Made by a program: the position numbers and the translations under genes
Source: a virus
Direction: 5' to 3' (one strand)
Virus record (IMG/VR): IMGVR_UViG_3300047472_000037
Location: 2,502-66,501 of that record
Length of the DNA: 64,000 bases
Part shown: piece after piece, positions 1 through 64,000 of the stretch
Layout: the number at the start of each line of letters is the position of its first letter
Numbering within the stretch: the stretch's first letter is position 1
Notes under the pieces: model-generated
What the model was told of the DNA's origin: nothing
Databases searched by the model: none
What the model saw: only the letters and a program-made list of their open reading frames with translations

Positions 1-283
1 AGCCAGAGCCACCAGCAAAGCCGACGTTAACCGTCAGGACAGAGACAGTACCCGTAAGGACGGAAGTCTTTTCCACCCAAGCAGCGAGTACCATCTGGCC
101 CGGAGCAACCCGGACAGCCTCGATTACGTCAGCAGCAGCAAGAGCAGAGCCCTTAGCCGTTACAGCAGCAGCAAGGTCAATTTCCTTCCACTCGACATAC
201 GTCCAGTTGCTATTATCCATATGACGGACAAGAGCAGTAGGGACGATCGACAGAGGATTAGCAAGAGTCGTAATAGTAGCCAT
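1..283 (-). CDS. Virion structural protein downstream of the major capsid gene (possible head decoration protein); runs off the window edge
   Basis: Read by hand: ATG at 283 with AAGGAG SD; MATITTLANPLSIVPTALVRH..., open to position 1. Confidence 0.6.
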   Translation of the reverse strand, partial: MATITTLANPLSIVPTALVRHMDNSNWTYVEWKEIDLAAAVTAKGSALAAADVIEAVRVAPGQMVLAAWVEKTSVLTGTVSVLTVNVGFAGGSG

Positions 284-306
284 TTAAATAATCTCCTTAG
301 CTAAAA

Positions 307-1353
307 TTAGACAGCGGTGTTGTAAGCAGCACGGAGAAGGCCCTGCGGACGCAGAATCTTTCGGCCGTACATATGCATACCACGAACGATGTCAGAGAAG
401 CCGAACGGAGAACGGAAGGTTTCCGTCTTATTAATCTGTTCAGCCGTAGCAACAGCAGAGTCATGACCAGCTACGATGAAGCCATAGTCGGTAGCAGCAG
501 CACCGGTATGAGCAACACTAGGACCATTACCAACCGTCGGAAGGTTGTTCGAGAGGTAGACACGGAAGCCACGAACCATCGTCGAAGACAGCTTACCGTT
601 GGAGAGCTGTTCGCTATCCTGGTAGAACTGGTTCATAAACTTCGAGTTTTCGTCCATGAGGATTTCCATGAAGACCGGATCAACTACAACCCAACGACCT
701 TCCTTATCAACGTTCTGCTGATCAAGAAGACGGTTCATACGGGACAGAACCTGAAGAGGGGTCGCATCGAAGGTGCCGGTCTGGCCGACAGCAATCGAAT
801 CAGTGGCAGAACCACCAGAGACAAACGCACCGCGACCCAGCTTGTGGATTGCGAAGAGTTCATCAGGATCGGCAGTGGTTTCAGCCTTCGTACCAACCGG
901 AGCCGTACGAGCAGACCAGACACCAGTCGTAGTATTGAGCTGGTAACCAGTTAGGTAACCGAGAACGTCCGCATCGTAGGTCTGAGCGAGCTTGTAAGCT
1001 GCACGGTCCGTTGCGAGGTCGAGCCAGTTAACGTGGGACTGCTTCTTTTCGATGTCATCGATCTGGAACTGGAAGGCATTAGCACGATCAACGATGAGCG
1101 TGAAGTCCTGGTCTTCGAGGTCCTGGGAAGTCATCTGAGTACCACGAGCATAAGCCGAAATGGAGATTTCTGGTTCCTTAATGATTTGAACCGAATCGCC
1201 ATAATTGCTAATTTCACCGAAATAATCAGAGTTGGTAATGTCCTGTACGACAGAGGTCTTGCGGAACTGCTTCTGGACCTTCTGCGAGTAGATTACCGGG
1301 CTAAATTTACCATTAGGAAGGTTGCCATAACCTGTTGCACTTTGAAATGCCAT
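307..1353 (-). CDS. Major capsid protein
   Basis: 348 aa; GYGNLPNGKFSPVIYS N-terminus, GDSVQIIKEP and DIVRGMHMYG typical of podovirus HK97-fold capsids; follows scaffold; AGGAG SD. Confidence 0.88.
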   Translation of the reverse strand: MAFQSATGYGNLPNGKFSPVIYSQKVQKQFRKTSVVQDITNSDYFGEISNYGDSVQIIKEPEISISAYARGTQMTSQDLEDQDFTLIVDRANAFQFQIDDIEKKQSHVNWLDLATDRAAYKLAQTYDADVLGYLTGYQLNTTTGVWSARTAPVGTKAETTADPDELFAIHKLGRGAFVSGGSATDSIAVGQTGTFDATPLQVLSRMNRLLDQQNVDKEGRWVVVDPVFMEILMDENSKFMNQFYQDSEQLSNGKLSSTMVRGFRVYLSNNLPTVGNGPSVAHTGAAATDYGFIVAGHDSAVATAEQINKTETFRSPFGFSDIVRGMHMYGRKILRPQGLLRAAYNTAV

Positions 1354-1524
1354 TTGTATTCTCCTAGATTTAATTGATTTCTTTGTTAGACAACGTAGTT
1401 GAATACGCTGAAAGATAGATCAACTTTCCTAGAGAGGCCATTTTGTGTTTTAGGTTGCTCAATTGAGGGCTAAATAAAATGGGTAATTCTTTAGTTTGTG
1501 TTCTATGTTAGTAGATCTTATAGA

Positions 1525-2328
1525 TTATCGAGCACCACCCGATACGTCATAAAAGATTTTACCCCTTGAAGCAGCAGACATGATCTTAGTTTCATTACGT
1601 TCGAACCAAGTCCGATCCTTCTTGCTTTGTGTTTCGATCTGAGACTCAGTGAATTCGTAATCACCGGCATCAGCATCTGGTTCCTCAAAGATACTAGTCT
1701 TTTTGACCACCTTGGCCGCGTTCCTAGTGTCAAAGTCATCGTCACCACCTTGGGACTTCTTGACTCCGCCTTGAGATTTATATTTTGAGATAACGAGATC
1801 AGCCTGTTCTACGTCTAGATTACGGTAGATCGCGTCTTGATACTTCTGACTCTGGCCCTTAAGCCAAGAGTGGAACTTTTCACTACGAGACAACTCATCC
1901 CAATCGGAATGTAGTCGCTTTAGTTCGATGATCGCTTCTTTTGCATCGATTTCTTTAGATTTCTCTTCGATAGCAGCGAGCTTCTGGTTTGTCGTGGAGG
2001 TTGCATCCCGCACGCGTGTTTCGACAATTCGTTCAAGGATACCTGCAAATTCTGGGTATTCTTTAACCCAATTATCAACTTCTTCATCACTCTTGGGGGC
2101 ACGAATACGGCCTCGTAGAGCTTGATCTAGTTTAGTCTTGAGTTCTTCAACTTCAGCCTTCGTCTCATTTTTAATCTGAGTGAGGTATCTCTGTTGATCT
2201 CCGTAGCGCTTCTTCCAAGTCTCTTCTTCGACAGTCTTAGCGGGCTCCTTGAGAACCTGTTCATCCTTTTCGATTTCTTCGACTTCAGCAATTTCTGCTT
2301 CAACGCGGGAGTTACGATATTTTGCCAT
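1525..2328 (-). CDS. Capsid scaffolding protein
   Basis: Acidic coiled-coil protein with WKKRYGD motif, immediately upstream of the capsid gene. Confidence 0.75.
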   Translation of the reverse strand: MAKYRNSRVEAEIAEVEEIEKDEQVLKEPAKTVEEETWKKRYGDQQRYLTQIKNETKAEVEELKTKLDQALRGRIRAPKSDEEVDNWVKEYPEFAGILERIVETRVRDATSTTNQKLAAIEEKSKEIDAKEAIIELKRLHSDWDELSRSEKFHSWLKGQSQKYQDAIYRNLDVEQADLVISKYKSQGGVKKSQGGDDDFDTRNAAKVVKKTSIFEEPDADAGDYEFTESQIETQSKKDRTWFERNETKIMSAASRGKIFYDVSGGAR

Positions 2329-2397
2329 TAACTATTCTCCTTGGGGCCACAAGTATTTGACCAGAATTGATCAAGGTTGCGGGTAGCCTTCCACAAT

Positions 2398-4701
2398 TTA
2401 ATTCCAGCCGTCCGATCTCGAACCGCCGTATCCACTGCTATCATTCTTATCGTTATCCGATTTGTTTGAAGCAGAAGAACCGTTTGCAAATCCTCCACCA
2501 GAGGTAGATGGTCCATTAGCACCAGCAGATGAAGCGAAGCCACCTCCCGTACCTTGACCACCAGTCGAACTATCCGACTTGTTTCCACCATTATTGGAAG
2601 AGTTTGAATTACTTTCATTCTGACCACCTGTTTGAGATGGACCAGAGAAGTGATTAGAGCCATCAGCAGCAGCTGTAGGACCAGCAGAGAAGCCACCAGC
2701 AGTCGATGACGCGTTGGTCAATGAAGGGGTAGCCATAGGTGCAGGACTTACTGCTTGAGCAACTGGTTGGGATTGATACTCAGCCAGAGTGCCGAAGGTA
2801 TGGGCACCAATCTGTTGAGAGTTTGTCATCTGTGCACCCCAACCGGGATTAATAGTATTTGCATGATAGTTTGTGAACCCTTGGTTATTCTCATCAGATG
2901 AGTAGTAACCCTTGACTGCACTATCGTAAGCAGTGGGGTTCAAGTTGTAATTCTTTTGGGCTGTATCAGCAGCAGCTTTGTTATTCCAAGTAGAGTACTG
3001 ATTAGGTGCTCCGATAACGCCAGCCATAGTGCCATACTTTCCTACACGATTATCCATCGTCTGAGCGATACCATAAGACTCTTTAGTGAAATCTTCAGAA
3101 CCGATCTTAGTCTTAGACGGATCAATCTCACCAGCCAATGTCATAGCCATCATTCTACGGTCATCATCGGACAGAGCATTGTAACGATCCAGAGATTTTG
3201 ATTGAGCCATGTTTTGTAATTGCGGGGTGGAAAATCTGTCTTGACCAGCAAAAGAATCAGGTGTGGAAAACCTTTCCTGCCCGGCCATTGTTTGAGTAGA
3301 AGCGGCAAGATTTTGAGCATTGATCTCTTGGTCAGTAGGACGAGCAGTTGGTGTAGGTGCCAAACGGCTTTCCGTTACACCTTGTGTAAACCACCCTGGG
3401 GCTTTATCCATATTATATTCTGAACGATTATACATAGCTGCAATACCAGCAGCATTTACACCTTGTCCTGCTTCCACAGAATTAATAGGGTTACGACGAT
3501 CTGTTGCGATATGTAGTGATTGGTCTCCATAAGTACCAATTTCCATAGCACCGGACATAATAGCCCGTTCGGTCATATCCCTTTTCTCATCATCAGTCAT
3601 ACCTTTGGTGGAAACATCGAAGGCTTGTCCAGTTTGGTGGAATGATTTACTAGCACCACCAATGGCAGCATTAACTTTTGAACTACGATACGCAGAAGAA
3701 ACATTTATACCACCAGGGGTATTAGTTGCTAGTGCACCCATTGCTTCTTTTGTTCTATCAGTTAATCCGGTAGTTACATCGCCTCGTTCAGGATGCGAAT
3801 AGTTAACTCCACTAAGGTCAGTATTATCATCCACCGAATTAACGTGAGTACCATTCTCGATGGAGTTTTTAAATGAGGGAGACAAGTCCATGAGACCTTT
3901 ACCCTTTGGCTTACTAGACGCTACACCCATACCAGTTGCGATATGATCTGTAGTATCCTCCTTGGCAGTGTTATAAGAAGAGCCGAAAACATTACCTAAC
4001 ATCTTTGAGCCGATACTCTGTTCCATTTTGGGAGCAGTTAGCCCTTGGGCGCTAAAGTTATTCTGAGCATCCTTAACATCTTGTCGAGCTGCTTCTGCCA
4101 CCGAGCCGGGATTAACAAGAGACCGATTACGAGCCTCATTAGGGGTCATCATAGTACGGCCAGTTTTGTCTGAAACTTCGAAGCCTACAGGAACCGTCTC
4201 ATTTTGGTCAGGATTCTTGGGATTAGAAATGTTTACGTTAGCAACGAGACCTTTGTTATCCTGCAAGAAACTACCAAGATTAGTCTTCTGAGGAAGTCCT
4301 AGAACCTGTCTGGCATCTTGTACAGCCTGACGATTATTAGCATTCATAGCTAGACTAGCAGCTTTACCTACCATACCGACAGGTCCAGGGAGAGCGCCCA
4401 TAGCCCCTATGAAGCCCGGCTTGTGAGCATAACCGAAGTTATTATCTACATTCCTTGGCTGAGCAGTAGAACCCTGTGGGGCAAATCCCTTTTGACTAGA
4501 GTCAGACTTAAAGATAGTATCGTACTGCTTCTGTTGTTCTTCAGGGAGTTTAACTTCCCCAGATGATACTTGACTCTGATCCTTTACGTCATAGTAAGGA
4601 AGGTCTGCATAATCGATAGGGTTGCCAGTCTGAAGATCAAGATATTGAGGTTCATATGTATTACCCGAAGGATCATAATATTGTATTGCAACGTTTGCCA
4701 T
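2398..4701 (-). CDS. Virion-associated peptidoglycan hydrolase (peptidase M15-like plus SleB/hydrolase_2-like domains)
   Basis: SAYRS...SFHQTGQAFD...SLHI (M15 Zn peptidase); LAGEI...NR...QYSTWN...YHANTINPGW...IGAHTF (hydrolase_2-like); Gly/Ser-rich tail. Confidence 0.65.
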   Translation of the reverse strand: MANVAIQYYDPSGNTYEPQYLDLQTGNPIDYADLPYYDVKDQSQVSSGEVKLPEEQQKQYDTIFKSDSSQKGFAPQGSTAQPRNVDNNFGYAHKPGFIGAMGALPGPVGMVGKAASLAMNANNRQAVQDARQVLGLPQKTNLGSFLQDNKGLVANVNISNPKNPDQNETVPVGFEVSDKTGRTMMTPNEARNRSLVNPGSVAEAARQDVKDAQNNFSAQGLTAPKMEQSIGSKMLGNVFGSSYNTAKEDTTDHIATGMGVASSKPKGKGLMDLSPSFKNSIENGTHVNSVDDNTDLSGVNYSHPERGDVTTGLTDRTKEAMGALATNTPGGINVSSAYRSSKVNAAIGGASKSFHQTGQAFDVSTKGMTDDEKRDMTERAIMSGAMEIGTYGDQSLHIATDRRNPINSVEAGQGVNAAGIAAMYNRSEYNMDKAPGWFTQGVTESRLAPTPTARPTDQEINAQNLAASTQTMAGQERFSTPDSFAGQDRFSTPQLQNMAQSKSLDRYNALSDDDRRMMAMTLAGEIDPSKTKIGSEDFTKESYGIAQTMDNRVGKYGTMAGVIGAPNQYSTWNNKAAADTAQKNYNLNPTAYDSAVKGYYSSDENNQGFTNYHANTINPGWGAQMTNSQQIGAHTFGTLAEYQSQPVAQAVSPAPMATPSLTNASSTAGGFSAGPTAAADGSNHFSGPSQTGGQNESNSNSSNNGGNKSDSSTGGQGTGGGFASSAGANGPSTSGGGFANGSSASNKSDNDKNDSSGYGGSRSDGWN

Positions 4702-4703
4702 AT

Positions 4704-4919
4704 TTAATCCTTCGGGTTATTGACTTCTTCTCGTAGATGTCTGATTCGTCTGAGTTCTTCGATAGCTCCTTGAAGCTTTAAGACTTCATCCATGTTTGGG
4801 GCAGTGACGAGAGCATCTTTTAGAAAAGTAATACGAACTTCGACATAACTGTTAAGAGCACTTAAAATCTCCTTATCATTTACTAGGAAGTATAGTTTCT
4901 CTGCGTCACTTCTTATCAT
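4704..4919 (-). CDS. Small hypothetical protein coupled to the portal gene
   Basis: 71 aa; overlaps portal stop; KLQGAIEEL coiled segment. Confidence 0.65.
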   Translation of the reverse strand: MIRSDAEKLYFLVNDKEILSALNSYVEVRITFLKDALVTAPNMDEVLKLQGAIEELRRIRHLREEVNNPKD

Positions 4920-7054
4920 TGAGGTTGCGGGCCTTGGTTACTAGAGAAGCCCGGAGCACCCGGTTCAGGGGAATTGCCGGGACCTATATTTCCATTGCCA
5001 TTTCCACCCGGATCGGAAGGAGATGGAGCACCTTGACCACCGGGGGCTTGACCATCAACTGGTGGTTGACCCATCATAGCAGCGACTTGTTTCATCTGAA
5101 GGGCTTGAATACCAGCAGCACGAGGGTCATTGATAACCTTGTCTTCATCCAGATCCAAGGAAGCAGCATATTCACGGAGGATATAATCCCATTTGATGAA
5201 TGGTGCCATGGTTGGATTAGGTGCAGCGAACTGTGCCAACTGAAGAAGTCGCTGAGAGCGAATTTCATTTCGCATCAAGGACTCAGTCCCACGAGCGACT
5301 ACGACGACATCACCGATGTAATCCTTATCGAAGTTGAACTGCATGTTGAAAGCAAATAGAGCTTTACCCAATGGGGCAAGCAAGAAGTCATCAATGTTAC
5401 GGACAACTGCTTTAATATTCTGAGCTGCTGCACCCATAAGCATAGACATACCTGCTGCTGTTCTACCAGCGCCTAGTCCTGGAGCATTAGAGCCATGGGC
5501 ATAGGAAGGCATACCAGTTGCTTCATCAGATAGCTGTCGAGCCTTATCAAATAGGGCCAGAGCGGACTGAGAGACATCGTTAATGTGGATATCATTAATA
5601 GCTTGGCCGGGTTGACCACCAGAACGGCGGAAAATCTTACCGGGATACACTTCCATATTCTGTCCTGGAACAAGAAGGTCTTCGTTTACTTCCAAGAGGA
5701 CGTTAGAAGACAAGGCAGCATTATCTACAGCCAAACGCATGAACCCATTCATCAGCAACTGTGTGTCTAGCATGTTTTCGGCAACACCTACACCAAAGAT
5801 GGAGTAAGGATTGGTCTCATATGGTGCCAGATTGTAAGGAATACGTGCAGGAGTAAAAGGATTAAAGACTAGACGAAGAATGTGGGAACCACAAATCCAA
5901 GCATTAATCTGAATCTGATCTTGTCCCTTATATTCTTTGGGGATTTTGATCTTACTCTCTTTGGCCGTTTCGGCGTCCATCACACCCCAGTATTCATACA
6001 CTTCCCAACGATCTTGGACAGTGATTTCGTTCTGAGTTTGGGTAAGAAGAGAAGTTTCCCAGTACTTCATATTGTAATGGGGGCCTTCAGAGATAGCAGC
6101 TTCGATGTTCTTATTACGGAAGTACGGCCGGCGCTTAAGGGCACGCAAATCAGACTTAGAAAGTCTATGTCTCTGGATAAATTTCTCACATTCGGCCATA
6201 CTACGAGCATCTGCATCAGGATAACAGTCCCAAATGGATACATACTCCACTTTAGGGATAGTTTTTACTAGTGGATTGTAACCACCGGTCTCATCCCACC
6301 GAGGATATTCCTGATCGATAGCAAAAGGGCCCTTAATACAACCAGTCCCGAACAAAGCCATCTCAAAAATGGTATTACGAAGGTGGGCAGAAGCATCAGA
6401 CTCATCCAATTGGTCTAGAATCTTACGTTCCATCTTCTTTGCAGCTTCTTTTGCTGGCTCAAAGTTAATATCGGTAGGCATATAACCAATGCCGGGCTTA
6501 ACTTGGTCCTCAACAGGCTTAAGAAGATCTTTCTTTGGGCCAAAAAGCATCGCAATGTGTGGGTCCATCTGAGAAGTACCAGATGGTTTAGGTGTATTTG
6601 GACCTTGTGGACCTTGTGGAGTAGGTTGACCCTGTGGAGAAGTACTAACATGAATGCTATCTTCTACAGCAGTACCGTAATTCTCTGGTTCGATACCAAT
6701 GGGAAAACGATTACCTGCAAAAAGAACATCAGACATCTGAGCTACTGAGGCCATAACCTTGGTCTTAGTAATTTTAATGAATGCTCTAGACTTTTCAGTA
6801 CTAGTAAAAGTAGTAGTCGGACCATAAAGACCACGATAGTTACGATAACATTCAAGCCACCGTTGTTCATCGATATATCTCTTACGGTCTGATCTATTAA
6901 ATTCTTCCATAATCGTCTCAACTAGACGAGAATGCTTTCGGTCATCTTCAGGAACATCCGTTGCTTCAGGAAGCGCCACCGATGTACTCGGATCTGCCGA
7001 TGTCTCCAACGATAGATCGTCAAATTTAGGCGTTTCATCCATAAATGAAGCCAT
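4916..7054 (-). CDS. Portal protein
   Basis: 712 aa between terminase and scaffold; FGTGCIKGP, GVGVAE, RTAAGMSMLM motifs; Pro/Gly-rich tail. Confidence 0.85.
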   Translation of the reverse strand: MASFMDETPKFDDLSLETSADPSTSVALPEATDVPEDDRKHSRLVETIMEEFNRSDRKRYIDEQRWLECYRNYRGLYGPTTTFTSTEKSRAFIKITKTKVMASVAQMSDVLFAGNRFPIGIEPENYGTAVEDSIHVSTSPQGQPTPQGPQGPNTPKPSGTSQMDPHIAMLFGPKKDLLKPVEDQVKPGIGYMPTDINFEPAKEAAKKMERKILDQLDESDASAHLRNTIFEMALFGTGCIKGPFAIDQEYPRWDETGGYNPLVKTIPKVEYVSIWDCYPDADARSMAECEKFIQRHRLSKSDLRALKRRPYFRNKNIEAAISEGPHYNMKYWETSLLTQTQNEITVQDRWEVYEYWGVMDAETAKESKIKIPKEYKGQDQIQINAWICGSHILRLVFNPFTPARIPYNLAPYETNPYSIFGVGVAENMLDTQLLMNGFMRLAVDNAALSSNVLLEVNEDLLVPGQNMEVYPGKIFRRSGGQPGQAINDIHINDVSQSALALFDKARQLSDEATGMPSYAHGSNAPGLGAGRTAAGMSMLMGAAAQNIKAVVRNIDDFLLAPLGKALFAFNMQFNFDKDYIGDVVVVARGTESLMRNEIRSQRLLQLAQFAAPNPTMAPFIKWDYILREYAASLDLDEDKVINDPRAAGIQALQMKQVAAMMGQPPVDGQAPGGQGAPSPSDPGGNGNGNIGPGNSPEPGAPGFSSNQGPQPQ

Positions 7055-7074
7055 AGGTTACTCCTTAGCTATTA

Positions 7075-7614
7075 TTAGGCAGTATAAATTGTACCTGTAA
7101 CAGTATTAGCAGCAGCGAGTGGATTTGCATCAGTGTCAATAGGATTTAGAACAATTGAATAGGCAACACCAAGGGACATATAAACACCAACTGAGCTGGA
7201 ATACGAGACAGTACCACCAGGGGGAATACCAACAATTGACACCACGGTAGAACTACCAACCGTAGGAGCTACGTTCAAATTGTAGAACTTCAAGTAAGCC
7301 CATGTAGCAGCATTATTCTGGAGGCAGTATCCGTACAGACGAGTAGCTACTGTCTTAGCCGAAGTGGCGTTAGTAGTAGCAGCAGAATTCACTTTGAACT
7401 GTACACAACCACCTGACGACCCTTTGGCATCTTCACTTACAGAGAAGACACCTTGGTTGGAGGCGATAACTACGGGCAGTGAAGCCGCCATAGTCTGCTG
7501 GCCGAGGGTAGCTGGAAGCTGTGTGGACGAAGAGGTTACAGGAAGTGGAGTAATGGGTGTTACGGCTGTAACAGTATTATCAGCATTAGTATAGGCTGAG
7601 GGAGACGTGGCCAT
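7075..7614 (-). CDS. Hypothetical (probable structural) protein
   Basis: 179 aa, Thr/Ser/Ala-rich, in the late operon. Confidence 0.6.
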   Translation of the reverse strand: MATSPSAYTNADNTVTAVTPITPLPVTSSSTQLPATLGQQTMAASLPVVIASNQGVFSVSEDAKGSSGGCVQFKVNSAATTNATSAKTVATRLYGYCLQNNAATWAYLKFYNLNVAPTVGSSTVVSIVGIPPGGTVSYSSSVGVYMSLGVAYSIVLNPIDTDANPLAAANTVTGTIYTA

Positions 7615-7773
7615 TTACTTATCCTTCTTACCGATGACAGTAATGACAGAATCAAAAGCCTTACCAGTGGTCATCTTAATATGTGGAGCATCTGCAGAAC
7701 CACGAGTAGTTGTCTTAGCGCCCATCATAGGAGCTGCACAGGAAGTGTCACCACTCCAAGAATCTTTCTTCAT
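7615..7773 (-). CDS. Small hypothetical protein (52 aa, below ORF-track cutoff)
   Basis: Read by hand: MKKDSWSGDTSCAAPMMGAK...; start overlaps upstream stop, stop abuts next ATG. Confidence 0.5.
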   Translation of the reverse strand: MKKDSWSGDTSCAAPMMGAKTTTRGSADAPHIKMTTGKAFDSVITVIGKKDK

Positions 7774-8039
7774 TCGTCATCTCCTAGATCTAGGTTTAAA
7801 CTCTGTAGGAGAACAAGCTTTGCTTTCTCCAAATCCCAATTGATTTCTGCTATATTACCAGAAGTACTAGCAAAGTAGAAAACACCATTGGATTGCTTAC
7901 CAATAAAGATAACGTCACTGAACTCTCTGCCTTCTAATCCAGCCAAGAGTTTTTCGACTGGTATGTGGACATCGTCCTCACCTTCATATAGCTGGTGGGT
8001 GGAATTAGAGTTTGGAAAGTCAATGACGTTATCATCCAT
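7770..8039 (-). CDS. Hypothetical protein
   Basis: 89 aa, tightly packed in operon. Confidence 0.6.
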   Translation of the reverse strand: MDDNVIDFPNSNSTHQLYEGEDDVHIPVEKLLAGLEGREFSDVIFIGKQSNGVFYFASTSGNIAEINWDLEKAKLVLLQSLNLDLGDDE

Positions 8040-8284
8040 TAAATATTATCCTTTTGCTTATGCTTGAAGAACTGAAAGTCTCCAGCACCAGTATCAGTAC
8101 CTGTGTCCATACCTACTTCAAGAGTACCCACACGAGTTCCTGTCTCAGCTGGCTGATCAACAAGAGGTTTCTTACTACGAAGAACCTTAGAGTTGAATGA
8201 CCGCTGGTCTACATCACCCTTCGTATAGTCTTTTTGAGTAGCCTCTATAACATTAGTTGATTGCCGGCGACCTTTGAGGTCCAT
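8039..8284 (-). CDS. Hypothetical protein
   Basis: 81 aa, AAGGA SD, TAATG coupling to the next gene. Confidence 0.55.
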   Translation of the reverse strand: MDLKGRRQSTNVIEATQKDYTKGDVDQRSFNSKVLRSKKPLVDQPAETGTRVGTLEVGMDTGTDTGAGDFQFFKHKQKDNI

Positions 8285-8296
8285 TATAATATCCTT

Positions 8297-10237
8297 TTAG
8301 TAACCGAAGACTGAGTCTGATGGGATGTAACGATGAGCTGGTTTAGTACCCCAATCCAGAGGATTAGAAGCTCTCGGACGGGACATAATCCCATATCTCA
8401 AAGCATCATAACTGTGGTCGGAAGTATAACGAGAATCGATATCATCCTCACCATCCGGGTTAGTTGGAATGGACGGGATGTCAGCGATCACTTGTCTACA
8501 GTTCTCGAAGAAGATAATACCGGGAGACTCTTCACCGAATACGTTCTCTTTGACCTTTAGAAGCTCATGGAGACGGTTCTTGCCAGCGGCACGACTACCC
8601 TTGCTCCGATCACTCTCTCGCCACCTACAGCCCGCTGCGATCATTTCCTCAGCGATGGATGGTCCGTAGTGTCCTCGTTGATGCCATACAGATGAGTCAA
8701 GAATACCGTATGATACGTTATCATCTTTTTCCATCTCAAGGACTTTAGCAGCGAGAGCAACACCGGTCATTCCTTTTCCGTAGAGTTCACGATAGACATA
8801 AAGCGTATCGTCAGCAGGATCAATTGCAAACCAAAGGACGCAAGCTGGAGAAGAATAACCATAGTCAGCAGCTCTAAAGCGACGCCAAGAAGGAGGGATA
8901 GCAAATGGAGGGCGGACGTGATACTTAGGATTAAACTCGGCAAAGGCAGCCCCTTCTACGATTGACCAATCGCCTTCAAGGAGTTTCCTTCGTTCGTTTT
9001 CAGGAAGGCCATGTAGAGACCTTTCGTATACGCCGTCGGCTGCTAGGTACTTATTGTCACGCAATAGAGCAGGAATGAAGCGACGTTTGAACAACGGCTT
9101 TCCTGCAAGAACTGGATTTGCGTAGTCATCTGGATACCGTAGTACTTCCCCTGTTTCGATATCTGTGGCCCAGAAAGCCTTATTAGCTACTTCTGGATCA
9201 ATGAACATTTTCTTAACCCAATGATGGCCGGGGCCGCCAGGGTTGGTTGTAGCCCTCATGGAGAGGCACTTCTTAAGTGTAGGATCTGCCGTACGTAGAC
9301 GAGACTTCAAATATGTGTAGGCAAAAGGAGTAGCATACTGAGTAAGCTCATCCATACCGATCCAGGTAAAAGCCTGTCCCTGATAGCGCATAACGTCTTC
9401 ATCACGATCTAGATAAGTGATCCAGAACTTTGCACCAGAAGGAAAAACCCACATGGAGTCTTTATCTTTCCATTGGGCTTTCGGCCAGATTTTTTTATAA
9501 AGCTTTTGGGTTTCCCATTTTAGTTCTCTGAGTTCATCGTTCGTACGACGTAACAGAAGACCAACAAAATTAGGATTATCAAAATATCTCATGGGATCGG
9601 CGATCATCGCGAACGATTTCCCGCCTCCGGCTGCGCCGCCGTAGAGGACTTCTTCTTCTGTAGCAGAAAGAAACCAAGTTTGTGGACCTTCGTTAGGTTC
9701 GAAGGCAATAGAGATATCAGTAGGGACTGGCGGTTTGTGGACCTTAGCGGCTTGATCTTCTGGATGATGCCACCCGCCAGTAGCCTTCTTCTTGACAGGA
9801 GCGCCCTCTGGGAAGTCTTCCTCTTGGAGCCTACCCCTATCAGCCTCTAGTCTCTCAAGCTTCTTCTGTGACCTTCTAGCCATTGCACGAGCCTGTTGGA
9901 TCTGTGCTACTTCTTTACTGAGTGGCTTACGAGTTCTGATCTTAGCTGGATAGTTCCTGTAGGGATTTCTGTGTTTCTTATAAAGATTGGATAGGGTCTG
10001 GTGGACCATGCTGGATAGGAGTTTCTGAGAGACCCATTCGGTAACATCCCTCCAAGAATTGCCAGCTTCGATATGGTCGAATGCCTGTTCGAGGACAGCA
10101 ATAACTTCTGGGTTCGGGAGGATCTCATAGGGATCGTTCGGGTTAACCATGTAACCATAACCGATCTTACCGTAGGGGATTTTCCTCTTCCAAGCAGGCC
10201 ACCTCTCTCTCAGTTTCTCTGAGAGCTGTTCTGTCAT
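8297..10237 (-). CDS. Terminase large subunit with N-terminal extension
   Basis: Walker A YGGAAGGGKS, Walker B IGMDE, motif III ATTNPGG, nuclease ADYG and DHSYDALRY. Confidence 0.93.
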   Translation of the reverse strand: MTEQLSEKLRERWPAWKRKIPYGKIGYGYMVNPNDPYEILPNPEVIAVLEQAFDHIEAGNSWRDVTEWVSQKLLSSMVHQTLSNLYKKHRNPYRNYPAKIRTRKPLSKEVAQIQQARAMARRSQKKLERLEADRGRLQEEDFPEGAPVKKKATGGWHHPEDQAAKVHKPPVPTDISIAFEPNEGPQTWFLSATEEEVLYGGAAGGGKSFAMIADPMRYFDNPNFVGLLLRRTNDELRELKWETQKLYKKIWPKAQWKDKDSMWVFPSGAKFWITYLDRDEDVMRYQGQAFTWIGMDELTQYATPFAYTYLKSRLRTADPTLKKCLSMRATTNPGGPGHHWVKKMFIDPEVANKAFWATDIETGEVLRYPDDYANPVLAGKPLFKRRFIPALLRDNKYLAADGVYERSLHGLPENERRKLLEGDWSIVEGAAFAEFNPKYHVRPPFAIPPSWRRFRAADYGYSSPACVLWFAIDPADDTLYVYRELYGKGMTGVALAAKVLEMEKDDNVSYGILDSSVWHQRGHYGPSIAEEMIAAGCRWRESDRSKGSRAAGKNRLHELLKVKENVFGEESPGIIFFENCRQVIADIPSIPTNPDGEDDIDSRYTSDHSYDALRYGIMSRPRASNPLDWGTKPAHRYIPSDSVFGY

Positions 10238-10470
10238 TCAAGTACCCCATTAATTAATTTCTGTTTAAGTATCTCAATAGAGCCAATCATGTATTGAGCA
10301 TTCTGAGATAATGTATTGGCAGTGACAGAAGCCCCTGTATTGGTAACACAGGCAATTGCAATCTCTACTATCTCCCCTTCTTTCACTCTTTCAACGAGTT
10401 CTTCAAGAAGTGATAAACAATCTTGGTTTGTTTCAACTCGGGTTGTGACAAGAGAGATAACATTACTCAT
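10234..10470 (-). CDS. Hypothetical protein
   Basis: Likely start MSNVISLV at 10470, overlapping the upstream gene end. Confidence 0.55.
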   Translation of the reverse strand: MSNVISLVTTRVETNQDCLSLLEELVERVKEGEIVEIAIACVTNTGASVTANTLSQNAQYMIGSIEILKQKLINGVLE

Positions 10471-10861
10471 CGTCTTGGATGTCCTTAGCAGGAAGGATAA
10501 ACATGTTTCGTACTTCAATCGTCTGAGGACCTTCGTCTTTTACAACAGAAGCTCTATCAAGGATTTCTTTTGAAGCAGAGATGATCTGTTTTGCTCCGAC
10601 ACCACTAGGGTCATGGAGAACAGAAACAAGAGAGATGGAAGCTTTGGCACTGGAGGTGATCAGGTATTCTTTAGCCGCCTTCTGTATATGTTTATTCAGT
10701 TTCTTACGGACACTGGCGGGACTGGTGGTGTTAGGGTAGCCCACTTCTGCCATAGCAGCTGGGACATCTCCCCCACAAACATCAAAGAGGACCTCAATAA
10801 AAGCCCTCTCCCGTTCGTCCAATCCGTCTTCATCTTTTAGGGATTCTATAAGATCACTCAT
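10463..10861 (-). CDS. Putative terminase small subunit
   Basis: Start 10861 after AAGGAG; ERERAFIE..AAMAEVGY HTH-like region, ASKEILDRA and FILPAK; upstream of TerL. Confidence 0.65.
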   Translation of the reverse strand: MSDLIESLKDEDGLDERERAFIEVLFDVCGGDVPAAMAEVGYPNTTSPASVRKKLNKHIQKAAKEYLITSSAKASISLVSVLHDPSGVGAKQIISASKEILDRASVVKDEGPQTIEVRNMFILPAKDIQDDE

Positions 10862-11136
10862 TAAATGGTATTCTCCTTTGGTCTCCAAGCCGTAAAGCGG
10901 AGCTTTCCTTAAATTCGAAATCTCATAAATCACTAGTACTAACAGCTCAATGACTGAAGTCATTATCGTATGTTAGATGAAATCAAAGTTGTTGAAGTAT
11001 ATTCAACTTGAAGTGTTCTATGATCGAGAGTTCATTTGATGCGTGGTTCTATTATTTAAGTCTTAAACCATTCAAGCTAAACTCAAATCTTTAGTATCAA
11101 AGTTGTTTTCTACCTAACTTGTTAAACTATAGTATA

Positions 11137-11165
11137 ATTATACCATTTTTCAAAAAGCTTGTCAA
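11137..11165 (-). promoter_or_regulatory. Sigma70 promoter for the packaging/structural operon
   Basis: Minus strand TTGACA-N17-TATAAT, perfect consensus with TG extension. Confidence 0.8.
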
Positions 11166-11710
11166 GTAAAAAATACACTGAAACAGAAGAAAAGTGAATT
11201 ATTATTTAAAATAGGTAATAGAATACCATTCAAGTAACAAAATGTACTTCAAGTCAGTACTAATCGTAGCTATTTAGCCTTATATTTGTAACAAAAATAA
11301 AATAGAGCCTATTGGTTATGGTACTTTTATCTATGGTTTTTACATTCTTCTTGAATATACAGTTCTTTTTGTTATCTGATCTTCTTGATTAGACACCTAA
11401 GTTATTGAAAAATATGTAGGAATGGTATACACCATATGTACCCCTCCCCCTTGGTCCAGCCTGCCTGTTCAAAGTAACTCGAAGTATAACTGAGGGGGAT
11501 TGGGAGAGAAGTGAGTACCACAAAGAGTATCATTACTTAACGTTACTGTAGCCAAGTATACTAATACCTGGAAGTACTATCATCGTAGTATCTTGAAGTA
11601 TAGTAATACTTGAAGGGGTATGTCATTGAAGTATAGTTCTTATAGGACGCCAGAAGATAAATACAACCTATGGTTCATTGACAGAAGGGATAACTGCAAC
11701 CGTAAGGTTG

Positions 11711-11739
11711 TTGAGCCGTTAGGAGAACTGTGATACTAT
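11711..11739 (+). promoter_or_regulatory. Candidate early sigma70 promoter
   Basis: TTGAGC-N17-TACTAT with TG extension. Confidence 0.4.
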
Positions 11740-11939
11740 TATGTGTTTCTTCTGTTACACAACTCTGGGTTAATGGTGGATGCAACCTCTGATTAGTTTC
11801 TTTTCTTCTGTTAATATGCATCGCGTGTATGCGTTCTTAATTCCCATGGTTTTCGCGATGAATAGCGGGAGCTATGAGAACGTTTTAGTGGGTATCCTGG
11901 GTTGAATGAAATTATTTTTACAACTTATGTCGATTTCTC

Positions 11940-11967
11940 TTGCATCGTCTGATGGGTTTGGTATTGT
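11940..11967 (+). promoter_or_regulatory. Candidate sigma70 promoter for the putative large ncRNA
   Basis: TTGCAT-N16-TATTGT with TG extension. Confidence 0.45.
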
Positions 11968-11971
11968 GGGG

Positions 11972-12673
11972 ATAACGAAAGACGAAAGCAGTGGTTGCCT
12001 TAGCTCTTCCCTTTACGGGTGGATTGCCACGATAGGCTGATAGCTCGCTCTTTGTTAATCGACCATAGTTTCGAGCTGCTAAGCGGTGGGTTATCCCAAG
12101 TCCGTAAAAGCTAATCGAGTGCATCAACGCGAAGTGTTGCTCTGTCAGGGTTTAGTGCAGTGAAGAATGACATTATCAGAAGTTCCCTACTCTTACAATG
12201 TGGGGAATGAGGAAGGTAGATCAGTCTGGAAACGTGATCACCAAACGTTGAACCTTTACCGGTTTCAGCGAAAGGGGAAGATTTGCGACCTGTAACGGTT
12301 CGGTTTCTGTCATCGCAAGGTGGCATTCTGGATAGCTGAAGGCTCTAGGGTTGAATGCTTGAAGGCGAACATGATGAGGACGCACGGGGTATTCACGCCT
12401 CGTAACCAGCAGTTAGGCCCGAACTGTAGCAGAGTTGCTATTGGCCGCTAGATGAGAGACGAAGACAACGAATTTGCTTTGTTGTGTCCGGTTTCTCTTC
12501 GAAAGCTAAAGCTTAGGCTTTGGTTAGTACAAGGGGATAACCGCCACTAAGCTTTGATGCTTACACAAGGTTGTTTGTTGATTTCACCTTACGGTTAAGT
12601 TTCGATCCTTTCCCTAACTGGTCAAGATGAATAATCTTGAAGGTAAAGCAAGTGCATACAAACTTTTCGTTAT
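11972..12673 (+). ncRNA. Candidate large structured ncRNA (~700 nt)
   Basis: No plus-strand ORF of 60 aa or more; ends pair (ATAACGAAA 11972-80 / TTTCGTTAT 12665-73); several G-U-containing hairpins and long-range helices. Confidence 0.5.
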
Positions 12674-12937
12674 ACTACTATACGCCTATTCGTCTATTTG
12701 CTTTGTAACAAGGGCGCAAAGTAGGGGAAATGACAGTTTCTAGCTTTTCTCGCTAGCATGAAATCATCCAATATGGATGGACTGATTAGCATTTTAATGG
12801 CTTCAGGACGTTCGCAAGAGTACATGAATAAATCGGACCCTAGACATTGGTGCTGAACCATGATAGGATTGTGTCATGTTGAGAGAACGTCTCGAAGCTT
12901 TTATCGGGTTAATCATTTGCACGATGGGGAATGTGCC

Positions 12938-13099
12938 ATGTCAAAGAAGAATAAGCCTCTCTCACAAGCAGAGATTGAGCGTCGTAATATCGTCAAGATG
13001 AAATCTGCGCGTGATGAAAAGATCATGCGGGATATGGGCACTTTCAACTCTATCGGCAATGGGCATTCTCACTGTGCCGTTATGATCGAAAGGCGATAG
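12938..13099 (+). CDS. Small early protein
   Basis: MSKKNKPLSQAEIERR..., GGGGA SD. Confidence 0.5.
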   Translation: MSKKNKPLSQAEIERRNIVKMKSARDEKIMRDMGTFNSIGNGHSHCAVMIERR

Positions 13100-13101
13100 T
13101 C

Positions 13102-13188
13102 ATGGCTGAACTGATTACATCAACCTCAACCCTCTTTGGCCTTGCTGCTATCTTTGTGGCATGGTTTCGGGTAAGGAGGTACTTGTGA
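13102..13188 (+). CDS. 28-aa single-TM peptide
   Basis: MAELITSTSTLFGLAAIFVAWFRVRRYL, read by hand. Confidence 0.45.
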   Translation: MAELITSTSTLFGLAAIFVAWFRVRRYL

Positions 13189-13268
13189 TGTCAGATGATG
13201 CACCATTCATGGTTGTAGTCATGTTCGGGCTTCTTGTAGCTCTTTGGCTCTTCCAAGGCCAATTCTAA
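13188..13268 (+). CDS. 26-aa single-TM peptide
   Basis: MSDDAPFMVVVMFGLLVALWLFQGQF; AAGGAGGT SD; TGATG coupling. Confidence 0.55.
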   Translation: MSDDAPFMVVVMFGLLVALWLFQGQF

Positions 13269-13278
13269 GGAGTATGAC

Positions 13279-13353
13279 ATGCTTCTAAGGGATGCAATCT
13301 TAGGTACGACACTGATGTTCTCTGTGTTCTGTATCTGCCTGCTCATGATCTAG
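13279..13353 (+). CDS. 24-aa single-TM peptide
   Basis: MLLRDAILGTTLMFSVFCICLLMI; AAGGAG SD. Confidence 0.5.
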   Translation: MLLRDAILGTTLMFSVFCICLLMI

Positions 13354-13459
13354 GTATTTCACTGTGAACCCTTTCGTCACTGTTAGGGCTCATAGGGCAA
13401 CACCGCCCGGTCACCCTCAAAACCCCTTCGGGAATAGGGTTAATCAAAGGACTACCGCA

Positions 13460-14092
13460 ATGGCTAAGGCTGTAACAACTAAATCTCCGCTCGCAATCAT
13501 CGACGCCAAGATTGCATCCATCAAGACACGCGGCTTGCAACTCCGTAAGGACTGCCACGAAACGCTTGTCATGATCATGGATCACTACATCGAACATGGT
13601 GATTTCACCCGTCTGCCTATGCTCACGGACGCCATCAAGTCAGCACTCGGTTCGTCTCTGTCTCAGGCCGCAAACCAATGGGTTTCTGAGTTCGTCCCGT
13701 CCCTGAAGTGGGAAAAGACCGTTGGTGCCTTCGAACACGTCAAGGGCGTCAAGAAGGAAATCCGTGATCTGGAAAACTACAAGGTCACTGCCAAGGGTGA
13801 CGGGCCGGCCAATGTCTTCACTGGCAATGCTCGTGACCTGCCCTTCTACGAACTGGAGCGTGTTGCCAAGCAGGAACCTTTCGACCTGCAGAAGGCCATT
13901 CTCTCGCTCGTCGGCCGTGCTGAACGTGAGTATGAGAAGGCAATCAAGGAGCACACTGAAGCTCCTGTCAACTCGGCCCAGATTGCTGCCTTGAAGTCCC
14001 TTGGCGAACATATCGCCGAATACAAGCCGGAGGACGGCAAGGCTGAAGAAACTCAGAGTGAGGAACAGGTTGAAGCCGTCAAGGCCGCCTAA
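13460..14092 (+). CDS. Early protein of unknown function, probably highly expressed
   Basis: Start MAKAVTTK at 13460 after AAGGA; many C-ending codons; followed by terminator. Confidence 0.75.
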   Translation: MAKAVTTKSPLAIIDAKIASIKTRGLQLRKDCHETLVMIMDHYIEHGDFTRLPMLTDAIKSALGSSLSQAANQWVSEFVPSLKWEKTVGAFEHVKGVKKEIRDLENYKVTAKGDGPANVFTGNARDLPFYELERVAKQEPFDLQKAILSLVGRAEREYEKAIKEHTEAPVNSAQIAALKSLGEHIAEYKPEDGKAEETQSEEQVEAVKAA

Positions 14093-14141
14093 CCACTCTG
14101 AACAATGGCAGGGAGAGAATTTCCCCTTGTCCCCCTGTCAT

Positions 14142-14188
14142 GCCCTATCCCATTGATTAGATTCTTTGGGGTAGGGTTCTTTTATTTG
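14142..14188 (+). terminator. Intrinsic terminator
   Basis: GCCCTATCCC...GGGGTAGGGT stem followed by TCTTTTATTT. Confidence 0.5.
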
Positions 14189-14261
14189 ACTAGAGATAGG
14201 AATATATTCCAGGGTCAAAGGAATGTTTTCTTATCATTAGTAATGGAGGTGAAAAGGTATC

Positions 14262-14495
14262 ATGATCCAGTTCCTGCAATACTCAGGTGCAGTTCTTCTT
14301 TTCCTGTCACCATTCATCCTTTCTGCCATCAACAATAGGATGTTCGTAACAGAGCGTGCTACCTACCCTCGCCAGAGTGGTCATGGTTTCGCATGGTTCT
14401 GCACATTCATCATCTTCATGGCTGGATTCATCTTTTGGCCCTTCTGGATCATTGCAGTCATCTGCACATTGGGGCTTATGTCCGCTAGTAGATAA
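14262..14495 (+). CDS. Small membrane protein (possibly superinfection-immunity-like)
   Basis: Two hydrophobic segments; layout loosely like T4 Imm. Confidence 0.45.
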   Translation: MIQFLQYSGAVLLFLSPFILSAINNRMFVTERATYPRQSGHGFAWFCTFIIFMAGFIFWPFWIIAVICTLGLMSASR

Positions 14496-14700
14496 CAGGT
14501 AGGTGTTTAAACGGCCATAGAAGGCCATACAAGGGGATTCACATGTTTAAGGTATTCAGGGAGCACGGATACTGGAAAGCCCTCCAGAGGGCAAATAGGA
14601 ACGATTGTGTCCTTTTGTTCAATGATAAAGAGATGGCCAAGGGTGACAAGCCCCACATTCTGAAACTCTTCAATCAGTTCTCACAATTAGGAGAAATGAC

Positions 14701-14955
14701 ATGGCATTCAAGCCTAGGATGAATTGGAAGGACAAAGAGAGAGTTATTGAGTATGCTAAGAGCCTTAATGATGCTCTCCGTAGTATCCAGTCTAAGGACA
14801 AGGTGTTTGTCATCCAATATCATGACCGCCTTAACTTCAACATCTGTCACCGCTCCCGTAGTGACCTATGGGATAGGGATGACGTAACAGTCATCTGGGG
14901 GCAGGAACCAAGGGGAAACGAAGATGCAAGCTCTAACGGGCAAGGAAACACGTAA
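14701..14955 (+). CDS. Hypothetical early protein
   Basis: AGGAG SD, 84 aa. Confidence 0.6.
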   Translation: MAFKPRMNWKDKERVIEYAKSLNDALRSIQSKDKVFVIQYHDRLNFNICHRSRSDLWDRDDVTVIWGQEPRGNEDASSNGQGNT

Positions 14956-15217
14956 GGACCTGAACGCAATCGAGCAGATGATTGAACGTTCCATTGAGGT
15001 TCTAACCAATCTTGAGTATCAGCCTTTCGATTGGGCATACAATCTGAACGATGTCATTAGCGTGGCGGGGTCTCTGAATCAGGACGTGAAGTCTGAAGGT
15101 CTAGCTTTTACCTATAAGGTAGGCTTCACTCCTGCACTCAATGGCTACGTCATCTTTCCATCCACCTCGCTTAAGGATTTCCTAGGCCATGGTGGAACAG
15201 TCATAGAGGTGCATTGA
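14924..15217 (+). CDS. Hypothetical early protein
   Basis: AAGGGG SD, 97 aa. Confidence 0.6.
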   Translation: MQALTGKETRKDLNAIEQMIERSIEVLTNLEYQPFDWAYNLNDVISVAGSLNQDVKSEGLAFTYKVGFTPALNGYVIFPSTSLKDFLGHGGTVIEVH

Positions 15218-15402
15218 TGTTCGCAACTGCAAATTGGTTTCTTGTCTTCACTGTATGGACAGGACAAGGGGGTTATACACAACCCGTACAACAGGGACCA
15301 TATTTCTCTCAACAAGCATGTGAAGAAGCGGGTAAGGTTGTCAAGTCGTACCAACCTGTTATAATCTTCACTTGTGTTCCTGTTCCGACTGAAGGGGATT
15401 GA
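15214..15402 (+). CDS. Small exported/membrane protein
   Basis: Hydrophobic N-terminus; FSQQACE...CVP Cys pair. Confidence 0.5.
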   Translation: MMFATANWFLVFTVWTGQGGYTQPVQQGPYFSQQACEEAGKVVKSYQPVIIFTCVPVPTEGD

Positions 15403-15584
15403 CATGGAGAATATCAAAGAAGAGGAATACTCTAAGTGCTATGTTGGTATCTGCAACCACTGTGCTGACCGACAATATGAACGGCATTTAGAACGCCAAG
15501 AGTGGGACCATTACCATTGTGAATGAATGACGATCTCTCTGTCTCTTATCAGCCCTGATACTCTTTGGGGCTGTTTCTTTTTAT

Positions 15585-15672
15585 TTTATAAGTAACCACT
15601 AGCATTCTAGGTCATCCAAGGCGCGCTCTGTACTAAGGGCCGGTTTGAGAATCGCTAGTGGTTACTTATAAA
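15585..15672. repeat. Long intergenic hairpin (19-bp perfect inverted repeat)
   Basis: TTTATAAGTAACCACTAGC (15585-15603) / GCTAGTGGTTACTTATAAA (15654-15672). Confidence 0.85.
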
Positions 15673-15712
15673 CTAGAAGTGAAGTAGGGCAACTAAGTTG
15701 GAAGGAAAGAAA

Positions 15713-15910
15713 ATGACATTCTATACTCGTCCGGGGGAAATCGTAGGTTCTGGTTTCTTCATCTTTCGTCGTGGGGAAAAGGCTAACCGGATCAAGCCGG
15801 GACCAATGCCCTATGAGCATCCCACTATGGAGAGTGCTGTAGCTGAACGTGATCGTTTGGCAGAGGGCAACCCTGGGAAAAAGTATCATATCTTTCAACA
15901 GGTCGATTAA
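15713..15910 (+). CDS. Hypothetical protein
   Basis: MTFYTRPGE... after AAGGA; EHPTMESAVAERDRLA. Confidence 0.6.
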   Translation: MTFYTRPGEIVGSGFFIFRRGEKANRIKPGPMPYEHPTMESAVAERDRLAEGNPGKKYHIFQQVD

Positions 15911-15940
15911 GACCACAGAGTAAAACTTAAGGGGATTGAA

Positions 15941-16768
15941 ATGGAAATCACTAAGGAAATAGCAGCCAAAGTGCTCAAGACCGTAGATGCTGGACTAGTC
16001 CAAGGAAAAGGCTACCCTGTCCCCGGTCAAATGTGCGTTGAAGCAGCAGTTTGTTACGCTATGGGACTACCACACAGTGACGAACCCTCTTGCGTATCAC
16101 CTGCACTCCGGACTTTCAAGATTCGTCTCAATGATTCTATGTGGTCAAGCAATGAATCTAGGGCGAAAGGGATGAGACGTCTCGCACTTGTCCAATTGGG
16201 TAGTGCAGAATTCCTAGACGAAATTGTCTTCGCGGACAAAGTGTCAAAAGTAGCACTGAAATTTGCTGCTGAGTATGCTGAGTCTGCTGCTGAGTATGCT
16301 GCTAAGTCTGCTGCTGAGTATGCTGCTGAGTATGCTGAGTCTGCTGCTGAGTATGCTAAGTCTGCTGCTAAGTCTTCTGCTAAGTCTTCTGCTAAGTCTG
16401 CTGCTGAGTCTGCTGCTGAGTCTGCTAAGTATGCTAAGTATGCTGCTAAGTCTTCTGTTAAGTCTGCTGCTAAGTCTGCTGAGTCTGCTGCTAAGTCTGC
16501 TGCTGAGTATGCTGAGTCTGCTAAGTATGCTGCTAAGTCTGCTGAGTATGCTGAGTATGCTGAGTATGCTGAGTATGCTGCTAAGTCTTCTGCTAAGTCT
16601 GCTGCTGAGTCTGCTGCTGAGTCTGCTGCTAAGTCTGCTAAGTCTGCTGAGTATGCTGAGTATGCTGCGGGCGACAAGGTTCTCGCCGATTTCGCAGAGG
16701 AAGTTGTTCAGATATTAGTGGAGATGAAAGTCCCAGGGGTGAAGTGGCTCGAATTAGCACCTCTGTAA
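15941..16768 (+). CDS. Protein with internal Ala/Glu/Ser/Tyr/Lys low-complexity repeat
   Basis: Globular N-terminus (CVEAAV..HSDEPSCVSP..RLND), about 134 aa of AAES/AEY/AKS repeats, short C-terminus. Confidence 0.75.
   Translation: MEITKEIAAKVLKTVDAGLVQGKGYPVPGQMCVEAAVCYAMGLPHSDEPSCVSPALRTFKIRLNDSMWSSNESRAKGMRRLALVQLGSAEFLDEIVFADKVSKVALKFAAEYAESAAEYAAKSAAEYAAEYAESAAEYAKSAAKSSAKSSAKSAAESAAESAKYAKYAAKSSVKSAAKSAESAAKSAAEYAESAKYAAKSAEYAEYAEYAEYAAKSSAKSAAESAAESAAKSAKSAEYAEYAAGDKVLADFAEEVVQILVEMKVPGVKWLELAPL
16265..16666 (+). repeat. Coding minisatellite of 9-12-nt units
   Basis: Built almost only from GCT, GAG, AAG, TCT, TAT codons (GCTGAGTAT, GCTAAGTCT, GCTGAGTCT). Confidence 0.95.
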
Positions 16769-16886
16769 TATCTGAAATTGTGGTGCCCTGCACAAGCAAC
16801 ATAGCGCGATGGCAGCAAGGCTAAGTGGGGGAATGTTCCAAGCCACACTAATATCGACGACAACAAAGTCATGAAAGGGAAATATC

Positions 16887-17129
16887 ATGCAGAAAATGCT
16901 CCGTCAGAATAAAGACAGCCGATTCAACCTTTGTGTTATCGAACCCACTCACGGTAAACCGGGACGCATCCTCAATACGTTGACAGTGTGGTCCGATACA
17001 CTCATGAACGCCATCAAACAGGTTAAGGCAGATGGTGCAGATGGTTGTGTTATCGTATCCAGTCATTCCTATCACGAAAGTGTCAAGGATTATAACAAAA
17101 AGCACGCTCCGAAAGAAGCTGTGGCTTAA
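16887..17129 (+). CDS. Hypothetical protein
   Basis: AAGGGA SD, 80 aa. Confidence 0.55.
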   Translation: MQKMLRQNKDSRFNLCVIEPTHGKPGRILNTLTVWSDTLMNAIKQVKADGADGCVIVSSHSYHESVKDYNKKHAPKEAVA

Positions 17130-17136
17130 TTCCTAT

Positions 17137-17209
17137 TCTCTGATAGCTCAGTTGGTAGAGCATGCGCCTGTTAAGCGTACGGTCCTAGGTTCGAGTCCTA
17201 GTCAGAGAG
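17137..17209 (+). tRNA. tRNA-Asn (GTT); no encoded CCA (followed by CTA)
   Basis: Acceptor TCTCTGA/TCAGAGA, D arm GCTC-AGTTGGTA-GAGC, anticodon loop CTGTTAA, T arm CTAGG-TTCGAGT-CCTAG. Confidence 0.92.
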
Positions 17210-17471
17210 CTATTTACCCGCGCAACCTTAGTATGATCAACAGTGAGGTGCCTATGCGTATTAGAGATGGTCCGAACTAGGGGCTGACAACCCCCGATCA
17301 AAAGTGTCATATCGGTTACCATAAGTTGAGAGCGCCTGTAGGTTTGAGGGCGTGTTGAGATAAATACACCTACATCAAGCATGAAACCGATGGAGATCGT
17401 CATGTAGCTTTCTTGAGTGTAAGAGGATTAGGTAACACTCCCCGAACACAACCTAGTCCAAATTAGTTATA

Positions 17472-17507
17472 GCCCCTTAGAGTTTCATCGCTCTAGGGGG
17501 TTTTATT
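17472..17507 (+). terminator. Intrinsic terminator
   Basis: GCCCCTTAGAG / CTCTAGGGGGT stem followed by T tract. Confidence 0.8.
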
Positions 17508-17548
17508 GTATCTATATTTCAGTGGGGTTATTGAAAGGACAAAGACTC

Positions 17549-17785
17549 ATGAAAATTACAGGACGCCTAGAGAATTGGTCTTATGACAATGTGAACCATG
17601 TTCTTTGGGGCAACATCTTCGAAGACGAACGGGGACGTTTCACGGATGGTGGATATATCCACACGAGTAATCTACGTCACCCCAAGAATACTGAGTTCAA
17701 ATCTGGGATGATCGTTGATACAATGAACTCTAAATACCTCCTTGGGGAACCTTGGAGTGACAAAAAGGAACAAACAAGTGAATAA
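17549..17785 (+). CDS. Hypothetical phage protein
   Basis: MKITGRLENW...GRFTDGGYIHTS...TMNSKYLLG; AAGGA SD. Confidence 0.65.
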   Translation: MKITGRLENWSYDNVNHVLWGNIFEDERGRFTDGGYIHTSNLRHPKNTEFKSGMIVDTMNSKYLLGEPWSDKKEQTSE

Positions 17786-17786
17786 C

Positions 17787-18080
17787 ATGAACATCTTGCA
17801 TTGGTCGTTTATCATCCTGCTCTACACAAAGATTACTGGCTCTCTTGAGGCTAACTGGCTGGTTGTCTTCATCCCGATCCTTCTCTATCTCCTGTACCTC
17901 TTCTATGCTTATGCACAGTACGTCAAGAGCATCAAGCTGATTCAGGCTCAGTTCGGTTCACCCTCTGGTAGTCAACAGCTACTTGCCCCTCGTCGTGCTC
18001 CGTCATTGCGTGTAGTAGAACAGGACATTCCGGGGGCTAAGCCACTTGATGACGATGATGATACCCCTAAGGTTCACTAA
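17787..18080 (+). CDS. Membrane protein
   Basis: Two TM segments, WLVVFIP, acidic tail; start uncertain. Confidence 0.55.
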   Translation: MNILHWSFIILLYTKITGSLEANWLVVFIPILLYLLYLFYAYAQYVKSIKLIQAQFGSPSGSQQLLAPRRAPSLRVVEQDIPGAKPLDDDDDTPKVH

Positions 18081-18162
18081 CGATGAATCTACATTGTCCT
18101 AGAGACGTGGCTATCATACTTTTTGTAGTAGCCTTTTCTTTCCTCTTATATTGGGTGATAAC

Positions 18163-18573
18163 ATGAGTACTAAGTTCGCTCCCCATACAGGGGGAAAGGT
18201 TATTCTTCGTAAGAATCTCAATCTTAAATTTGGTGAAGCACCGGGGATTATTCCTGACAAGGTGTACACTGTTAGTCTTATTGTACAAAAAGTTGATAAA
18301 GTCATGATCGCCCTCGGGGAAATCAAGCACCATGAGAGTGGTCAAGTGTGGTGCTATAACTCTAGCATCTTTCAACCATTTGAACTCCCTGAGTGCCTTA
18401 CTCGTTTCCTGCATGAGGATCCTAATTACCTAGTGGTGGCACCTGACAAGTTCGATATTAACCTCTTAAGGAGTAAAATTCATGAAAGCTTCAAAGGAAG
18501 GTCACCACGCGTCTTTCCGAAAACCCCAGATAACGACAATAAGAAACCCCCCGGTCCGTCCCCATCCTACTAA
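18163..18573 (+). CDS. Hypothetical protein
   Basis: ORF in early operon. Confidence 0.55.
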   Translation: MSTKFAPHTGGKVILRKNLNLKFGEAPGIIPDKVYTVSLIVQKVDKVMIALGEIKHHESGQVWCYNSSIFQPFELPECLTRFLHEDPNYLVVAPDKFDINLLRSKIHESFKGRSPRVFPKTPDNDNKKPPGPSPSY

Positions 18574-18590
18574 TGAGTGGGAGTTGAAGA

Positions 18591-18794
18591 ATGCATACCG
18601 ACCCTAGATACATTTGGATAGTCCGGAACACGTATCAAGGTGTTCTCTTCGTAGCATCAAGCCGGGCTTCTGCTAATAGATTTATTGATGAGAAAGTCAA
18701 GGCATCCCCACCAGATGGTGTACACACTGAACGTTGTTGGGATGTGGTTCGACAAGAATTAGATACTTCACCAGAATGGGACCAAAGTGAATGA
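18591..18794 (+). CDS. Hypothetical protein
   Basis: GGGAG SD; ATGA overlap with the next gene. Confidence 0.55.
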   Translation: MHTDPRYIWIVRNTYQGVLFVASSRASANRFIDEKVKASPPDGVHTERCWDVVRQELDTSPEWDQSE

Positions 18795-19129
18795 CTACTG
18801 TCTTTGAAGTTGGCAAGAAATACACGCTTCGTACCGTTCAAGTTGAAGTTGAATGTGTTTACGTCACTCCTGCCACAAGTATAACTCTGAGCAAGATCGC
18901 AATCGTCAGGTTCCAAGATGGAAAAGAGCTCTCTGTACACCTGATAAATTGGGATCGTTGGATAGAGGTTGTTACCACCCAGAAGGAAAAGTTTAGTGTT
19001 GTGTCTCACAACAAAAGCGGAATTCATTGTACACAGGTTTTAGCCGGACTATCGGGATATGACATTCACGGTTCATTCGAAGTATCTATCCAGAATGGTA
19101 AGCTCGTCGGATTGGAGATAGTTAAGTGA
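18791..19129 (+). CDS. Hypothetical protein (FEVGKKY N-terminus)
   Basis: Coupled ORF, 112 aa. Confidence 0.6.
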   Translation: MTTVFEVGKKYTLRTVQVEVECVYVTPATSITLSKIAIVRFQDGKELSVHLINWDRWIEVVTTQKEKFSVVSHNKSGIHCTQVLAGLSGYDIHGSFEVSIQNGKLVGLEIVK

Positions 19130-19301
19130 AAGCTGTCATCGAACTTCTTGTACTCGCCCTGATCATGGTGATCGTTTACGGCCTGCTCCTAATGGTTGTA
19201 GGTGTATCCGATCTACCCCTGAATGAGACTACTCGTGGTGGTGTCTTCGTCGCTTGGATTGCTATCTCGGCGTTGGTATATGCCACAACGGAGAGAATAC
19301 C

Positions 19302-19616
19302 GTGAAAATCTGGTGGCTCACTGGTAATGAATACGAGAGTAGCACCTCTAATAGATTTTTCTCTGTCAAACCCGACCGTTCCGTGGTTCGAGATTTCATG
19401 TGTGCTCAATATGAATGCAGTCTCAAAGAGTTGGAAAAGAGAGACTTTACTATCAGATGTTTCACTCATGACATAAAATCTAGATGGTCGCCTCGTAAGC
19501 GCAACCTCAATCAATATCTGGATGACATCATGGACCCACCAAAAGGACCTGATACATCCAATGATGGGAATGATTACGGTACGTATTTCTCTCTACAAGA
19601 GGTTGAAGTCGAATGA
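19302..19616 (+). CDS. Hypothetical protein
   Basis: Probable GTG start after GGAGAG. Confidence 0.5.
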   Translation: MKIWWLTGNEYESSTSNRFFSVKPDRSVVRDFMCAQYECSLKELEKRDFTIRCFTHDIKSRWSPRKRNLNQYLDDIMDPPKGPDTSNDGNDYGTYFSLQEVEVE

Positions 19617-19828
19617 CACAGAAATACAGAGTGGTTGAACGTGTCCGCTTTAGTGAGATGGAAGAAACTCTCAACCGCTGGTGTGGTGAGACGTTCAGAA
19701 AGAAGAGTCATAAAGACTCAGGTATACAATACTATACACTCACCACGTACACGTTCGTTCAAGCTGTACCATGTGGTGAGTATTGGGTGAATATCATCCT
19801 TGAAGTCCACGAGAGAGAAGCATCGTGA
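19613..19828 (+). CDS. Hypothetical protein
   Basis: ATGA-coupled ORF. Confidence 0.55.
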   Translation: MTQKYRVVERVRFSEMEETLNRWCGETFRKKSHKDSGIQYYTLTTYTFVQAVPCGEYWVNIILEVHEREAS

Positions 19829-19979
19829 TCGTAGAATATCAAGTGTGGTCTGTTAACTCTCACTGTGTTATGGATAAATGTAAGACCTTGGAAGAGGCTC
19901 GCAAAGAAGTCAAAGATTGGTTTAAAAAGATCGATCTCGAGTGTAAAATAATGAAAGTCGTTTACAAGGAAATAAAATA

Positions 19980-20399
19980 ATGTACGTCACAGTCTATGGG
20001 ACTCTTCAAAAGGGTCAAAGCAACAATCGGTTGTTAGAGAATGCTACACTAGTAACGGAATGTATCGTCCGTGGCTACAAGCTGTACAATTCAGGGTTTC
20101 CTGTCTCTGCTCCATCTGAGCTTGATAGCATTCGTGGTGAAGTGTGGGATATCGGGAGTATCGATAGTGAAACATGGTCTGATACTCTTCGTAATCTTGA
20201 TAGCCTTGAAGGTTACTACGAGAGCGAACGGCTGAGGGACAGATCAATGTACTTCCGTGAGACCATTCAGGCTTTCGGAGATGATGGTAATACCTATGAA
20301 GCAGAGATGTACGTAGGTAATCCTAAGTTCTGGAAAGACTTCAGCAGCATGAGGGAATGCCCTGTTGTTGATAACGTTTACGAATGGAGTAGGCGATGA
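19980..20399 (+). CDS. Gamma-glutamylcyclotransferase (GGCT/AIG2-like)
   Basis: VYGTL..G..N, IRGEVW, LDSLEG motifs. Confidence 0.88.
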   Translation: MYVTVYGTLQKGQSNNRLLENATLVTECIVRGYKLYNSGFPVSAPSELDSIRGEVWDIGSIDSETWSDTLRNLDSLEGYYESERLRDRSMYFRETIQAFGDDGNTYEAEMYVGNPKFWKDFSSMRECPVVDNVYEWSRR

Positions 20400-20800
20400 G
20401 AGTTACAGATCAAACTGCCTCAGTGTTTCAAAAGAAATTCACCGTATTAGAAGATCATGTCGTCATAGCCAGTTGTTTTGCTACCAATTTTTTTGGTACG
20501 GAACAAGTTATTCATCTTCATACCTCCCAAGTTTATCATACTCATCGGAGTAAAGGTATTGGTAGTAAGTTCCACAAGGAACGCCTAGATCATTTTGAAG
20601 AAGAGGGTTGTACTGATCTCCTGACTTGTATCGTCAATACCGCCAATGAACCTCAGATGAAAATCCTGAAGAAACACGGATGGAAGTTTGTCTATAAGTT
20701 CATGAGTAATGAACAAGAGTTGTGTTTCTGTGTGTATGACGTACCTAAGCCTATTCCTTATGATCCTAATCAACAGATGGTTGAAGATGATGATCTCTGA
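20396..20800 (+). CDS. GNAT-like acetyltransferase carrying conserved C-terminal tail (copy 1)
   Basis: V...HRSKGIG acetyl-CoA motif; NEPQ..ILKKHGW; ends IPYDPNQQMVEDDDL. Confidence 0.65.
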   Translation: MRVTDQTASVFQKKFTVLEDHVVIASCFATNFFGTEQVIHLHTSQVYHTHRSKGIGSKFHKERLDHFEEEGCTDLLTCIVNTANEPQMKILKKHGWKFVYKFMSNEQELCFCVYDVPKPIPYDPNQQMVEDDDL

Positions 20801-20954
20801 GGACATCCGGGCACAAGCAGTAATTGAGGGTCGTGCCACTAATCGTACGGCCCTTCGTCGTTTCGTGAAGAACGATGGTCGTAGGAGATTGGCAGAAGAA
20901 TTCACCTCAAGCAGGGGAGTGACCTATGAGCGATGGGCCAAACAAGATGAATGA
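20790..20954 (+). CDS. Small basic protein starting inside tail copy 1
   Basis: MISEDIRAQAVIEGR... Confidence 0.45.
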   Translation: MISEDIRAQAVIEGRATNRTALRRFVKNDGRRRLAEEFTSSRGVTYERWAKQDE

Positions 20955-21246
20955 ACCCCTTCCAGTCGGTACTGAGGTAGTCCTCATCAACAATCAGGAT
21001 GGATTACTTCCCGGTAGTCGTGGGGTCATCAGAGGTATTCAACCATCTGGATTTTACTCGGTATATGTAACACACTCTGTTAGTCCTACTTGGTATGGAC
21101 ATGGTTCTGGTGGTGAAGGTGATTACATAGATCCCCATTCGAGGAAATCCAGAGGGTGGAACGTAGACCCCAAGAATCTTAAAGAATACTTCCTGGAAAT
21201 TCCCTACGATCCAACTCAACAGGCTGACCAAGATGACGACATTTGA
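20947..21246 (+). CDS. Small tailed protein (copy 2)
   Basis: LPVGTEV N-terminus; ends EIPYDPTQQADQDDDI. Confidence 0.7.
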   Translation: MNEPLPVGTEVVLINNQDGLLPGSRGVIRGIQPSGFYSVYVTHSVSPTWYGHGSGGEGDYIDPHSRKSRGWNVDPKNLKEYFLEIPYDPTQQADQDDDI

Positions 21247-21463
21247 GCGGAAAGCGTTTACAAATGTTTATTGGAGTAAATCTCTTCTCGTCTTGATGAA
21301 CAAAGGTACTTATTCAACAGAAGAACTGGCAAAGAAGAACGTAAAAGATGACGAGGACCTAATCTATCAGGACTCAGTCTCTTGTCAGATCCAATGGACC
21401 TACAAAGGTTCTATAACAAAGGAAAAGGTTAATGAACAATCTGTCTCTACTTCTGTGGCTTAG
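21233..21463 (+). CDS. Hypothetical protein
   Basis: Start codon lies within tail copy 2. Confidence 0.5.
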   Translation: MTTFERKAFTNVYWSKSLLVLMNKGTYSTEELAKKNVKDDEDLIYQDSVSCQIQWTYKGSITKEKVNEQSVSTSVA

Positions 21464-21818
21464 TGATGTAGTGGGATCTGCCAAGGTTGCTCTTACGATC
21501 CTATCAGTATGTCTTGGATTAGCTCTCGTCTTTGGTACTGTAATACTGTTTTGTACTAAGGACGATGCGATTAGTAATCCAGCTAGTGATTACTGCCGAC
21601 AAGCCTATAGGGCAGTAAAAATACCCTACACATTTGCTATGATCGTTTGGATACTGGCAGGGATTATAAACATTATGTTGCCCACTAGTAATACTATCCG
21701 GTTGATTGCAGGAACGCAAGTAGGTGAACAGGTGGCAACCACTCCAGAGGCAAAGCAAATCTTTGGGAAAGTAGTTCAAGCACTCAATGTGCAATTGGAT
21801 AAACTAGGGAAGGAATGA
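21432..21818 (+). CDS. Membrane protein
   Basis: Two TM helices; AAGG SD. Confidence 0.65.
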   Translation: MNNLSLLLWLSDVVGSAKVALTILSVCLGLALVFGTVILFCTKDDAISNPASDYCRQAYRAVKIPYTFAMIVWILAGIINIMLPTSNTIRLIAGTQVGEQVATTPEAKQIFGKVVQALNVQLDKLGKE

Positions 21819-21822
21819 ACAG

Positions 21823-22011
21823 ATGTTCTATGTATGGATTCTTTGCTGTTTCCTTCTGTATGCTTATCTACTCTATCAAGAGTGGACCTACAGAAAGAAC
21901 TTGACCCTATTCGATTTTCTCTTTTTTGGCTTTCTGAGTTTCTCAGGACCAATCGGAATCATCGTAGTCATTGTGGCTTTTTTGTATGTGATATTAGTGG
22001 ATGAGAGTTGA
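21823..22011 (+). CDS. Small membrane protein
   Basis: 62 aa, highly hydrophobic; AAGGA SD. Confidence 0.55.
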   Translation: MFYVWILCCFLLYAYLLYQEWTYRKNLTLFDFLFFGFLSFSGPIGIIVVIVAFLYVILVDES

Positions 22012-22043
22012 ACTAATTGGTTTGTAGTTCTAATTTGAGTTTA

Positions 22044-22072
22044 ATTATAGCACGTATTTGGAGCTAAGTCAA
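22044..22072 (-). promoter_or_regulatory. Antisense sigma70 promoter
   Basis: Minus strand TTGACT-N17-TATAAT with TG extension. Confidence 0.6.
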
Positions 22073-22073
22073 G

Positions 22074-22361
22074 ATGTCACAGGAACAAACGTTTCATATA
22101 GGTGATCTTGTAACAGTAGAAGAAAGGGGTGGTGAACTAATATGGGATGGTACCATATACCGTTTTGGTCATTCTGATCATTTTCTTGTTACTTGTTCAG
22201 ACACATCATTTACTGACATTTATCCGAACTATTTCCACACTGATGATCACAGACTCTCTACTCGATGTGGTAAGTATGTCCATAAGATGTATTTGAAAAT
22301 TCGTCTTGATGAACTCCCATATGATCCCACTCAGCAACCCGATGAGGATGACGATGTATAA
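22074..22361 (+). CDS. Small tailed protein (copy 3)
   Basis: FHIGDLV...ELPYDPTQQPDEDDDV. Confidence 0.7.
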   Translation: MSQEQTFHIGDLVTVEERGGELIWDGTIYRFGHSDHFLVTCSDTSFTDIYPNYFHTDDHRLSTRCGKYVHKMYLKIRLDELPYDPTQQPDEDDDV

Positions 22362-22695
22362 TGAACGGATCGTGGAAATCCCAGATGGTCGAGTTGTACT
22401 CCCTGAGTTCTTTTCTGTCGGTGATATCTTCTATGGCCAATGGTTTGGTGTTAATCAATCAGATAACTACTGGCATGGTCCGTACTGTGTTAAATCTTTC
22501 TTCCGTGATGGACAAAAAGGTCGCATGACCTGTTCTGTGGTTGAAGATAACGAGGTGGGTCCTGTAATGAATGAACTTACGGGACAATCAGACCTCTGTG
22601 TTATGTCTTATCCCATCCGAAGGGTTAAGTTTATGACACCTTTCATGATTGAATATGATCCCAAGCAACAGAGGGATGAAGAAGATGACATCTGA
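22354..22695 (+). CDS. Small tailed protein (copy 4)
   Basis: Starts inside copy 3 (MYNER); FSVGDIF; ends IEYDPKQQRDEEDDI. Confidence 0.7.
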   Translation: MYNERIVEIPDGRVVLPEFFSVGDIFYGQWFGVNQSDNYWHGPYCVKSFFRDGQKGRMTCSVVEDNEVGPVMNELTGQSDLCVMSYPIRRVKFMTPFMIEYDPKQQRDEEDDI

Positions 22696-22958
22696 AAGTG
22701 ATTGGGAACCTGTGGAGGTAGAGCAATTCCAGAGAGGGGATAAGATCAGTACGGAAAGTGGTTTAAGGGGGGGGTTACTATCATCACATTGATTTTATAA
22801 GAGGGGCTAATATTTATTATACAGCTTATTGTGATAAACTTCCCTCTTTTACATCAAATGCCCAGGTAAGTATTTTCAAAACTTCTAATTGGCTCCGTTT
22901 TGTAGACTTCAAACCATATGATCCTAAACAAATGCCAGACCAAGAGGATGATATATGA
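22685..22958 (+). pseudogene. Small tailed protein (copy 5) frameshifted at a G8 tract
   Basis: MTSESDW..FQRGDKI; G8 at 22767-74; one G fewer gives a 90-aa ORF ending KPYDPKQMPDQEDDI. Confidence 0.7.
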
Positions 22959-23233
22959 CTGACGAAAAGAAGATGGTCCGTAAAGAAGAAACTTTTCGCT
23001 ACATTGAGACGACCCTGTCTGAGGTGAAAAAGAAAATAGATTCTTGGATAGAACAGTATGGTCCTGATGCATATTTCCTTGCTGATGAGGAATATGGGAA
23101 CCCTGTAGTACTTATCAGCTACGAGAGATTGGAGACAGAAGGGGAATTCCAATCCCGCATAGAATATGAAACACGGAAGAAATCTCGTCGACAGGCAGAG
23201 TTCCTGAAGATGAAGAAAGAATTCGAAGGTTAA
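22955..23233 (+). CDS. Hypothetical protein
   Basis: ATGA-coupled to tail copy 5. Confidence 0.65.
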   Translation: MTDEKKMVRKEETFRYIETTLSEVKKKIDSWIEQYGPDAYFLADEEYGNPVVLISYERLETEGEFQSRIEYETRKKSRRQAEFLKMKKEFEG

Positions 23234-23241
23234 CTCTTCAT

Positions 23242-23316
23242 TCTCCTTTAGTTTAATTGGCAAAACGTGTGCCTTTGGTGCATGAGATCCAGGTTCGACC
23301 CCTGGCGGGAGATCCA
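23242..23316 (+). tRNA. tRNA-Gln (TTG) with encoded CCA
   Basis: Acceptor TCTCCTT/CGGGAGA (one mismatch), D arm GTTT/AAAC, anticodon loop CTTTGGT, T arm CCAGG-TTCGACC-CCTGG, then T-CCA. Confidence 0.85.
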
Positions 23317-23414
23317 ATAGTCATTTAAACGGCCATAGAAGCTCACTGAGAGCATCCGTTAATCTTTCCGCACCTCACATCCACTTATCATCAACCATTC
23401 TGTATAGGTCTCTA

Positions 23415-24065
23415 ATGAACCACAATAGCGTACCGACCACGTGCACTGCATCTCTCATCACAGGATGGGATATCCCCGGCGTTAATGAAAAGGACGAGAA
23501 GACTCGCCTTAAGACTTGGGATCGTGCTCTTGCTTCTCTTATTTCCTCTGGATACAAGCGGGACTTCGCCATCATCCATGTCTTCACTACTGGTAAACAG
23601 AAGGTTGATGATTTCCTCAAGGCCATCGGTTTCGAAATGGTATTCCATGGTTCTAAGGCAGATGACGAGAGTGTCCAGAGACATCAGGAAACTGGTGATC
23701 TTTTCTTGTGGGCCATCAAGCCTAAGGATTACCAAGAGGGTATCACTAAGCTAAAGGCAGAAATCAAGACTCGATTGGAAGTTATCGATCCCCCTAAGCA
23801 TCCTGATCCTAAGCGCCTCGCTATGCCTGAACTAAAGTTGAGGGCACTTCAGAAGGCAGGGTTTGCCCTAGAGAATGCAAGGGTCGATAACCGTTTCAGT
23901 GATGTTGTCGTAGGTGATCCTGTAGTGGTCGCTAAGTTCATGAAGCTAACTTATGGTTGGGATGTTGTAGTTTTCTGTAAGGCCAATAACTACCCTGAAT
24001 GGACCCGTCTGACCACACGCAAACTGAAAGACCTTCACAATCAATGGCGGAATGAGCTGATCTAA
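23415..24065 (+). CDS. Hypothetical protein at the head of the amidoligase cluster
   Basis: 216 aa; TAATG coupling. Confidence 0.65.
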   Translation: MNHNSVPTTCTASLITGWDIPGVNEKDEKTRLKTWDRALASLISSGYKRDFAIIHVFTTGKQKVDDFLKAIGFEMVFHGSKADDESVQRHQETGDLFLWAIKPKDYQEGITKLKAEIKTRLEVIDPPKHPDPKRLAMPELKLRALQKAGFALENARVDNRFSDVVVGDPVVVAKFMKLTYGWDVVVFCKANNYPEWTRLTTRKLKDLHNQWRNELI

Positions 24066-24727
24066 TGGTGAAGACAACTCCCCGAACTAAGAATAGAGTC
24101 TATGTCGTAGGTTACGATCCTCCTGTCACTAAGATGTGGTTCAGGAGAGAATATGAGATTATGAGTAACCCGGAGTTGGCTGACATCCTCTGCTTCATTG
24201 GTGGATGGGATATCGACCCTGAACTCTATGGGGAAAAGCCAATCAAGGGTACTCGTATTCAACCGGCTGATGATGTCCGTGACACTCGTGCATGGGAACG
24301 TTCCATGTCTATGAGCAAACGTGGGCAACTCAAGGTGGGTATCTGCCGTGGCGGTCAGTTCCTAAATGTATCTAACGACGGTAAAATGTATCAACATGTC
24401 ACAGGTCATTCGAGTGATCATAAGATGTACGATACATTGTTCCGTGATACTAACCCTATTGATGTAACCTCTTCTCACCACCAGATGATGGTTCCTACAG
24501 ATAGTGCAGAGATCATAGGATATTCTGAAGGTATCTCTAGTGAGTTTTGGACACAAGCAGGCAAACTAGAAGTTAAACCTGAGATTGAACCAGAGGTTCT
24601 GTACTACGAGAACTCCCGTAGCCTCTGTTTCCAAGGTCATCCTGAGTGGAATCTTCGTAATCCCAAGGATGGGAACTATGATACCTGTCGGGATTATTTC
24701 TTTAAGATTATGGATATGATTCGATGA
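24065..24727 (+). CDS. Class I glutamine amidotransferase / peptidase C26 (gamma-glutamyl hydrolase-like)
   Basis: GGWDIDP, GICRGGQ nucleophile elbow, SSHHQ, QGHPE. Confidence 0.88.
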   Translation: MVKTTPRTKNRVYVVGYDPPVTKMWFRREYEIMSNPELADILCFIGGWDIDPELYGEKPIKGTRIQPADDVRDTRAWERSMSMSKRGQLKVGICRGGQFLNVSNDGKMYQHVTGHSSDHKMYDTLFRDTNPIDVTSSHHQMMVPTDSAEIIGYSEGISSEFWTQAGKLEVKPEIEPEVLYYENSRSLCFQGHPEWNLRNPKDGNYDTCRDYFFKIMDMIR

Positions 24728-25623
24728 ATGAAATAGCTCAAACTGCAATGAAAGCCTCTCTACCCTTGAGTGGACGTTCTTTTGTTCTCGTTACTGAACA
24801 TGAAGATAGAAGAGTCGAGTATCATATCAGGCAGAGACAACCGTGTTGGGGTGAACTCAGGAAGTACGAGAGGTCCCATCCTACTCGTTGCACTCAACCG
24901 AGTGTTAATAAGCCGGGTGATCTTCATCATCCATTTCCTGATGGTAAACCGATTGGTCTAGCTGTTAATGTCGATGTCAATTGGGACGGATACAAACCGC
25001 AGCTACCAGAGGACCACATGAAGTTCATCTTGGGTGATGAAAGTATCTATAAGTGTGGTATCGGGAAGACAGAAGTTCTATATGATGATAGAGGATTGCC
25101 TGATGCTATCTACTTTGATGGTTTGAATGTTGATCCTACTATTCTCGTGAACTTCCTCCGTACGATGGCGACTAGTACTATGTCAAATATAGTACAGGGA
25201 TACTTGGATGCTGGACTCTCTCGTAAAGAGGCTCAGGTTTTAGTCAAGCTGAATGGGTCTTATAGTATCAAGTCTGGTTATGTCGGCAGTGGTTATCCAC
25301 ATTCAGTCAGACGTGTATATCAGTCTGCTCCACATGATTTCTCTGGTGGTACTATGGAACAGAGGGTGGATTACAACCGTCCAATGCAAGATTACATCTT
25401 CCAGGCGAAAGTCAAGGGGGAAAGTTGGATTGATCTCTGTGAAATGGTAGGTATTCCGAAGTACGGAGCACGAGAACTCAATATGCAGAGTGTTATTATT
25501 CCCAAGGTCAAGGAAATCTTCAGGATAGTTGAAGAAAGACAGGATGATATTTCTCGTCCTAAGCATATCTGGACTACTAAAGGTGGTGTAAGTAATGAAA
25601 ATGAAGGTTGGGTTATCACATGA
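24724..25623 (+). CDS. Hypothetical protein in the amidoligase cluster
   Basis: 299 aa, ATGA-coupled on both sides. Confidence 0.7.
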   Translation: MNEIAQTAMKASLPLSGRSFVLVTEHEDRRVEYHIRQRQPCWGELRKYERSHPTRCTQPSVNKPGDLHHPFPDGKPIGLAVNVDVNWDGYKPQLPEDHMKFILGDESIYKCGIGKTEVLYDDRGLPDAIYFDGLNVDPTILVNFLRTMATSTMSNIVQGYLDAGLSRKEAQVLVKLNGSYSIKSGYVGSGYPHSVRRVYQSAPHDFSGGTMEQRVDYNRPMQDYIFQAKVKGESWIDLCEMVGIPKYGARELNMQSVIIPKVKEIFRIVEERQDDISRPKHIWTTKGGVSNENEGWVIT

Positions 25624-26459
25624 CACGTATTCTAATCGGAAGCGATCCTGAAATCTTCGTGATGGATGAGAATGGGCAGTTCCGTTCTGGTCACGATCTC
25701 ATTCCGGGGACAAAAGAACAACCTCATCCTGTACCATGTGGTGCAATTCAGGTAGACGGTGTTGCCTGTGAGTTCAATATCGATCCGGCAAGTACTGCAC
25801 AAGAGTTCAGTAAGAACATTCGACTGGTAATGAACTCCCTCGAAGAATTTGTCAAGGGTATTCAGCCGGGGTATTCTCTTGAAATCACTCCTACTGCACA
25901 TTTCGAGAAGATATACTTTGAATCTCTGCCTGAAGAGGTGAAGAAACTAGGTTGTACTCCTGATTTCTGTGCCTATACAGGAGAAGAGAACGAATCACCA
26001 GAGACTACTGAACCTTTCCGCACTGGTGCAGGACACATCCACATCGGGTGGGGTGATGGTGGTTACTTCCCTGATGAACAACACATGAAGACATGTATCG
26101 GTTTGGTGAAAGAACTTGATTGTTCTCTGTATGCTTCATCCCTTATGTGGGATCACGATACTAAACGTCGATCATTATACGGCAAGGTGGGTGCATTTCG
26201 TCCTAAACCATACGGTCTAGAGTATCGTCCACTGAGTAATGCATATCTAACAGAGAAGAAGACACAGGAATATGTCTTTGAGGTAACCAAGAATGTGGCC
26301 AGTAATTATTTCTCCTCTGCTCGTCGTATCAGCCATGACCCCCTTTGTGGTCGTTTCGTTGAGAATATACTGCTCGAAAAGGTTCCCGGACCAGCTGGTT
26401 TGGCCGCTTACGTATCTTACATTGAGAAAGCGTTTAAGCTCCCAGTATACCGTAGGTGA
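25620..26459 (+). CDS. phiEco32-like COOH-NH2 ligase type 2 (paralog 1)
   Basis: IGSDPEIF, QVDGVACEFNI, GCTPD, GAGHIHIG, RPKPYGLEYR. Confidence 0.85.
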   Translation: MTRILIGSDPEIFVMDENGQFRSGHDLIPGTKEQPHPVPCGAIQVDGVACEFNIDPASTAQEFSKNIRLVMNSLEEFVKGIQPGYSLEITPTAHFEKIYFESLPEEVKKLGCTPDFCAYTGEENESPETTEPFRTGAGHIHIGWGDGGYFPDEQHMKTCIGLVKELDCSLYASSLMWDHDTKRRSLYGKVGAFRPKPYGLEYRPLSNAYLTEKKTQEYVFEVTKNVASNYFSSARRISHDPLCGRFVENILLEKVPGPAGLAAYVSYIEKAFKLPVYRR

Positions 26460-26479
26460 ATTAGGTATGGATCATGAAG

Positions 26480-26746
26480 ATGACATTTAGAGTGGGTGAT
26501 TGTGTTCGTTTAGCTACAGAGTCTGAGTGTGAGATGAACACCCCTCGTGAATTAAGGTCTAATAGGCTCGATAGGTATGATCAGAGTACAGTATTCACTG
26601 TGACTAAAGAACCAGATCGTTGCGGACTCATACATCTAACCACGAAAGGTGAAGAACCCTGTGTTGCCTTTGCTGGGAGATTTAGGCGGCGCATGGAACT
26701 CCCATATGATCCAACTCAGCAACCAGACGAGGATGACGATGTATAA
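26480..26746 (+). CDS. Small tailed protein (copy 6)
   Basis: MTFRVGDCV...ELPYDPTQQPDEDDDV. Confidence 0.72.
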   Translation: MTFRVGDCVRLATESECEMNTPRELRSNRLDRYDQSTVFTVTKEPDRCGLIHLTTKGEEPCVAFAGRFRRRMELPYDPTQQPDEDDDV

Positions 26747-26993
26747 AACTCCCCACGAGTTCCTTCTAGCTCGTATCAAGGAATTAGAAGGTGGCGCACC
26801 CGACCGTGATGGTTTTGATGATACATTCATTCAAGCATATCGTTATTTTGCCAAAGAGTATGAGTGCTTCGGTGGGTGGGGCGACGGTGGTATACAAGAG
26901 AATTACAATCATGGTTTGAGGTCTGCAATGGACGATCTCCAGAAGTACTTCGAAGAATATAATCGGTCTGAGAAAACAGAAATAAACAACTAA
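26739..26993 (+). CDS. Hypothetical protein
   Basis: MYKTPHEF; start and GAGGA SD lie inside tail copy 6. Confidence 0.6.
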   Translation: MYKTPHEFLLARIKELEGGAPDRDGFDDTFIQAYRYFAKEYECFGGWGDGGIQENYNHGLRSAMDDLQKYFEEYNRSEKTEINN

Positions 26994-27007
26994 CAGAAAG
27001 AAATAAA

Positions 27008-28144
27008 ATGTGTGGCTTGTGGGGTTGTATGGGTCCGGGTATTACCCGAGCGGACCTTAAGATTATTCGTGACCTTGGTATCTTTTCTCAGGTACGTGGT
27101 ATGGATGGTGCTGGTGTATACCAAATTCGTTCGAATGCACAGAAGGGGTGGAGGTCATATGAACAGTTGTACAAGACGTATGCAACATTCTCCGAGATGG
27201 TCCTTGAGATTGAGACGAAGCAACGTCGTCGTGATAAAGGGATGGAAGATATCCTCGACACTATTTCTATTGACATCTTTATGGGTCATGTACGTTGGGC
27301 TACGAAGGGTGGTACAGACTCCGCTCAGGCTCATCCTTATGCATACTCTACTCTTGTCGGTGCACACAACGGTACACTTCGGGATAAGAAGTACGAAGAC
27401 AATGTACGCACTGACTCTGATTTGATGTTCGAAGATGCTAATCGTCGTGGTCTAGAGACAGTCCTCAATGAACTCGACCCATGGTCGGCCTACGCCATCA
27501 CGGTGTATGATAAAGTTCAGAAGAGGATGTACTTCGCTCGTAACGATGATCGTCCATTGTTCTTTGCTGTCAACAAAAATCGTTCAGTTCTATATTGGGC
27601 ATCAGAGAAGAAGATGCTTGAGTATGTCTTGGACAGGAATAATGAACTCAGTAACTGTTCACTCCATGAGTTGATCTCTGGTTTGTTGGTCTATGTTGAT
27701 CCCACTGAGATGACATATCGGGTGATTCAAGACAAACCCAAAACGATCTTTCATGGCAGGGAACTACACCCAAAGAAAAAGAATACTCACTATGCTGGCA
27801 ACCACAAGAACCACACTGATGTAGATGATTACTGGTCTAACTGGACCAAGAAGAAATTCGAGAAGAAAGAAGAAGAAGTAAAGGTCGTAGAAGTACAAGC
27901 GGAGGTAGACGATAACGTCGTCCCGTTTTCAGGAGGAACTAAAATCACCTCCTCCCTTCGTTCCTATCACGCCGCCTGTGAGTGTGGAAAACAAAGACTC
28001 AATCTCCTTCAAATCAGTCAGGCAATACGAGGAAAGTCTCAACAGTTCAAGTCTAATACCGAAGGTGATAAATTTTTCTGTATGGCTTGCACTAATGATT
28101 CTAATCGTAATGATGACAATAATAGCCAGACGGTGATGGCCTAA
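27008..28144 (+). CDS. Class II (Ntn) glutamine amidotransferase (paralog 1)
   Basis: N-terminal MCG, RGMDGAG, GHVRWAT, HPY, AHNGTL, TDS. Confidence 0.88.
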   Translation: MCGLWGCMGPGITRADLKIIRDLGIFSQVRGMDGAGVYQIRSNAQKGWRSYEQLYKTYATFSEMVLEIETKQRRRDKGMEDILDTISIDIFMGHVRWATKGGTDSAQAHPYAYSTLVGAHNGTLRDKKYEDNVRTDSDLMFEDANRRGLETVLNELDPWSAYAITVYDKVQKRMYFARNDDRPLFFAVNKNRSVLYWASEKKMLEYVLDRNNELSNCSLHELISGLLVYVDPTEMTYRVIQDKPKTIFHGRELHPKKKNTHYAGNHKNHTDVDDYWSNWTKKKFEKKEEEVKVVEVQAEVDDNVVPFSGGTKITSSLRSYHAACECGKQRLNLLQISQAIRGKSQQFKSNTEGDKFFCMACTNDSNRNDDNNSQTVMA

Positions 28145-28422
28145 TGTTTAAGATTGGTGATCAAGTAAGATTAGTCAGGGCAGTGGACTATCTTTATACG
28201 GGATCAGAGGGTGTTATTCTTGAACCGTGTGAGTTTCTGAAGGATTACCAATGGGTGATCAGGATAACCAAGAGTATAAAAGGTAGTACAAAAGGCCATT
28301 ATTGTGATGGACGTGTTCCTGGAGGTGGTGGTTATTTCGTTAGAGAGTCTGCCTTAGAGAAGATCAATATTGAACTCCCATACGACCCCAAGCAACAGAG
28401 GGATGAAGAAGATGACATTTAG
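28144..28422 (+). CDS. Small tailed protein (copy 7)
   Basis: MFKIGDQV...ELPYDPKQQRDEEDDI. Confidence 0.72.
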   Translation: MFKIGDQVRLVRAVDYLYTGSEGVILEPCEFLKDYQWVIRITKSIKGSTKGHYCDGRVPGGGGYFVRESALEKINIELPYDPKQQRDEEDDI

Positions 28423-28672
28423 AGTGGGTGATGAAGTCATCTATGAGGGTTTAGGTCCTCAAGCATATCCAGCATGGAGAGACAGTACCGGAATCATACT
28501 GTCAAATTGGAATAGAATGATGAAGGTGAAGTGGACAGGAGGACCAGTCTTAAAAGGTCGCCTTGAATCTTACCATATATCCACCCATTTCCCACACAAC
28601 CTTAAACTCCTAACTCCAAAAGAATTACCGTATGATCCTGCACAGCAACCTGATCAAGAGGATGATGTTTAA
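28412..28672 (+). CDS. Small tailed protein (copy 8)
   Basis: MTFRVGDEV...ELPYDPAQQPDQEDDV. Confidence 0.72.
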   Translation: MTFRVGDEVIYEGLGPQAYPAWRDSTGIILSNWNRMMKVKWTGGPVLKGRLESYHISTHFPHNLKLLTPKELPYDPAQQPDQEDDV

Positions 28673-29388
28673 TGCCTATTATTAAGATAGGGGCGGACCC
28701 TGAAGCATTTATCGTTGATAAGAGTGGGACATTCTTCCCTGCTCATAATATCGTTCCGGGAACAAAAGAACATCCCTTTAAGCTCGAAAGAGGTGCTGTA
28801 CAAGTTGATGGGGTAGCTTGTGAGTTCAATATTGATCCTGTTGAGACAGAAGACTCTTTCGTAAAAAATATTGGAGTAGTCCTCACTCAGATCAATGAGA
28901 TCATCAAGAAGGTAGATAAAGACCTAAGTCTCTCTTGGGTTCCTATTGTCCAATTCAAACCATTAGTATGGGACACTGTACCTGAGACGAATAAAATCTT
29001 GGGTTGTGATCCTGACTATAATATCAACGGTGAAGTGAACATCAATCCCACTGAGAAACTGGAGGGAACTCCTCTCCGTACCGCAGCGGGGCATATCCAC
29101 ATTGGTTTCTTGGACAATCTAATTGACAATCCTGGGGATCAATCCCACTTTGATGATTGCCTTTACTTCGCCAAGGGTTTCCACAGTGCAGGATTGAGGA
29201 CTTATACACCTCACAGCAAAGACGAATATGAACGATTGAATTATTACGGTCACAATGGTTCTTTCCGCCCCAAGAAGTATGGTGTTGAGCTAAGAGCACC
29301 TTCGAATGTATGGGTGAAGAACGAGATTTCACAACGCCTTGTTTTTAATGAAACTAGGACTAGATTTAAGGAATTGTCAGGTATCTAA
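28672..29388 (+). CDS. phiEco32-like COOH-NH2 ligase type 2 (paralog 2)
   Basis: IGADPEAF, QVDGVACEFNI, GCDPD, AAGHIHIG, RPKKYGVELR. Confidence 0.85.
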   Translation: MPIIKIGADPEAFIVDKSGTFFPAHNIVPGTKEHPFKLERGAVQVDGVACEFNIDPVETEDSFVKNIGVVLTQINEIIKKVDKDLSLSWVPIVQFKPLVWDTVPETNKILGCDPDYNINGEVNINPTEKLEGTPLRTAAGHIHIGFLDNLIDNPGDQSHFDDCLYFAKGFHSAGLRTYTPHSKDEYERLNYYGHNGSFRPKKYGVELRAPSNVWVKNEISQRLVFNETRTRFKELSGI

Positions 29389-29389
29389 G

Positions 29390-30010
29390 ATGAAAAATAA
29401 ATATCGTGGCGATGACATCCAAGGGCGTCTTGGTAATACGGTTATCCGTTACAAGAGTCATCCATATTTTTGTCAAGTAGAAAATACCACTCTTTGCCTT
29501 TATGACATGCATACCGGAAGTCTATCTGTACGAGTAGATCCGGATGATCCATTCATTGATATTAGTAGCGTTCCTCTTGGGTATGTGAACATTGATCATC
29601 CAGAGTACAAGCTGGCTGTATACCTAAAGCGTGAAGGTCGTCGTCAATTCAAACAGGGTGTAGAGCTTGGACATCTAACACAAGTCCCTCTTCGTAATGG
29701 ATCAGGTCAACTCCATTGGTCTCATCTGAAGTGCAAGGGACTGGTTGATTGCATCGTAGGGAATTACCCTTCATTCGATGTGGCAGTCCAGACAATTTCT
29801 AAGCGTGGCTTCTACTCGGTTGCACTATCCAAGGATGTTGCCCTCAAGCGAGAAGGGGATACTCTCAAAGTTTATGTCAAGACTGATGAAGTAGGTTTCC
29901 TGAAGCTCGGAACCAATAGGGTAGTCATGCCCAAAGTTGATAACAGCTATATCAATATTTGTTATCTGAATGAAATCAAAGGTTGGGATGTATACGAAGG
30001 TATTAAATAA
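29390..30010 (+). CDS. Hypothetical protein of the amidoligase cluster
   Basis: Start MKNKYRGDD at 29390; PLGYVN and R...RQFKQG. Confidence 0.7.
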   Translation: MKNKYRGDDIQGRLGNTVIRYKSHPYFCQVENTTLCLYDMHTGSLSVRVDPDDPFIDISSVPLGYVNIDHPEYKLAVYLKREGRRQFKQGVELGHLTQVPLRNGSGQLHWSHLKCKGLVDCIVGNYPSFDVAVQTISKRGFYSVALSKDVALKREGDTLKVYVKTDEVGFLKLGTNRVVMPKVDNSYINICYLNEIKGWDVYEGIK

Positions 30011-31035
30011 TGACTAACACAATTAGTACTGTCTTTGATATTCAAAAGTCTATCGGTCGTCCTTTCAAGGAGAGGCATACTGGTCTCTATGGTGTTGAGA
30101 TTGAGACAGAGACAGAAAGAAAATACGACTATCCTGCACTCCACTATTGGAACTGCGGAAAGGACAACAGTCTTCGTGATTGGGGAGTTGAGTACGTTCT
30201 GAAGGCCCCATTGAGTATTCCAGAACTAGAGAAAGCCTTTGAGGAATTCCGTCAGGCAGAAAAGAAGTATCGGTTCCGCCCTGAGAGTGTGAGTACTTCT
30301 GTCCACGTCCACACGAACATGCTCAATCAGACCTATCTGACTGTGGCAAACTACTTGACGACATGGCTTATGGTTGAACCTGTACTCATTCAGTACTCTG
30401 GTCCTGACCGTCTATCCAATCTCTTCTGTTTCGGGGTGAAGGATGCAGAAGGTATTCTTGATCATTGGGAGAAGTACGTCCAAGCATTGAACAGAAACAA
30501 TTTCAAGAGTTGCCCATCTGCTGAAGCGGTTAAGTACTCTGCCCTGAACATCGCCACCTTGCATACTCTAGGGACTGTTGAGGCTCGTTGCTTCCGTGGC
30601 GAAACTGATGTCAAGAAGATCGGGATTTGGATTGAACTCCTGAATAAAATCAAGGAGTTTTCTGCACGTCCTGGGATGACACCACCTAAGATTCTCGAAC
30701 TCTACAATAAGAACCGGGAAGGTATCATCGATATAATCTTTATAGAGTATGCCAAAGAGTTGAAGTGCAAAGATTATGAGAAGTTGATCACTCTCGATCA
30801 TCTGAAGTATGCATCTCGTATTGCAGCATCATCTAAGGACTGGACTCGTTTTGGTCTGGTGAAGGTTAAGGCAGTCTACAAGGAGATGGTCAAAGAAATC
30901 CTTGAACAAATCTCTCAGGAGATTACCAAAGGATCATTCGATCAACTACCATTCCATGAACGTCAATTGGTATATGAAATCTATCAGCGTCGTAACCCAA
31001 CATCTCGTATCGTAGATGAACTCGAAGATGTATAA
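30010..31035 (+). CDS. Putative amidoligase (GCS-fold, Amidoligase_2-like)
   Basis: YGVEIETE, DNSLR..GVEY, SVHVH, KYSALN, GTVEAR; ends DELEDV. Confidence 0.82.
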   Translation: MTNTISTVFDIQKSIGRPFKERHTGLYGVEIETETERKYDYPALHYWNCGKDNSLRDWGVEYVLKAPLSIPELEKAFEEFRQAEKKYRFRPESVSTSVHVHTNMLNQTYLTVANYLTTWLMVEPVLIQYSGPDRLSNLFCFGVKDAEGILDHWEKYVQALNRNNFKSCPSAEAVKYSALNIATLHTLGTVEARCFRGETDVKKIGIWIELLNKIKEFSARPGMTPPKILELYNKNREGIIDIIFIEYAKELKCKDYEKLITLDHLKYASRIAASSKDWTRFGLVKVKAVYKEMVKEILEQISQEITKGSFDQLPFHERQLVYEIYQRRNPTSRIVDELEDV

Positions 31036-31046
31036 GGAAAATTGAA

Positions 31047-31826
31047 ATGGCTGTTAAAGCAATGTTCGCATACAACTCTGGGTCCGAAGGTGCTCGTGAG
31101 TTGAAAACTGCAATGATGATTCCTATGATTAAACATCATGGTTCTTCATTTCGTCCGGGGGCAGAGAAAGTTATCCTCAATTGGGGGGCAACTACTGATC
31201 GTTACCCGGCTGCACTACTCAGTTGTCGGATTATCAATCACCCTACTCGTGTAGACTCAGCCGTAGATAAGGTCGCTACGTTCAATCTCTTTCGTGAACA
31301 TGGTGTATCCTCTCCTGAGTTCACAACGAGCAAGGCTGAGGCTATACGTTGGTGTGAGAGTGGTTCCACAGTATTTGCTCGTACTATTCTTCGTGCACAC
31401 TCTGGTCGTGGTATCGAGATCATGGACCCTGACCATCCTGATACACTTGATGTCAATGCCCCCCTGTATGTCAAGTACATTCCCAAGAAGTTCGAGTATC
31501 GTATCCATGTGATGAATGGTGAAGTGATTGACACTCAACGTAAGGGTCTTAAGGAAGAGTTCAAGGATCGTCCAAATGTCAACCATAAGATTCGTAATCT
31601 TGCTAATGGCTTTATTTACGTTCGGAACGACGGTCATGTGGTCCCAGAATGTGTGCGTAGTGTTGGCATCCACGCTGTTACTGCTCTCGGTCTTGACTTC
31701 GGGGCTGTGGACGTTATCTACAATCAACGAGAAAATAGGGCATACGCACTTGAGGTTAATACAGCCCCCGGTCTCTCTGGAACCACAGTCACGAACTACC
31801 GCGATGCCCTCGTCGCAAACTTTTAG
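31047..31826 (+). CDS. ATP-grasp ligase (RimK/YheC-like)
   Basis: LNWG, DKVATF, SGRGI, EYRIHV, LDFGAVD, LEVNTAPG. Confidence 0.88.
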   Translation: MAVKAMFAYNSGSEGARELKTAMMIPMIKHHGSSFRPGAEKVILNWGATTDRYPAALLSCRIINHPTRVDSAVDKVATFNLFREHGVSSPEFTTSKAEAIRWCESGSTVFARTILRAHSGRGIEIMDPDHPDTLDVNAPLYVKYIPKKFEYRIHVMNGEVIDTQRKGLKEEFKDRPNVNHKIRNLANGFIYVRNDGHVVPECVRSVGIHAVTALGLDFGAVDVIYNQRENRAYALEVNTAPGLSGTTVTNYRDALVANF

Positions 31827-31827
31827 T

Positions 31828-31878
31828 GAACTCCCATACGACCCTAAGCAACAGAGGGATGAAGAAGATGATATTTAA
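31828..31878 (+). repeat. Tail copy 9 (ELPYDPKQQRDEEDDI) in the +1 frame behind the ATP-grasp stop
   Basis: 48 of 51 nt identical to copy 7; differences are synonymous in the tail frame. Confidence 0.85.
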
Positions 31879-32122
31879 GGTGGGTGATCTTGTTTCTTAC
31901 GAAAATCCTGAAAGAGGATTACGGATGGGGAGGATCAAAGAGATCAGAGAGGAGTTTGGTACAACTAACATCTGGGCTAACTGGCAGCAAGCAAAAGATT
32001 TTTCAGAAGAATCTCTCTCCCGAACTTTTCTCAACATCCCTAACAAAGCACTCAAACATGTAGAACCACCTGAGCTACAATACGATCCGAAACAACAACC
32101 AGATGAAGAAGACGATATCTAA
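31868..32122 (+). CDS. Small tailed protein (copy 10)
   Basis: MIFKVGDLV...ELQYDPKQQPDEEDDI. Confidence 0.72.
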   Translation: MIFKVGDLVSYENPERGLRMGRIKEIREEFGTTNIWANWQQAKDFSEESLSRTFLNIPNKALKHVEPPELQYDPKQQPDEEDDI

Positions 32123-33180
32123 TGTGTGTGATCATTACCCTAGGCTGCAATGCTTCTATCAAGAAAGAGCATCTTTTTAATGCTGTGGCCAACAACTGGC
32201 ATGGTTTCGGTCTTATCATCAAAAAGGGAAACACTCTCGAAGTTGTCAGGAAGTTTGATGACGAAGGTAGTGATCCCGGAGAGATTTGGGGTCTACTAGA
32301 AGCTAACAAACAGTATGAACGAGTGCTTCATGTCCGTTTCAATACCCGTGGTGCATCAGATCTAACTAACACTCAACCCTTTAATGTGATGAAGGTAGAA
32401 GGTGGTCGTGAGGTTTGGTTCGCACATAACGGGACTCTTCATTCTTATGGTGATGGACAGAGTACCGGTAAGTCTGACACTCTTGATTTCGCAGATAGTG
32501 TCCTTCTGCCAATCCTAGGGAAATGGTCTGGTGAACTTGGTCTGGGGGATTATACTGACCCTACATTCCTAAAGGTTATCACTAAGTTCTGGTCGCCAGC
32601 CTCTAAGGGTCTTCTATTCTCTAACGATCTTTCACCTCTCCGTTTTGGTGACGGTTGGTCCTCTTACATTCATACAGGAGAATCTGAAGGTGAGGTCTGG
32701 GTTTCCAATAAGGAATACTTTGACAAAATCACCCGAGGACCCACCTTTCAAAAGATGGAAGCCGAGCGTAAGGCCAAAGAAGCAGAGGAAAGGGCGAAGA
32801 CGCAGGAGATAATCCCTTTTGGCGGAAACTCCTCACCGAGTCAACTACCTCTACACGTATGGTCTGGAAACACGGCGAAAGACCCACGTATCATTAAGGC
32901 CGTCAACGATATTGTCGATACGTGGCAGCTTGAGGACGCGGAGGAAGTAGCTCTCCTGTCTAATGTCTCATTCGATGAGTGGATGGCAGTAGTTGAAGAT
33001 CAAGATAAATTCTCTCTTGCTGCACTTATCCAGAGGTTGTCTCAGCATCTTTACGAAGTAGTCATTATTGATTGCCAACGCAAGGATGATAAACTGGACA
33101 GTCTTCAGGGTAAACTAGACCGTGCTACCAAGAGGATTGCTGAACTCTCAAACAATAAAGAGAATGACCGTGCAGCGTAA
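32122..33180 (+). CDS. Class II (Ntn) glutamine amidotransferase (paralog 2)
   Basis: MCVII, NWHGFG, HVRFNTRG, QPF, AHNGTL, SDT. Confidence 0.85.
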   Translation: MCVIITLGCNASIKKEHLFNAVANNWHGFGLIIKKGNTLEVVRKFDDEGSDPGEIWGLLEANKQYERVLHVRFNTRGASDLTNTQPFNVMKVEGGREVWFAHNGTLHSYGDGQSTGKSDTLDFADSVLLPILGKWSGELGLGDYTDPTFLKVITKFWSPASKGLLFSNDLSPLRFGDGWSSYIHTGESEGEVWVSNKEYFDKITRGPTFQKMEAERKAKEAEERAKTQEIIPFGGNSSPSQLPLHVWSGNTAKDPRIIKAVNDIVDTWQLEDAEEVALLSNVSFDEWMAVVEDQDKFSLAALIQRLSQHLYEVVIIDCQRKDDKLDSLQGKLDRATKRIAELSNNKENDRAA

Positions 33181-33832
33181 AGAATCATCTTTTGACATCC
33201 TCAAATTAGCGAACTCCAACACACCTGATTTCAATGATCTAAATGTAGGACCACTGGCAGAATATCCTGTATTCATTGTTGGTCAATTGAAGTCTGATGG
33301 TATTTACAACCAGATGCTAGAAGACTGTAAGTACTATGGTCCTGCCACTACGTGGGGTGAAGGTTTCATTCTTAAAGAAGGTCCCTTCGGTAACTACAAG
33401 TATACACCAGAGCCCTTAATATTTGAACTTGGATTAGACCCCAGGGAGAAACAGAAGACACTGAAAGAGTACGAGTCTGCAAGAGATATCAATTGGGAAC
33501 TAGCTGGTCGTCTACGTGGTGAAGTTTATGGAGTACCTCTCCGTACTCTCACTGCTCTAGATCGTTGGGAGAATAATAACGAAGATGCTCACAGAGAATG
33601 GAAGTATATCACCCTTGATAACCCTCTGAGTGACACCAATAGTTTGAGGGCTTACATTTGGCTTTCTGATTGGTCTAATTATGAGACATATTTCAAGAGT
33701 TACAAATCATTGGATTCATGCCCATTTCGTATGGAAAAGTCTGTAGGATCAAGTAAGATCCTTCGGTCTTATTATTTCCAACAACCAGAAATTATGTATG
33801 ATTATGCTGGACACTACGACGGAGATTATTAA
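33164..33832 (+). CDS. Divergent gamma-glutamylcyclotransferase-like protein
   Basis: VFIVGQLK, LRGEVYGV, LTALDRWE, AYIW. Confidence 0.6.
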   Translation: MTVQRKESSFDILKLANSNTPDFNDLNVGPLAEYPVFIVGQLKSDGIYNQMLEDCKYYGPATTWGEGFILKEGPFGNYKYTPEPLIFELGLDPREKQKTLKEYESARDINWELAGRLRGEVYGVPLRTLTALDRWENNNEDAHREWKYITLDNPLSDTNSLRAYIWLSDWSNYETYFKSYKSLDSCPFRMEKSVGSSKILRSYYFQQPEIMYDYAGHYDGDY

Positions 33833-34176
33833 TGGCTAAATTTCAAATTGGGGATTATGTAGAGTACACCAATAAGACATATCCAGATGGACCAGTTCGT
33901 GGAGAGATCATCGGTATTAACTCACGGTATGACCCACACTATTTGATCCACGATACTTCTGGTCGTAATCATTATATATCCAGATGGTCTAATATGTTGC
34001 CCGGAGAACCCACTCACGTCTTTAATAAAACCTTCTATGCACCAGATCCTTACAATAATAATCTATTCAGGTCAAATGCTCGTTGTTTTCGAGTCTCTGT
34101 GGGTTCTCGTAACATTAGGAGTATGGAAATGAGGTATGATCCAAAACAAATGCCGGATGAAGAAGATGACATATGA
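33832..34176 (+). CDS. Small tailed protein (copy 11)
   Basis: FQIGDYV...EMRYDPKQMPDEEDDI. Confidence 0.72.
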   Translation: MAKFQIGDYVEYTNKTYPDGPVRGEIIGINSRYDPHYLIHDTSGRNHYISRWSNMLPGEPTHVFNKTFYAPDPYNNNLFRSNARCFRVSVGSRNIRSMEMRYDPKQMPDEEDDI

Positions 34177-34435
34177 TGTAGGAGACGTAATTACTTATCG
34201 TTCTGACAATTACAGTGAGAAGTATAAGGTAGAGGCAATAGAACAACCATATGAAGGTCAAGTAGAACAGAGAATTAATATCAGTGTCATTGAAGTTGGA
34301 GGAGAGAAACAAGAACTACCTAGAAATGCAGGGTGGTTGACTATCTCTGTATTTAAGGGTTGTAATTACTCTGTTGAAAAGTTTGAACTCCCCTATGATC
34401 CCATGCAACAACCTGACGAAGAAGATGATATCTAG
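34166..34435 (+). CDS. Small tailed protein (copy 12)
   Basis: MTYDVGDVI...ELPYDPMQQPDEEDDI. Confidence 0.72.
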   Translation: MTYDVGDVITYRSDNYSEKYKVEAIEQPYEGQVEQRINISVIEVGGEKQELPRNAGWLTISVFKGCNYSVEKFELPYDPMQQPDEEDDI

Positions 34436-34440
34436 TAGTA

Positions 34441-34469
34441 TTGACACTTAATATATTTGATGATATAAT
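34441..34469 (+). promoter_or_regulatory. Sigma70 promoter of the replication operon
   Basis: TTGACA-N17-TATAAT perfect consensus. Confidence 0.82.
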
Positions 34470-34498
34470 AATACCTTAATTTCAGAAAGTTTATTTTA

Positions 34499-34807
34499 AT
34501 GGATGAACTAAAACGTCTAGACACTCTAATCAAATCAGTCAATCGTGGTGGATACTTCAGATGCCCCATTTGCAACACAGTCTCAAATCCACGTATTGAA
34601 ACGAATATTGGGGACTATAAAGAGGGATTGTCCTTTACACATGATCCTAAAGACAGCAGACACTATATTTGTGTGAATTGTGACGAGGTGATCGAAGAAC
34701 AACGACAAGATTACGCATTCCTTGATCGAGAGGATACATTTCTAGCTACACTCGACCAAGAAGATATTTCAATTGATGAATACTTAAAGGATTTTGACAA
34801 GGAATAA
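34499..34807 (+). CDS. Zinc-ribbon protein
   Basis: CPIC...CVNC, acidic C-terminus. Confidence 0.6.
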   Translation: MDELKRLDTLIKSVNRGGYFRCPICNTVSNPRIETNIGDYKEGLSFTHDPKDSRHYICVNCDEVIEEQRQDYAFLDREDTFLATLDQEDISIDEYLKDFDKE

Positions 34808-34809
34808 AA

Positions 34810-36360
34810 ATGGGATCATGGGTTAAGACAAATCAGCCCTGTTTCTGTGGGAACTCTTCTGATGGTATGGCAACTGATTCCAATGGTAATTCTTTCTGCT
34901 TCGGAAAATGTGGGGGGAAGTTCTTCCGTGGTAAAGAGGAAGAAGCAGTAGACAGGAGCCAGTACACAGAAGAAATCTATGAGCACAGAGGACTACGCAG
35001 GCACACACTAGAGTTGTTTGGAGTGAAGACTAAGTTCTTCGAAGAGACTCCGATTGAAACAGCATTCTTCTGGCCCAATGGATCAATCCAAGTCAGGGGT
35101 AATGCAACCAAGTCATTCAGAACTGTGGGTGATTACAAGGCCGCCCGGTGCTATGGAACGAATATCTTCGACCGTGGCTCTAGACCATGCATCACTATCA
35201 CAGAGGGAGCGTACGATGCCCTAGCGGTCGTGCAAATGATAGGAGAACGTAAGACAGCAGGTATTGCCATTCGTTCTGTCAGTACAGCAAAAGTTGATAT
35301 CATTGCAGACTATGACTACATCAATTCATTTGATAAAATTATTATTAACTTAGATGGGGATGAGCCAGGACAAGAGGCTGCCAAGAAGATCGCTGCTCTG
35401 TTTGACTTCAAAAAGGTCTTCAACCTAAAACTCTCCAAATACAAAGATGCTAATGAGTACTTGATCAAAGAGTCTGAGAAAGATTACTTTGAAGCATGGA
35501 ATAATGTTAAGAGATATACCCCAGACAACATCCTCTCTACCATGTCAGAGTTCCGTAAGGCCCTCAAAGAACGACGTGGAGCAAAGATTGTAGACTATCC
35601 CTTTACTGGCCTACAAGAGAAGCTCTATGGTATCCATGAAGGTGAAGTAGTTCTCATCAAAGCTCCTGAAGGCGTAGGCAAATCTGAGTTCATGAGGGCT
35701 ATTGAGAATAAAACACTCAAAGCCACAAACTACAACGTTGGAATTATTCACCTCGAAGAGTCCAATGGTGAAACTCTCAAGGGTCTGGCAGGTTACTTCA
35801 GTGAGACTCCCGTACAATCACCAGATATGCCAGCATCAGATGAAGAGATTGAAGAAATCTTGGAAAAAATGTTGGGAAAGAATGAGGATCGATTTGTTCT
35901 TTATTCTGCTTTCGACGTTGAAGATGAGAATAAATTCATTGACGACCTAAGGTTTATGGTTGTTGCTAACAATTGTAAGATCATTTGTTTCGACCATATC
36001 TCATGGCTTGCTGTAGGTGGTTCTTCAGAGAAAGAAGATGATGAAAGGAAGAAACTAGATAGGATTGCTCAACGAGTAAAAATGTTGGCAGAAGAACTTC
36101 GGTTCGGCCTCGTTATGGTATCTCATGTTAATGATGCTGGTCAGACACGAGGGTCTAGGTATATCTCTAAGGCAGCTAACACTGTTATTGACCTTAAGCG
36201 TAACAAGACTACAGAGGATGAGTCGGAACGTACTAAGCTCCATTTTATGGTGGAGAAAGCTCGTCTTGTCGGTTCGAAGGAAGGTCCTGCAGGTTTCGCT
36301 GTTTATAATACAGAAAAACTCATGCTTGAAGATCCTCTTGAACGTGGACTACAATTGTGA
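34810..36360 (+). CDS. T7 gp4-like primase/helicase
   Basis: Zn finger, TOPRIM (ITEGAYDA, LDGDEPG), DnaB-type APEGVGKS, FDHI, VSH. Confidence 0.92.
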   Translation: MGSWVKTNQPCFCGNSSDGMATDSNGNSFCFGKCGGKFFRGKEEEAVDRSQYTEEIYEHRGLRRHTLELFGVKTKFFEETPIETAFFWPNGSIQVRGNATKSFRTVGDYKAARCYGTNIFDRGSRPCITITEGAYDALAVVQMIGERKTAGIAIRSVSTAKVDIIADYDYINSFDKIIINLDGDEPGQEAAKKIAALFDFKKVFNLKLSKYKDANEYLIKESEKDYFEAWNNVKRYTPDNILSTMSEFRKALKERRGAKIVDYPFTGLQEKLYGIHEGEVVLIKAPEGVGKSEFMRAIENKTLKATNYNVGIIHLEESNGETLKGLAGYFSETPVQSPDMPASDEEIEEILEKMLGKNEDRFVLYSAFDVEDENKFIDDLRFMVVANNCKIICFDHISWLAVGGSSEKEDDERKKLDRIAQRVKMLAEELRFGLVMVSHVNDAGQTRGSRYISKAANTVIDLKRNKTTEDESERTKLHFMVEKARLVGSKEGPAGFAVYNTEKLMLEDPLERGLQL

Positions 36361-36416
36361 AGATACATATTAATGGTTATATTTTACTGGGATTTATTAT
36401 TTGTTCGATCTTGATC

Positions 36417-36445
36417 TTGACCACATGAAAAATACATGGTATAAT
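36417..36445 (+). promoter_or_regulatory. Sigma70 promoter
   Basis: TTGACC-N17-TATAAT with TG extension. Confidence 0.72.
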
Positions 36446-36567
36446 AACACTTCCAAGAAACAGAAAGAAAAGAAGAAAGAAAAAGATCCTAATATATTTG
36501 ATGGATTAATTACTGAGTACCGTTATGATGAAACGGTTAAAGTACTATAACAAGAGGGAATATTACT

Positions 36568-37674
36568 CTGACATACTACATCAAGAATGGTTCTCAATTT
36601 TCAATTACCAAAGAAGATAATATTGATATCCGCCGGGAACTACCCGTAGGTACTTATTCTATTATGTTATCCCAGACTGGTTTCTATCTAGATGAACAAG
36701 CAACATCTGGGATCGATCATAAGATTTATGGTTCTGCTGTAGATCGTGCAGATCGTATCATCAAGACTTTCTTTGATCGCCCTGCATCCACTGGTGTTGT
36801 CCTTCAGGGTGAGAAGGGTTCAGGTAAGACTCTACTTGCTCGTCTTCTGTCTGAGAAGCTCCGGGAGCATGGGGTATCCACCCTTCTTGTCAATAGTCCT
36901 TTCGCTGGTGAAAGTTTCAATAACTTCATTGCTCAAATCGAACAACCCATCATGATTCTATTTGATGAGTTCGAGAAGGTGTATGACAAGGAACGTCAAC
37001 AACAACTACTCACACTATTGGATGGTACTCATTCAGGTAAGAAGCTTTTCGTAGCCACCCTGAATGACTTCTATATGGTCAATGACTTCATGAAGAACCG
37101 TCCGGGTCGTTTCTACTATTCCTTCCGTTACGAAGGTCTGGAAGAGATTGAAGTCCGTGAGTACTGTCAGGATAACCTCCGGAACAAAGAAAAGATTGAC
37201 AGCGTAGTCACTTTTTCATCTACCTTTAGTAAGTTCAACTTCGATATTCTTAAGGCTATCGTGGAAGAAATGAACAGGTATGATGAGGCTGTAGGTGATG
37301 TCGTTCAGTATCTCAATGCTCGACCACAAGAGTCTTCCATGACCCTCGAGATTAAGCACTTTGAAGCTGATGGTTACAACACTAAGATGAAGCTGTACGA
37401 TCTCCCTGTTCTGAACCCATTGGCAAACTCATTCCAAATCTCTGCCTACTCTGAATCTCTCAAACCAAAGGTTGCTCTGAAGGATAATCTCTTTGGGGAT
37501 GACGATGAAGATGACAGTGATGATATCAATTACGTAGAGGTTCGTTTCACTCCGGGTGATTTCCAGAGGATGCACAATGGTCACTATTTCTTTAAGAACG
37601 ACAGAGGTGCAGTAGTCCTCGGTAAGCCTGACAAGAAGAATGATGCCTTCAAAGAGTTTGTAAATGCACTATGA
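36568..37674 (+). CDS. AAA+ ATPase (probable CTG start)
   Basis: GEKGSGKT, FDEFEK, NRPGR; frame open upstream to CTG 36568 preceded by GAGGG. Confidence 0.82.
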   Translation: MTYYIKNGSQFSITKEDNIDIRRELPVGTYSIMLSQTGFYLDEQATSGIDHKIYGSAVDRADRIIKTFFDRPASTGVVLQGEKGSGKTLLARLLSEKLREHGVSTLLVNSPFAGESFNNFIAQIEQPIMILFDEFEKVYDKERQQQLLTLLDGTHSGKKLFVATLNDFYMVNDFMKNRPGRFYYSFRYEGLEEIEVREYCQDNLRNKEKIDSVVTFSSTFSKFNFDILKAIVEEMNRYDEAVGDVVQYLNARPQESSMTLEIKHFEADGYNTKMKLYDLPVLNPLANSFQISAYSESLKPKVALKDNLFGDDDEDDSDDINYVEVRFTPGDFQRMHNGHYFFKNDRGAVVLGKPDKKNDAFKEFVNAL

Positions 37675-39530
37675 CAGACATCTGGATTTTCGACGTAGAG
37701 GGAGATGGACTTAAACCAACTAAGCTCCATTGCCTCTCTGCTGGTGATCCGAAGACAGGGAAAGTATTTACCACTCCCGATCATGACAGTATGAGAAAGT
37801 TCCTCAAGAACGCTAAGGTACTTGTCGGGCACCACATTACTCGGTTCGACATACCAGTACTAGAACGTCTCTTGGGGATCAAGATCAAAGCCAAACTGAT
37901 CGATACTCTTGCACTCTCTTGGTATCTATATCCCCAACGATTAAGACATGGTCTCGAAGGGTGGGGAGAAGACCTAGGGATCAAGAAACCAGAGATAACA
38001 GACTGGGAAAATCTAAGTCAAGAAGAATATGAACACCGTTGTTCTGAAGACGTCAAAATTAATATGGCCCTTTGGAACCAGATGTACAAATATCTTCTTG
38101 ACATCTACGGTAGTGATAAAGAAATCTGGAAACTTCTGGATTATATAGCATTCAAAATGAAATGTGCCAGACTCCAAGAAGAGTCTAAGTGGAAACTGGA
38201 CATTGAGTATATCAAAAACTCTCTGTCTGAACTGACAGCAATCCAGGAAGAGAAGAAAGTAGCCCTCACAGCAGCAATGCCAAAGGTGCCTATGATTGTT
38301 GTCAAGAGGAAACCTAAAGTATTTCTTAAAAGTGATGGAGAATATTCTAAATTAGGGATGGATTGGATCGCCTTATGCACAAAGAATGGTCTACCTCCTA
38401 CCAATGAGGACGATATTCCTGTCCTTGTCGGTGAGGAAGAGGGTAATCCATCTAGTACTGACCAATTGAAAGAGTGGTTATACTCTCTTGGGTGGGTCCC
38501 ACAGACATTTAAGACTACAAAGAATAAACTGACAGGTGCGACAAAAGAAATTCCTCAAATCAACCTTGAACATGGGAAGGGTATTTGTCCCAGTATCAAG
38601 AAGTTATATGAAAAGGAACCATCTCTTGAACTCCTTGAGGGTCTGAGCGTACTCCAACATCGTATTGGTATCCTGAATGGTTTTCTCAGGGATCAAGAAG
38701 ACGGTTGGATCAAGGCTCAAATCAATGGATTGACTAACACACTTAGGTTCAAGCATACAACTGTTGTCAATCTTCCTAAAGTAGATAAGCTCTACGCTGC
38801 TTCTATCCGTGGTGGACTCATCTGTCCAGAGGGATATGAACAATGTGGTGCTGACTTGTCGTCTTTGGAAGACAAATTAAAACAACATTATATATTTCCA
38901 CTTGATCCTGATTATGTAAATGAAATGCAAGTGGATGACTATGACCCACACCTTTCACTGGCATTCTCCGCCCATGCGATTACTAAAGAACAGATGGATG
39001 ATTATATTTCTGGGATTGATAAAAAGACAATTAAACCCATCCGGGATATATATAAAAATGGAAACTACGCCTGTCAATATCTCGCAGGAGTATCTCGTCT
39101 CGCCATTACTTGTGGGATCTCTTTTTCTGAAGCTAAAGTAGTACATGAGGCGTACTGGAAAAAGAACTGGAGTGTTAAGAAAGTAGCAGAACAGCAGCGA
39201 TATAAAACTGTTGAGGGGCAAATGTGGCTTTTCAATCCTATCTCTGAGCTTTGGTATTCTCTGAGGTATGAAAAAGATATCTTTTCAACATTGGTTCAGG
39301 GCTCCGGTGCTTATGTTTTCGACAAATGGGTTGAGAAAATTCTTGATAAACGAGAGCAATTAACTTTTCAGTTCCATGATGAGTTGGGCTTGACAGTTAA
39401 AAAAGGATTCAGAGAGTCTTGCACTAAGCTTATTAAAGAATCACTAGAAGTATTAAATAAAGAATTAAAATTGAATATCGAAATTCTCTGTGACGTTCAA
39501 TACGGGGATCGTTATTCCGAAATCCATTAA
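37671..39530 (+). CDS. Family A DNA polymerase with 3'-5' exonuclease
   Basis: FDVEGD, FD and EDV exonuclease motifs; ADLSSLE (motif A), KNGNYACQY (B), FHDE (C). Confidence 0.93.
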   Translation: MTDIWIFDVEGDGLKPTKLHCLSAGDPKTGKVFTTPDHDSMRKFLKNAKVLVGHHITRFDIPVLERLLGIKIKAKLIDTLALSWYLYPQRLRHGLEGWGEDLGIKKPEITDWENLSQEEYEHRCSEDVKINMALWNQMYKYLLDIYGSDKEIWKLLDYIAFKMKCARLQEESKWKLDIEYIKNSLSELTAIQEEKKVALTAAMPKVPMIVVKRKPKVFLKSDGEYSKLGMDWIALCTKNGLPPTNEDDIPVLVGEEEGNPSSTDQLKEWLYSLGWVPQTFKTTKNKLTGATKEIPQINLEHGKGICPSIKKLYEKEPSLELLEGLSVLQHRIGILNGFLRDQEDGWIKAQINGLTNTLRFKHTTVVNLPKVDKLYAASIRGGLICPEGYEQCGADLSSLEDKLKQHYIFPLDPDYVNEMQVDDYDPHLSLAFSAHAITKEQMDDYISGIDKKTIKPIRDIYKNGNYACQYLAGVSRLAITCGISFSEAKVVHEAYWKKNWSVKKVAEQQRYKTVEGQMWLFNPISELWYSLRYEKDIFSTLVQGSGAYVFDKWVEKILDKREQLTFQFHDELGLTVKKGFRESCTKLIKESLEVLNKELKLNIEILCDVQYGDRYSEIH

Positions 39531-39550
39531 TGAAAGATAGGTAGACTAGA

Positions 39551-40288
39551 ATGGATGCCATTGCCAAGAGCGTGCTTCAATACATTCAACAACAGAAGTC
39601 CCATGCAGTTATCGCTGGTGGGGCTGCCCGTGATGAATACCTCAGTCTGATCCCTCGTGATTATGATATTTGGGTTCAAGGTAAGTATGACTTCATGGGA
39701 TTGATCTCTGAGTATGATGTCAAAGACTTTAGACAGAAGGGTACATCTTACGACAAGGCGTTCCATGACAACGGTATCAGAGAGGTCTTCTCTTTTTCTG
39801 TTGAAGGAAGATCATTCGATGTGATGACTTACAAGGATAAGTACTTCGAAGAAGATGAATTCGGAAAGAAAGTAGTCGAGAAATTCGATTTCGGTCTGAA
39901 CATGGTGTACTACGATGGTGTATCTATCGATGACACTAATAGGAACTTCCGAGATGACATGGATATTTCTACTATGTCTCTTATTAATCTTGAAAGTATG
40001 GAACACCTTCCTACTGCCATTCGTAGATTTGAGAAGTTCAATCAAAAGTTCTCTGTCCAACAGAATGCCCCAGAGAATTCATGGGCGTTCAGAGCACCTT
40101 GCCTGAAGCTTCTGACTGAGAAGAAGGAAGAATACAAACCCTTTGGTCGTAAGAAACTATACTGGACTGCTGAACCAGCACTGGGTGAATGGATTGGTGA
40201 AATTGCTACACCCCCAGTACCTCCTATGCCAGCAGTGCAAGCATTCGATTGGGATACTCCAGAAGCTGAAATAGAAGATAATTTTTAA
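39551..40288 (+). CDS. Nucleotidyltransferase (CCA/poly(A) polymerase head-like)
   Basis: IAGGAARD..PRDYDIW..FDF signature. Confidence 0.7.
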   Translation: MDAIAKSVLQYIQQQKSHAVIAGGAARDEYLSLIPRDYDIWVQGKYDFMGLISEYDVKDFRQKGTSYDKAFHDNGIREVFSFSVEGRSFDVMTYKDKYFEEDEFGKKVVEKFDFGLNMVYYDGVSIDDTNRNFRDDMDISTMSLINLESMEHLPTAIRRFEKFNQKFSVQQNAPENSWAFRAPCLKLLTEKKEEYKPFGRKKLYWTAEPALGEWIGEIATPPVPPMPAVQAFDWDTPEAEIEDNF

Positions 40289-40305
40289 CAAAAAGGAATA
40301 AGATC

Positions 40306-40974
40306 ATAGCGACACGTTACATGACTTTGAAGGGCCGCATTAAGTGGGCTCAAGTATATCAGCCAGATAATTTCTCTGGTGCTGAAAACTGGAAGGTAAA
40401 CTTCTATCCTTATGACGGAGAAGAGTGGGAAAAGTTTGATGCCACTGGTCTCGAACTGAAACGTAAGGTGGATAACTCTCCAACTGATTCTCTCCTGTTT
40501 AATGAGAAGTTCGTAACTTTCCGTCGTCCTACCAAGAAGGTTATCCGAGAAGAGTTCGTAGTGTTCTCCCCACCGGAGATTACTGGTGAGATTACCGTTA
40601 AGTATGTAGATGAAGAAGGCGAAAAGATCCGCCAGTATAACAAGGGTGAGAAGAAGTCCATCGTTCGAGTGGATGCAGAAGGTGAACCAATCAAGGGTAA
40701 CATCGAATGGGATAACGAAGATACTCGTAAATTCCTCATCCCGAATGGTTCTCTTGCTCTTGTGAACTTCTCTTACTATGACACAGCTAAGGGTAAGGGC
40801 CATAGGTTGGAAGGTATTCGAATCCTTGAGATCGCTGAATACAATAAGCCTGAAGAAGTTGTCGATGAAGAAGTAGAGGAAGTTAAGGAAGTAAAAGTAG
40901 AAGAGAAGAAGTCCAAAAAGAAAGAAGAAACGAAGACTTTCCACGAAGACCTAGACGATAAATTGCCTTGGTAG
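40306..40974 (+). CDS. Putative single-stranded DNA-binding protein (probable ATA start)
   Basis: OB-like with IPNGS; acidic tail ending DLDDKLPW; located in replication module. Confidence 0.65.
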   Translation: MATRYMTLKGRIKWAQVYQPDNFSGAENWKVNFYPYDGEEWEKFDATGLELKRKVDNSPTDSLLFNEKFVTFRRPTKKVIREEFVVFSPPEITGEITVKYVDEEGEKIRQYNKGEKKSIVRVDAEGEPIKGNIEWDNEDTRKFLIPNGSLALVNFSYYDTAKGKGHRLEGIRILEIAEYNKPEEVVDEEVEEVKEVKVEEKKSKKKEETKTFHEDLDDKLPW

Positions 40975-40982
40975 GAGATAGT

Positions 40983-41192
40983 ATGATTCCCGAATACACA
41001 GAATATCTTATTGAATTTGACACTCCCCATTTAGTGGTCTACGTATCTGGTCTCACACCAGAAGGTTACTGGGAGGAAATTCGAGTAGAAGATGAAGTAG
41101 ATAATCCAGAGGACTTCGCTCTGGGTATGGTTGAGGGCTTTAAGAGTCTCGGTCACTTCGCTCAAGCACAACCAGTCAGTTTGGATGCATGA
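40983..41192 (+). CDS. Hypothetical protein
   Basis: AGGAG SD; acidic 69 aa. Confidence 0.55.
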   Translation: MIPEYTEYLIEFDTPHLVVYVSGLTPEGYWEEIRVEDEVDNPEDFALGMVEGFKSLGHFAQAQPVSLDA

Positions 41193-41944
41193 GGACATTA
41201 CTTATCGACGGTGATATTCTTTCCTACCAATGTGCAATCTTTAATGAAGTAGCAACAGAAATAGAACCTGGATACTGGGTTTGGCACTGTGAATTCGGTA
41301 AGGTCATCGACAGTATCAACTGGCAGATTTCTACCTACATGAAACGACTGGAAGCTGACAACTTCATCCTTTGTTTAACTGATAATGACAAGAACTTCAG
41401 AAAAGATATTTTAAGCACGTACAAAGGGAACAGGAGTAACCTTAAAAGACCTCTTGTTCTAAAGCCCACTCGCGAATACCTTATTAAGGAATTGGATGCG
41501 AGGATCACTCCCGGTTTAGAGGGGGATGATCTTATGGGAATTCTCTCCACAGAAGAAACTGATGATGAACGGATTATCGTATCTATCGATAAGGACTTGA
41601 AGACAATCAATGGTAAGTACTATAATCCGAATGCAGATGTAGTCGTAGAGATTACAGAAGAAGAAGCTGATTGGTGGCACCTATATCAAACACTAACTGG
41701 TGACACTATCGACGGATACAGTGGTTGTCCCTCCATTGGTGCTGTAACAGCCAAGAAGATACTTGATGAGAGTCCTACTTGGGATGCTGTCATCAAGACG
41801 TACAAGAAGAAGGGACTGACAGAAGAAGATGCTTTAGTTCAAGCTCGTGTAGCTCGAATACTGAGATCCTCTGATATCGATAATGAGGGTAATCCAATCC
41901 TCTGGACACCGAAGGAGGACAACAATAAAAAAGAAACTTCCTAA
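41189..41944 (+). CDS. 5'-3' exonuclease (T7 gp6-like)
   Basis: LIDGD, YKGNR, LEGDD, DKDL, GDTIDGYSG. Confidence 0.9.
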   Translation: MRTLLIDGDILSYQCAIFNEVATEIEPGYWVWHCEFGKVIDSINWQISTYMKRLEADNFILCLTDNDKNFRKDILSTYKGNRSNLKRPLVLKPTREYLIKELDARITPGLEGDDLMGILSTEETDDERIIVSIDKDLKTINGKYYNPNADVVVEITEEEADWWHLYQTLTGDTIDGYSGCPSIGAVTAKKILDESPTWDAVIKTYKKKGLTEEDALVQARVARILRSSDIDNEGNPILWTPKEDNNKKETS

Positions 41945-42356
41945 AATCGGAAAAAGGATCGTTAAAAACTCTTCGGAATACGAATGCTATAAGAAGATTG
42001 AAGCCATGCTTCCAAAGGATATGACAGTCTCATATGAAACGGATAAGCTTCAATACACAACGACACATACGTACCTTCCCGACTTCACGATTAGATTTCA
42101 GAAGTCTGACGGTATTCATGCCCTTCTGGAATATAAAGGGAATGGCCGAGCATTCGATAATACTGTTAGACAGAAAATGATTGCAGTTAAACAACAATAC
42201 CCTGAACACACTTTTTATATTGTCTTCCACTCAGATGGAAAGATCGGCCCTAAACGAAAGGATGGTTCTTTCCTTAAACAATCCGATTGGGCGAAAAAGT
42301 ATGGTTTTGAGTATTGTATAGGAAGGGATAACATCCCGGAATCCTGGTTTCTTTAA
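41925..42356 (+). CDS. Endonuclease I / Holliday junction resolvase (T7 gp3-like), probable ATA start
   Basis: YE..K..Y....TYLPDF, LEYKG, WAKKYGF; AAGGAGG 6 nt before ATA. Confidence 0.82.
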   Translation: MKKKLPKIGKRIVKNSSEYECYKKIEAMLPKDMTVSYETDKLQYTTTHTYLPDFTIRFQKSDGIHALLEYKGNGRAFDNTVRQKMIAVKQQYPEHTFYIVFHSDGKIGPKRKDGSFLKQSDWAKKYGFEYCIGRDNIPESWFL

Positions 42357-42546
42357 GAGAAAGTTAATTTATGAATACTTATGTTGTCATGCGTGCTGGT
42401 GGTGAAACTGGCACTACAATTGATGCTGATCATTTTATGGTTGACCCATCGGGTACTCTCTATCTTTTCAAGGGTGACATCATCGTCTCTGCTCATAACG
42501 GTTGGGAAGACATCGTTCTAACATATGATGACCGGGAGGTATCTGA

Positions 42547-43311
42547 ATGAGTGAAACTTATCTAATCCTTCCTGATCAGCACGCCGTGAGTTATCACAAC
42601 AATGATCGTGCAGACTGGGCAGCTCAACTTATTATCGACATCAGGCCAACGGTCGTGATTAATATGGGTGATGCTGTAGACCTTGAGTCCCTGAGTTCTT
42701 ATGACAAAGGTAAGAGGGCATTCCAAGGTAGATCCTATAAGAACGATCTAAATGCACATCTTGATTTCCAAGAACGTCTTTGGGAACCTTTGAAGAGGCA
42801 GAAGAAGAAACTCCCTCATCGAGTATTCCTCGAAGGTAATCATGAAAATCGAATTGAACGTGCACTAGACCTTTCTCCTGAACTAGCTGGTACTATCGGG
42901 TTTGAAGACTTCCAGTTCGATAAGTACTATGATGAAGTCATCCGATATGATGGTGGTCTTCCGGGTATCTACAAGAGGGATAATATCCTCTTTGCCCACT
43001 TCTTCCCAACAGGTATCTCAGGACGTCCTATCGGTGGAGAACGACCAGCTCATATGCTTCTGGCTAAGAATGGTATGTCCTCTATCGCTGCTCATAGCCA
43101 CACACTTGATTATGCCACTCGTAGAACCATCGCTGATGAATATCAGAACGGACTAGTAGTTGGTTGTTATCAAGACTTCGTTAACCCATGGGCTGGTCCC
43201 ATCGGCAAGTTCTGGCAAGCAGGTATTCCTGTCCTCCGGAATGTAGAAAACGGTGGATTTGACTTCGAATGGATTAGCATTAAATCCCTACAGAAAGAAT
43301 ACGGAAAGTAA
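42547..43311 (+). CDS. Calcineurin-like metallophosphoesterase
   Basis: PDQH, MGD..D, GNHE, AHSH. Confidence 0.85.
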   Translation: MSETYLILPDQHAVSYHNNDRADWAAQLIIDIRPTVVINMGDAVDLESLSSYDKGKRAFQGRSYKNDLNAHLDFQERLWEPLKRQKKKLPHRVFLEGNHENRIERALDLSPELAGTIGFEDFQFDKYYDEVIRYDGGLPGIYKRDNILFAHFFPTGISGRPIGGERPAHMLLAKNGMSSIAAHSHTLDYATRRTIADEYQNGLVVGCYQDFVNPWAGPIGKFWQAGIPVLRNVENGGFDFEWISIKSLQKEYGK

Positions 43312-43312
43312 A

Positions 43313-43552
43313 ATGACACTCAGGGCCACGTTAGAAATTATCCCATTTGGTGATGAAACTAAAGCAAGAGAAATAGTTGTATTGAATATCAGTAACGTTA
43401 CGTTTAAAGAGGGACGTGGCCCTAATGGCGAAGATACTTATGTCGTAGAGGTCAATGATTATAAGAACTATGACTCTAATACAAAGAGGATCTTTCACAA
43501 GAGAGAAGATGGAGCAGTTGCCCTAGTGGAGAAGGCGTGTCGAAATGTCTGA
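43313..43552 (+). CDS. Hypothetical protein
   Basis: MTLRATLEIIPFG... Confidence 0.55.
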   Translation: MTLRATLEIIPFGDETKAREIVVLNISNVTFKEGRGPNGEDTYVVEVNDYKNYDSNTKRIFHKREDGAVALVEKACRNV

Positions 43553-44027
43553 TAGAGATATCTGGTGGGTAAAAGATTACCTCACGTACAAAGATGGCCA
43601 TCTTTACTGGATAAAATGTGATGCCCCCTGGGTTGATATAACACAACCAGCAGGACATATTAGAAAAGATGGATATTTAGCTATAGGATTCAAGGGTAAG
43701 AATTACTTAGGACATCAGCTAATCTGGTTTTTGTGTTATAGAGAGGTAGCTGATCTCCTGGATCACATAGATAGAAACCCCAGTAATAATAGAATTGAAA
43801 ATCTGCGACGAGCTGATAAAAGATTGAATAGCTTGAATAGAGATGCCCCTAGTAATTCTAAATCTGGAAAAGCTGGTGTATCGTGGGATAGCGCAAGGAA
43901 TAAATGGACAGTTAGGTGGAAAGAAACTAGTGGGAAATATTCTTTCCTTGGCTATTTCGAAGACCTTAACACTGCCATTGAAGTTAGAACTCGAAAAGAA
44001 CAGGAGGTACTGGGCGATGGGAAATAA
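43545..44027 (+). CDS. HNH homing endonuclease with AP2-like domain
   Basis: DHIDRNPSNNRIENLR; SGKAGVSW..W...LGYF. Confidence 0.85.
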   Translation: MSDRDIWWVKDYLTYKDGHLYWIKCDAPWVDITQPAGHIRKDGYLAIGFKGKNYLGHQLIWFLCYREVADLLDHIDRNPSNNRIENLRRADKRLNSLNRDAPSNSKSGKAGVSWDSARNKWTVRWKETSGKYSFLGYFEDLNTAIEVRTRKEQEVLGDGK

Positions 44028-44521
44028 TATCTTTCTTATCTCAGACACTCACTTTCAATCATTCCAATATCATCAAGTATTGTGATCGTCCGTTCAAAGA
44101 TACAAAAGAAATGGATTGGACAATGGTAGAAAATTGGAACAAGGTAGTTAAGCCACAAGATAAGGTTTATCACTTGGGTGATGTTTACATGGGTGCCACA
44201 AGGGGATATATCGAGAATATATTACAGCATCTTAATGGACATAAGAGGTTGATCCTAGGTAACCATGACAATGGGAAGGATCAAGTCCTTCAGAGATATT
44301 TCGAAAAGATCGATGTCTGGAGGATGTTCCCTGAGTTTGGACTTCTTTTGACCCATGTTCCTGTTCATGAAAGTACTCTAGACAGAGGTATGGGGAAAGA
44401 ACTTCTTAACGTTCACGGACATATCCATAACAAGGAGTCTCCTACTTCTAACCATTATAATGTTTCTGTTGAGATGATCGACTACACCCCAATCAATATA
44501 GAGAATGTACGAATTCGTTAA
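44017..44521 (+). pseudogene. Metallophosphoesterase split by a +1 frameshift at 44053-44055
   Basis: MGNNIFLISDTHF then, in the +1 frame, NHSNIIKYCDRPF...HLGD...GNHD...HGHIH. Confidence 0.75.
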
Positions 44522-44703
44522 TGAGTGATACTGATACAAAGTTTAAACATTCTAAGAAGCGCAATATTATGGCAAAGCATCTTAGGGATCAAGGTGATTA
44601 TAAAGGTGCCTATGCTATAAAGATTATTGATCCACGAAAAGAAGAATATAAGAGAAAGCATATGAGAGTGAGTGATATTGTAAATGATGAAAACGAGTAT
44701 TGA
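44521..44703 (+). CDS. Hypothetical basic protein
   Basis: TAATG coupling. Confidence 0.5.
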   Translation: MSDTDTKFKHSKKRNIMAKHLRDQGDYKGAYAIKIIDPRKEEYKRKHMRVSDIVNDENEY

Positions 44704-45026
44704 GGACTGGCTAGAGAGGGAGCTAGAGAAAAAAGACTTTGAAACGATCCTAGAAGATTTCGATCTTGATCCGTATACAGTGTTCTGGTTGTTATTTCAA
44801 AATGGATTGATCGATGAAGAATTGATTGAATTGGAAGTAGATTGAATACTACAGACAGCTATACAATCAAGTACCCCCTCGAAGTATTTGAAGAGTGGTT
44901 GGAAGAGAGGGCTATGGAGGATGGTATCTTCTATGGTAACGGAAGAATTTCCATAACTAACATCACCTTCGACGATGTGAATGCATATGTCATAATTGAA
45001 GGTGAAATCTTACGGAGAATGGATTC

Positions 45027-45791
45027 ATGAACGCACATAAATTTTATACACTACTATCTGTCGGTGTCATTGGACTATCAGCCCTACTCTTCTTGGGCAA
45101 GGCTGTACGAGCAGACGAGGTAAGTACTTTTCAGAAACAAGCCGTGGACACTGTACTACAGTTGAATCGTAATTGTTCTGGTACTGTAGTTGATATTGGT
45201 GTTCCTTCGAGTACCTATATCCTTACTGCCAATCATTGCACGACAGAAGAAGCTGCTAATGATGCTCAGCGTGGTATGGTTTCTGTAGACGAGAAGGTAC
45301 ATGGCAAACTCATTAGTACTGAACTTCTTCCCTATGATGTAGTTGTCCGTGATACTGCCAAGGATCTGGCTATTGTAAAGGTTCGTAAGGAAGGTCTCTT
45401 TCTACCTACCGCTAAGATCGCCAAGGAAGATCCTAGGGAAGGCGAACAGGTCTGGACTATCGGGTATCCTCTAGGACTCACTAGAACCGTCACAGAGGGC
45501 CGTATGGGCGACTACGAGGCTATCAATAAGGATATGACCGCTGATAACTTCGGTGATGCTCCTGATGGTCGTGTAATGTACCGTGCTACTCCCGCCCTAT
45601 ATGGTGGTAACTCTGGTGGTGGTTTCTTCATTAAACGTAATGATGATTACCTTCTTGTTGGTGTATCTGACGCAGGCTTCCGTCAGTTCTTTGTTGCTGG
45701 TTATTATGTAACTCAGAGTGATGTGAATGACCTAGTCGGTCGTGCATTCAAAAAGACCGCTGAAATCGAACAGAAGAAGGCTAACGATTGA
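45027..45791 (+). CDS. Trypsin-like serine protease with N-terminal signal/TM segment
   Basis: LTANHC, DLA, IGYP, GNSGG catalytic triad motifs. Confidence 0.85.
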   Translation: MNAHKFYTLLSVGVIGLSALLFLGKAVRADEVSTFQKQAVDTVLQLNRNCSGTVVDIGVPSSTYILTANHCTTEEAANDAQRGMVSVDEKVHGKLISTELLPYDVVVRDTAKDLAIVKVRKEGLFLPTAKIAKEDPREGEQVWTIGYPLGLTRTVTEGRMGDYEAINKDMTADNFGDAPDGRVMYRATPALYGGNSGGGFFIKRNDDYLLVGVSDAGFRQFFVAGYYVTQSDVNDLVGRAFKKTAEIEQKKAND

Positions 45792-45917
45792 TGGCAGGAG
45801 AAATAATCTTCTCTGCATTCGGGGGATTCTTATTTGGTCTGATCCTTGGGTGTATGCTAACATCGATGGATGCCAAAGATCGTGAAATAAAGGGTTTGAA
45901 GAAAAGAGTTGGTGAAG

Positions 45918-46178
45918 ATGACTAAACTAACATTTACAACTGATGAGGATCATGTTCATACCTTCGAAGGTGAAGTGATGATCGATGGTAAGCTGGAGGG
46001 ATTTAGTATCCAGTTCACCAAGGAATTCCCAACGGGTAAAGATATTGGACACATGCTATATGCTGCTGCTAATCTGGCCAGTAGTAATCATTATGTAAAC
46101 CAGTATAATTCCATTGTAGACCTTCTAGAACAACTAGAGAAAGATCTAGAAGCGCTCAGTGGAGATAGTAATGGATGA
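45918..46178 (+). CDS. Hypothetical protein
   Basis: ORF in operon; start uncertain. Confidence 0.5.
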   Translation: MTKLTFTTDEDHVHTFEGEVMIDGKLEGFSIQFTKEFPTGKDIGHMLYAAANLASSNHYVNQYNSIVDLLEQLEKDLEALSGDSNG

Positions 46179-46298
46179 AGATAATGATCCACACTCGGAT
46201 GAATACTACTTCTATGCTGGCTGTTTGATTTCTGTCGGTATGGGGATACTGGTTGCTGTCTTCCTATACATGTTGAACAGTTTGTTGTAATCATATCA

Positions 46299-46329
46299 GC
46301 CCTCGTAGAGATACGGGGGTTTTTCTTTC
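46299..46329 (+). terminator. Intrinsic terminator
   Basis: GCCCTCGTA-GAGA-TACGGGGGT followed by TTTTCTTT. Confidence 0.78.
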
Positions 46330-46341
46330 TGAGGATTAAGA

Positions 46342-46587
46342 ATGTTTGAATCAGGTGATATTGTACAAGTGATCGTAGAGAGTTCTAGAACAGATTACGC
46401 TGGATATAAAGGGTTTTATGGTGAACATGTAAAGATTATAGCAGGACCATATGATGATGATTCTGTTCTAGTATCTATTTTGAATTCTGGTGAGAGTGCA
46501 GTCATGTATATAGATGAGATTGCTCAATTGGATTTTGAACTCCCATATGATCCAAAACAGATGCCAGACCAAGAGGACGATATTTGA
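46342..46587 (+). CDS. Small tailed protein (copy 13), outlier 12 kb from the cluster
   Basis: MFESGDIV...ELPYDPKQMPDQEDDI. Confidence 0.72.
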   Translation: MFESGDIVQVIVESSRTDYAGYKGFYGEHVKIIAGPYDDDSVLVSILNSGESAVMYIDEIAQLDFELPYDPKQMPDQEDDI

Positions 46588-46875
46588 ATGGCTGAATGGC
46601 ATACCCTATACACCTCATCTGCTATTAATTGTCAGTGGTGTACTAAGGCTAAAGAACTATTGAACATTTACGGTATAGATTTCTATGAAAAAGATATTAA
46701 CGAGAATGAGACCTACAAGCAGGAATTTCTGGAAGCAGGTCATACAACTGTTCCACAACTATATCACGAAGGGACTCTGATCGGTGGCTACGAAGCAACA
46801 GAAAGATACCTCAGACTCAAACATTCAGCCAAAGCAAGAGAAGAAGAATTGTCCGAACGACTCACAAGAATTTAG
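46588..46875 (+). CDS. Glutaredoxin
   Basis: CQWC, TVPQ, IGGY. Confidence 0.85.
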   Translation: MAEWHTLYTSSAINCQWCTKAKELLNIYGIDFYEKDINENETYKQEFLEAGHTTVPQLYHEGTLIGGYEATERYLRLKHSAKAREEELSERLTRI

Positions 46876-46926
46876 AAAACGAATAGATTTCATTTTCGAA
46901 CAAAATAGGGATATGGGATACTATTG

Positions 46927-47109
46927 ATGAGTAATATCGATCCGTGGATTAAAGTCCTTGAGCGAATGAAAGAACGGGTGAAAGAACGAGACAAACTTAG
47001 GATAGAAGAGATCAAGAATTGTAAACATGATTGGAAGAACGACCATGATTTCGTTTATGATTACTGTCATCAGACTTGTTCAAAGTGTAAACACAAAAGG
47101 ATGTTTTAA
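46927..47109 (+). CDS. Small Cys/His protein
   Basis: CKHDW...CSKC. Confidence 0.45.
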   Translation: MSNIDPWIKVLERMKERVKERDKLRIEEIKNCKHDWKNDHDFVYDYCHQTCSKCKHKRMF

Positions 47110-47124
47110 TGGGATTTAAAACGT

Positions 47125-47625
47125 ATGGGTAAACGTAGTTCATTCGAACGTATCGAAAAGGATTTCTATCGGTCTATCGACTTACGGATAGGTTCCAGCC
47201 TAATCAGTCATATCCCCACCGGGATGAAATATTATGAGCCTTGTGTTGGACAAAAAGATCTGGTTGATCAATTAGGATTTATCGATTGTGTGGGTTCTAG
47301 TGATATAGAAAAAGATGCATTGACCCTGACAGTAGATGACCTTAATGAGGCAGATATGATTATCACTAATCCTCCGTGGACTAGATCAATTCTACATCCT
47401 ATGATTAATCATTTTAGTTCAATGAAACCAACATGGCTTCTCTTTGATTCTGATTGGTCACATACGAAACAAAGCTCAGTGTATATGAAAGAATTATGTA
47501 CCGATATCGTTTCTGTCGGTAGATTGGTTTGGATTCCTGGTACTAAAGTGTCAGGGAAAGATAATTGTTCTTGGTACAGATTTGATAAAGATAAGTCAGA
47601 CGACACCAGATTTCACGGAAGGTGA
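47125..47625 (+). CDS. Putative DNA adenine methyltransferase
   Basis: DFY, YEPCVG SAM-binding motif, ITNPPW catalytic motif. Confidence 0.68.
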   Translation: MGKRSSFERIEKDFYRSIDLRIGSSLISHIPTGMKYYEPCVGQKDLVDQLGFIDCVGSSDIEKDALTLTVDDLNEADMIITNPPWTRSILHPMINHFSSMKPTWLLFDSDWSHTKQSSVYMKELCTDIVSVGRLVWIPGTKVSGKDNCSWYRFDKDKSDDTRFHGR

Positions 47626-47628
47626 TTT

Positions 47629-47907
47629 ATGAAATTTAAGAAAGCTAAAAAGTTTATCGATAGTTGTCCTATGTTTGATGACTCTGCCCTGGGACTGGCT
47701 GGTGAAGTCGGTGAAGTAATCGAATTGATCAAGAAGGATCGTCGTCCTGACGATCGTCGACAAGTTATGGACAAAGAGAAACTAGCCCTAGAGTGCTATG
47801 ATGTCTTCTTCTACCTAACTCGTGTCCTTAGTCAGTATGATATCGATTGGAATACAGCAGTGAAAGCAGGGGAAGATAAACTAACAAAGAGGTTTAACAA
47901 TGGATAA
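47629..47907 (+). CDS. MazG-like nucleotide pyrophosphohydrolase
   Basis: LGLAGEVGEV..LIKK...ECYDVFFY. Confidence 0.78.
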   Translation: MKFKKAKKFIDSCPMFDDSALGLAGEVGEVIELIKKDRRPDDRRQVMDKEKLALECYDVFFYLTRVLSQYDIDWNTAVKAGEDKLTKRFNNG

Positions 47908-48085
47908 TACAGTACAATATCTACAGACTATACTTACTAGTCTACGACGCGATCTCAGTTATCTCGTTCTGGATAATGCAGAGAAGACTAAGATGATCGA
48001 ACAGAACACTCAGGATATGGTTGCCATCCAAGCTAAGATTGATGATATCCAAGCATCTCTAGGAAAGCTTCAGAATGCCAACTGA
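47900..48085 (+). CDS. Coiled-coil hypothetical protein
   Basis: GAGG SD; heptad pattern. Confidence 0.5.
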   Translation: MDNTVQYLQTILTSLRRDLSYLVLDNAEKTKMIEQNTQDMVAIQAKIDDIQASLGKLQNAN

Positions 48086-48365
48086 TCGTTTTAGAGAACT
48101 GATTGGTCGCCTTCGTGACTTCGGAGATTTCTATGACCCTGACGAAGATAATTACTACGATGGTCTAGATGAATGGCTGGATGCTGATGCACCGATTGAT
48201 GACGAAGAGGATGAAGATGACTCAGAATGATTTCTTTGTAGCAATCCAGTATATACTAGAGACTGCCGAGCGTGAAGGTTGGAGTCTACGACAAATAGAC
48301 AGGGATGCTGGAGATGCTATTCAAGAGTATCTCGAAGTAAAAGGTTACTATAAAGAGGAAGATGA

Positions 48366-48719
48366 GTGAGAGTTCTCATCACTGGTTCAAGAGACTATGA
48401 GGATACGTTTCAATTTAACGAAACGTTGGATGAACTCCTTAAGTCCTACGATGATCCAATAATTATTGCAGGTGGTGCTAAGGGCGCAGATCGTCTAGCA
48501 AAAGAATATGCCCACATGAATTATCTACGTTATCTAGAGTTTCCTGCTAATTGGCCTAAATACAAGAAGAAGGCTGGAACTCTCCGTAATCTACAAATGC
48601 TCGATGAAGGTAAACCTCATTTGGTCATTGCATTCCCACTAGAAGGGAGCATCGGTACATGGCATATGGTAAAGATTGCACGAGAGAGAGATGTAGAAGT
48701 TATAGTCATAGGAGAATGA
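48366..48719 (+). CDS. SLOG-superfamily (DUF2493/YspA-like) protein
   Basis: ITGSR, GGAKGAD, AG..RN..M, AFP...GT..M. Confidence 0.78.
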   Translation: MRVLITGSRDYEDTFQFNETLDELLKSYDDPIIIAGGAKGADRLAKEYAHMNYLRYLEFPANWPKYKKKAGTLRNLQMLDEGKPHLVIAFPLEGSIGTWHMVKIARERDVEVIVIGE

Positions 48720-50450
48720 ATGAACGATAAGAAAACATATGGACCTAAGCTTGCTCTAAGCCAAGAAATCCACCAGACGAAATATCGATTGGGTAATGAA
48801 TCTTTCGAGCGAGCTATGACCCGCGTTGCTAACCACCTTAAGGATGATACAGAGCACTTCGATACTCTGAGAGATATTCTGCTGGAGATGAGATTTCTTC
48901 CGGCAGGCAGAGTACAATCCGCTGCTGGCTCTCCCAGAGAAGTGACTGCATATAATTGTTTTGTCTCTGGTACAATTGAAGATAGTATGTCATCTATTAT
49001 GCAGAAAGCTACAGAAGCGGCGGAGACTATGCGTCGTGGTGGTGGTATCGGCTACGACTTCTCACGACTCCGTCCTAGGGGTGATTTGATCGGATCTTTG
49101 GAGAGTAAGTCTTCTGGTCCCATTTCCTTCATGAATATCTATGATGCTATCTGTCACACTATTGCATCTGCTGGTCATCGTCGTGGTGCACAAATGGGAG
49201 TTCTCCGTGTAGATCATCCCGATATCGAAGAGTTTGTGAGGGCGAAGAACAATGGACAAAAGCTGACAGGCTTCAATGTATCCATCGGTATCACTGATGA
49301 GTTCATGAATTCTCTGGTCAGGGGAGAACGGTTCCCACTACGGTTTGAAGGTAAGACATACAAATATATTAATCCCAATTCTTTGTGGGATGAGATTATG
49401 AGAAGTACATGGGACTGGGCGGAACCCGGTGTTCTATTCCTTGATAGAATCAATGAGATGAACAATCTCTATTATTGTGAGACAATCGAAGCGACGAATC
49501 CATGTGGCGAACAGCCGCTCCCACCATATGGTGCATGTCTATTGGGTTCTTTCAATCTCACGAAGTATGTAACACCCGACAAGTCATTTGACTTCAATCA
49601 ATTTATTAACGATATTCCACCAGTCGTTAGGGCTATGGATAATATCATTGATCGTACTCAATACCCGCTAAAAGAACAAGAAGAAGAGGCAAAGAATAAA
49701 CGGAGAATGGGCTTAGGTATCACTGGTATTGCTAATACGGCTGAAGCTCTAGGACTACGATACGGATCAGAAGAGTATCTTTCCTTCCAAGATGAAGTCC
49801 TTATTATCCTACGAGATCATACATATATTGCATCTGCGTGTTTGGCAGAAGAGAAAGGATCTTTTCCTCTCTATGACCAAGAAAAATATCTCACTGGTCA
49901 GTTTGTAAAAACACTTTCCTCTCATGTACGAAAGCAGATTGAAGAAAAGGGTATTAGGAATTCGCACCTAACTTCTATCGCCCCCACAGGAACAATCAGT
50001 CTCACTGCAGATAATACTTCTTCCGGCATCGAACCACCGTACCTTCTTGAATACGAGCGAACTATCCAAACATTTGATGGTCCACGTATTGAGAGAGTTC
50101 AAGATTATGGTTTGAAGCACTTTAATGTTCGAGGAATGACCGCTAATGAAATTCCAGCTGAAGACCATGTGAAGGTTCTAGCCAGAGCACAAAAGTTTAT
50201 TGATAGCGCTGTATCTAAGACCTGTAATGTAAGCGATAAAGTTAGTTTCGACGATTTTAAAAACCTGTACTTTGATGCTTGGATTAAGGGTTGTAAAGGT
50301 ATTACTACTTTTCGATCAGCAGGAAAACGATACGGTATCCTGAATGCTGTGGACTCGACTAAGAATGAAGAGCCAGAAGATACAGTTTTGACAGAAAGTG
50401 CACAAGCTTGTTATATCGATCCTGATACTGGATCAAGGAGTTGTGACTAA
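48720..50450 (+). CDS. nrdJ: Class II (adenosylcobalamin-dependent) ribonucleotide reductase
   Basis: NCFV, GGGIG, RRGAQM, TNPCGEQPL, CLLGS, IAPTGTIS; no beta-subunit gene in the window. Confidence 0.88.
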   Translation: MNDKKTYGPKLALSQEIHQTKYRLGNESFERAMTRVANHLKDDTEHFDTLRDILLEMRFLPAGRVQSAAGSPREVTAYNCFVSGTIEDSMSSIMQKATEAAETMRRGGGIGYDFSRLRPRGDLIGSLESKSSGPISFMNIYDAICHTIASAGHRRGAQMGVLRVDHPDIEEFVRAKNNGQKLTGFNVSIGITDEFMNSLVRGERFPLRFEGKTYKYINPNSLWDEIMRSTWDWAEPGVLFLDRINEMNNLYYCETIEATNPCGEQPLPPYGACLLGSFNLTKYVTPDKSFDFNQFINDIPPVVRAMDNIIDRTQYPLKEQEEEAKNKRRMGLGITGIANTAEALGLRYGSEEYLSFQDEVLIILRDHTYIASACLAEEKGSFPLYDQEKYLTGQFVKTLSSHVRKQIEEKGIRNSHLTSIAPTGTISLTADNTSSGIEPPYLLEYERTIQTFDGPRIERVQDYGLKHFNVRGMTANEIPAEDHVKVLARAQKFIDSAVSKTCNVSDKVSFDDFKNLYFDAWIKGCKGITTFRSAGKRYGILNAVDSTKNEEPEDTVLTESAQACYIDPDTGSRSCD

Positions 50451-50524
50451 AATGGGTTTAATTATATTTCTTTTCTTTGTATTTCTAGTTTGGATTACGG
50501 TAAAGAAACTGGAGAATGATAACA

Positions 50525-50743
50525 ATGAGTGATCAGCAAGTTCGTATTGCTTTCATGGGTAGTTTCTTGGGTAATGATGAAGCTTCTAACTACCGAGATG
50601 AGTTCTTTGACTACTTCGGTCAAGACGTGAAAGATGGTAATCTAATTCTTCTAGAAGATAACATTCGATTTATCAATAATCATTGGGTTGTCAGGATTCT
50701 GGCAGAGAACTCTCAGACGACTATGGAGCTTGAACTTGAGTGA
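50525..50743 (+). CDS. Hypothetical protein
   Basis: GGAG SD region; acidic. Confidence 0.5.
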   Translation: MSDQQVRIAFMGSFLGNDEASNYRDEFFDYFGQDVKDGNLILLEDNIRFINNHWVVRILAENSQTTMELELE

Positions 50744-51077
50744 AGGACGAAAGGACGATGTGGGAAAGGTTCGAATGGATCTTCTTCCTCCTGAATTCCT
50801 ATTCGCGACAGCAACCATCTTGACCTTCGGGGCAAAGAAATATGCTGATCGTAATTGGGAACAAGGGATGAAATGGGGGAGGGTGTTTGGTGCCCTTATG
50901 AGACACATGTGGTACTGGTGGGGAGGTAAAGGTCCCACTACGACTAACTTTCTATTTGGTGATACAGACGAAGAAACAGGCTATAGTCACCTCTGGCATG
51001 CTGCTTGTTGTTTAGCATTTCTAATCTCGTACGAAGAGAGAAAGATTGGTGAAGATGACCGACATAAAAAAGTATAG
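50736..51077 (+). CDS. dATP/dGTP diphosphohydrolase-like protein (DUF5664-type)
   Basis: KDDVGKVRMDLLP, FGAKKY..RNW, RH, DEETG.SHLWHAAC; probable TTG start. Confidence 0.72.
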   Translation: MSEGRKDDVGKVRMDLLPPEFLFATATILTFGAKKYADRNWEQGMKWGRVFGALMRHMWYWWGGKGPTTTNFLFGDTDEETGYSHLWHAACCLAFLISYEERKIGEDDRHKKV

Positions 51078-51184
51078 TATTTATGCATCTCTGTTAATCA
51101 TTCTGATGGTTTCCTGTTACTTGACCTCTTGTGCATCCAAAGAAGATAACTACTGGGGCCAAGTCTCCAAAGGAGTAAACGAAA

Positions 51185-51544
51185 TTGTCAAATGATAATC
51201 TAATTTTGGCATTGGACTTCGACGATACCTATACTGCTAATCCAGAACTATGGGATAGCTTCATTATCCTATCGCAGATGTGTAATACAGAAGTAGTTAT
51301 CGCCACGTATCGACATGAAGTAGAGGACGCTGATCCCGCACTTGACCGTATAAAGCGATTAGGTACGAGGTGCTACTTCACTGACGGCAAGGCCAAGAAA
51401 CCCTTCCTTGAGGCTCTGGGTGTCAATGTGAACATCTGGATTGATGATCGACCTCAGACTGTCTACATGGATAGTGCTTGGGCACAGAATAGTCCAGAAC
51501 TCCACGCTTGGCGAGAAGCTAACGCAGAACGACTTAAGGCTTAA
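51185..51544 (+). CDS. HAD-superfamily phosphatase
   Basis: ALDFDDT, T, K, WIDD motifs. Confidence 0.72.
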   Translation: MSNDNLILALDFDDTYTANPELWDSFIILSQMCNTEVVIATYRHEVEDADPALDRIKRLGTRCYFTDGKAKKPFLEALGVNVNIWIDDRPQTVYMDSAWAQNSPELHAWREANAERLKA

Positions 51545-51606
51545 AACAAAGAAACCCTCGGAGGGACTAAGAGTTTCGGCTCCTAGTTTCACGAGGGTTT
51601 TATTTT
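51545..51606. terminator. Bidirectional terminator between the convergent arms
   Basis: AAACCCTCG...CGAGGGTTT long hairpin flanked by A and T tracts. Confidence 0.75.
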
Positions 51607-51615
51607 GTCTATTGT

Positions 51616-54600
51616 CTACTTTTGTTTATTCAAGAGATTTTCCATCTCCCTGTTGAGAGGAACCTCTCGGTCATTACCAGTATTCCAGTAGTTGGAAGAT
51701 GCTCTACCAGCAGCTCTCTGTTGTTCAGATCGACGGGCTTTACCAGCTTCTTTGGCGAGGATACTTTCAGATACATTCTTACCGAGGGTAGCCATATTAG
51801 AGGCATCTCCTACAGCACCTTCAAGCATAGCTTGTTTAGCCTCACGTACTTGTCCAAGAGATTCAACACTCAATGGGCCAGTCAATCGACGAACACGAGA
51901 TGCTCTAGGGTTAAGAACACCAAGAGTAAAGGTGATCAACGAGTTCAATGCCTGTTGGGGATCTTCTCCACGATCTACAGTGGTCAGGATCTTGTCGGCA
52001 TCAGATTTAGGTGTCTTTCTCGTCAAGTTGAGATAGGCATTCTTAGCCTCTTGTAACTGTCCCAGAACCTCTGGTTGATCATGGAAAATGATCTGAAGGT
52101 TTTTCAAGTCCTTAGACCCTTCACCGAAGATCTTCTTTGCCTGTGGTTCAGAGATACGATAGGCAGTTTCTTGTGGATTACCACCACCTGCTGGACCTAG
52201 AGACTGTCTAGAACCAAGACGATCACGGATGTAATCAAGATAGGTAGCCTTGAGGGAGTCTTTAGCAACATCACCCCTCGGGCCCAGCTTATTGATCTGA
52301 GTCATCATATCTATCAGTTTATCTTCAGAATCAGAAGCATTAAATATCTTCTTGATAGCTCCAGCTGTAGTACCACCACTCACTGCTCTTGCACCCTCTT
52401 CCCCTTGGAAGACGAATGGTTTTAGGACAGAGAGATTGGCTGTCCTATGAATCTCGGTAGCTTCTTCTTTGATCTTCTGAAGTTGAGCTTCATACCCAGC
52501 CTTACGGGAATCAATATCCGCTTTGGCTAGGTTAAAGTTACTTGCCCTAGCACCTTCAGATTCTGCTATAGCACTCTTGAGGTTAGAGAGTTCACCAGCC
52601 TTTTGACCAGACATCAACTGTAGAGTGTCCATCCGGGCAGCAAGATCACGATACTTAGAAAGAATAGGACTATCGGGACTATAACGTTCAAGACCAGTGA
52701 TAGTATCTTTCATCGAAGCCCTAAGAGCACTCAAATCCTGATCTCCACCTTTAGCCAATCCTTGTGCAAGATTATCAATGGATTTAGAGACAAGAACATC
52801 AGAGATACCTTGATCGATATTCTGACCACCTTGTTTAACACCCTTTGACAAAGCTTCCATAAAACGACCTTGATCAGGGGCATCAAGATTTTGGACGATT
52901 GAGTTCTGAAAAGTATTCTTCCAATCATTAACTCCCTGTCCTGGTCCTAGACCTTCACCAAATTTCTCCTTATTCATACGGATTTCACCCGCAGTAGCCA
53001 GAGGTTTGATTTGAGCATTATCACGCCAAGTAGTTACGTAATTAACGTACTTCTCTTTGGCATCATCAACCATCTTGATCACATCCCCATCACCATTGGC
53101 TTTCAAGAAGTCAAGCTGATCGTTTAGGATGTTGTTCTGGATATCACGTAGTGGTTGTAGTTTAGGGTCTTGAGGATTCTTGATCTTAGAAATCTCTGCC
53201 TGTACCTGACGTTTAACATTCATATACATATTAGAGAAACTGGGATCAGAGTTAACTTCTTCAGCAATCTTCTTCAAGAATGGATCGTCAGTCCCACCAT
53301 TATCTTTGATGATCTGTAACAGAGAACTAGGTTCACCCTCTGCACCAGACTGAGCAATCTTTTCATAGGCTGCATCAGTGTCCAATCTCATCTTTTTGAG
53401 ACCTTCATACGCTGGTTCAGACAATGCATTAATACGATTGATCTGTCCAGTATTAGACCCAAAAGGGTTTGCAGACATAGCTTGATCTATGATGGTACTC
53501 ATCTCAGGGTCACTGGTTATGACACTATTAGCCTGTGCCTTAGCATTTTCAACTTCTTGTGTCTTATTTGCCAGTTGGTTCTGTTCGAATTGGCTAGTCA
53601 TATCATTAGACTGTTTTAGTGTACCAAGTCCTGTATCGGCTCGGGCTATCTCAGAGGAAACGATGTCTTGAGTTTTAGCCAGACCCTTATCTGCCGCTTT
53701 ACCCTTAGCGATCTGTGCATTACCGAGTACATTACCAGCAGCTTCTTGACCCAGTTCAAGACTACCAACACCACTCTGGGCATCAGCAGCATCACTAAAG
53801 AGGTTATCGATCTGGTAGGCACCCTTAGCAGGGACTTCATTAGAGTTCAGTGCAGTACGGAGTTGAAATAGTCGATTAGAGGCATCATCAGCTTGGTGAG
53901 CTACCCAATCGTTAAAGTCTTTAGCACCCATGACTTCTTTTTGTCCAGCATAGGCTGCTTTGAAGTAGTCTCTAGCAATCTCTTGAAATGCGGCAGGAGT
54001 ATCCATCTGGACTTCTTTCCCAACACCAGAGAGTTGAAGATTCTTTACAGAATTCCTCTCTAGGGCATCAGCCATAGTCTTGATGTTGAAGGCTGCTTGT
54101 TCAGGAGCAAGTCCTACAACGTTAGGATCAAGCCATGTGAATAGCTTAAGACCAGCAGTAGTATTCGACATAGGCAGACGAGAGCCGATATCAGCACCAA
54201 GGACATTGATATCTCGGAGGCCACCAAAGGTTGGTTTAACGAACTTATTGGCAGCAACATTATATACTGCACCAAGAGTATTCAGAGAACCCTGAATGAT
54301 AGGAATGTCTAGGGCAAAAGAAATATCCTGTGCACGTCCCTTATCAACCCCCCACTTTTTCTGGATCCACTCAGGAGAAATAATACCCTGAGAGTCATTA
54401 GGGGCTACAGTAGCTTCTGCGAGACCGAAGGATAATCCAACGAGAGATGTCTTTGTGATGTTACTTGCAACTGCAAGGGCCTTTTGAGCACTACCCGTAC
54501 TTTTCAGAGTGGCGTCATAAGCCGTCTTAACCATCTGTTGAGTCGTAGGAGACAACATGGTAGCAGCTTTCCCTGCCAAACCTACAGCCTCGCCAACTGC

Positions 54601-55476
54601 TTTCACAGGACCAGCGATAACCTTAGGTCCGACAATGAAGGTGGCCATGTCATCTGCAAACTTCTCACCAGGACCAGTTGGGACAGTCTCAGGAAACTGA
54701 CGACCATAGTCACCTTCAGAGGTAAACCTAGGCATTTTTCCCTTACCGACATCAGTTATGACATCACCAACACCACCGATAATGTTCTGAAGAACTTGGT
54801 AGCCCATACGGACAATACCATCACGATCCGGTGGATCAACAAGATACTTTGTAGTAATCATAGGCTGGTTATCAGGACCAACAGGTTGATTCGGATCAAA
54901 GTTAGGATTATTGGTAGTTTGTGTTTGCACACGTTCAGTCTTAGCAATACCCATACCACCAGGATCAGCAGCGCCTGTATTAGCGTACTTAGTAGCCATC
55001 TCGTCAGCACGTTTATTATACATATCGACGAGTTCGGGTGGCATCTTTTGGTAAGGTGGCCATGCCATGTCGAGACTATACTTCCCAGTAATATGACTAG
55101 GATTAGTAGGGTCTGGTATCGGTAGATTGCCCCAAGTGTTACCAGAACTATTCTCATAATCAGAGAGTGCCTGATATTTAGGGTCATTACGGATAGGATC
55201 ATAAAGATCACTTTGGGATTGTAGAGTTGGATCTCTCTGAGGCTCAGGGAGGGGAGTATTAATCTCCTGTTGCCTCATAGTATTCAAATCATTCTGGAGT
55301 CCTTTATCAGGATCAGGGGGCATTGAATACCCTTGGTCCCAAGGATTGAGTGAAACAGAAGGAGCCTGTGGAGTCACCTCGGGTGCTGCCTGATAACCGG
55401 AATCCCAAGGATTTAATTCTTTCTTGGGGATAGCAGGTATAGAGCCCTTCAGAATTTCATCCTTTAGGTTGGTCAT
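51616..55476 (-). CDS. Large internal virion / ejection protein
   Basis: 1286 aa, helical Ala/Gln-rich, last gene of the structural arm. Confidence 0.65.
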   Translation of the reverse strand: MTNLKDEILKGSIPAIPKKELNPWDSGYQAAPEVTPQAPSVSLNPWDQGYSMPPDPDKGLQNDLNTMRQQEINTPLPEPQRDPTLQSQSDLYDPIRNDPKYQALSDYENSSGNTWGNLPIPDPTNPSHITGKYSLDMAWPPYQKMPPELVDMYNKRADEMATKYANTGAADPGGMGIAKTERVQTQTTNNPNFDPNQPVGPDNQPMITTKYLVDPPDRDGIVRMGYQVLQNIIGGVGDVITDVGKGKMPRFTSEGDYGRQFPETVPTGPGEKFADDMATFIVGPKVIAGPVKAVGEAVGLAGKAATMLSPTTQQMVKTAYDATLKSTGSAQKALAVASNITKTSLVGLSFGLAEATVAPNDSQGIISPEWIQKKWGVDKGRAQDISFALDIPIIQGSLNTLGAVYNVAANKFVKPTFGGLRDINVLGADIGSRLPMSNTTAGLKLFTWLDPNVVGLAPEQAAFNIKTMADALERNSVKNLQLSGVGKEVQMDTPAAFQEIARDYFKAAYAGQKEVMGAKDFNDWVAHQADDASNRLFQLRTALNSNEVPAKGAYQIDNLFSDAADAQSGVGSLELGQEAAGNVLGNAQIAKGKAADKGLAKTQDIVSSEIARADTGLGTLKQSNDMTSQFEQNQLANKTQEVENAKAQANSVITSDPEMSTIIDQAMSANPFGSNTGQINRINALSEPAYEGLKKMRLDTDAAYEKIAQSGAEGEPSSLLQIIKDNGGTDDPFLKKIAEEVNSDPSFSNMYMNVKRQVQAEISKIKNPQDPKLQPLRDIQNNILNDQLDFLKANGDGDVIKMVDDAKEKYVNYVTTWRDNAQIKPLATAGEIRMNKEKFGEGLGPGQGVNDWKNTFQNSIVQNLDAPDQGRFMEALSKGVKQGGQNIDQGISDVLVSKSIDNLAQGLAKGGDQDLSALRASMKDTITGLERYSPDSPILSKYRDLAARMDTLQLMSGQKAGELSNLKSAIAESEGARASNFNLAKADIDSRKAGYEAQLQKIKEEATEIHRTANLSVLKPFVFQGEEGARAVSGGTTAGAIKKIFNASDSEDKLIDMMTQINKLGPRGDVAKDSLKATYLDYIRDRLGSRQSLGPAGGGNPQETAYRISEPQAKKIFGEGSKDLKNLQIIFHDQPEVLGQLQEAKNAYLNLTRKTPKSDADKILTTVDRGEDPQQALNSLITFTLGVLNPRASRVRRLTGPLSVESLGQVREAKQAMLEGAVGDASNMATLGKNVSESILAKEAGKARRSEQQRAAGRASSNYWNTGNDREVPLNREMENLLNKQK

Positions 55477-57263
55477 TATTTAGCTTCCTTCCAATTAGAT
55501 TGATTTGTGTCATCCCAGGTTTTAGGGTCATTTGGATCCTTGGGGCTAAATACGAATTTCTTCCCACCAGCACCATCAACAACTTGTCCCGGTCGGAAAC
55601 CACGAGTAGATGTCGGAGCAACTACAGATGGGTCTTTATATTGACCAGTTTGTTGAGCACCCTGTTGACCTGCCTGAGCTTGACCGTAATCAATTGGCTG
55701 TCTGATTTGCTTGAGGTAAGCAATGAGTTCTGCTTTGGACTGATCATCCATGTTACCAGAAGCAATCATTTCCTGCAGTCTAGGAACAGAAAGACCTGGA
55801 TCAAATCCGTACAACTGCTTGAAGTTCGAGACCGATGGGTCTTTGTTCAAGGATTCACGTCGTGCATCGAGATTGATCAAGGTGTTAGAGAGGGCCTGTT
55901 GAACTGCCGGAGCGACTGTGTTCCAACGGGCATCCTCACCACCAACCTGTTCAAGCAAGTGTTCATAATCTTTATCAGAAGTCTTAGACGCCGAGAGACC
56001 ATTGGCAGTAGATAGGTTAGAGACAAGAGACTGACGAGCAGAACGGTAAAGAGCAGCATTTATGGCCGTCTTCTCATTAGCAGGAGATGTTAGAGTAGCA
56101 TTAAAGAAGTCAGACAGAGCAGCAGCATGGTCAGAGACATCCTTTTCGAGGGATTCTACCTTACCTTGTTGCTTATCTGCATTCATTCTCTGTTCTACCA
56201 TCTGCAACTGGTTCCATGCAGCGCCTGCTTCACCCTTCATGTTATTGAGGAATTCGACAGTACCGCCAGTCCACTTAGTGACAGCAGTGGGGTCTTCCCT
56301 AGCGATCTTAGTCATGATGTTGGCAGAGTTCAGGGCTGAGATATAGTTAGCACTCGCATCCTTAACTTCCTTAGAAGTCTGACCAAACTTATCAGTGACA
56401 TCATTCAATCGACCCATAGTAGTAGGGTCAATAATCCTGAAGTTACCAGAGATCGGTACACCCTGTCCGTTATTGGCAGTAGGGTCGGTTACGTTATAAG
56501 TCTTCCAACCACCAGTTTCAGTGTCAGGACGAGTTTCAGCATAGACGAGACCACCGGGAGTAATACGTCCCTGATCATCGAGGACGACACCCATCTGTTG
56601 ACCAGTCTTACCTTGTGCCTGAGCATTGGTACGAGCAGTCCAAACAGCAGCAGACTGAGCAGAATTAACTTCTTGCTGGGCCTTACGTATAGCTGATGGG
56701 TCCTTAGAAGCCTGGGCCTGAGCTAGGTTATTATAAAGGGATGCCATGTCAGGAAGGTTTTTCATGCTACGAGGATTGTATGTCACCATGTTCTGGGAGC
56801 TATCATCAGCGACCGTAGGTGTTATATTCTCCTTACGTAGGGTAGGGTCGATAGCATCAATCTTCTTATTAACGTCATTGTACTGAGGGCCATCCATACC
56901 AGTGTCATAAGTCATGGACACAGCAGAAGGGACCTGAACAGTCTGAGTCGGCTTTACATAATTCTTATTAGGGCTGTAATCACCATTGGCGATGCCCTTG
57001 TAGATAGTGTCATATTCAACACCGTTATTAAGCTGTGTATTCCAATAAGGGGCAGAGTTAGTATCACCAAATTGGGTGGCTAAGTCTTGAGCCTTCTTAG
57101 CATTTTGGGCTTCTTGTGTTTGTTTGGCAACACGGAGCTTCTTGTCAGACATAAGATTTTCCATCTTATACTTGAACATCGTGTCTTCTTGATCTTGTTC
57201 TCTCTGCTGTTTCTTTTGGTCAGCAGAAATATAAGCTTGGGCAAAACCTTCTGCAAATGTCAT
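55476..57263 (-). CDS. Internal virion protein
   Basis: 595 aa, MTFAEGFAQA N-terminus, TAATG coupling. Confidence 0.62.
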   Translation of the reverse strand: MTFAEGFAQAYISADQKKQQREQDQEDTMFKYKMENLMSDKKLRVAKQTQEAQNAKKAQDLATQFGDTNSAPYWNTQLNNGVEYDTIYKGIANGDYSPNKNYVKPTQTVQVPSAVSMTYDTGMDGPQYNDVNKKIDAIDPTLRKENITPTVADDSSQNMVTYNPRSMKNLPDMASLYNNLAQAQASKDPSAIRKAQQEVNSAQSAAVWTARTNAQAQGKTGQQMGVVLDDQGRITPGGLVYAETRPDTETGGWKTYNVTDPTANNGQGVPISGNFRIIDPTTMGRLNDVTDKFGQTSKEVKDASANYISALNSANIMTKIAREDPTAVTKWTGGTVEFLNNMKGEAGAAWNQLQMVEQRMNADKQQGKVESLEKDVSDHAAALSDFFNATLTSPANEKTAINAALYRSARQSLVSNLSTANGLSASKTSDKDYEHLLEQVGGEDARWNTVAPAVQQALSNTLINLDARRESLNKDPSVSNFKQLYGFDPGLSVPRLQEMIASGNMDDQSKAELIAYLKQIRQPIDYGQAQAGQQGAQQTGQYKDPSVVAPTSTRGFRPGQVVDGAGGKKFVFSPKDPNDPKTWDDTNQSNWKEAK

Positions 57264-57847
57264 TTCTTAGCTCCCCTATCAGCTGGATTAGGTTGTCCAG
57301 ACATAGCCATAAAACCACCAGTCATCAAATCTTGTTCCTGACCAGTCTGTTCCGTCCCTTGACCAGTATCTCCACTCTGTTCACCAGAGTCTGAAGGTGT
57401 CTGAGCATTAGGGTCGGGATCCTCTTGGTTGACAAGAGAGAAGCCACCAGCCGGGGTAGACAGATCAAGATGCTTATGGAAGTAACTACCAGTGTTGAAG
57501 TCATTCTCGTCATCTTCGATACCTAGATCGTATTCGACATCAAAACCGATACAGATCAATTCAATCATACGAGCAAGCGGACCAGCAAGGAGAAGGGCAA
57601 AGTCAACAGTCCACATACCCTCAGCCACACCTTGCATCAAGACGATCTGAGAGATCTGATAAACAGGAATCTGTAGTTCAGCCATGGTCAAGAGACCGTT
57701 AGCAACCTTGAACTTAGTGATCTTACCAGCAAGGAAGTCCATAGCACTGTTGACATCAGTATACTTCGGAGGCTGTCTCCAAGGATAGTTCTTGGTATCC
57801 GATGTCATATTTGCACCGGGGATTGGTCCACTATTTACTGTTCCCAT
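57260..57847 (-). CDS. Structural protein
   Basis: PIPGAN.T...NYPWRQPP; start MGTVNSG after GGAGG. Confidence 0.62.
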   Translation of the reverse strand: MGTVNSGPIPGANMTSDTKNYPWRQPPKYTDVNSAMDFLAGKITKFKVANGLLTMAELQIPVYQISQIVLMQGVAEGMWTVDFALLLAGPLARMIELICIGFDVEYDLGIEDDENDFNTGSYFHKHLDLSTPAGGFSLVNQEDPDPNAQTPSDSGEQSGDTGQGTEQTGQEQDLMTGGFMAMSGQPNPADRGAKK

Positions 57848-58079
57848 TGTCACCCTCCTGTGCACTAATCTCAGGCTCAACTTCATCTAGAAGTTCTTTA
57901 GCCTTTGGCATAGCTTTCTTGTTAATCTTTCGGATATGCTTCTCTTGATCATCGAAGAAGGACTGAGTGTACTTCACCTTGGTATCAGAAGTTTTATCTG
58001 TGTTTTTAAAGTAGTCAGCATTATTATAAAACGATGCCACTGCCCTCTTGAAGGCTTCATCTAGATTAACATCAGCCAT
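57831..58079 (-). CDS. Hypothetical protein
   Basis: TAATG coupling. Confidence 0.55.
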   Translation of the reverse strand: MADVNLDEAFKRAVASFYNNADYFKNTDKTSDTKVKYTQSFFDDQEKHIRKINKKAMPKAKELLDEVEPEISAQEGDNGNSK

Positions 58080-59707
58080 TAGAATATCCCACTTATCATT
58101 GAATCAAATGTCTTCGAACCGACGAAGTTACCAGCCAGAGAACCTAGTGCAGTCATGTTAGCATTCTTTGTCGAAGCTTTCATCTGCAATTGGGTTAGGG
58201 CCAAAGTAGCATCTCGGTTCTTTTGGTTTTCAGACTGTTGGAAGGCATAGTCAAGAAGGCTATCAGAGCGATCCCAAATCTGGTTAAGCTGTTGGGTTTG
58301 AAGATCTGTAGCAGCTTTAACGTCCTGAGTAGCAGCCTCAAAGTTCTGCTGATCGTCCTGCATCTGTACTGCCTGTCTCCAGTTAGCATTAGAAACAGCA
58401 ATGTTATAAGCATTCGTAGCATTATACTTCTGACGACTATCTTCCATAGAAGCGTTAAACTGGTCAGCAGTCAGTGTCTGAGATGCGTTGAACTGTGCAA
58501 TGTTATTATTCAGAGAAGCGTAAAACTGATCTGTCTGGTTCTTAGAGGTAGCATTGAATTGTTTAGCTACGTTCTCGGCGTTGGCATCAGCAAGAATAGA
58601 CTGGATCATAGACTGGTTATTGATAACCTTAGCCTGTTGTTCATTGTCCAGGTTCTTCATATCCATTGCCAAGAAGCTCTGAGCATTCTGGACAGCAGCC
58701 TGTTGCCGATTATCTAGGTTGCTCTGTTCAAACTTAGCAAGAGTATTGGCAGTATTAATAATGGACTGCTGTTTGTTATCGAGATTCTTGACAGTTAGTG
58801 TCTGATAGAATGCAGCATCACTCTGAGCTATCGGCAAAGATGCTTCTAAGAGTGCTTGAGACATAGCAGCTGTAGCAGCAGTACCAGTCATACCAGAGAA
58901 TGCCATAATCTTAGATACACTACGGGCCGTAGAGGCAGCCCACGAGGGGATCTTAGGTTCTCCGGTAGTAGGGTCTACGAACTGTGTCTGAAGGATCGCT
59001 AGCTGGCCCTGTAGGGTTGCTTTACTATCGATATAATTACCATCACCCAATTGAGCAGCAAGAAGCTGACCAGCAGATGTACTCGTGTCAATTACCTGAG
59101 ACAAATTCTGAGAGGCATACTTATTGAGGGCTTCACCGACTACGTTGACAGAACCATCAGCATTCTTACCAGTAGCTAGTCCAGTTAGGTCTTCTTGCTC
59201 AGCAGTGACTAGGTCCTGATTCTTGATAGTACCAGTGGCACCAGTCATCTGATTGTTGGCTACATCAGTTTGTGTCTTAGTAGCATCATAGGTGTTGGCA
59301 TCAGTTGGGGTAGCTTGATCAACTTGCTGGGCAGTAACAGTGGGAGTGTTAGCACTAACCTGAGTAGCAGCCTTTTCAGCATCACTAATCTGAGCAGCAG
59401 TACCAGTTTGGCCAGCAGTGGCAGCTACAGCAGAGGTGCCCGTCTCACCATTGATATTAGCCCCTGGGTCCTTGACTGCATCAGAGGCATAGCTAGTGAC
59501 ATTTTGAGGGGTGACTGCGCTATCGGCCGTATAAGTCTTAGCAGCGTCAGCTGGATTAGTCCAGGTACTACCTTTAGCTACATAGTCCTGATAGGCTCTA
59601 ACACCCTCATGAGCAGCATCGGCATTACTACCTTGGGATACACCAGAACCAGCCTGTCCACTATTGATATATGCCTGCCAGTCGAAATTATCTTGTGTGT
59701 ATGCCAT
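58079..59707 (-). CDS. Internal virion (ejection) protein
   Basis: Ala/Gln/Asn-rich, QFNA repeats, IPSWAA. Confidence 0.62.
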   Translation of the reverse strand: MAYTQDNFDWQAYINSGQAGSGVSQGSNADAAHEGVRAYQDYVAKGSTWTNPADAAKTYTADSAVTPQNVTSYASDAVKDPGANINGETGTSAVAATAGQTGTAAQISDAEKAATQVSANTPTVTAQQVDQATPTDANTYDATKTQTDVANNQMTGATGTIKNQDLVTAEQEDLTGLATGKNADGSVNVVGEALNKYASQNLSQVIDTSTSAGQLLAAQLGDGNYIDSKATLQGQLAILQTQFVDPTTGEPKIPSWAASTARSVSKIMAFSGMTGTAATAAMSQALLEASLPIAQSDAAFYQTLTVKNLDNKQQSIINTANTLAKFEQSNLDNRQQAAVQNAQSFLAMDMKNLDNEQQAKVINNQSMIQSILADANAENVAKQFNATSKNQTDQFYASLNNNIAQFNASQTLTADQFNASMEDSRQKYNATNAYNIAVSNANWRQAVQMQDDQQNFEAATQDVKAATDLQTQQLNQIWDRSDSLLDYAFQQSENQKNRDATLALTQLQMKASTKNANMTALGSLAGNFVGSKTFDSMISGIF

Positions 59708-60003
59708 TATTTACCCCTTAGGAGCTTATTCTGGTTCAAAGTGAAATCCACCAAACCCTTGTGTTTCTTGTAGCAGAGAATTAGGTTAGCTCTATCGGTA
59801 CCCCAAAGTTTTTCTACCTGACCCTGAGTGAGACCTTTACTTCCGAGATCGGCAGGAAGATTACACAATTGAGTTAGTTTACTATCAGGGTCGAGAATCT
59901 TGGGGGCTACAATACCCTTACCTAATCCGGTTGAGGCGCATGACTGCACTACTACTGATAGCAGGCTTATTGTAATCAGAGTCTTTAGCAGCCTCATCCT
60001 CAT
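59707..60003 (-). CDS. Outer-membrane spanin (Rz1-like lipoprotein)
   Basis: Signal peptide ending VVQSC; overlaps i-spanin; additional Cys residues. Confidence 0.7.
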   Translation of the reverse strand: MRMRLLKTLITISLLSVVVQSCASTGLGKGIVAPKILDPDSKLTQLCNLPADLGSKGLTQGQVEKLWGTDRANLILCYKKHKGLVDFTLNQNKLLRGK

Positions 60004-60280
60004 TCTCCTTTAATTTCTTGTTCAAATCGTCTTCTGATTTCTGTAGTTCTGTAATAATTTGTTTCTGAGTGTTGATGATTTTATCTTGAACCTCTAGTTG
60101 TCGATTAAGTTCATCATCATAAATCTTTTTGTATTTGACTTCAGTAGTAGTCACACCCAAGACATACCCTTTGTGGTAGATGTAGTAAGTAACTGCACCT
60201 AGGGTAGCAGCAGTAACCAATCCTACAATCAGGTATTGTCCCAACTTAGTTTTCAGAAGGGCTAGAATCATTGACAGCAT
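59918..60280 (-). CDS. Inner-membrane spanin (Rz-like)
   Basis: N-terminal TM followed by coiled coil. Confidence 0.7.
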   Translation of the reverse strand: MLSMILALLKTKLGQYLIVGLVTAATLGAVTYYIYHKGYVLGVTTTEVKYKKIYDDELNRQLEVQDKIINTQKQIITELQKSEDDLNKKLKENEDEAAKDSDYNKPAISSSAVMRLNRIR

Positions 60281-60515
60281 CAGTAATCTCCATTTGTTTA
60301 TCTACAGGGACTGTGGTGCTCTCTAGAAGCCTGACTAAATCCTTGTGCCCTACATTCATGTAGTAAGCCACTATGGATGCAATCAAACCAAAGGCAGAGA
60401 CTGCAATCCATTGAGATTCATGAAAATAGATCGAAACGAAGATAGCTATCCAAGCTAATCCACAATTTGCGAGAATTAATCTTTTAGTGTATCTTCGTTT
60501 CGATTGTCTTATCAT
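60246..60515 (-). CDS. Holin
   Basis: Two TM helices, between endolysin and spanins. Confidence 0.62.
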   Translation of the reverse strand: MIRQSKRRYTKRLILANCGLAWIAIFVSIYFHESQWIAVSAFGLIASIVAYYMNVGHKDLVRLLESTTVPVDKQMEITDAVNDSSPSEN

Positions 60516-60937
60516 GACAGGAACTGAGCCCTTTCCTTTACCCTACGACCTTTTAGTTCAGGTTGTTTAACCCAGACTAGGAACTGATCAGCGGCACCTT
60601 TGTAGTCTTTTGTGTTCAGTTTTCTCAGGAGTGTAGATTTACTGAATTGAGTAACACCAATATTAAATACGAAAGATACGAGAGCATCAAACTGATTTTG
60701 GGTCAGTGGAACTTTAACCAATCGATTAATATCGTTCTCTACACTTACCAGATCACGAGTTAGGATTTCATCAGACTCAGCAGAGGTGATGGTCAAACCG
60801 GGAACTACTTTGGGGAGTCCAGCAGCACTAGTGTGACCTACACCTATAGTCCAAATACCTTTAGTATCTGTATAAGCCTTGAGCTTATTACCTTCTCGTT
60901 CAGAGATAGCTTTCCTACCGATTGCACTAGTTTTCAA
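60512..60937 (-). CDS. Endolysin, GH24 lysozyme
   Basis: EG..LKAY.D..GIWTIGVGHT, QNQFDALVSFVFNIG. Confidence 0.92.
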   Translation of the reverse strand: MKTSAIGRKAISEREGNKLKAYTDTKGIWTIGVGHTSAAGLPKVVPGLTITSAESDEILTRDLVSVENDINRLVKVPLTQNQFDALVSFVFNIGVTQFSKSTLLRKLNTKDYKGAADQFLVWVKQPELKGRRVKERAQFLS

Positions 60938-60947
60938 TTTATTATCC

Positions 60948-63506
60948 TTACGTCAAACTATTAATCGCATACACACCACTGATATTAATTTCAGAAGTAT
61001 TAGTGAAGTTTGCATTGGTGTATCCAGCAGTACCAGCACTCGCCTCATTTCCGATTTGTAGAGTGGATGTTCCACCAAAGACCAGAGCCTTAGCGGGACC
61101 CCAGGACGTCATATTAGTAGTATAAGGGATGTCTAGAAGTTGAGTTCTAGAGGCATTAAATGGGATACCTGTTATGTTTGCAGCACCGGTAGAACTACCT
61201 TTGGAAGAGAGTTGCAATTGTATACTGATAAATAATAGATTACCGATCCTGTCATAAACTCCAGCCTGTGTCACATAAGTAATACCAGTAGTACCGCCGC
61301 CAAAATTCAAAACAGGAGTAAATACATTATTGAAAGATGTGGCGGCAGTAGCCACACCCGTTAGGCCGAGGGCTGTACGAGCAGCAGAAGCAGTCGTAGA
61401 ACCAGTACCACCAGATGAGACTGGTAGAGCAGTAGACAGAGATAGACTAGTCGCACTAAGAGTTCCAGTAATACTAATACCAGAGGAGGTTTTTGCCACC
61501 ACGGGAATTAGTGTAGCCACATTACCTTGAGTGCCAGAGGCTGCAAAATATTCGGTCAAAACACCAGTGTTAGGATTAAATACTTCTAGATATCCAAACG
61601 TACTCTTGGCATACCTCCAATTAGTTCCATCCCAGTAGAGATTATATCCAACTGAGAGTGGAGAAGTGGAATTTAAGAACATATTACCTTGAACCTCTAG
61701 ACGAGTATCTGTAGAAGTTCCAGATGTTGCCGTAGCACCAATAGTCAAAAGAGTAGTATTCCTGATAAGACGACCAGTGATAGTGGCTATATTACCAGCA
61801 GTACCAGCAGGAGCAGTGTATTCGGTATATGAACCAGTAGACGGATCAAATGTGGTAACAAAACCAGCAGTGCTGTTAGCGTACCTCCAATTAGTTCCAT
61901 CCCAGTAGAGATTATGAGCTATAGTTGATGGGACAGAAGAACTGATATCGATCCCTTGTCCAGACTTCACTTGGAGATTAGCAGTCGAGGCAGTAGTAAC
62001 TGCTCCACCAATTGCAAATTTACCATTTACTTCCGTTGTATTACCATTAGTATCTACAGAACGCATGTGTTCTTTGGTAGAGCCAATGAAATAAGGGGCT
62101 GTTACAGCACCACTATCGAAGAGTTTAACAGTACCTTGTGTAGTACCCGTACCATTATTATAGTAACCGTATGTATATCCAGTCGTACCCCAAGACATAA
62201 TTTCTACGTCCAGAAGAATCTTTTCTGCACCGGCAGTAGAGACTTGGAATGCAGGGACAGCTCCGAAAAGACCTGTTGCGCCGATATTAAATTTACCAGT
62301 CGCCCAACCTGTACCACCAAGCGAAACAGCTTGTTTACCAGAGGCGAAAATAGTGGCTGCACCGATATTAAGAACCCATGAGGTGTTATAGCAGACAATG
62401 TCGATACCAGCATTATTAGAACCGTAGTAGGCTCCGATGGTTAGGAAACCACCATTATAAATACCCATACCGCTAGCGGCAGGGGCCCTTGGATCTTGTT
62501 TAGTACCACTACAAACTACAGAGCCGATAGAGGCTGATGCTTGAGATGCAAAGTCTACGATAATACCTGCCCAGCACTGATCGGCGATGACGGATTGTCC
62601 AACGACACCTGAGGCGGTGAGAATATCCAAAGCAGCACCTTGTTTGTAGGTACTAGCTCCGACGATATGTTCACCAGCTCCACAATTGAATCCGTAGACA
62701 TAACCAAAAGAACAATTGACAGGATGTGCATTATATTGGGTAGTAACATTATAGGGACTACCAGGAGAACCATCTCCAGTATAATCAATTTGAGCAAATG
62801 CCAAACCGACATCGAAGGTGTTATAAAATTTACCACCTACGTGAGAATTGTCGGCCATAACCAAGAAACAAACTCCAAGTGCCAAGGCTAGGTCATTAGA
62901 CCGTGTGGCACCAGGGACGAACTCTGCATTGTGGTCATACTTAAGGGTATCACACCCCCAGAAATTAGTAGCTGTCTTCTGGATAACAACCAAAGGCTGG
63001 CACCAAGCAGTACGAATAGATTTAATAGTGGCGCTACCAATCCACATAACATCTGTGTCTGTGACATTCAGAGTAGTGTTAGAAGTCCACGTATAATTAG
63101 AGCCAAGCCAATCCACTCTCTGATGTCCTGAAGCAATCATAGCCTGAAGAGCTGCCGTATCATCATTGACACCATCACCCACTGCACCATAGCGTAGAGG
63201 ATTAGTCCAGTCTGGCATGCCTTCTTCATGGGTAGCAAAGTCGGAAACAAGCTTCTTGCCTGCTACACCAGCATTAGTATTACCTAGAACGTAATCGATA
63301 CTTGCATTAACTGGGGCTGTACTAGTGACAAGACCAGTAGTGATATCAATCTTAGGACCTTCACCGACAGTACCATCATGAGTATGACCAGATGCACTAT
63401 CAAAGGCTGCCTGCAATGAGTTAAATTCATTGTTAATTGGATTAGCGAGGATGATTAGTCCTGTCTGGATATCTGCGGAAGACTGTCTAGTGTATCCATT
63501 ACCCAT
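60948..63506 (-). CDS. Tail fibre/tailspike
   Basis: GYTRQS...GHTHDG anchor, YGAVGDGVNDDTAA beta-helix start, duplicated YWDGTNWRYA module, GGTG repeat. Confidence 0.82.
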   Translation of the reverse strand: MGNGYTRQSSADIQTGLIILANPINNEFNSLQAAFDSASGHTHDGTVGEGPKIDITTGLVTSTAPVNASIDYVLGNTNAGVAGKKLVSDFATHEEGMPDWTNPLRYGAVGDGVNDDTAALQAMIASGHQRVDWLGSNYTWTSNTTLNVTDTDVMWIGSATIKSIRTAWCQPLVVIQKTATNFWGCDTLKYDHNAEFVPGATRSNDLALALGVCFLVMADNSHVGGKFYNTFDVGLAFAQIDYTGDGSPGSPYNVTTQYNAHPVNCSFGYVYGFNCGAGEHIVGASTYKQGAALDILTASGVVGQSVIADQCWAGIIVDFASQASASIGSVVCSGTKQDPRAPAASGMGIYNGGFLTIGAYYGSNNAGIDIVCYNTSWVLNIGAATIFASGKQAVSLGGTGWATGKFNIGATGLFGAVPAFQVSTAGAEKILLDVEIMSWGTTGYTYGYYNNGTGTTQGTVKLFDSGAVTAPYFIGSTKEHMRSVDTNGNTTEVNGKFAIGGAVTTASTANLQVKSGQGIDISSSVPSTIAHNLYWDGTNWRYANSTAGFVTTFDPSTGSYTEYTAPAGTAGNIATITGRLIRNTTLLTIGATATSGTSTDTRLEVQGNMFLNSTSPLSVGYNLYWDGTNWRYAKSTFGYLEVFNPNTGVLTEYFAASGTQGNVATLIPVVAKTSSGISITGTLSATSLSLSTALPVSSGGTGSTTASAARTALGLTGVATAATSFNNVFTPVLNFGGGTTGITYVTQAGVYDRIGNLLFISIQLQLSSKGSSTGAANITGIPFNASRTQLLDIPYTTNMTSWGPAKALVFGGTSTLQIGNEASAGTAGYTNANFTNTSEINISGVYAINSLT
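61612..61915. repeat. 34-nt identical direct repeat 270 nt apart in the tail fibre gene
   Basis: TACCTCCAATTAGTTCCATCCCAGTAGAGATTAT at 61612-61645 and 61882-61915. Confidence 0.85.
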
Positions 63507-63508
63507 TA

Positions 63509-64000
63509 TTATTTCCTACCTTCTACAGAGAATTCATATAATACACCCTGAATAGTGTATGCGGCATTTATATCACTTGTGGTGAATTTGAGCTGACTAG
63601 AGAAACCAGAACCCTGTACATTCTGAACTAGAACAGGAACAGGAAGATTTCCATACACACCGTCATCATATATAGAGATGTCATATATAGATGTATTACT
63701 ATAGTTCTGAGCAACGGCATACGTAGCAGGATTAATCTTGTCTGGGTCTAACCAATCGTAATTAATCTTTAGGGATACAAGGATATTACCCTCGGGACGA
63801 ATGAATAATCTCAATTTCCTGAGTGTTTTTCTGATACCAGCAGAACCAAAGTCGAGAAAAGGTGTGCTATAGATTGCCTCAATAGGAAATCCATTAAAAC
63901 TATTTCCTGCTTCTTGACGATAGATGTTGCCATTATAATCACCGTGAAGTACATACTCTACAGTGCCTATGTAACGAGAAGATGTGACGGAAGCACTAAT
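63509..64000 (-). CDS. Tail tubular/stabilisation protein, C-terminal part (start outside window)
   Basis: Frame open to 64000 (..LHGDYNGNIYRQEAGNSF..STPFLDFG..); upstream of the tail fibre. Confidence 0.6.
   Translation of the reverse strand: MSASVTSSRYIGTVEYVLHGDYNGNIYRQEAGNSFNGFPIEAIYSTPFLDFGSAGIRKTLRKLRLFIRPEGNILVSLKINYDWLDPDKINPATYAVAQNYSNTSIYDISIYDDGVYGNLPVPVLVQNVQGSGFSSQLKFTTSDINAAYTIQGVLYEFSVEGRK

What the first reader, a model, noticed from the sequence alone, without database searches (positions are those of the whole stretch)
11940..12673. Candidate ~700-nt structured non-coding RNA at the start of the early arm
Seen: a promoter-like TTGCAT-N16-TATTGT precedes 700 nt with no sense ORF. 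The ends pair (11972-80 / 12665-73). Hairpins include TGTCATC-GCAA-GGTGGCA (12308-25), AGCTAAAGC-TTAG-GCTTTGGTT (12504-25) and TCAAGAT/ATCTTGA (12622-40). Long-range helices GGTTATCCC/GGGATAACC (12089/12534) and GCATCAA/TTGATGC (12121/12554) cross each other, suggesting a pseudoknot or alternative folds. G-U pairs point to the plus-strand RNA. Established: phages carry large ncRNAs such as GOLLD and ROOL. I cannot assign this one to a family; it may be new.
Basis: partly seen in the sequence, partly recalled or inferred. Interest (0 to 1): 0.72.

Follow-up and report, generated by a model that had tools for sequence, protein, structure and literature searches.

The report
Structured non-coding leader RNA of phage early genes
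The gene-free stretch at the head of this phage's early genes does hold a conserved, folded RNA that matches no catalogued family, but it sits about 240 bases further right than reported and ends in a long stem shared by related phages.

Summary
The window is a complete 66.5-kb phiM6/HMO-2011-like phage genome. About 2 kb without a credible gene (10963-12937) separates the packaging arm from the early arm.

The conserved structure is on the + strand at 12177-12915, not 11940-12673. It has two parts:
- A ~610-nt domain (12177-12790) has only one homolog, an IMG/VR contig (nhmmer E 7e-7). The pairwise consensus fold beats column shuffles (z -5.0 to -6.9), while ten control runs gave +0.9 to -2.9.
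- A ~133-nt rod-like stem module (12783-12915) ends 22 nt before the first early start codon. A covariance model finds it in 7 phage lineages. 83% of cells pair, against 56% in shuffles (0 of 500 reach the observed value), and 12 of 13 outer-helix pairs change on both sides. Variants of the rod occur in cultured Rhizobium phage RHph_N3_13 and in phiM6.

Nothing in Rfam 15 matches. No conserved ORF exists, even with a stop codon reassigned.

Best reading: a ~1.2-kb structured, untranslated early leader RNA whose terminal stem is an RNase III-type processing or regulatory site. That function is inferred. Expression is untested.

The parts
11712..11740 (+). Candidate early promoter, TTGAGC-N17-TACTAT. 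If used, transcription would start near 11747.
   Evidence: It aligns with TTGACA-N18-TATGAT of the relative L008/L130 (nhmmer alignment). L130, L131 and L015 have matches of 10-11 of 12 in their surveyed leader starts; only L130's was aligned to this site. Only 8 of 12 here (my count). Inferred, not shown.
11819..11840 (+). Small G+C-rich hairpin island (CGCGYGYRTGCG) early in the leader.
   Evidence: The island is found in the window, L129 and L130 and lies inside the nhmmer block 11677-11876.
11940..11967 (+).
   Evidence: Present. 7 of 12 to consensus (my count), not listed by the scan, and in a region with no conserved fold.
12177..12790 (+). Upstream structured domain, shared only with one IMG/VR phage contig (L011/L086/L129).
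   Evidence: nhmmer E 7e-7 against 750 kb of relatives. Three exact islands are shared: GGAAACGTGATCA, AGGGGA..ATTTGC and ACGGGNTATTCACGNCTCG. Consensus fold for 12160-12785: z -5.0 on + and -4.8 on -. No conserved peptide.
12182..12208 (+). Hairpin H1, with a loop containing UUACAA in both phages.
   Evidence: Two pairs change on both sides and one on one side. The conserved loop was read from the alignment.
12273..12615 (+). Central sub-domain closed by long-range helix PA (12273-80 AGGGGAAG with 12608-15 CUUUCCCU). It contains helix PC (12349-53 with 12403-07) and hairpin c (12385-90 with 12397-402).
   Evidence: PA has 8 bp, 2 changed on both sides and 1 on one side. PC has 2 of 5 changed on both sides. 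Hairpin c has 1, plus conserved G-U pairs. Sub-window 12261-12623: z -3.95 on + against -1.92 on -. PA has only 0.15 probability in the window's own ensemble, and PC and hairpin c 0.02 or less.
12622..12640 (+). Hairpin d, UCAAGAU-GAAUA-AUCUUGA.
   Evidence: The homolog has AUGAGUA-GAAAA-UACUCAU, so 5 of 7 pairs change on both sides.
12783..12915 (+). Clade-wide rod-like stem module. P0 is 12783-90 with 12908-15. P1 is 12795-12813 with 12885-12903. The core (12814-12884) holds an inner helix (12822-27 with 12874-79) and a capped hairpin (12839-70).
   Evidence: Fold z -3.89. Covariance model R1 scores 63.5 bits here and finds 7 lineages. Covariation counts. P0 is the best duplex between the flanks in all 7.
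12926..13099 (+). Shine-Dalgarno-like GGGGA (12926-30) and the first small early ORF (ATG 12938, 53 aa).
   Evidence: Read. Not conserved in the homolog, where a 31-aa membrane-like ORF follows the module instead.

Best explanation
The plus strand of about 11750-12937 is a ~1.2-kb untranslated, heavily folded 5' leader of the phage's early operon, built from modules. A lineage-specific ~610-nt structured domain (12177-12790) is followed by a ~133-nt rod-like stem (12783-12915) that ends 22 nt before the first early start codon.

Shown here: RNA-type conserved structure on the early-gene strand, no coding capacity, and the same position in related phages.

Inferred: the host RNA polymerase starts near 11747. 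The long P0-P1 double-stranded stem is a processing or regulatory site of the RNase III kind, as in the T7 early RNA sites and the lambda N leader. Cleavage there would cut the leader from the early mRNA, set the 5' end and translation of the first ORFs, and leave the upstream domain as a stable RNA.
For: - Architecture. An ORF-poor gap of 2.3-3 kb lies between the packaging and early arms in all 6 IMG/VR relatives examined and in phiM6 and RHph_N3_13.
- Non-coding. No frame opens even with a stop codon reassigned. No peptide is conserved with the homolog.
- Upstream domain. The consensus fold of window versus L129 gives z -5.23 (100 shuffles) and -6.94 after realignment. Six coding control runs gave +0.92 to -2.92. 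Three non-homologous alignments of equal identity gave -0.23 to +0.12, and the non-conserved 5' part -0.75.
- Stem module. Model R1 finds it once per lineage in 7 lineages, on the early-gene strand, two of them not in the seed (L015 59.6 bits, L007 39.7 bits).
- Covariation. 83.1% of cells pair against 55.8% in shuffles (0 of 500). 21 of 28 pairs change on both sides, 12 of 13 in P1. Slid controls pair at 36-47%.
- Independent folds. All seven fold alone into the same rod. Five core-only folds gave z -1.8 to -4.8, and four folds with flanks gave -3.9 to -7.0.
- Strand. 21 G-U against 7 A-C cells in the module. The + strand fold is 48 kcal/mol lower than the - strand. The central sub-domain gives z -3.95 on + and -1.92 on -.
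- Position. In 5 of 7 lineages an ORF with a Shine-Dalgarno-like motif starts 25-74 nt after the model hit.
- The stem matters more than the core. RHph_N3_13 and L050 keep the same flanks and a covarying P1 around a different core. phiM6 keeps only the stem, capped by a 5-nt loop.
- A second sub-lineage (L130/L131/L132) has its own conserved structured domain at the same place: z -5.35 on +, -2.57 on -.
Against: - No expression data of any kind.
- The upstream domain rests on two sequences, so covariation cannot be tested statistically. The whole-domain z-score is nearly as strong on the minus strand (-4.6 to -4.8).
- Helices PC and hairpin c, which the comparison favours, have probability 0.02 or less in the window's own thermodynamic ensemble.
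- The promoter is weak here (8 of 12, my count) and is only inferred.
- The covariation counts were made on an alignment fitted to the model.
- RNase III cleavage is an analogy from stem length and position. The conserved unpaired nucleotides of the core (CAAUAGUC, UAAAUC, GUGAG) are not needed for an RNase III site and hint at a further ligand or protein partner.
- One coding control run reached z -2.9.
Confidence: 0.5

Rival explanations
1. A stand-alone, trans-acting large non-coding RNA gene. It would have its own promoter and ends and act on host or phage factors, for example in host takeover or as an anti-defence decoy. That would make it comparable in kind to GOLLD or ROOL.
For: - Size and structural conservation.
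- The upstream domains differ between sub-lineages while keeping conserved folds, the cassette-like turnover expected of arms-race functions.
- This partly overlaps the best explanation if processing at the stem releases the domain.
Against: - No terminator-like site anywhere in 10900-13500 (0 found).
- Conserved structure runs without a break into the stem module and up to the first start codon.
- No Rfam family matches.
Confidence: 0.25
2. The 133-nt module is a ligand- or protein-sensing cis-regulator, riboswitch-like or a translational operator, that controls the first early ORFs. The upstream 610 nt would then be a separate matter.
For: - Variable closing helices surround conserved unpaired nucleotides: CAAUAGUC, UAAAUC, GUGAG, and a GGAUA loop in 3 of 7 lineages.
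- It lies 22 nt before the start codon.
Against: - No terminator or sequestering of the Shine-Dalgarno-like site was found (reading).
- The closing stem is far longer (about 25 bp, P0 plus P1) than is usual for aptamers (my knowledge).
- The core is replaced in RHph_N3_13 and L050 and absent in phiM6, while the stem is kept.
- The downstream ORFs are unrelated between lineages.
Confidence: 0.1
3. The conserved inverted repeats work at the DNA level, for example as a replication origin or a single-strand priming signal, and not as RNA.
For: - Consensus-fold z-scores are also strongly negative on the minus strand (-4.6 to -4.8).
- The region lies between divergent arms, next to the presumed pac region.
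Against: - G-U cells outnumber A-C cells 21 to 7 in the module.
- Large energy advantage of the plus strand.
- Helices span up to 335 nt, which is implausible for duplex DNA.
- No iterons or direct repeats inside 11940-12900.
- Fixed orientation and position relative to the first early ORF in 7 lineages.
Confidence: 0.07
4. The interval as reported (11940-12673) is just spacer DNA whose hairpins are chance products of composition.
For: - Local z-scores are mostly between +1.4 and -1.5.
- The end pairing and crossing helices are at chance level.
- The 5' third shows no conservation.
Against: - The homolog has exact 13-19-nt islands and a consensus fold far beyond the controls.
- Hairpin 12622-40 has 5 of 7 pairs changed on both sides.
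Confidence: 0.05

Closest known systems
RNase III processing stems in phage early transcripts (T7 early sites such as R0.3; the stem in the lambda N leader). Recalled from textbook knowledge, not from a call.
   Same: A long, irregular double-stranded stem (P0 plus P1, about 25 bp with internal loops) lies in the untranslated leader a few tens of nucleotides before the first early gene. It is kept by compensatory change, not by sequence.
   Different: No cleavage data. The stem encloses a ~70-nt core with conserved unpaired nucleotides in 7 lineages. The leader ahead of it is over 1 kb long and itself structured.
GOLLD and ROOL, large non-coding RNAs often found in phages or prophages
   Same: Several hundred nucleotides, phage-borne, multi-helix, function unknown.
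   Different: No match to these or to any of the 4227 Rfam 15 models at the gathering score or at E up to 10 in the window gap, or up to 5 in six relatives. Only 2 members of the large domain are known. It is contiguous with an mRNA leader rather than a free-standing gene.
HK022 put RNAs, cis-acting antitermination RNAs in early leaders (recalled)
   Same: A structured RNA in a phage early leader that acts in cis on expression of the early operon.
   Different: As I recall, put elements are two ~35-nt stem-loops close behind the promoter. Here the conserved module lies at the far end of a 1.2-kb leader and is a single ~133-nt rod. Not tested.
The ORF-free gaps of Sinorhizobium phage phiM6 (MH700630) and Rhizobium phage RHph_N3_13 (MN988507)
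   Same: Same genome position, between the packaging arm and the first early gene, and same size (about 2.5-2.7 kb). TerL is 67% identical. A P0-P1 stem lies about 40-45 nt before the first early gene. RHph_N3_13's flanks (GAATTGTAATTC and TTGGTGCAATTC) are identical to those of lineage L132.
   Different: Model R1 does not reach significance in either. The core is different (RHph_N3_13, L050) or missing (phiM6). Neither has the 610-nt domain of the window. The phiM6 genome announcement, whose main text I read in full (PMC6256558), does not mention the gap.

Membership tests
Any Rfam 15 family, including GOLLD, ROOL, riboswitches, ribozymes and RNase P | Covariance-model score at or above the family's gathering score | tested here: not met
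   Whole window at gathering score: only 2 tRNAs, at 17137 and 23242. Window 11000-13400 at E up to 10: three chance-level hits, none in 11940-12915. Six relatives at E up to 5: nothing in their leaders.
New family A: early-leader stem module (model R1) | Outer helix P1 closing a core with CAAUAGUC, UAAAUC and GUGAG and a capped hairpin; score with model R1 | tested here: met
   Window 12803-12895 scores 63.5 bits, E 1.1e-10. 10 hits in 89 sources, which are 7 distinct sequences. The window's core is the most divergent (AAGAGUA in place of AAUAGUC).
New family A: early-leader stem module (model R1) | Base pairs kept by compensatory change | tested here: met
   21 of 28 pairs change on both sides. 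83.1% of cells pair against 55.8% in shuffles (0 of 500) and 36-47% when the partner is slid. Caveat: the alignment was fitted to the model. Independent single-sequence folds agree.
New family B: 610-nt upstream domain (window plus L129) | Sequence homology plus a conserved fold | tested here: met
   nhmmer E 7e-7. Consensus-fold z -5.0 to -6.9 against controls of +0.9 to -2.9. Only 2 members, so no covariation statistics are possible.
RNase III substrate | About two turns (20 bp or more) of near-continuous double-stranded RNA, internal loops allowed | tested here: met
   In the window P0 has 8 bp and P1 17 bp. Comparable rods in the other six lineages.
RNase III substrate | Cleavage in vivo or in vitro that depends on RNase III | not testable with these tools
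   No RNA data were available.
Riboswitch | An expression platform (terminator, or sequestering of the ribosome-binding site) coupled to a conserved aptamer core | tested here: not met
   0 terminator-like sites in 10900-13500. The Shine-Dalgarno-like site lies outside P0. The core is dispensable in phiM6.

The most novel reading that the evidence does not exclude
phiM6/HMO-2011-like phages begin infection by transcribing a 1.2-1.7-kb non-coding RNA. A conserved processing stem releases exchangeable, fast-evolving structured 'cassette' domains: the window/L129 type, the L130-132 type and others. These would act in trans as decoys or inhibitors of host factors such as defence systems, so that the cassette turnover reflects an RNA-level arms race.
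Probability: 0.2. Interest if true: 0.8.

Novelty: new variant of a known kind. Interest (0 to 1): 0.6.

Why it matters
Phage genomes are tightly packed, yet this clade reserves 1.2-1.7 kb at the very start of its early operon for RNA that encodes nothing and keeps its fold.

The work yields two new candidate RNA families. The small one is supported by covariation in 7 lineages. It has variants in cultured rhizobiophages, so transcript mapping and host RNase III mutants can test it directly.

If the upstream domains prove to be released, trans-acting RNAs, they would be a new class of early phage effectors made of RNA. If not, this is still an unusually long structured leader, and a case study in how an untranslated RNA of that length survives in a bacterium.

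Tried and rejected
Search for more homologs of 12177-12915:
- megablast and blastn against 50,697 phage records. Only short A+T-rich pieces of 11119-11489 match.
- Three island patterns in IMG/VR gave 3, 35 and 4 stretches. Only the L011/L086 contig is real; the rest fail nhmmer and second-motif checks.
- One island pattern in JGI metagenomes gave 0, and in GTDB genomes 0.
- Neighbouring 242-aa protein: 0 relatives in IMG/VR as a single sequence. As an alignment, 3 loci in metagenomes and 4 in IMG/VR, one of them new (L131).
- A stem-module pattern in IMG/VR gave 4 stretches. Three were already known, and L135 is a chance match (15.5 bits, P1 not formed).
- Profiles of the two upstream-domain types do not detect each other.

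Other attempts:
- Public RNA runs: none was listed. This is no evidence either way.
- MAFFT alone could not align the stem module. It worked after trimming each sequence to fixed arms.
- Recoding and small-peptide readings were rejected.
- An internal loop-to-junction kissing pair (GGAU with AUCC) was considered by eye and dropped, because it is not conserved.
- Literature. One search found the phiM6 announcement, whose main text I read in full. For some searches (HMO-2011 with non-coding RNA; bacteriophage, structured RNA, early operon and leader) I saw only the listings, and none describes this element. Supplementary files were not consulted.

Full report
CONTEXT. The window is bases 2502-66501 of a 66,501-bp IMG/VR virus record with direct terminal repeats, rated complete. 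The packaging genes read leftwards: the large terminase at 8297-10237 and a 166-aa ORF ending at 10963. The early and replication genes read rightwards: GATase and amidoligase genes, primase-helicase, DNA polymerase A and ribonucleotide reductase. The closest cultured phages by terminase are three Rhizobium RHph phages and Sinorhizobium phage phiM6 (67% identity), then Roseobacter CRP phages and HMO-2011 (51-57%). By inference the host is an alphaproteobacterium.

Between the two arms lies 10963-13364 with no ORF of 90 aa or more. An alignment with relatives puts the true start of the first sizeable early gene at ATG 13460. Tiny ORFs with Shine-Dalgarno-like sites begin at 12938. So about 11520-12937 has no credible coding frame. 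That remains true if any one stop codon is read as a residue.

THE OBSERVATION. Several items do not exceed chance:
- The promoter-like site matches 7 of 12 consensus positions (my count) and is not listed by the scan.
- The 9-bp end pairing is matched or beaten by 52% of 200 random 36-nt segments.
- The two crossing long-range helices have pair probability 0.013 or less.
Local 150-nt windows are mostly unremarkable.

RELATIVES. phiM6 and RHph_N3_13 have the same 2.5-2.7-kb unannotated gap at the same place. So do all 6 of the nearest IMG/VR relatives that carry enough flanking DNA. By blastn only two A+T-rich elements (11116-11193 and 11388-11518) are shared. The second lies next to the point that corresponds to position 1 of phiM6, which its authors set at a predicted pac site (PMC6256558, main text read in full).

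nhmmer then found one colinear homolog of 12177-12913: IMG/VR contig IMGVR_UViG_3300046507_000113, held as L011, L086 and L129. The upstream part alone gives E 7e-7 against 750 kb. Its neighbouring early protein is also the closest to the window's (57-59% identity). Exact islands of 13-19 nt are shared only by these two phages. Scans of IMG/VR, JGI metagenomes and GTDB genomes found no third member.

CONSERVED STRUCTURE, LARGE DOMAIN. I folded the pairwise alignment (47% identity) with RNAalifold and compared it with column shuffles.
- The + strand gave z -5.23 and the - strand -4.61 (100 shuffles). After realignment the + strand gave -6.94.
- Three coding regions of the same two phages, on both strands, gave +0.92 to -2.92.
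- Three alignments of non-homologous leaders at the same nominal identity gave -0.23 to +0.12.
- The 5' part, 11520-12176 against its positional counterpart, gave -0.75.
- Without the 3' module, 12160-12785 still gives -5.0 on + and -4.8 on -.
- The central sub-domain 12261-12623 favours the + strand: -3.95 against -1.92.

Helices anchored on the conserved islands carry changes on both sides: PA (12273-80 with 12608-15), PC (12349-53 with 12403-07), hairpin c (12385-402) and hairpin d (12622-40, 5 of 7 pairs). No peptide is conserved. The revised interval 12177-12916 folds at -240.1 kcal/mol with z -4.92. The minus strand gives -192.4 and z -4.40, and the homolog z -4.02.

Two limits apply. 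There are only two sequences. PC and hairpin c are disfavoured in the window's own ensemble.

CONSERVED STRUCTURE, STEM MODULE. Weak similarity between L129, L130 and L131 led to a module just before the first early ORF. Five lineages fold independently into one shape, with z -1.8 to -4.8. I built covariance model R1 from a trimmed alignment with a structure I specified.

Searched over 845 kb, R1 found 10 hits, which are 7 distinct sequences. Each lies on the early-gene strand. Two are outside the seed: L015 (59.6 bits) and L007 (39.7 bits). The counts are 83.1% of cells paired against 55.8% in shuffles (0 of 500), 21 of 28 pairs changed on both sides, 12 of 13 in P1, and 36-47% for slid partners. 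G-U cells outnumber A-C cells 21 to 7.

A further outer helix, P0 (7-8 bp), is the best duplex between the flanks in all 7 lineages. With flanks added, L015, L007, L131 and the window fold into the full rod with z -7.0, -5.9, -6.4 and -3.9. In the window, P0 is 12783-90 with 12908-15, and P1 is 12795-12813 with 12885-12903. The start codon at 12938 follows 22 nt after P0. In 5 of 7 lineages an ORF with a Shine-Dalgarno-like site starts 25-74 nt after the model hit, and these ORFs are unrelated to one another.

R1 is not significant in phiM6, RHph_N3_13 or L050. Even so, RHph_N3_13 and L050 carry the same flanks as lineage L132 and a covarying 11-13-bp P1 around a different core. phiM6 has only the stem, capped by a 5-nt loop. 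The double-stranded rod therefore appears to be the constant feature and the core the variable one.

REST OF THE LEADER. A promoter-like site at 11712-11740 aligns with a near-consensus site in L130. L131 and L015 also have near-consensus sites at the start of their leaders. If it is used, the leader is about 1.2 kb here and about 1.4-1.7 kb in relatives. The leaders are C-poor (18-20% C), with G-over-C skew of 0.08-0.16, higher than the downstream coding DNA in 6 of 7. L130, L131 and L132 share their own ~600-nt conserved domain just ahead of the module, with z -5.35 on + and -2.57 on -. That domain is not detectably related to the window's.

INTERPRETATION. Shown:
- a non-coding plus-strand region with conserved RNA-type structure at 12177-12915;
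- a new stem-module family with covariation in 7 lineages;
- no Rfam membership.

Inferred:
- it is the untranslated leader of the early operon;
- the P0-P1 rod is an RNase III-type processing or regulatory site, by analogy with T7 early RNA and the lambda N leader (recalled);
- the upstream domain may be released as a stable RNA.

The rivals are a free-standing trans-acting RNA gene, a ligand- or protein-sensing operator, and a DNA-level element. They are weighed in their own sections of this report. Expression is wholly untested.

VERDICT. The finding is real but misplaced by about 240 nt at the 5' end and cut short at the 3' end. It is better described as a modular structured early leader than as a discrete 700-nt gene. 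It is new as a family, of a known general kind, and testable in cultured rhizobiophages.

Noticed in passing
window 11116-11193 and 11388-11518: Two A+T-rich elements are the only parts of the gap conserved by blastn across the IMG/VR relatives, phiM6 and the RHph phages. The second maps to phiM6 positions 27-128, next to the predicted pac cleavage site set as position 1 of that genome. This suggests the packaging start lies near window 11515.
   Followed up: partly
window 11165-11137 (- strand): A perfect consensus promoter, TTGACA-N17-TATAAT with an upstream TG, points towards the packaging arm. It lies inside the first conserved A+T-rich element.
   Followed up: no
window 10992, 11593, 11626; L129 about 2290-2325: The 12-mer TTGAAGTATAGT occurs twice exactly plus one 11/12 copy at 10992. 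Similar CTTGAAG(A/T)A repeats stand at the matching place in L129. It may be a phage-specific operator or promoter motif.
   Followed up: no
window 11746-11757, 11802-11813 and inverted at 11179-11194: TTTCTTCTGTTA is repeated twice directly after the candidate early promoter. It occurs again as an inverted copy 550-600 nt to the left, beside the leftward promoter. It could be a shared regulator-binding site for the divergent promoters.
   Followed up: no
window 12938-13354: Four tiny ORFs with Shine-Dalgarno-like sites: 53 aa, then 28, about 26 and 24 aa. The last three are hydrophobic. The 24-aa ORF region aligns with a 31-aa membrane-like ORF in L129. The ORF at 13364 probably starts at ATG 13460.
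   Followed up: partly
L130 2847-3412, L131 2925-3538, L132 3100-3712: A second, unrelated ~600-nt conserved structured domain lies at the same position in three other lineages (z -5.35 on +, -2.57 on -). It includes an invariant hairpin, UCGCCCGUAAGACGGCGG or similar.
   Followed up: partly
L005 about 1985-2000, L003 about 4245-4260 (- strand), L015 and L050 just before the first early gene: A small hairpin containing AGGUAGUA(U/C)CCU lies directly before the Shine-Dalgarno-like site of the first sizeable early gene in RHph_N3_13, phiM6, L015 and L050. I did not see it in the window.
   Followed up: no
L126 and L127 (metagenome contig Ga0058695_1000002, 129,572 bp): One contig holds the same early region twice, about 68 kb apart. 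It is probably a two-genome concatemer assembly of an L008-like phage.
   Followed up: no
window 17137-17209 and 23242-23313: Two tRNA genes lie in the early arm. The phiM6 announcement reports no tRNAs for that phage.
   Followed up: no

What the first reader, a model, noticed from the sequence alone, without database searches (positions are those of the whole stretch)
20396..46587. Shared C-terminal tag (LPYDPxQQxDEEDDI-stop) found 13 times, mostly interleaved with an amidoligase cluster
Seen in sequence: the ~16-aa tail ends at 20800, 21246, 22361, 22695, 22958, 26746, 28422, 28672, 31878, 32122, 34176, 34435 and 46587. YDP, the first Q, the terminal DD(I/V/L) and the distance to the stop are invariant, while synonymous codons vary, so selection is acting on the peptide. 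Twelve copies lie within or just upstream of the ligase / ATP-grasp / GATase / GGCT cluster. Established: such clusters in phiEco32-like phages are usually proposed to modify peptidoglycan; GCS-fold ligases (PafA/Dop) and RimK-type ATP-grasps modify Glu/Gln at protein C-termini. Inference: the tail is either a substrate site (Gln deamidation, gamma-glutamyl ligation, reversal by GGCT/C26) or a docking signal to a common partner, making this a phage-encoded protein-tagging system. I do not recognise it as a described system.
Basis: partly seen in the sequence, partly recalled or inferred. Interest (0 to 1): 0.93.

Follow-up and report, generated by a model that had tools for sequence, protein, structure and literature searches.

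The report
Shared acidic tail on phage proteins
Small early proteins of this uncultured rhizosphere phage all end in the same short acidic peptide, which selection keeps at the protein level and which looks like an undescribed address tag whose reader is still unknown.

Summary
Thirteen copies of Y-D-P-x-Q-[QM]-x-[DV]-[EQ]-[ED]-D-D-[ILV]-stop lie on the + strand at the stated ends. Eleven close intact genes, one closes a gene broken by a G8 run, and one is a 17-codon remnant behind the ATP-grasp gene. Selection acts on the peptide: tail identity by codon position is 0.84/0.88/0.45. Carriers are SH3/Tudor-like mini-proteins plus one GNAT. Relatives (phiM6, Rhizobium phage N3_19, 15 IMG/VR contigs) carry 5-19 copies of their own tail version. 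Four unrelated phages with the same enzyme cassette carry different acidic tails. Some Rhizobium strains have the tail on histidyl-tRNA synthetase; one metagenome bin has it on isoleucyl-tRNA synthetase. My best reading (0.4) is a portable recognition tail, most likely read by an amide-bond enzyme of the surrounding cassette, with the RimK-like ATP-grasp as first candidate. No binding or modification was shown. Most cassettes have no tail family (71 of 80 loci). I found no paper describing it. This scan had already noted the same tail on related phages.

The parts
20396..20800 (+). Tailed gene 1: small GNAT acetyltransferase-fold protein ending ..IPYDPNQQMVEDDDL
   Evidence: ORF list. Pfam Acetyltransf_1 E 3.1e-6. 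Tailed GNAT homologues in relatives: 3 of 29 long tailed proteins; tblastn hits in L041, L044 and L212.
20926..21246 (+). Tailed gene 2 (106 aa), SH3-like N-terminal motif, ends ..IPYDPTQQADQDDDI
22074..22361 (+). Tailed gene 3 (95 aa), ends ..LPYDPTQQPDEDDDV
22342..22695 (+). Tailed gene 4 (start at 22342, 22348 or 22354, inside the tail codons of gene 3), ends ..IEYDPKQQRDEEDDI
22676..22958 (+). Tailed gene 5, broken: ATG at 22676 or 22685, frame lost at the G8 run 22767-22774, tail frame resumes and ends ..KPYDPKQMPDQEDDI
   Evidence: Sequence. The same letters stand in a second assembly (record 2: 0 other letters, 0 gaps).
26460..26490 (+). Degenerate tail remnant (..ELGMDHEDDI-stop) in another frame behind COOH-NH2 ligase 1. 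It holds the start of tailed gene 6.
   Evidence: ORF 26293..26490; gene 6 starts at 26474
26474..26746 (+). Tailed gene 6 (90 aa), ends ..LPYDPTQQPDEDDDV
28144..28422 (+). Tailed gene 7 (92 aa), ends ..LPYDPKQQRDEEDDI
   Evidence: The protein atlas calls its nearest cluster 'putative SH3-like domain protein'.
28403..28672 (+). Tailed gene 8 (89 aa), starts inside the tail of gene 7; its stop overlaps the start of ligase 28672 (TAATG)
31827..31878 (+). Tail copy 9: 17 codons (SELPYDPKQQRDEEDDI) with no gene body, +1 frame directly behind the ATP-grasp stop (..AAC TTT TAG T..). It holds the start of gene 10.
   Evidence: Sequence. The roughly 62-nt stretch (tail plus first codons of the next gene) is nearly identical to the gene 7/8 junction, while the flanks are unlike.
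31859..32122 (+). Tailed gene 10 (87 aa); the model folds as a small beta-barrel with an unstructured tail
   Evidence: AF2 pLDDT 74.7. Weak Tudor/SH3-like matches, best E 0.03.
33832..34176 (+). Tailed gene 11 (114 aa), ends ..MRYDPKQMPDEEDDI
34157..34435 (+). Tailed gene 12 (92 aa), last gene before the replication module
46342..46587 (+). Tailed gene 13 (81 aa), the only copy outside the cluster, directly upstream of a glutaredoxin gene
   Evidence: Pfam Glutaredoxin for 46588-46875
19980..20399 (+). GGACT/AIG2-like gamma-glutamyl cyclotransferase, first gene of the cluster
   Evidence: Pfam PF06094 E 1.1e-15
23415..24065 (+). p216: untailed protein found only in the tail-bearing phiM6-like lineage; N-terminal half is weakly GNAT-like
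   Evidence: Present in 6 of 6 phiM6-like loci and 0 of 70 others. All 7 of 7 IMG/VR relatives lie on tail-bearing contigs. Also found in L001, L002 and L124. AF2 pLDDT 84. Foldseek best E 4e-3 and VIA Z 7.9 to GNATs.
24065..24727 (+). Peptidase C26 / class I amidotransferase-like
   Evidence: Pfam PF07722 E 3.3e-12
25608..26459 (+). COOH-NH2 ligase type 2 (copy a)
   Evidence: Pfam PF14395 E 1.9e-7, 31 bits, cut-off 25
27008..28144 (+). Class II glutamine amidotransferase-like (copy a)
   Evidence: Pfam GATase_6 E 6.9e-13
28672..29388 (+). COOH-NH2 ligase paralogue (copy b)
   Evidence: 40% identical to copy a by tblastn
30010..31035 (+). Amidoligase_2; ends in frame with its own acidic tail ..RIVDELEDV
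   Evidence: Pfam PF12224 E 4.3e-8. C-termini of orthologues..VDAxGD[IL].
31047..31826 (+). ATP-grasp ligase, RimK-like
   Evidence: phrog_2599 'ribosomal protein S6 glutaminyl transferase' E 5e-77. Best solved relatives are RimK 5zct/4iwx, E 2e-4.
32122..33180 (+). Class II glutamine amidotransferase-like (copy b)
   Evidence: Pfam GATase_4 E 1.9e-7
33122..33832 (+). Weak GGACT-like protein
   Evidence: Pfam PF06094 E 0.0028, below the cut-off

Best explanation
The tail is a portable C-terminal recognition peptide: a short linear motif read with its free acidic end (..D-D-I/V/L-COO-) and the preceding Y-D-P-x-Q turn. The phage attaches it to a family of small SH3/Tudor-like proteins with hypervariable bodies, and to a GNAT. 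All of them are thereby recognised by one common reader.

The RimK-like ATP-grasp is the first candidate and the GS-type amidoligases the second. Such an enzyme would activate a tail carboxylate and add an amide-linked group. The C26 peptidase and the GGCT-type enzymes would be able to remove it.

Shown: peptide-level selection, modularity, lineage-wise concerted change, and embedding in the cassette. Inferred: that there is a single reader, that it is a cassette enzyme, and that the tail is modified and not merely bound.
For: (1) Peptide-level selection at an exact distance from the stop. Identity by codon position is 0.84/0.88/0.45, and 383 of 760 same-residue codon pairs differ.

(2) Concerted, lineage-specific versions on otherwise unlike proteins. 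There are 17 copies of ..Y[DN]PxQxGD[TR][ED][ED]DI in N3_19 and 13 copies of ..DY[KR][IV]DQEPxE[ED]EE.L in phiM6. IMG/VR relatives carry 5-19 copies. I collected 149 distinct tailed proteins, and 132 of 135 profile hits among 1.84 billion representatives carry the tail.

(3) Modularity. The same tail sits on a GNAT (3 of 29 long tailed proteins) and on DUF7448 (2 of 29). It also sits on Rhizobium HisRS, on 22 of the 58 HisRS ends I printed. HisRS shares only residues 507-523 with the phage loci.

(4) Link to the cassette in this genome. Nine of 10 tailed small genes lie in the span that holds 15 of 80 small + strand genes (P = 2e-7). Tail-gene stops overlap the starts of a ligase and a GATase gene.

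(5) Four unrelated ATP-grasp-bearing phage lineages carry other acidic tail families within about 7 kb of the ATP-grasp. These are CW02 ..LLEENV x8, L053 ..EAEWE x7, L088 ..YEEWFK x5 and L095 ..DEDL[YF]Y x6. The internal control never exceeded 3. L053 and L103 share the same N-terminal M..F.VGD.V motif.

(6) Chemistry. The ATP-grasp belongs to phrog_2599, 'ribosomal protein S6 glutaminyl transferase'. Its nearest solved relatives are RimK. From established knowledge (recalled), RimK, LysX and TTL-type ATP-grasp enzymes act on acidic protein C-termini.
Against: Most cassettes have no tail family. In 71 of 80 ATP-grasp loci the largest C-terminal cluster is 2 or less, as in PA11 and a Zobellviridae phage. 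In a primase-centred sample, 0 of 19 cassette loci had a family.

Outside the tail-family loci, the small neighbours of the ATP-grasp are not enriched for acidic ends (2 of 47 against 43 of 851).

The association of tail families with cassettes has no adequate control. Non-cassette loci gave 0 of 25, but Fisher P is only 0.21.

In phiM6 the tailed genes form a separate tandem array around the first cassette gene and upstream of the rest, and none adjoins the ATP-grasp.

No gene family within 10 kb is specific to all tail-bearing lineages.

The last residue differs between tail families (I/V/L, V, E, K, Y), so no single side-chain chemistry is conserved. The 'invariant' Q is G in 9 of 19 tails of L044.

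L044 has two tail subtypes but no duplicated cassette enzyme.

None of the enzymes carries the tail in frame.
Confidence: 0.4

Rival explanations
1. The tail is a docking handle, but the reader is not a cassette enzyme. It could be a host protein or another phage protein, for example the replisome as with the acidic tails of T7 gp2.5 and gp4, or the pockets that bind the SSB C-terminus. The SH3-like bodies would then be a library of adaptors or inhibitors brought to that hub. The position among the enzymes would only reflect a hot spot for small accessory genes.
For: Tails exist on host HisRS, and on one IleRS, in genomes where the strict pattern finds no other copy. The tandem array in phiM6 is not interleaved with the enzymes. 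Most cassettes lack tails. There is no tail-specific gene near the cassette. Tails that end in an acidic run plus a hydrophobic last residue resemble known docking tails (recalled).
Against: Within this genome the tailed genes are concentrated in the cassette and not among the roughly 34 small genes upstream of it. Tail versions differ between phages that probably share host types (window type against N3_19 type), which a conserved host pocket would not require. No candidate reader was identified.
Confidence: 0.25
2. The tail is a turnover or sorting signal: a degron that times the removal of early proteins, or a signal that loads them into the particle.
For: A shared terminal peptide on many otherwise unrelated early proteins is the layout of the T4 capsid-targeting sequence and of C-terminal degrons (recalled). 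All carriers are on the early/middle + strand arm.
Against: Known bacterial C-terminal degrons are non-polar and not poly-acidic (recalled). A constitutive degron on an essential HisRS would be costly, yet tailed HisRS occurs in 22 protein clusters. The tail is C-terminal, and the only protease seen (45027-45791, Trypsin_2) begins with a hydrophobic, signal-like segment.
Confidence: 0.1
3. The repeat is mainly a nucleic-acid or gene-organisation device. The GA-rich tail codons supply the ribosome-binding site and the ATG of the next gene, and they act as the joint at which gene cassettes duplicate and recombine. The peptide would be a by-product.
For: In 6 of 13 copies (7 counting the broken gene) the next gene starts at an ATG inside the tail codons, and 3 more overlap at the stop. 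Two bodiless tail remnants sit behind enzyme genes and carry the start of the next tailed gene. Three copies share near-identical DNA, and the second assembly breaks its contigs exactly there.
Against: Third codon positions are free (0.45 identity) while first and second are fixed. The non-GA half (Y-D-P-x-Q) is just as conserved. Copies with no downstream overlap (20800, 34435, 46587) keep the tail. The tail is kept at the exact C-terminus of HisRS, where no such gene junction exists.
Confidence: 0.08
4. The family reads itself. The SH3-like barrel of one member binds the P-x-x-P-containing tail (L-P-Y-D-P) of another, building a multivalent network into which the tailed GNAT, or a tailed host enzyme, is drawn.
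For: No separate reader gene was found. In the window, 9 of 9 proteins with the N-terminal F.VGD.V motif also carry the tail. SH3 domains classically bind PxxP peptides (recalled).
Against: The N-terminal motif stays the same in lineages whose tails are entirely different and lack PxxP (L053 ..EAEWE, L103 ..ALCLK). The barrel assignment itself rests on weak matches.
Confidence: 0.07

Closest known systems
Phage 'phiEco32-type' amidoligase cassette (Pfam PF14395 COOH-NH2_lig, PF12224 Amidoligase_2, class II GATase, ATP-grasp, GGCT). Iyer et al. 2009 is cited through the phiM6 genome paper; I could not open it.
   Same: The enzymes around the tailed genes are this cassette. [quoted passage not shown]
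   Different: The phiM6 paper does not mention a tail or a family of tailed small proteins. The tails are present in only 9 of 80 cassette loci by my detector.
ATP-grasp enzymes acting on acidic protein C-termini: RimK on ribosomal protein S6, LysX/ArgX on the LysW carrier protein, tubulin tyrosine ligase and polyglutamylases (recalled knowledge)
   Same: A RimK-like ATP-grasp is encoded among small proteins with acidic C-terminal tails. One unrelated phage family ends in ..EAEWE; from recall, this resembles the EDWGE end of LysW.
   Different: The tails here end in I/V/L and not Glu. There are 13 or more different carriers instead of one. The carriers are SH3-like and not S6 or zinc-ribbon LysW. 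No modification has been shown.
Acidic C-terminal docking tails: bacterial SSB C-terminus (..DDDIPF), T7 gp2.5 and gp4 tails on T7 DNA polymerase (recalled; also named in earlier scan note e1-3433680)
   Same: An unstructured acidic run that ends in a hydrophobic residue with a free carboxylate, used as a handle.
   Different: Those are single proteins of the replication machinery with a terminal aromatic residue. Here it is a multi-copy family with an additional Y-D-P-x-Q element and an aliphatic end. No partner is known.
T4 capsid-targeting sequence on internal proteins (recalled)
   Same: One short shared peptide on several unrelated phage proteins acts as an address.
   Different: It is N-terminal, cleaved by the prohead protease, and belongs to late proteins. 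The tail here is C-terminal and sits on early/middle genes.
Pup with PafA/Dop (recalled)
   Same: GS-fold carboxylate-amine ligases plus a Gln/Glu-bearing C-terminal peptide.
   Different: Pup is one disordered protein ending in GGQ or GGE. Here the proteins are folded, the end is aliphatic, and the conserved Q is replaceable (G in 9 of 19 tails of L044).

Membership tests
Phage amidoligase cassette (PF14395 / PF12224 neighbourhood) | COOH-NH2 ligase type 2 and Amidoligase_2 genes above the Pfam gathering score | tested here: met
   PF14395: 31.0 bits against cut-off 25. PF12224: 33.8 bits against cut-off 22.
Phage amidoligase cassette (PF14395 / PF12224 neighbourhood) | Accompanying class II GATase, ATP-grasp, GGCT/GGACT and C26 genes in one operon | tested here: met
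   GATase_6, GATase_4, GGACT and Peptidase_C26. ATP-grasp is phrog_2599, E 5e-77. The same gene order is found in 8 relatives.
RimK / ribosomal protein S6 system | ATP-grasp of the RimK family | tested here: inconclusive
   The best PDB sequence matches are RimK, but only at E 2e-4 to 3e-4. There was no Pfam hit at E 0.01. The PHROG name says S6 glutaminyl transferase, which is an annotation and not a test.
RimK / ribosomal protein S6 system | Substrate C-terminus ends in Glu-Glu of protein S6 | tested here: not met
   All 13 tails end D-D-[ILV]. The carriers are not S6.
LysW-type amino-group carrier proteins | Small zinc-ribbon protein ending in a conserved ..EDWGE with a terminal Glu (recalled definition) | tested here: not met
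   The carriers model as a beta-barrel without a Cys4 motif and end in I/V/L.
Pup / PafA / Dop | Disordered tag protein ending in GGQ or GGE (recalled definition) | tested here: not met
   The folded body has three long strands at pLDDT about 75-87. The end is D-D-[ILV].
Graspetide / microviridin-type RiPP precursors | Core peptide with conserved Thr/Ser/Lys nucleophiles paired with Asp/Glu (recalled definition) | tested here: not met
   The only position that is sometimes K or T (-10) varies: A/K/M/N/T in the window and T/N/M/K/S/E in 147 relatives.
SH3 / Tudor-like small beta-barrel | Five-stranded barrel fold with significant structural matches | tested here: inconclusive
   The model has pLDDT 74.7. 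Foldseek best E is 0.03, with hits consistently Tudor, KOW and CarD-type. The protein atlas gives 'putative SH3-like domain protein' at 0.91 and SH3_12 by structure. There are no Pfam or PHROG hits.
SSB-Ct / T7 gp2.5-type docking tail | Binding of the free acidic C-terminus to a partner pocket | not testable with these tools
   It needs binding assays. Sequence alone shows the acidic run plus a hydrophobic end.

The most novel reading that the evidence does not exclude
A phage-encoded, reversible protein-ligation system. The acidic tail would be the common acceptor or donor handle of a library of SH3-like adaptor proteins. The cassette's ATP-grasp or GS-type ligases would activate a tail carboxylate and join it by an amide bond to an amine, either a small molecule or a lysine of whatever host protein the variable body has bound. 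C26 and GGCT enzymes would undo the bond. Rhizobia would have grafted the same handle onto abundant essential enzymes (HisRS, once IleRS) as a decoy or sensor in the conflict with these phages.
Probability: 0.1. Interest if true: 0.9.

Novelty: new variant of a known kind. Interest (0 to 1): 0.64.

Why it matters
The phage amidoligase cassette is widespread. An ATP-grasp homologue occurs in 313 phage records and 160 IMG/VR stretches. Its substrate has never been shown; the only proposal I could read is peptidoglycan modification, as stated in the phiM6 paper. A family of co-translated proteins with a conserved free acidic C-terminus gives concrete, testable candidate substrates or partners. 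Two cultured systems are available: phiM6 on Sinorhizobium meliloti 1021 and RHph_N3_19 on Rhizobium phaseoli. The same 16-residue module on the histidyl-tRNA synthetase of some Rhizobium strains would, if functional, be a rare case of a host copying a phage address tag. More generally, lineage-specific C-terminal tails on multi-copy small phage proteins may be a common, overlooked way of organising early proteins.

Tried and rejected
Complex prediction. ATP-grasp (15-row alignment) plus tailed protein 10 (18-row alignment) plus ATP scored 0.00 in both runs. The verdict was 'no answer', so it counts neither for nor against binding.

RNA evidence. No RNA holder was listed for 22001-32000. The only holder is one DNA run (coded X1, rhizosphere metagenome) that may be the source sample.

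Family searches. Pfam and PHROG searches of ten tailed proteins gave nothing below E 0.09.

Word-based homologue search. Tailed protein 7 found only itself.

IleRS. A search with the last 40 residues of the tailed IleRS found nothing at E <= 10 among 56 candidates. The IleRS case therefore rests on one metagenome-bin contig.

Family-wide pattern search. Of 401 genomes of the family of G001, 1 had a match, and that was G001 itself.

Search for a reader gene shared by all tail lineages. All-vs-all BLAST of 81 loci found none; only universal genes are shared.

Duplicated reader in L044, which has two tail subtypes: none found.

Acidic ends on neighbours of the ATP-grasp outside the tail families: not enriched.

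Control for the base rate of tail families. The primase-centred sample gave 0 of 25 non-cassette loci but also 0 of 19 cassette loci, so the association stays unproven.

+1 frameshift at TTT-TAG that would fuse the tail to the ATP-grasp. I consider it less likely than a junction remnant. Identity to the gene 7/8 junction is confined to the tail plus the first codons of the next gene. A second, degenerate remnant lies behind ligase 1 without a slippery site. No relative has a tailed enzyme. It is not excluded.

p216 as reader. It co-occurs perfectly with the tail, but only within one lineage. Its GNAT likeness is weak (Z 7.9, within the range of chance best hits).

Literature. Motif strings and keyword searches found no description of the tail (listings only). 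Iyer et al. 2009 and the PhiRIO-1 paper are not held, so what they say is taken from the phiM6 paper or from recall. Supplementary files were not consulted.

Full report
WHAT IS THERE. The window is 64 kb of a complete 66.5-kb virus record with direct terminal repeats. A six-frame search finds the peptide Y-D-P-x-Q-[QM]-x-[DV]-[EQ]-[ED]-D-D-[ILV]-stop 13 times. A motif-blind detector clustered the last 10 residues of all 582 stop-to-stop ORFs, linking those with at least 6 of 10 identical. It returns exactly these 13 as one cluster. The same test on residues -30..-20 gives a largest cluster of 2.

Eleven copies close intact genes of 81-134 codons. The copy ending at 22958 closes a gene whose frame is lost at a G8 run (22767-22774). 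A second assembly of what may be the same sample has the same letters. The copy ending at 31878 is a bare 17-codon tail directly behind the ATP-grasp stop codon. A 14th, degenerate remnant (..ELGMDHEDDI) lies behind the first COOH-NH2 ligase.

SELECTION IS ON THE PEPTIDE. Mean pairwise identity of the 13 tail codons is 0.84 and 0.88 at codon positions 1 and 2 but 0.45 at position 3. Of 760 codon pairs that encode the same residue, 383 use different codons. The 13 codons upstream are unrelated, at 0.29-0.35 identity.

The DNA has a second use. In 6 of 13 copies (7 with the broken gene) the next gene starts at an ATG created by the GAT-GA. codons of the tail. Three more overlap at the stop. Copies 4, 7 and 9 share nearly identical DNA, and the other assembly breaks its contigs at copies 4 and 7. 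Tails are therefore also the joints at which these genes duplicate. This explains the two bodiless remnants without invoking frameshifting, although the TTT-TAG-T context behind the ATP-grasp would allow a +1 slip.

THE CARRIERS. Ten carriers share an N-terminal F-x-[VI]-G-D-x-V strand and a hypervariable middle. The AlphaFold model of one (pLDDT 74.7) has three long strands and an unstructured tail. Structural matches are weak, with a best E of 0.03, but they are consistently Tudor, KOW and CarD-type barrels. The protein atlas calls the nearest cluster SH3-like. Pfam and PHROGs find nothing.

One carrier is a small GNAT. Among 29 long tailed proteins of relatives, 3 are GNATs and 2 are DUF7448. 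The tail is thus a module that moves between folds.

THE SURROUNDINGS. Twelve copies lie between 20396 and 34435, inside an operon with this gene order:
- GGACT
- GNAT with the tail
- p216
- peptidase C26
- p299
- COOH-NH2 ligase
- class II GATase
- a second COOH-NH2 ligase
- p223
- Amidoligase_2
- ATP-grasp
- a second class II GATase
- a GGCT-like protein
These assignments come, and the order is conserved in eight relatives. By a simple gene call, 9 of 10 tailed small genes lie in the span that holds only 15 of the 80 small + strand genes (P = 2e-7). The roughly 34 small genes upstream have no tail.

DISTRIBUTION. The closest cultured relatives by the ATP-grasp are Rhizobium phages RHph_N3_19, N3_13 and I3_11 and Sinorhizobium phage phiM6, at 58-61% identity. 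N3_19 has 17 copies of ..Y[DN]PxQxGD[TR][ED][ED]DI. phiM6 has 13 copies of ..DY[KR][IV]DQEPxE[ED]EE.L in one tandem array.

A degenerate DNA pattern of the tail hits 27 stretches on 15 IMG/VR contigs. All hold one or more copies, and six of the contigs are 66-71 kb long. A profile of 18 family members finds 136 representatives among 1.84 billion proteins, and 132 of the 135 new ones carry the tail.

Every complete tail-bearing genome tested has the ATP-grasp, including 3 of 3 further virus records at least 90% complete and a 67.9-kb contig binned with a bacterial genome. They are one lineage, so this is weak evidence. The phiM6 genome paper mentions the enzyme module and the peptidoglycan proposal but not the tails. 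Searches for motif strings and keywords found no description.

OTHER TAILS NEAR THE SAME ENZYMES. I ran the blind detector on 80 IMG/VR loci centred on ATP-grasp homologues. Nine have a C-terminal cluster of 5 or more, while the internal control never exceeds 3. Five of the nine are phiM6-like. The other four are unrelated and have tails of their own: Salinivibrio phage CW02 ..L.P.LLEENV (8 copies), L053 ..EAEWE (7), L088 ..PE[IV]YEEWFK (5) and L095 ..DEDL[YF]Y (6).

L053 and a tenth locus, L103, share the F.VGD.V N-terminus. One small-protein family has therefore acquired different tails in different phages, each uniform within its genome.

The other 71 loci have no such family, nor do PA11 and a Zobellviridae phage. 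A primase-centred sample gave no family in 19 cassette loci or in 25 non-cassette loci. The link between tails and the cassette is therefore suggestive and not established (Fisher P = 0.21). Outside the tail families, neighbours of the ATP-grasp are not enriched for acidic ends.

HOST COPIES. The same DNA pattern in 185,579 species genomes gave nine stretches on seven contigs. The multi-copy hits are phage-like contigs in metagenome bins. Three are single copies in Rhizobium.

Two are histidyl-tRNA synthetase genes ending ..GFET[PS]YDPAQAGDTDDDI. One, from a metagenome bin, is an isoleucyl-tRNA synthetase gene ending ..GELLPYNPDQQCDEEDDI. A protein search with the HisRS end found only HisRS. 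Of the 58 ends I printed, 22 carry the extension (about 520-567 aa against 506-507 aa). Fifteen of these have an intact D-x-[ILV]-type tip and seven have a decayed tip (..ENA..DKD..DRD..DDE..DHE).

HisRS shares nothing but these 17 residues with the phage loci. The IleRS case could not be found again. The host copies show that the peptide works, or at least is tolerated, as a free-standing module on unrelated proteins. They fit a reader that is present only during infection.

WHO READS IT. This remains open. No gene within 10 kb is specific to all tail-bearing lineages.

p216 co-occurs perfectly with the phiM6-type tail. It is present in 6 of 6 phiM6-like loci against 0 of 70 others, and all 7 of 7 IMG/VR relatives lie on tailed contigs. 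It is also found in N3_19, phiM6 and a bin contig. However, it is lineage-specific, and its GNAT likeness is weak.

The ATP-grasp is phrog_2599, and its nearest solved relatives are RimK enzymes at E 2e-4. Enzymes of that kind act on acidic protein C-termini (recalled). Amidoligase_2, encoded just upstream, itself ends in a conserved acidic ..VDAxGD[IL] or ..VDELEDV.

Against a simple chemical role of the conserved Gln, relative L044 has G there in 9 of 19 tails.

VERDICT. The tail is a peptide-level, portable, concertedly evolving C-terminal motif. I read it as a recognition handle for one reader and put the cassette's ATP-dependent amide ligases first among candidates (0.4). A non-cassette reader is the main rival (0.25). 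That it defines a protein-tagging system is possible but unshown (about 0.1). I found no description in print. The same tail had already been noted by this scan on related phages (e1-3433680, e1-5989168, e1-6174050).

Noticed in passing
window 22676-22958 (G8 run at 22767-22774): One family member is split by a run of eight G; one G fewer would give a roughly 90-codon tailed protein. A second assembly of what may be the same sample has the same eight G at about 40x word depth. It is probably a real broken or phase-variable copy and not an assembly slip.
   Followed up: partly
window 31815-31878 and 26438-26490: Two enzyme genes (ATP-grasp, COOH-NH2 ligase 1) are followed by a bodiless tail or tail remnant in another frame. 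Behind the ATP-grasp the context is AAC TTT TAG T, where a +1 slip would append the full tail. I think both are duplication-joint remnants, but frameshifting was not tested.
   Followed up: partly
window 23242-23316 and 17137-17210: tRNA-Gln (anticodon TTG) sits inside the enzyme cluster between gene 22955-23233 and p216. tRNA-Asn (GTT) lies upstream. The likely purpose is codon supply for an AT-rich phage in a GC-rich host; phiM6 is reported to have no tRNA genes.
   Followed up: no
window 23415-24065: p216 is an untailed 216-aa protein with an invariant N-terminal T-x-C-T and a central IDPPK.PDP.R motif. It is found only in tail-bearing phiM6-like phages. Its N-terminal half is weakly GNAT-like and its C-terminal half is helical.
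   Followed up: partly
window 30010-31035 (end): Amidoligase_2 ends in frame with its own acidic tail (..RIVDELEDV), which is ..VDAxGD[IL] in four of the five phiM6-like orthologues (..VSINEDL in the fifth). Of 74 family members, 16 have four or more acidic residues among the last eight, often with a hydrophobic or aromatic last residue.
   Followed up: partly
L121, L125 (Rhizobium HisRS genes) and L123 (IleRS gene, Rhizobium metagenome bin): Host tRNA synthetases carry the phage-type 16-17-residue tail at their exact C-terminus. For HisRS it is a strain polymorphism (about 523 against 506-507 aa), and some copies have decayed tips.
   Followed up: partly
L051 (Salinivibrio phage CW02), L053, L088, L095, L103: Unrelated phages with the same ATP-grasp carry their own multi-copy C-terminal tails: ..LLEENV, ..EAEWE, ..YEEWFK, ..DEDLYY and ..ALCLK.
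   Followed up: partly
L044 (IMG/VR contig, 19 tailed genes): Two tail subtypes coexist in one genome, ..YDPNGEGETDDDI (9 copies) and ..YDP.QQGE....I (10 copies), without any duplicated cassette enzyme.
   Followed up: partly
P0132 (1319 aa) and P0248 (1142 aa): Two long proteins each match the body of the family profile in five separate stretches and lack the tail. They appear to be tandem arrays of the same small barrel.
   Followed up: no
window 40321-40974: A 217-aa protein in the replication module ends ..HEDLDDKLPW, a different acidic tail with an aromatic end. By recall it is reminiscent of T7 gp2.5-type single-strand-binding proteins. It has no PHROG hit.
   Followed up: no
window 45027-45791: A trypsin-like peptidase (Trypsin_2) begins with a hydrophobic, signal-like N-terminus. 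It is conserved in N3_19 as 'putative trypsin-like peptidase'.
   Followed up: no

Follow-up and report, generated by a model that had tools for sequence, protein, structure and literature searches.

The window analysed here, 64,000 nucleotides of a viral genome (positions 2,502 to 66,501 of IMG/VR record IMGVR_UViG_3300047472_000037), carries a series of small genes whose products end in a shared acidic peptide of 13–14 residues, Y-D-P-x-Q-x-x-D-x-acid-acid-D-I/V-COOH. There are 13 such C-terminal tails, of which 12 fit a strict end pattern and the 13th lies on a GNAT acetyltransferase. The initial annotation had named eleven N-terminal heptads of an F/Y-x-x-G-D-x-V/I type; all eleven are present on the + strand, each within an ORF that ends in the tail. 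The relevant genes are as follows, the E values of the mini-proteins being those of the family profile.

19980–20399, + strand: gamma-glutamyl cyclotransferase-like gene (Pfam GGACT, E 1.1e-15)
20396–20800, + strand: GNAT acetyltransferase (Pfam Acetyltransf_1, E 3.1e-6), tail PIPYDPNQQMVEDDDL
20947–21246 (alternative start 20926), + strand: mini-protein T1 (LPVGTEV), tail EIPYDPTQQADQDDDI, E 5.4e-7
22074–22361, + strand: mini-protein T2 (FHIGDLV), tail ELPYDPTQQPDEDDDV, E 7.4e-10
22348–22695 (start uncertain, 22342–22354), + strand: mini-protein T3 (FSVGDIF, about 20 residues in), tail IEYDPKQQRDEEDDI
22685–22958, + strand: mini-protein T4 (FQRGDKI), frame split near G8 at 22767–22774, tail KPYDPKQMPDQEDDI in the second frame
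23415–24065, + strand: conserved 216-aa protein of no known family, adjoining the mini-proteins
26480–26746, + strand: mini-protein T5 (FRVGDCV), tail ELPYDPTQQPDEDDDV, E 0.097
28144–28422, + strand: mini-protein T6 (FKIGDQV), tail ELPYDPKQQRDEEDDI, E 2.6e-6
28412–28672, + strand: mini-protein T7 (FRVGDEV), start overlapping the T6 tail, tail ELPYDPAQQPDQEDDV, E 1.4e-9
31047–31878, + strand: RimK-like ATP-grasp ligase (31047–31826) plus tail (phrog_2599, E 5.1e-77)
31868–32122, + strand: mini-protein T9 (FKVGDLV), tail ELQYDPKQQPDEEDDI, E 1.6e-8
33832–34176, + strand: mini-protein T10 (FQIGDYV), predicted SH3-like barrel with a disordered tail
34166–34435, + strand: mini-protein T11 (YDVGDVI), start overlapping the T10 tail, tail ELPYDPMQQPDEEDDI, E 0.0039
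46342–46587, + strand: mini-protein T12 (FESGDIV), 12 kb from the other mini-proteins and adjoining a glutaredoxin gene, tail ELPYDPKQMPDQEDDI

Intact members in the window are 81–115 aa long. The FQRGDKI gene is broken by a change of frame at the G8 run, which leaves ten of the eleven mini-proteins intact, and the T1 heptad has T at the position where the others have D. For several genes the start codon cannot be assigned with certainty, since the start and the preceding gene's tail overlap. The tail behind the ATP-grasp gene is intact but lies in the +1 frame, immediately after TTT-TAG, and is overlapped by the start of T9. We collected 148 tailed small ORFs of this phage lineage, using a pattern that required Q in the tail; each genome carries 10–17 paralogues. 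The strict motif [FYWLIVM]xxGDx[VILF] occurs within the first 37 residues of 107 of the 148, versus 2 of 110 other ORFs of the window, and the pattern of N-terminal motif plus tail exceeds chance.

The cores between these two ends had been called barely alignable. That description holds for BLAST, by which alignments longer than some 15 residues arise for a single pair of the ten intact window cores (T1/T6, E 1e-4). A profile built without the tails still matches six of the ten (T10, T2, T7, T9, T1 and T6, E ≤ 3e-6). With this profile T11 is marginal (0.004), T5, T12 and T3 (E 6.5) are unmatched, and the best value among untailed ORFs of the window is 0.058. Iterated tail-less profiles link 91 of the 148 collected members. 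The mini-proteins form one lineage-specific family, in which the short N-terminal motif and the tail are the sole ties of T3, T5, T12 and the broken T4. T6 found no relative but itself among 5.8 billion proteins, and T10 is the sole mini-protein of the window that has orthologues throughout the lineage. Neighbouring genes evolve far more slowly than the cores. Specifically, between the related phages L017 and L029 the flanking genes are 97–100% identical and the mini-proteins 46.6, 87.9, 90.2 and 96.1%, and DNA identity drops to about 0.4 solely inside one mini-protein core, delimited by start and tail.

The motif had been taken to open an SH3/KOW-like barrel. For T10 such a barrel is predicted and for T12 it is a lead only; the folds covered with any confidence are two of eleven. 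The T10 model is all-beta (pLDDT 78.5, pTM 0.70), and its ten top structural matches in the VIA search are all SH3-like barrels (CAP-Gly, Tudor, chromo, R67 DHFR). The best matches, KOW included, have Z of 6.6–5.0, and below Z 8 the structure-comparison tool warns that a likeness may reflect a common arrangement only; Foldseek with the same model returned nothing at E ≤ 0.1. The Atlas model of T12 (pLDDT 0.62) has KOW, NifZ and integrase-SH3 neighbours at TM 0.57–0.71 by query. A single-sequence AF2 fold of T5 is uninformative (pLDDT 51.4). In Pfam scans of ten mini-proteins none matched at threshold, the best being KOW (PF00467) on T12 at 13.0 bits (E 0.095), below the cut-off of 22.3 bits.

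The tail is selected and conserved at the protein level. Read in frame, the tails differ by 368 synonymous and 220 non-synonymous codon changes, versus 11:542 and 5:534 in the other frames, and the first, second and third codon positions have entropies of 4.96, 3.94 and 16.57. Conservation extends to Tyr, Pro, Gln and Gly/Pro; T, N, S, K, D and E all occur at position −10. Gln at −9 occurs in 147 of the 148 collected tails, a count inflated by the collecting pattern, and the last residue is I, V or L in 13 of 13 window tails (137 I, 7 V and 4 L in the collection). The tail is predicted to be disordered from the T10 model, in which the final two 10-residue blocks have pLDDT 60 and 57 versus 78.5 for the whole. 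Together with the predicted T10 barrel and the fast-diverging cores, the tail kept at the protein level agrees with the earlier proposal of a variable folded module bearing a constant handle.

At four or five places, the gene that follows has its start codon and ribosome-binding site within the tail DNA, so part of the conservation could act at the DNA level. Tails with an overlapping downstream gene use CAG-AGG-GAT-GAA-GAA-GAT-GAC-ATT, which supplies a Shine-Dalgarno-like AGAGGG and the next ATG. A reading without any trans-acting reader can be built on this: tail DNA would serve as a translational coupling signal and a recombination joint at which cassettes are duplicated and exchanged, the peptide being a passenger or a solubility aid. 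A degenerate tail remnant (..DHEDDI-stop) upstream of T5 and the confinement of L017/L029 divergence to one core, from start to tail, would fit a cassette joint. Nevertheless, this reading is very improbable: third codon positions are free while the peptide is kept, most tails lack an overlapping start downstream, solubility alone would not need the conserved Tyr, Pro, Gln and Gly/Pro, and a copy of the tail on a host HisRS gene keeps its peptide though no mini-protein lies downstream.

Tails are also marked by genome. Identity within a genome is 0.62–0.90, with genome-specific signature residues at positions −8, −7 and −5, and in phiM6 the 14 tandem genes share a register found on them alone, Y[KR]xDQEPxE[DE]EExL. 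The tails of phiM6 (Sinorhizobium) and RHph_N3_19 (Rhizobium) clearly differ, and the host genera are related, which is awkward for a conserved host reader. Recent duplication or gene conversion, and not co-evolution with a reader, could account for the genome-specific variants.

The tag is portable. It occurs on the GNAT acetyltransferase, on a DUF7448 protein in the related phage L026, in the +1 frame just after the ATP-grasp gene, and on chromosomal aminoacyl-tRNA synthetases of Rhizobium, namely HisRS in 9 of 173 genomes and IleRS in 1 of 173; a reversed-pattern control gave 0 matches. Rhizobium hosts captured the tag twice independently, both times on essential aminoacyl-tRNA synthetases. 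The tagged HisRS clade contains 10 tagged rows, with branch support of 98/87 and one untagged row nested within it. Host tags have a GC3 of 0.31–0.46, versus 0.79–0.85 in the gene body, with phage-like codon use, and belong to the G-D-T type of Rhizobium phage RHph_N3_19 and of L012/L028. Differences in the host tag are 45 synonymous to 52 non-synonymous, versus 678:233 in the gene body, indicating moderate constraint only. Tail retention on host HisRS is awkward for a purely phage-encoded reader.

These host copies, with their phage-like codons and phage-type tails and the upkeep of the HisRS tag through a clade, could also be accommodated if the tail were a degron or processing signal by which a host or phage protease removes or cuts early proteins at a set time. 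Tagged synthetases would then stop translation on infection, as a guard or abortive-infection device, or soak up the reader. The presence of the tag on unrelated folds within the early/middle arm fits such a signal, as does a faint structural resemblance, and no more than that, to the Lon specificity factor HspQ (5ycq; Foldseek E 0.75). We consider this explanation unlikely, if worth weighing. No protease is linked to the tag; the trypsin-like peptidase of the window (45027–45791) has an N-terminal hydrophobic segment and was undetected in phiM6. Moreover, the known bacterial C-terminal degrons are non-polar, whereas this tail is acidic, and the constraint on the host tag is moderate.

The mini-proteins lie inside an operon with two COOH-NH2 ligases, an Amidoligase_2, the ATP-grasp ligase, two class-II amidotransferases, a C26 peptidase and the GGACT-like gene. 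Matches to PF14395 (E 1.9e-7), PF12224 (E 4.3e-8) and PF13522 (E 6.9e-13), and to phrog_3815, phrog_7469 and phrog_2599, place it with the gamma-glutamyl/peptide-bond operon of LUZ24-, PA11-, phiRIO-1- and phiEco32-like podoviruses. The GGACT-like gene sits amid tailed genes in all three tail-bearing genomes compared. The 216-aa protein is likewise present in all three and was undetected in TC6, a PA11-like phage; it is a candidate partner only.

This neighbourhood raises the possibility that the tail is a substrate of the amide-bond enzymes (the RimK-like ATP-grasp, COOH-NH2 ligases, amidoligase, class-II amidotransferases, C26 hydrolase and gamma-glutamyl cyclotransferases), which would add or remove residues at its carboxylates or at the invariant glutamine, much as RimK acts on ribosomal protein S6 and ligases act on tubulin tails. 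In the window and in RHph_N3_19 tailed genes are interspersed with those of the module, and in phiM6 they adjoin it. The PHROG that the ATP-grasp matches (E 5.1e-77) bears the name 'ribosomal protein S6 glutaminyl transferase', the tail has many Asp/Glu residues and retains Gln −9 (with the inflation noted above), and two cyclotransferase-like genes are common to the three tail-bearing genomes and undetected in TC6. However, TC6 has the ligase, amidoligase and ATP-grasp as single copies, plus amidotransferases, and its ORF ends showed no recurring C-terminal motif, so the module does not need tails. The 14 mini-proteins of phiM6 form one tandem block with no enzymes interleaved, and the tag also occurs on host HisRS and IleRS. 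RimK extends a Glu-Glu C-terminus with glutamates, whereas all window tails end in I, V or L, and we rejected the tail as a RimK type of substrate. Overall, a substrate role seems quite unlikely.

The reading we favour, tentatively and as slightly short of probable, is a quick-turnover phage family that joins an SH3-like barrel to a disordered acidic tag, with one putative common partner reading the tag in trans. The N-terminal part would be a small SH3-like beta-barrel (KOW/Tudor/CAP-Gly-like) with F-x-x-G-D-x-V as its opening strand, and the C-terminal peptide would be an autonomous, transferable recognition tag. By reading it, the partner would tether or address the tagged protein to itself; the barrels would present diversified binding surfaces, and the tag would send all of them, with a few enzymes, to one destination. 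We infer a single reader and barrels with different targets, and the tagged protein may be an adaptor or itself the cargo. The adaptor idea of the initial annotation is compatible with the data as a hypothesis. Because the same tail occurs on GNAT, DUF7448, HisRS and IleRS and, by a +1 shift, on ATP-grasp, a general address tag fits at least as well as a handle for substrate receptors. No reader was found. A fair level of confidence attaches to one predicted fold alone, and Z stays below 8 for all of its structural matches.

A further, doubtful step from the favoured reading is that the tag marks diversifying SH3-like modules and a few enzymes for a single lineage-specific reader, and that a Rhizobium clade placed copies of it on its essential tRNA synthetases, to serve as decoy or suicide guard against these phages. 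If true, phage and host would be engaged in an arms race whose object is a transferable linear motif, and host copies acting in defence would amount to a novel bacterial use of an addressing signal that belongs to the phage.

Several known systems can be compared with this arrangement. SspB-type protease adaptors combine a substrate-binding domain with a short C-terminal peptide by which they are tethered to ClpX. They would be the nearest bacterial parallel to the adaptor idea, sharing with the mini-proteins a small folded domain, a flexible linker and a conserved C-terminal peptide, with docking on a common machine as the presumed analogy. No sequence or profile relation to SspB was seen, the mini-protein tail is acidic and 13–14 residues long, there are 10–17 paralogues per genome, and the tag also occurs on enzymes and host synthetases. 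LPXTG/sortase and PEP-CTERM/exosortase tags, each served by one dedicated processing enzyme, are likewise portable between protein families and terminate many proteins of a genome that otherwise have diverged or have nothing in common. They work at the envelope and contain a transmembrane helix, whereas the phage tag is soluble, acidic, phage-encoded and, by the T10 model, disordered.

The T10 model resembles CAP-Gly domains (Z 6.6, 6.4, 6.2 and 6.0), Tudor (6.2) and Spt5 KOW (5.6), all below 8. CAP-Gly domains bind acidic C-terminal EEY/F tails, so head-to-tail contacts among mini-proteins are conceivable. Their signature is a glycine-rich GKNDG, which is absent from T10, and with a likeness of only Z 6.0–6.6 we rejected T10 as a CAP-Gly domain. 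Graspetide (ATP-grasp RiPP) precursors pair Thr/Ser or Lys with Asp/Glu for side-chain rings, and we rejected this class since no Ser, Thr or Lys is conserved across the 148 tails. Pup-like conjugated tags end in Gly-Gly-Gln/Glu; the tails end in D-[IVL], and this class was rejected as well.

The gamma-glutamyl/peptide-bond operon is known from TC6 without tails, unlike in the window. Neither a shared tail nor a mini-protein family is mentioned in the phiM6 genome paper (PMC6256558) or in the passages considered of PMC3890496, PMC6209634 and PMC4819975, six tail strings retrieved no relevant paper in the literature searched, and we found no earlier description of a soluble acidic phage tag of this kind in the texts searched. 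Shared short tags are a way in which cells address many proteins to one machine. Here such a tag marks 10–17 fast-evolving early proteins per genome, varies by genome, and moves between folds and into host HisRS and IleRS. It offers a simple experimental handle for finding the reader, could open up otherwise orphan early phage proteins, and could help to explain the adjoining, long-unexplained peptide-bond operon.

Spanning 64 kb of a 66.5-kb virus record, the window encodes a DNA polymerase whose nearest named relatives are those of Rhizobium phages RHph_N3_19, N3_13 and I3_11 and Sinorhizobium phage phiM6 (61–66% amino-acid identity), followed by those of PA11-like Pseudomonas phages (~53%). 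The virion genes lie on the minus strand at both window ends, while the tailed genes occupy the plus-strand early/replication arm. There are 13 tails in the window, 12 of which fit the strict end pattern and one further of which terminates a GNAT gene ending at 20800, with the consensus E-L-P-Y-D-P-x-Q-[QM]-[PRA]-D-[EQ]-[ED]-D-D-[IV]-stop; among collected tails, the counts for Q at −9, D at −6, D at −2 and the final residue are too high, since these residues were demanded by the patterns used for collection. All eleven F-x-x-G-D-x-V-type heptads listed in the initial annotation are present in the sequence, every one within an ORF ending in the tail (minis T1–T12, with no T8), and the ten intact mini-genes encode 81–115 residues, in line with the 80–115 it had given. 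The remaining mini-gene, T4 (FQRGDKI), is divided over two frames by a G8 run (22767–22774), where one base more or less changes the reading; sequencing error, a pseudogene and a slippage site are all conceivable explanations. Within 31815–31878, the ATP-grasp gene terminates at AAC-TTT-TAG (TTT-TAG site 31815–31826), and its +1 frame runs straight into an intact tail (SELPYDPKQQRDEEDDI); around its orthologues in two other loci (L001 and L005), separate tailed genes flank both sides instead. A degenerate tail end, M-D-H-E-D-D-I-stop (26460–26490), lies immediately upstream of T5 and overlaps its start, and looks like a relic copied together with the cassette.

The tail is maintained as a peptide and does not act solely at the DNA level. 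Across 12 tails of 14 codons each, the summed entropy is 4.96, 3.94 and 16.57 at codon positions 1, 2 and 3, respectively, and copies share 71% identity in tail DNA versus 31% in the 42 nt upstream. Counted between pairs of copies, in-frame codon differences comprise 368 synonymous and 220 non-synonymous changes; the other two reading frames give 11:542 and 5:534, and conservation at the DNA level only was dropped on this ground. In some places the tail DNA has a double role. An overlapping mini-gene follows the three tails with arginine (AGG) at −7, in which ...CAGAGGGATGAAGAAGATGACATT provides a Shine-Dalgarno-like AGAGGG and the ATG of the next gene; T10–T11 forms a fourth overlap, lacking the AGG.

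The minis belong to a single family. Tailed small ORFs gathered from relatives give 148 distinct sequences (median 94.5 residues), and the strict motif [FYWLIVM]xxGDx[VILF] occurs within the first 37 residues of 107 of them, versus 2 of 110 other window ORFs. In iterated profile searches with cores lacking the last 14 residues, seeds T6, T7 and T10 expanded to 83, 92 and 81 of the 148 sequences, and seven other window seeds recruited nothing. The final tail-less profile has 91 members and detects T10 (E = 1e-19), T2 (7e-10), T7 (1e-9), T9 (2e-8), T1 (5e-7) and T6 (3e-6); T11 is marginal (0.004), and T5 (0.097), T12 (0.14) and T3 (6.5) are missed. When all window ORFs were scanned, the best untailed one reached only E = 0.058. 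The middles, described earlier as barely alignable, are so for BLAST, with which tail-less window cores align little beyond the first dozen residues (exception T1/T6, E = 1e-4), and are not so for profiles, which join six window minis. Pfam and PHROGs searches of ten minis gave no match above threshold.

Structure prediction, which the initial annotation had proposed for all eleven minis, yielded models for T10 (barrel-like) and T5 (AlphaFold2 without alignment, pLDDT 51.4, too low to inform on its fold), and a ready-made model covers T12 (KOW-like neighbours). T10 is the only mini with BLAST-level orthologues, at 14 loci, and its AlphaFold2 model, based on an 11-row alignment, is all-beta (pLDDT 78.5, pTM 0.70). 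The final two 10-residue blocks of the model have pLDDT values of only 60 and 57, so the tail is predicted to be disordered. Foldseek comparison of the T10 model with the PDB returned nothing at E ≤ 0.1, and the low-scoring hits it lists are SH3-like barrels (CAP-Gly, L24-type ribosomal proteins, BAH, R67 DHFR and HspQ). An exhaustive VIA search gave top Z scores of 6.6, 6.4, 6.2 and 6.0 for CAP-Gly, 6.2 for Tudor, 6.0 for chromo, 5.8 for R67 DHFR and 5.6 for KOW, all below 8, a level under which resemblance may be mere common arrangement. The ESM Atlas model of T12 (pLDDT 0.62) has a KOW cluster, NifZ and integrase SH3-like domains among its neighbours, which we treat as a lead only. The SH3/KOW-like fold first proposed for all eleven cores is thus tentatively supported for T10 and T12 by model and carried to five more by profile homology, and may hold for the other four.

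A degenerate DNA pattern of the tail matches 27 stretches on 15 IMG/VR contigs, six of which are 65.9–70.6 kb long, with up to 14 exact matches on one. RHph_N3_19 has 17 tailed ORFs with ends of the form [FY]KYDPxQxGDTE[ED]DI. In phiM6 (L031:2818–7423), 14 tandem minis carry the N-terminal motif and a different tail, Y[KR]xDQEPxE[DE]EExL, and five of the 14 match the family profile at E < 1e-3; this array contains an embedded GGCT gene, and its minis are annotated merely as hypothetical proteins. Searching 1.84 billion representatives with a profile built on the T10 group recovers only 45 proteins. Of 17 inspected, 14 are small tailed proteins and three are long repetitive proteins (P0026, P0038 and P0043), which were set aside as repeat artefacts. 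T6 has no relative besides itself among 5.8 billion proteins, and neither megablast with a 6-kb part of the window nor tblastn with T6 found a match in the phage collection. The P-type tail pattern has no match in the metagenome collection. Among viral contigs searched for closer relatives of the window phage, protein P0020 was not found; a cluster look-up for such relatives gave short contigs only, and a scan of viral contigs with the ATP-grasp protein alone gave one distant locus, which was left aside.

Each genome has its own tail flavour, with within-genome identities of 0.62–0.90 and signature residues at −8, −7 and −5: the window has P or R at −7 and E or Q at −5, and elsewhere G at −7 is accompanied by T, R or K at −5. 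The cores evolve quickly. In two tail-bearing phage loci, L017 and L029, flanking genes are 97–100% identical in protein sequence, and the four shared minis are 46.6, 87.9, 90.2 and 96.1% identical. The most diverged pair (L017 reverse strand 2864–3163 versus L029 563–868) differs between boundaries set by the start and the tail; DNA identity falls to ~0.4 inside this core only and rises again at the tail, a pattern resembling cassette replacement. Between L028, another such locus, and L029, flanks are 67–83% identical and minis 43–52%.

The tail is also found on proteins unrelated to the minis. In the phages, it terminates the window GNAT, follows the ATP-grasp gene out of frame (+1), and ends a 163-residue DUF7448 protein (L026:2382–2870; PF24240, E = 1.6e-23). 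A one-genome-per-species scan matched three chromosomal Rhizobium genes, together with phage-like contigs binned into MAGs. The MAG-binned contigs L039/L041/L045 (one 67.9-kb contig, MAG labelled Rhodovulum), L037, L043 and L044 carry 14, 3 and 5 tail matches, and look like phages of this lineage, not host DNA. Two of the chromosomal matches are histidyl-tRNA synthetases (HisRS) ending ...AEDRKRA-x-SGFET-x-YDPAQAGDTDDDI, and the third is an isoleucyl-tRNA synthetase (IleRS) ending ...LPYNPDQQCDEEDDI in a housekeeping neighbourhood (L040:4448–7450). With a relaxed pattern, 11 of 173 Rhizobium genomes match (HisRS in nine, IleRS in one and a 73-residue ORF in one), and the reversed control gives 0. 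The 73-residue ORF (L085, genome G172) ends ...HKYDPTQAGDTEDDV and may be a prophage or phage remnant. The phiM6-type pattern has no match in 401 Rhizobiaceae genomes. The tailed HisRS loci are:

L042:6026–7750 (R. binxianense chromosome), L038, L077–L084 and L087: tailed HisRS, end YDP[AT]Q[AP]GD[TD]DDD[IV]

Only one of 30 sampled Rhizobiaceae HisRS loci carries the tail, the usual end being ...AAQAEDR[KR]RAG, and comparison with a close tail-less relative shows that homology stops exactly at the tail start. The tagged HisRS fall into one 11-row clade (support 98/87) with ten tagged rows and one untagged row nested among them; the HisRS tag is a single clade-wide acquisition. GC3 is 0.31–0.46 in the tag versus 0.79–0.85 in the gene body, and codon use of the tag is phage-like; the tag is of the G-D-T type, as in RHph_N3_19 and phage loci L012 and L028. 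Constraint on the tag is only moderate: its synonymous to non-synonymous ratio is 45:52, compared with 47:107 for the linker and 678:233 for the gene body. We read the host tag as captured from phage and retained through speciation. Its retention on HisRS argues either that it has a role in infection, as decoy or guard, or that its reader belongs to the host. Because enzymes and host synthetases also bear the tag, a general address or fate tag is no less likely than a substrate-receptor handle. That the tail is a degron or fate tag, deciding what becomes of whatever protein bears it, we consider unlikely on balance.

The mini-genes are scattered among the genes of a known operon, which comprises GGACT, GNAT, a C26 peptidase, two COOH-NH2 ligases, two class-II amidotransferases, Amidoligase_2, a RimK-like ATP-grasp and a second GGACT-like gene. 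The amidoligase C-terminus (31015–31035) reads ...RIVDELEDV, and that of its RHph_N3_19 orthologue ...VVDLTEDV; both are tail-like, acidic and end in a hydrophobic residue. Placement among these genes would suit a tail that is a substrate of the ligase module. TC6, a related PA11-like phage, has the same enzyme module, with no repeated C-terminal motif seen among its ORF ends; among the defining features that could be tested, none of those of RimK substrates, graspetides, Pup, CAP-Gly or Pfam KOW was found, and graspetide, Pup-like and RimK-substrate tails were dropped for this reason. A ligase substrate is, in our judgement, quite improbable. The non-structural genes common to three tail-bearing genomes and undetected in TC6 include both GGACT-like genes, the second amidotransferase and a 216-residue protein. 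Two neighbouring genes were considered as partners:

23415–24065: conserved 216-residue protein, adjoining minis in 3 of 3 tail-bearing genomes compared
45027–45791: trypsin-like peptidase (PF13365, E = 1e-16), ~550 bases upstream of T12

The 216-residue protein contains an invariant proline-rich basic segment, IDPPK[KH]PDPKR, and an invariant N-terminal H...C. It has no Pfam or PHROG match, its best PDB profile hit has E = 0.32, and every Atlas row is below 0.85 by features and below TM 0.35. Complex prediction with T10 scored 0.30 against a mark of 0.32, without controls, and speaks neither for nor against binding. The peptidase is present in RHph_N3_19, and was dropped as tail reader because it has an N-terminal hydrophobic segment and is undetected in phiM6. 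A tail that acts with no reader in trans we regard as very improbable. That phiM6 and RHph tails differ favours a reader encoded by the phage and co-evolving with the tail. Neither the tail nor the mini family is mentioned in PMC6256558 or in the passages of PMC3890496, PMC6209634 and PMC4819975 examined, and none of six tail strings turned up in any relevant paper of the literature searched.

Taken together, the minis form a family of small, probably barrel-shaped proteins whose cores evolve fast and whose acidic end is predicted to be disordered, and this end is selected as protein, genome-specific and transferable across unrelated proteins and between phage and host. The tail would be a short linear motif recognised by one partner, and the barrels would be diversified binding modules. 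This combination of a common reader with diversified modules is the likeliest of the readings considered and is held tentatively. The adaptor library first proposed is one form of it: its constant end on a variable family stands. We file the system as a multigene family whose members share a terminal recognition tag, which in mode of working would resemble the tethering peptides of protease adaptors such as SspB and genome-wide C-terminal sorting tags.
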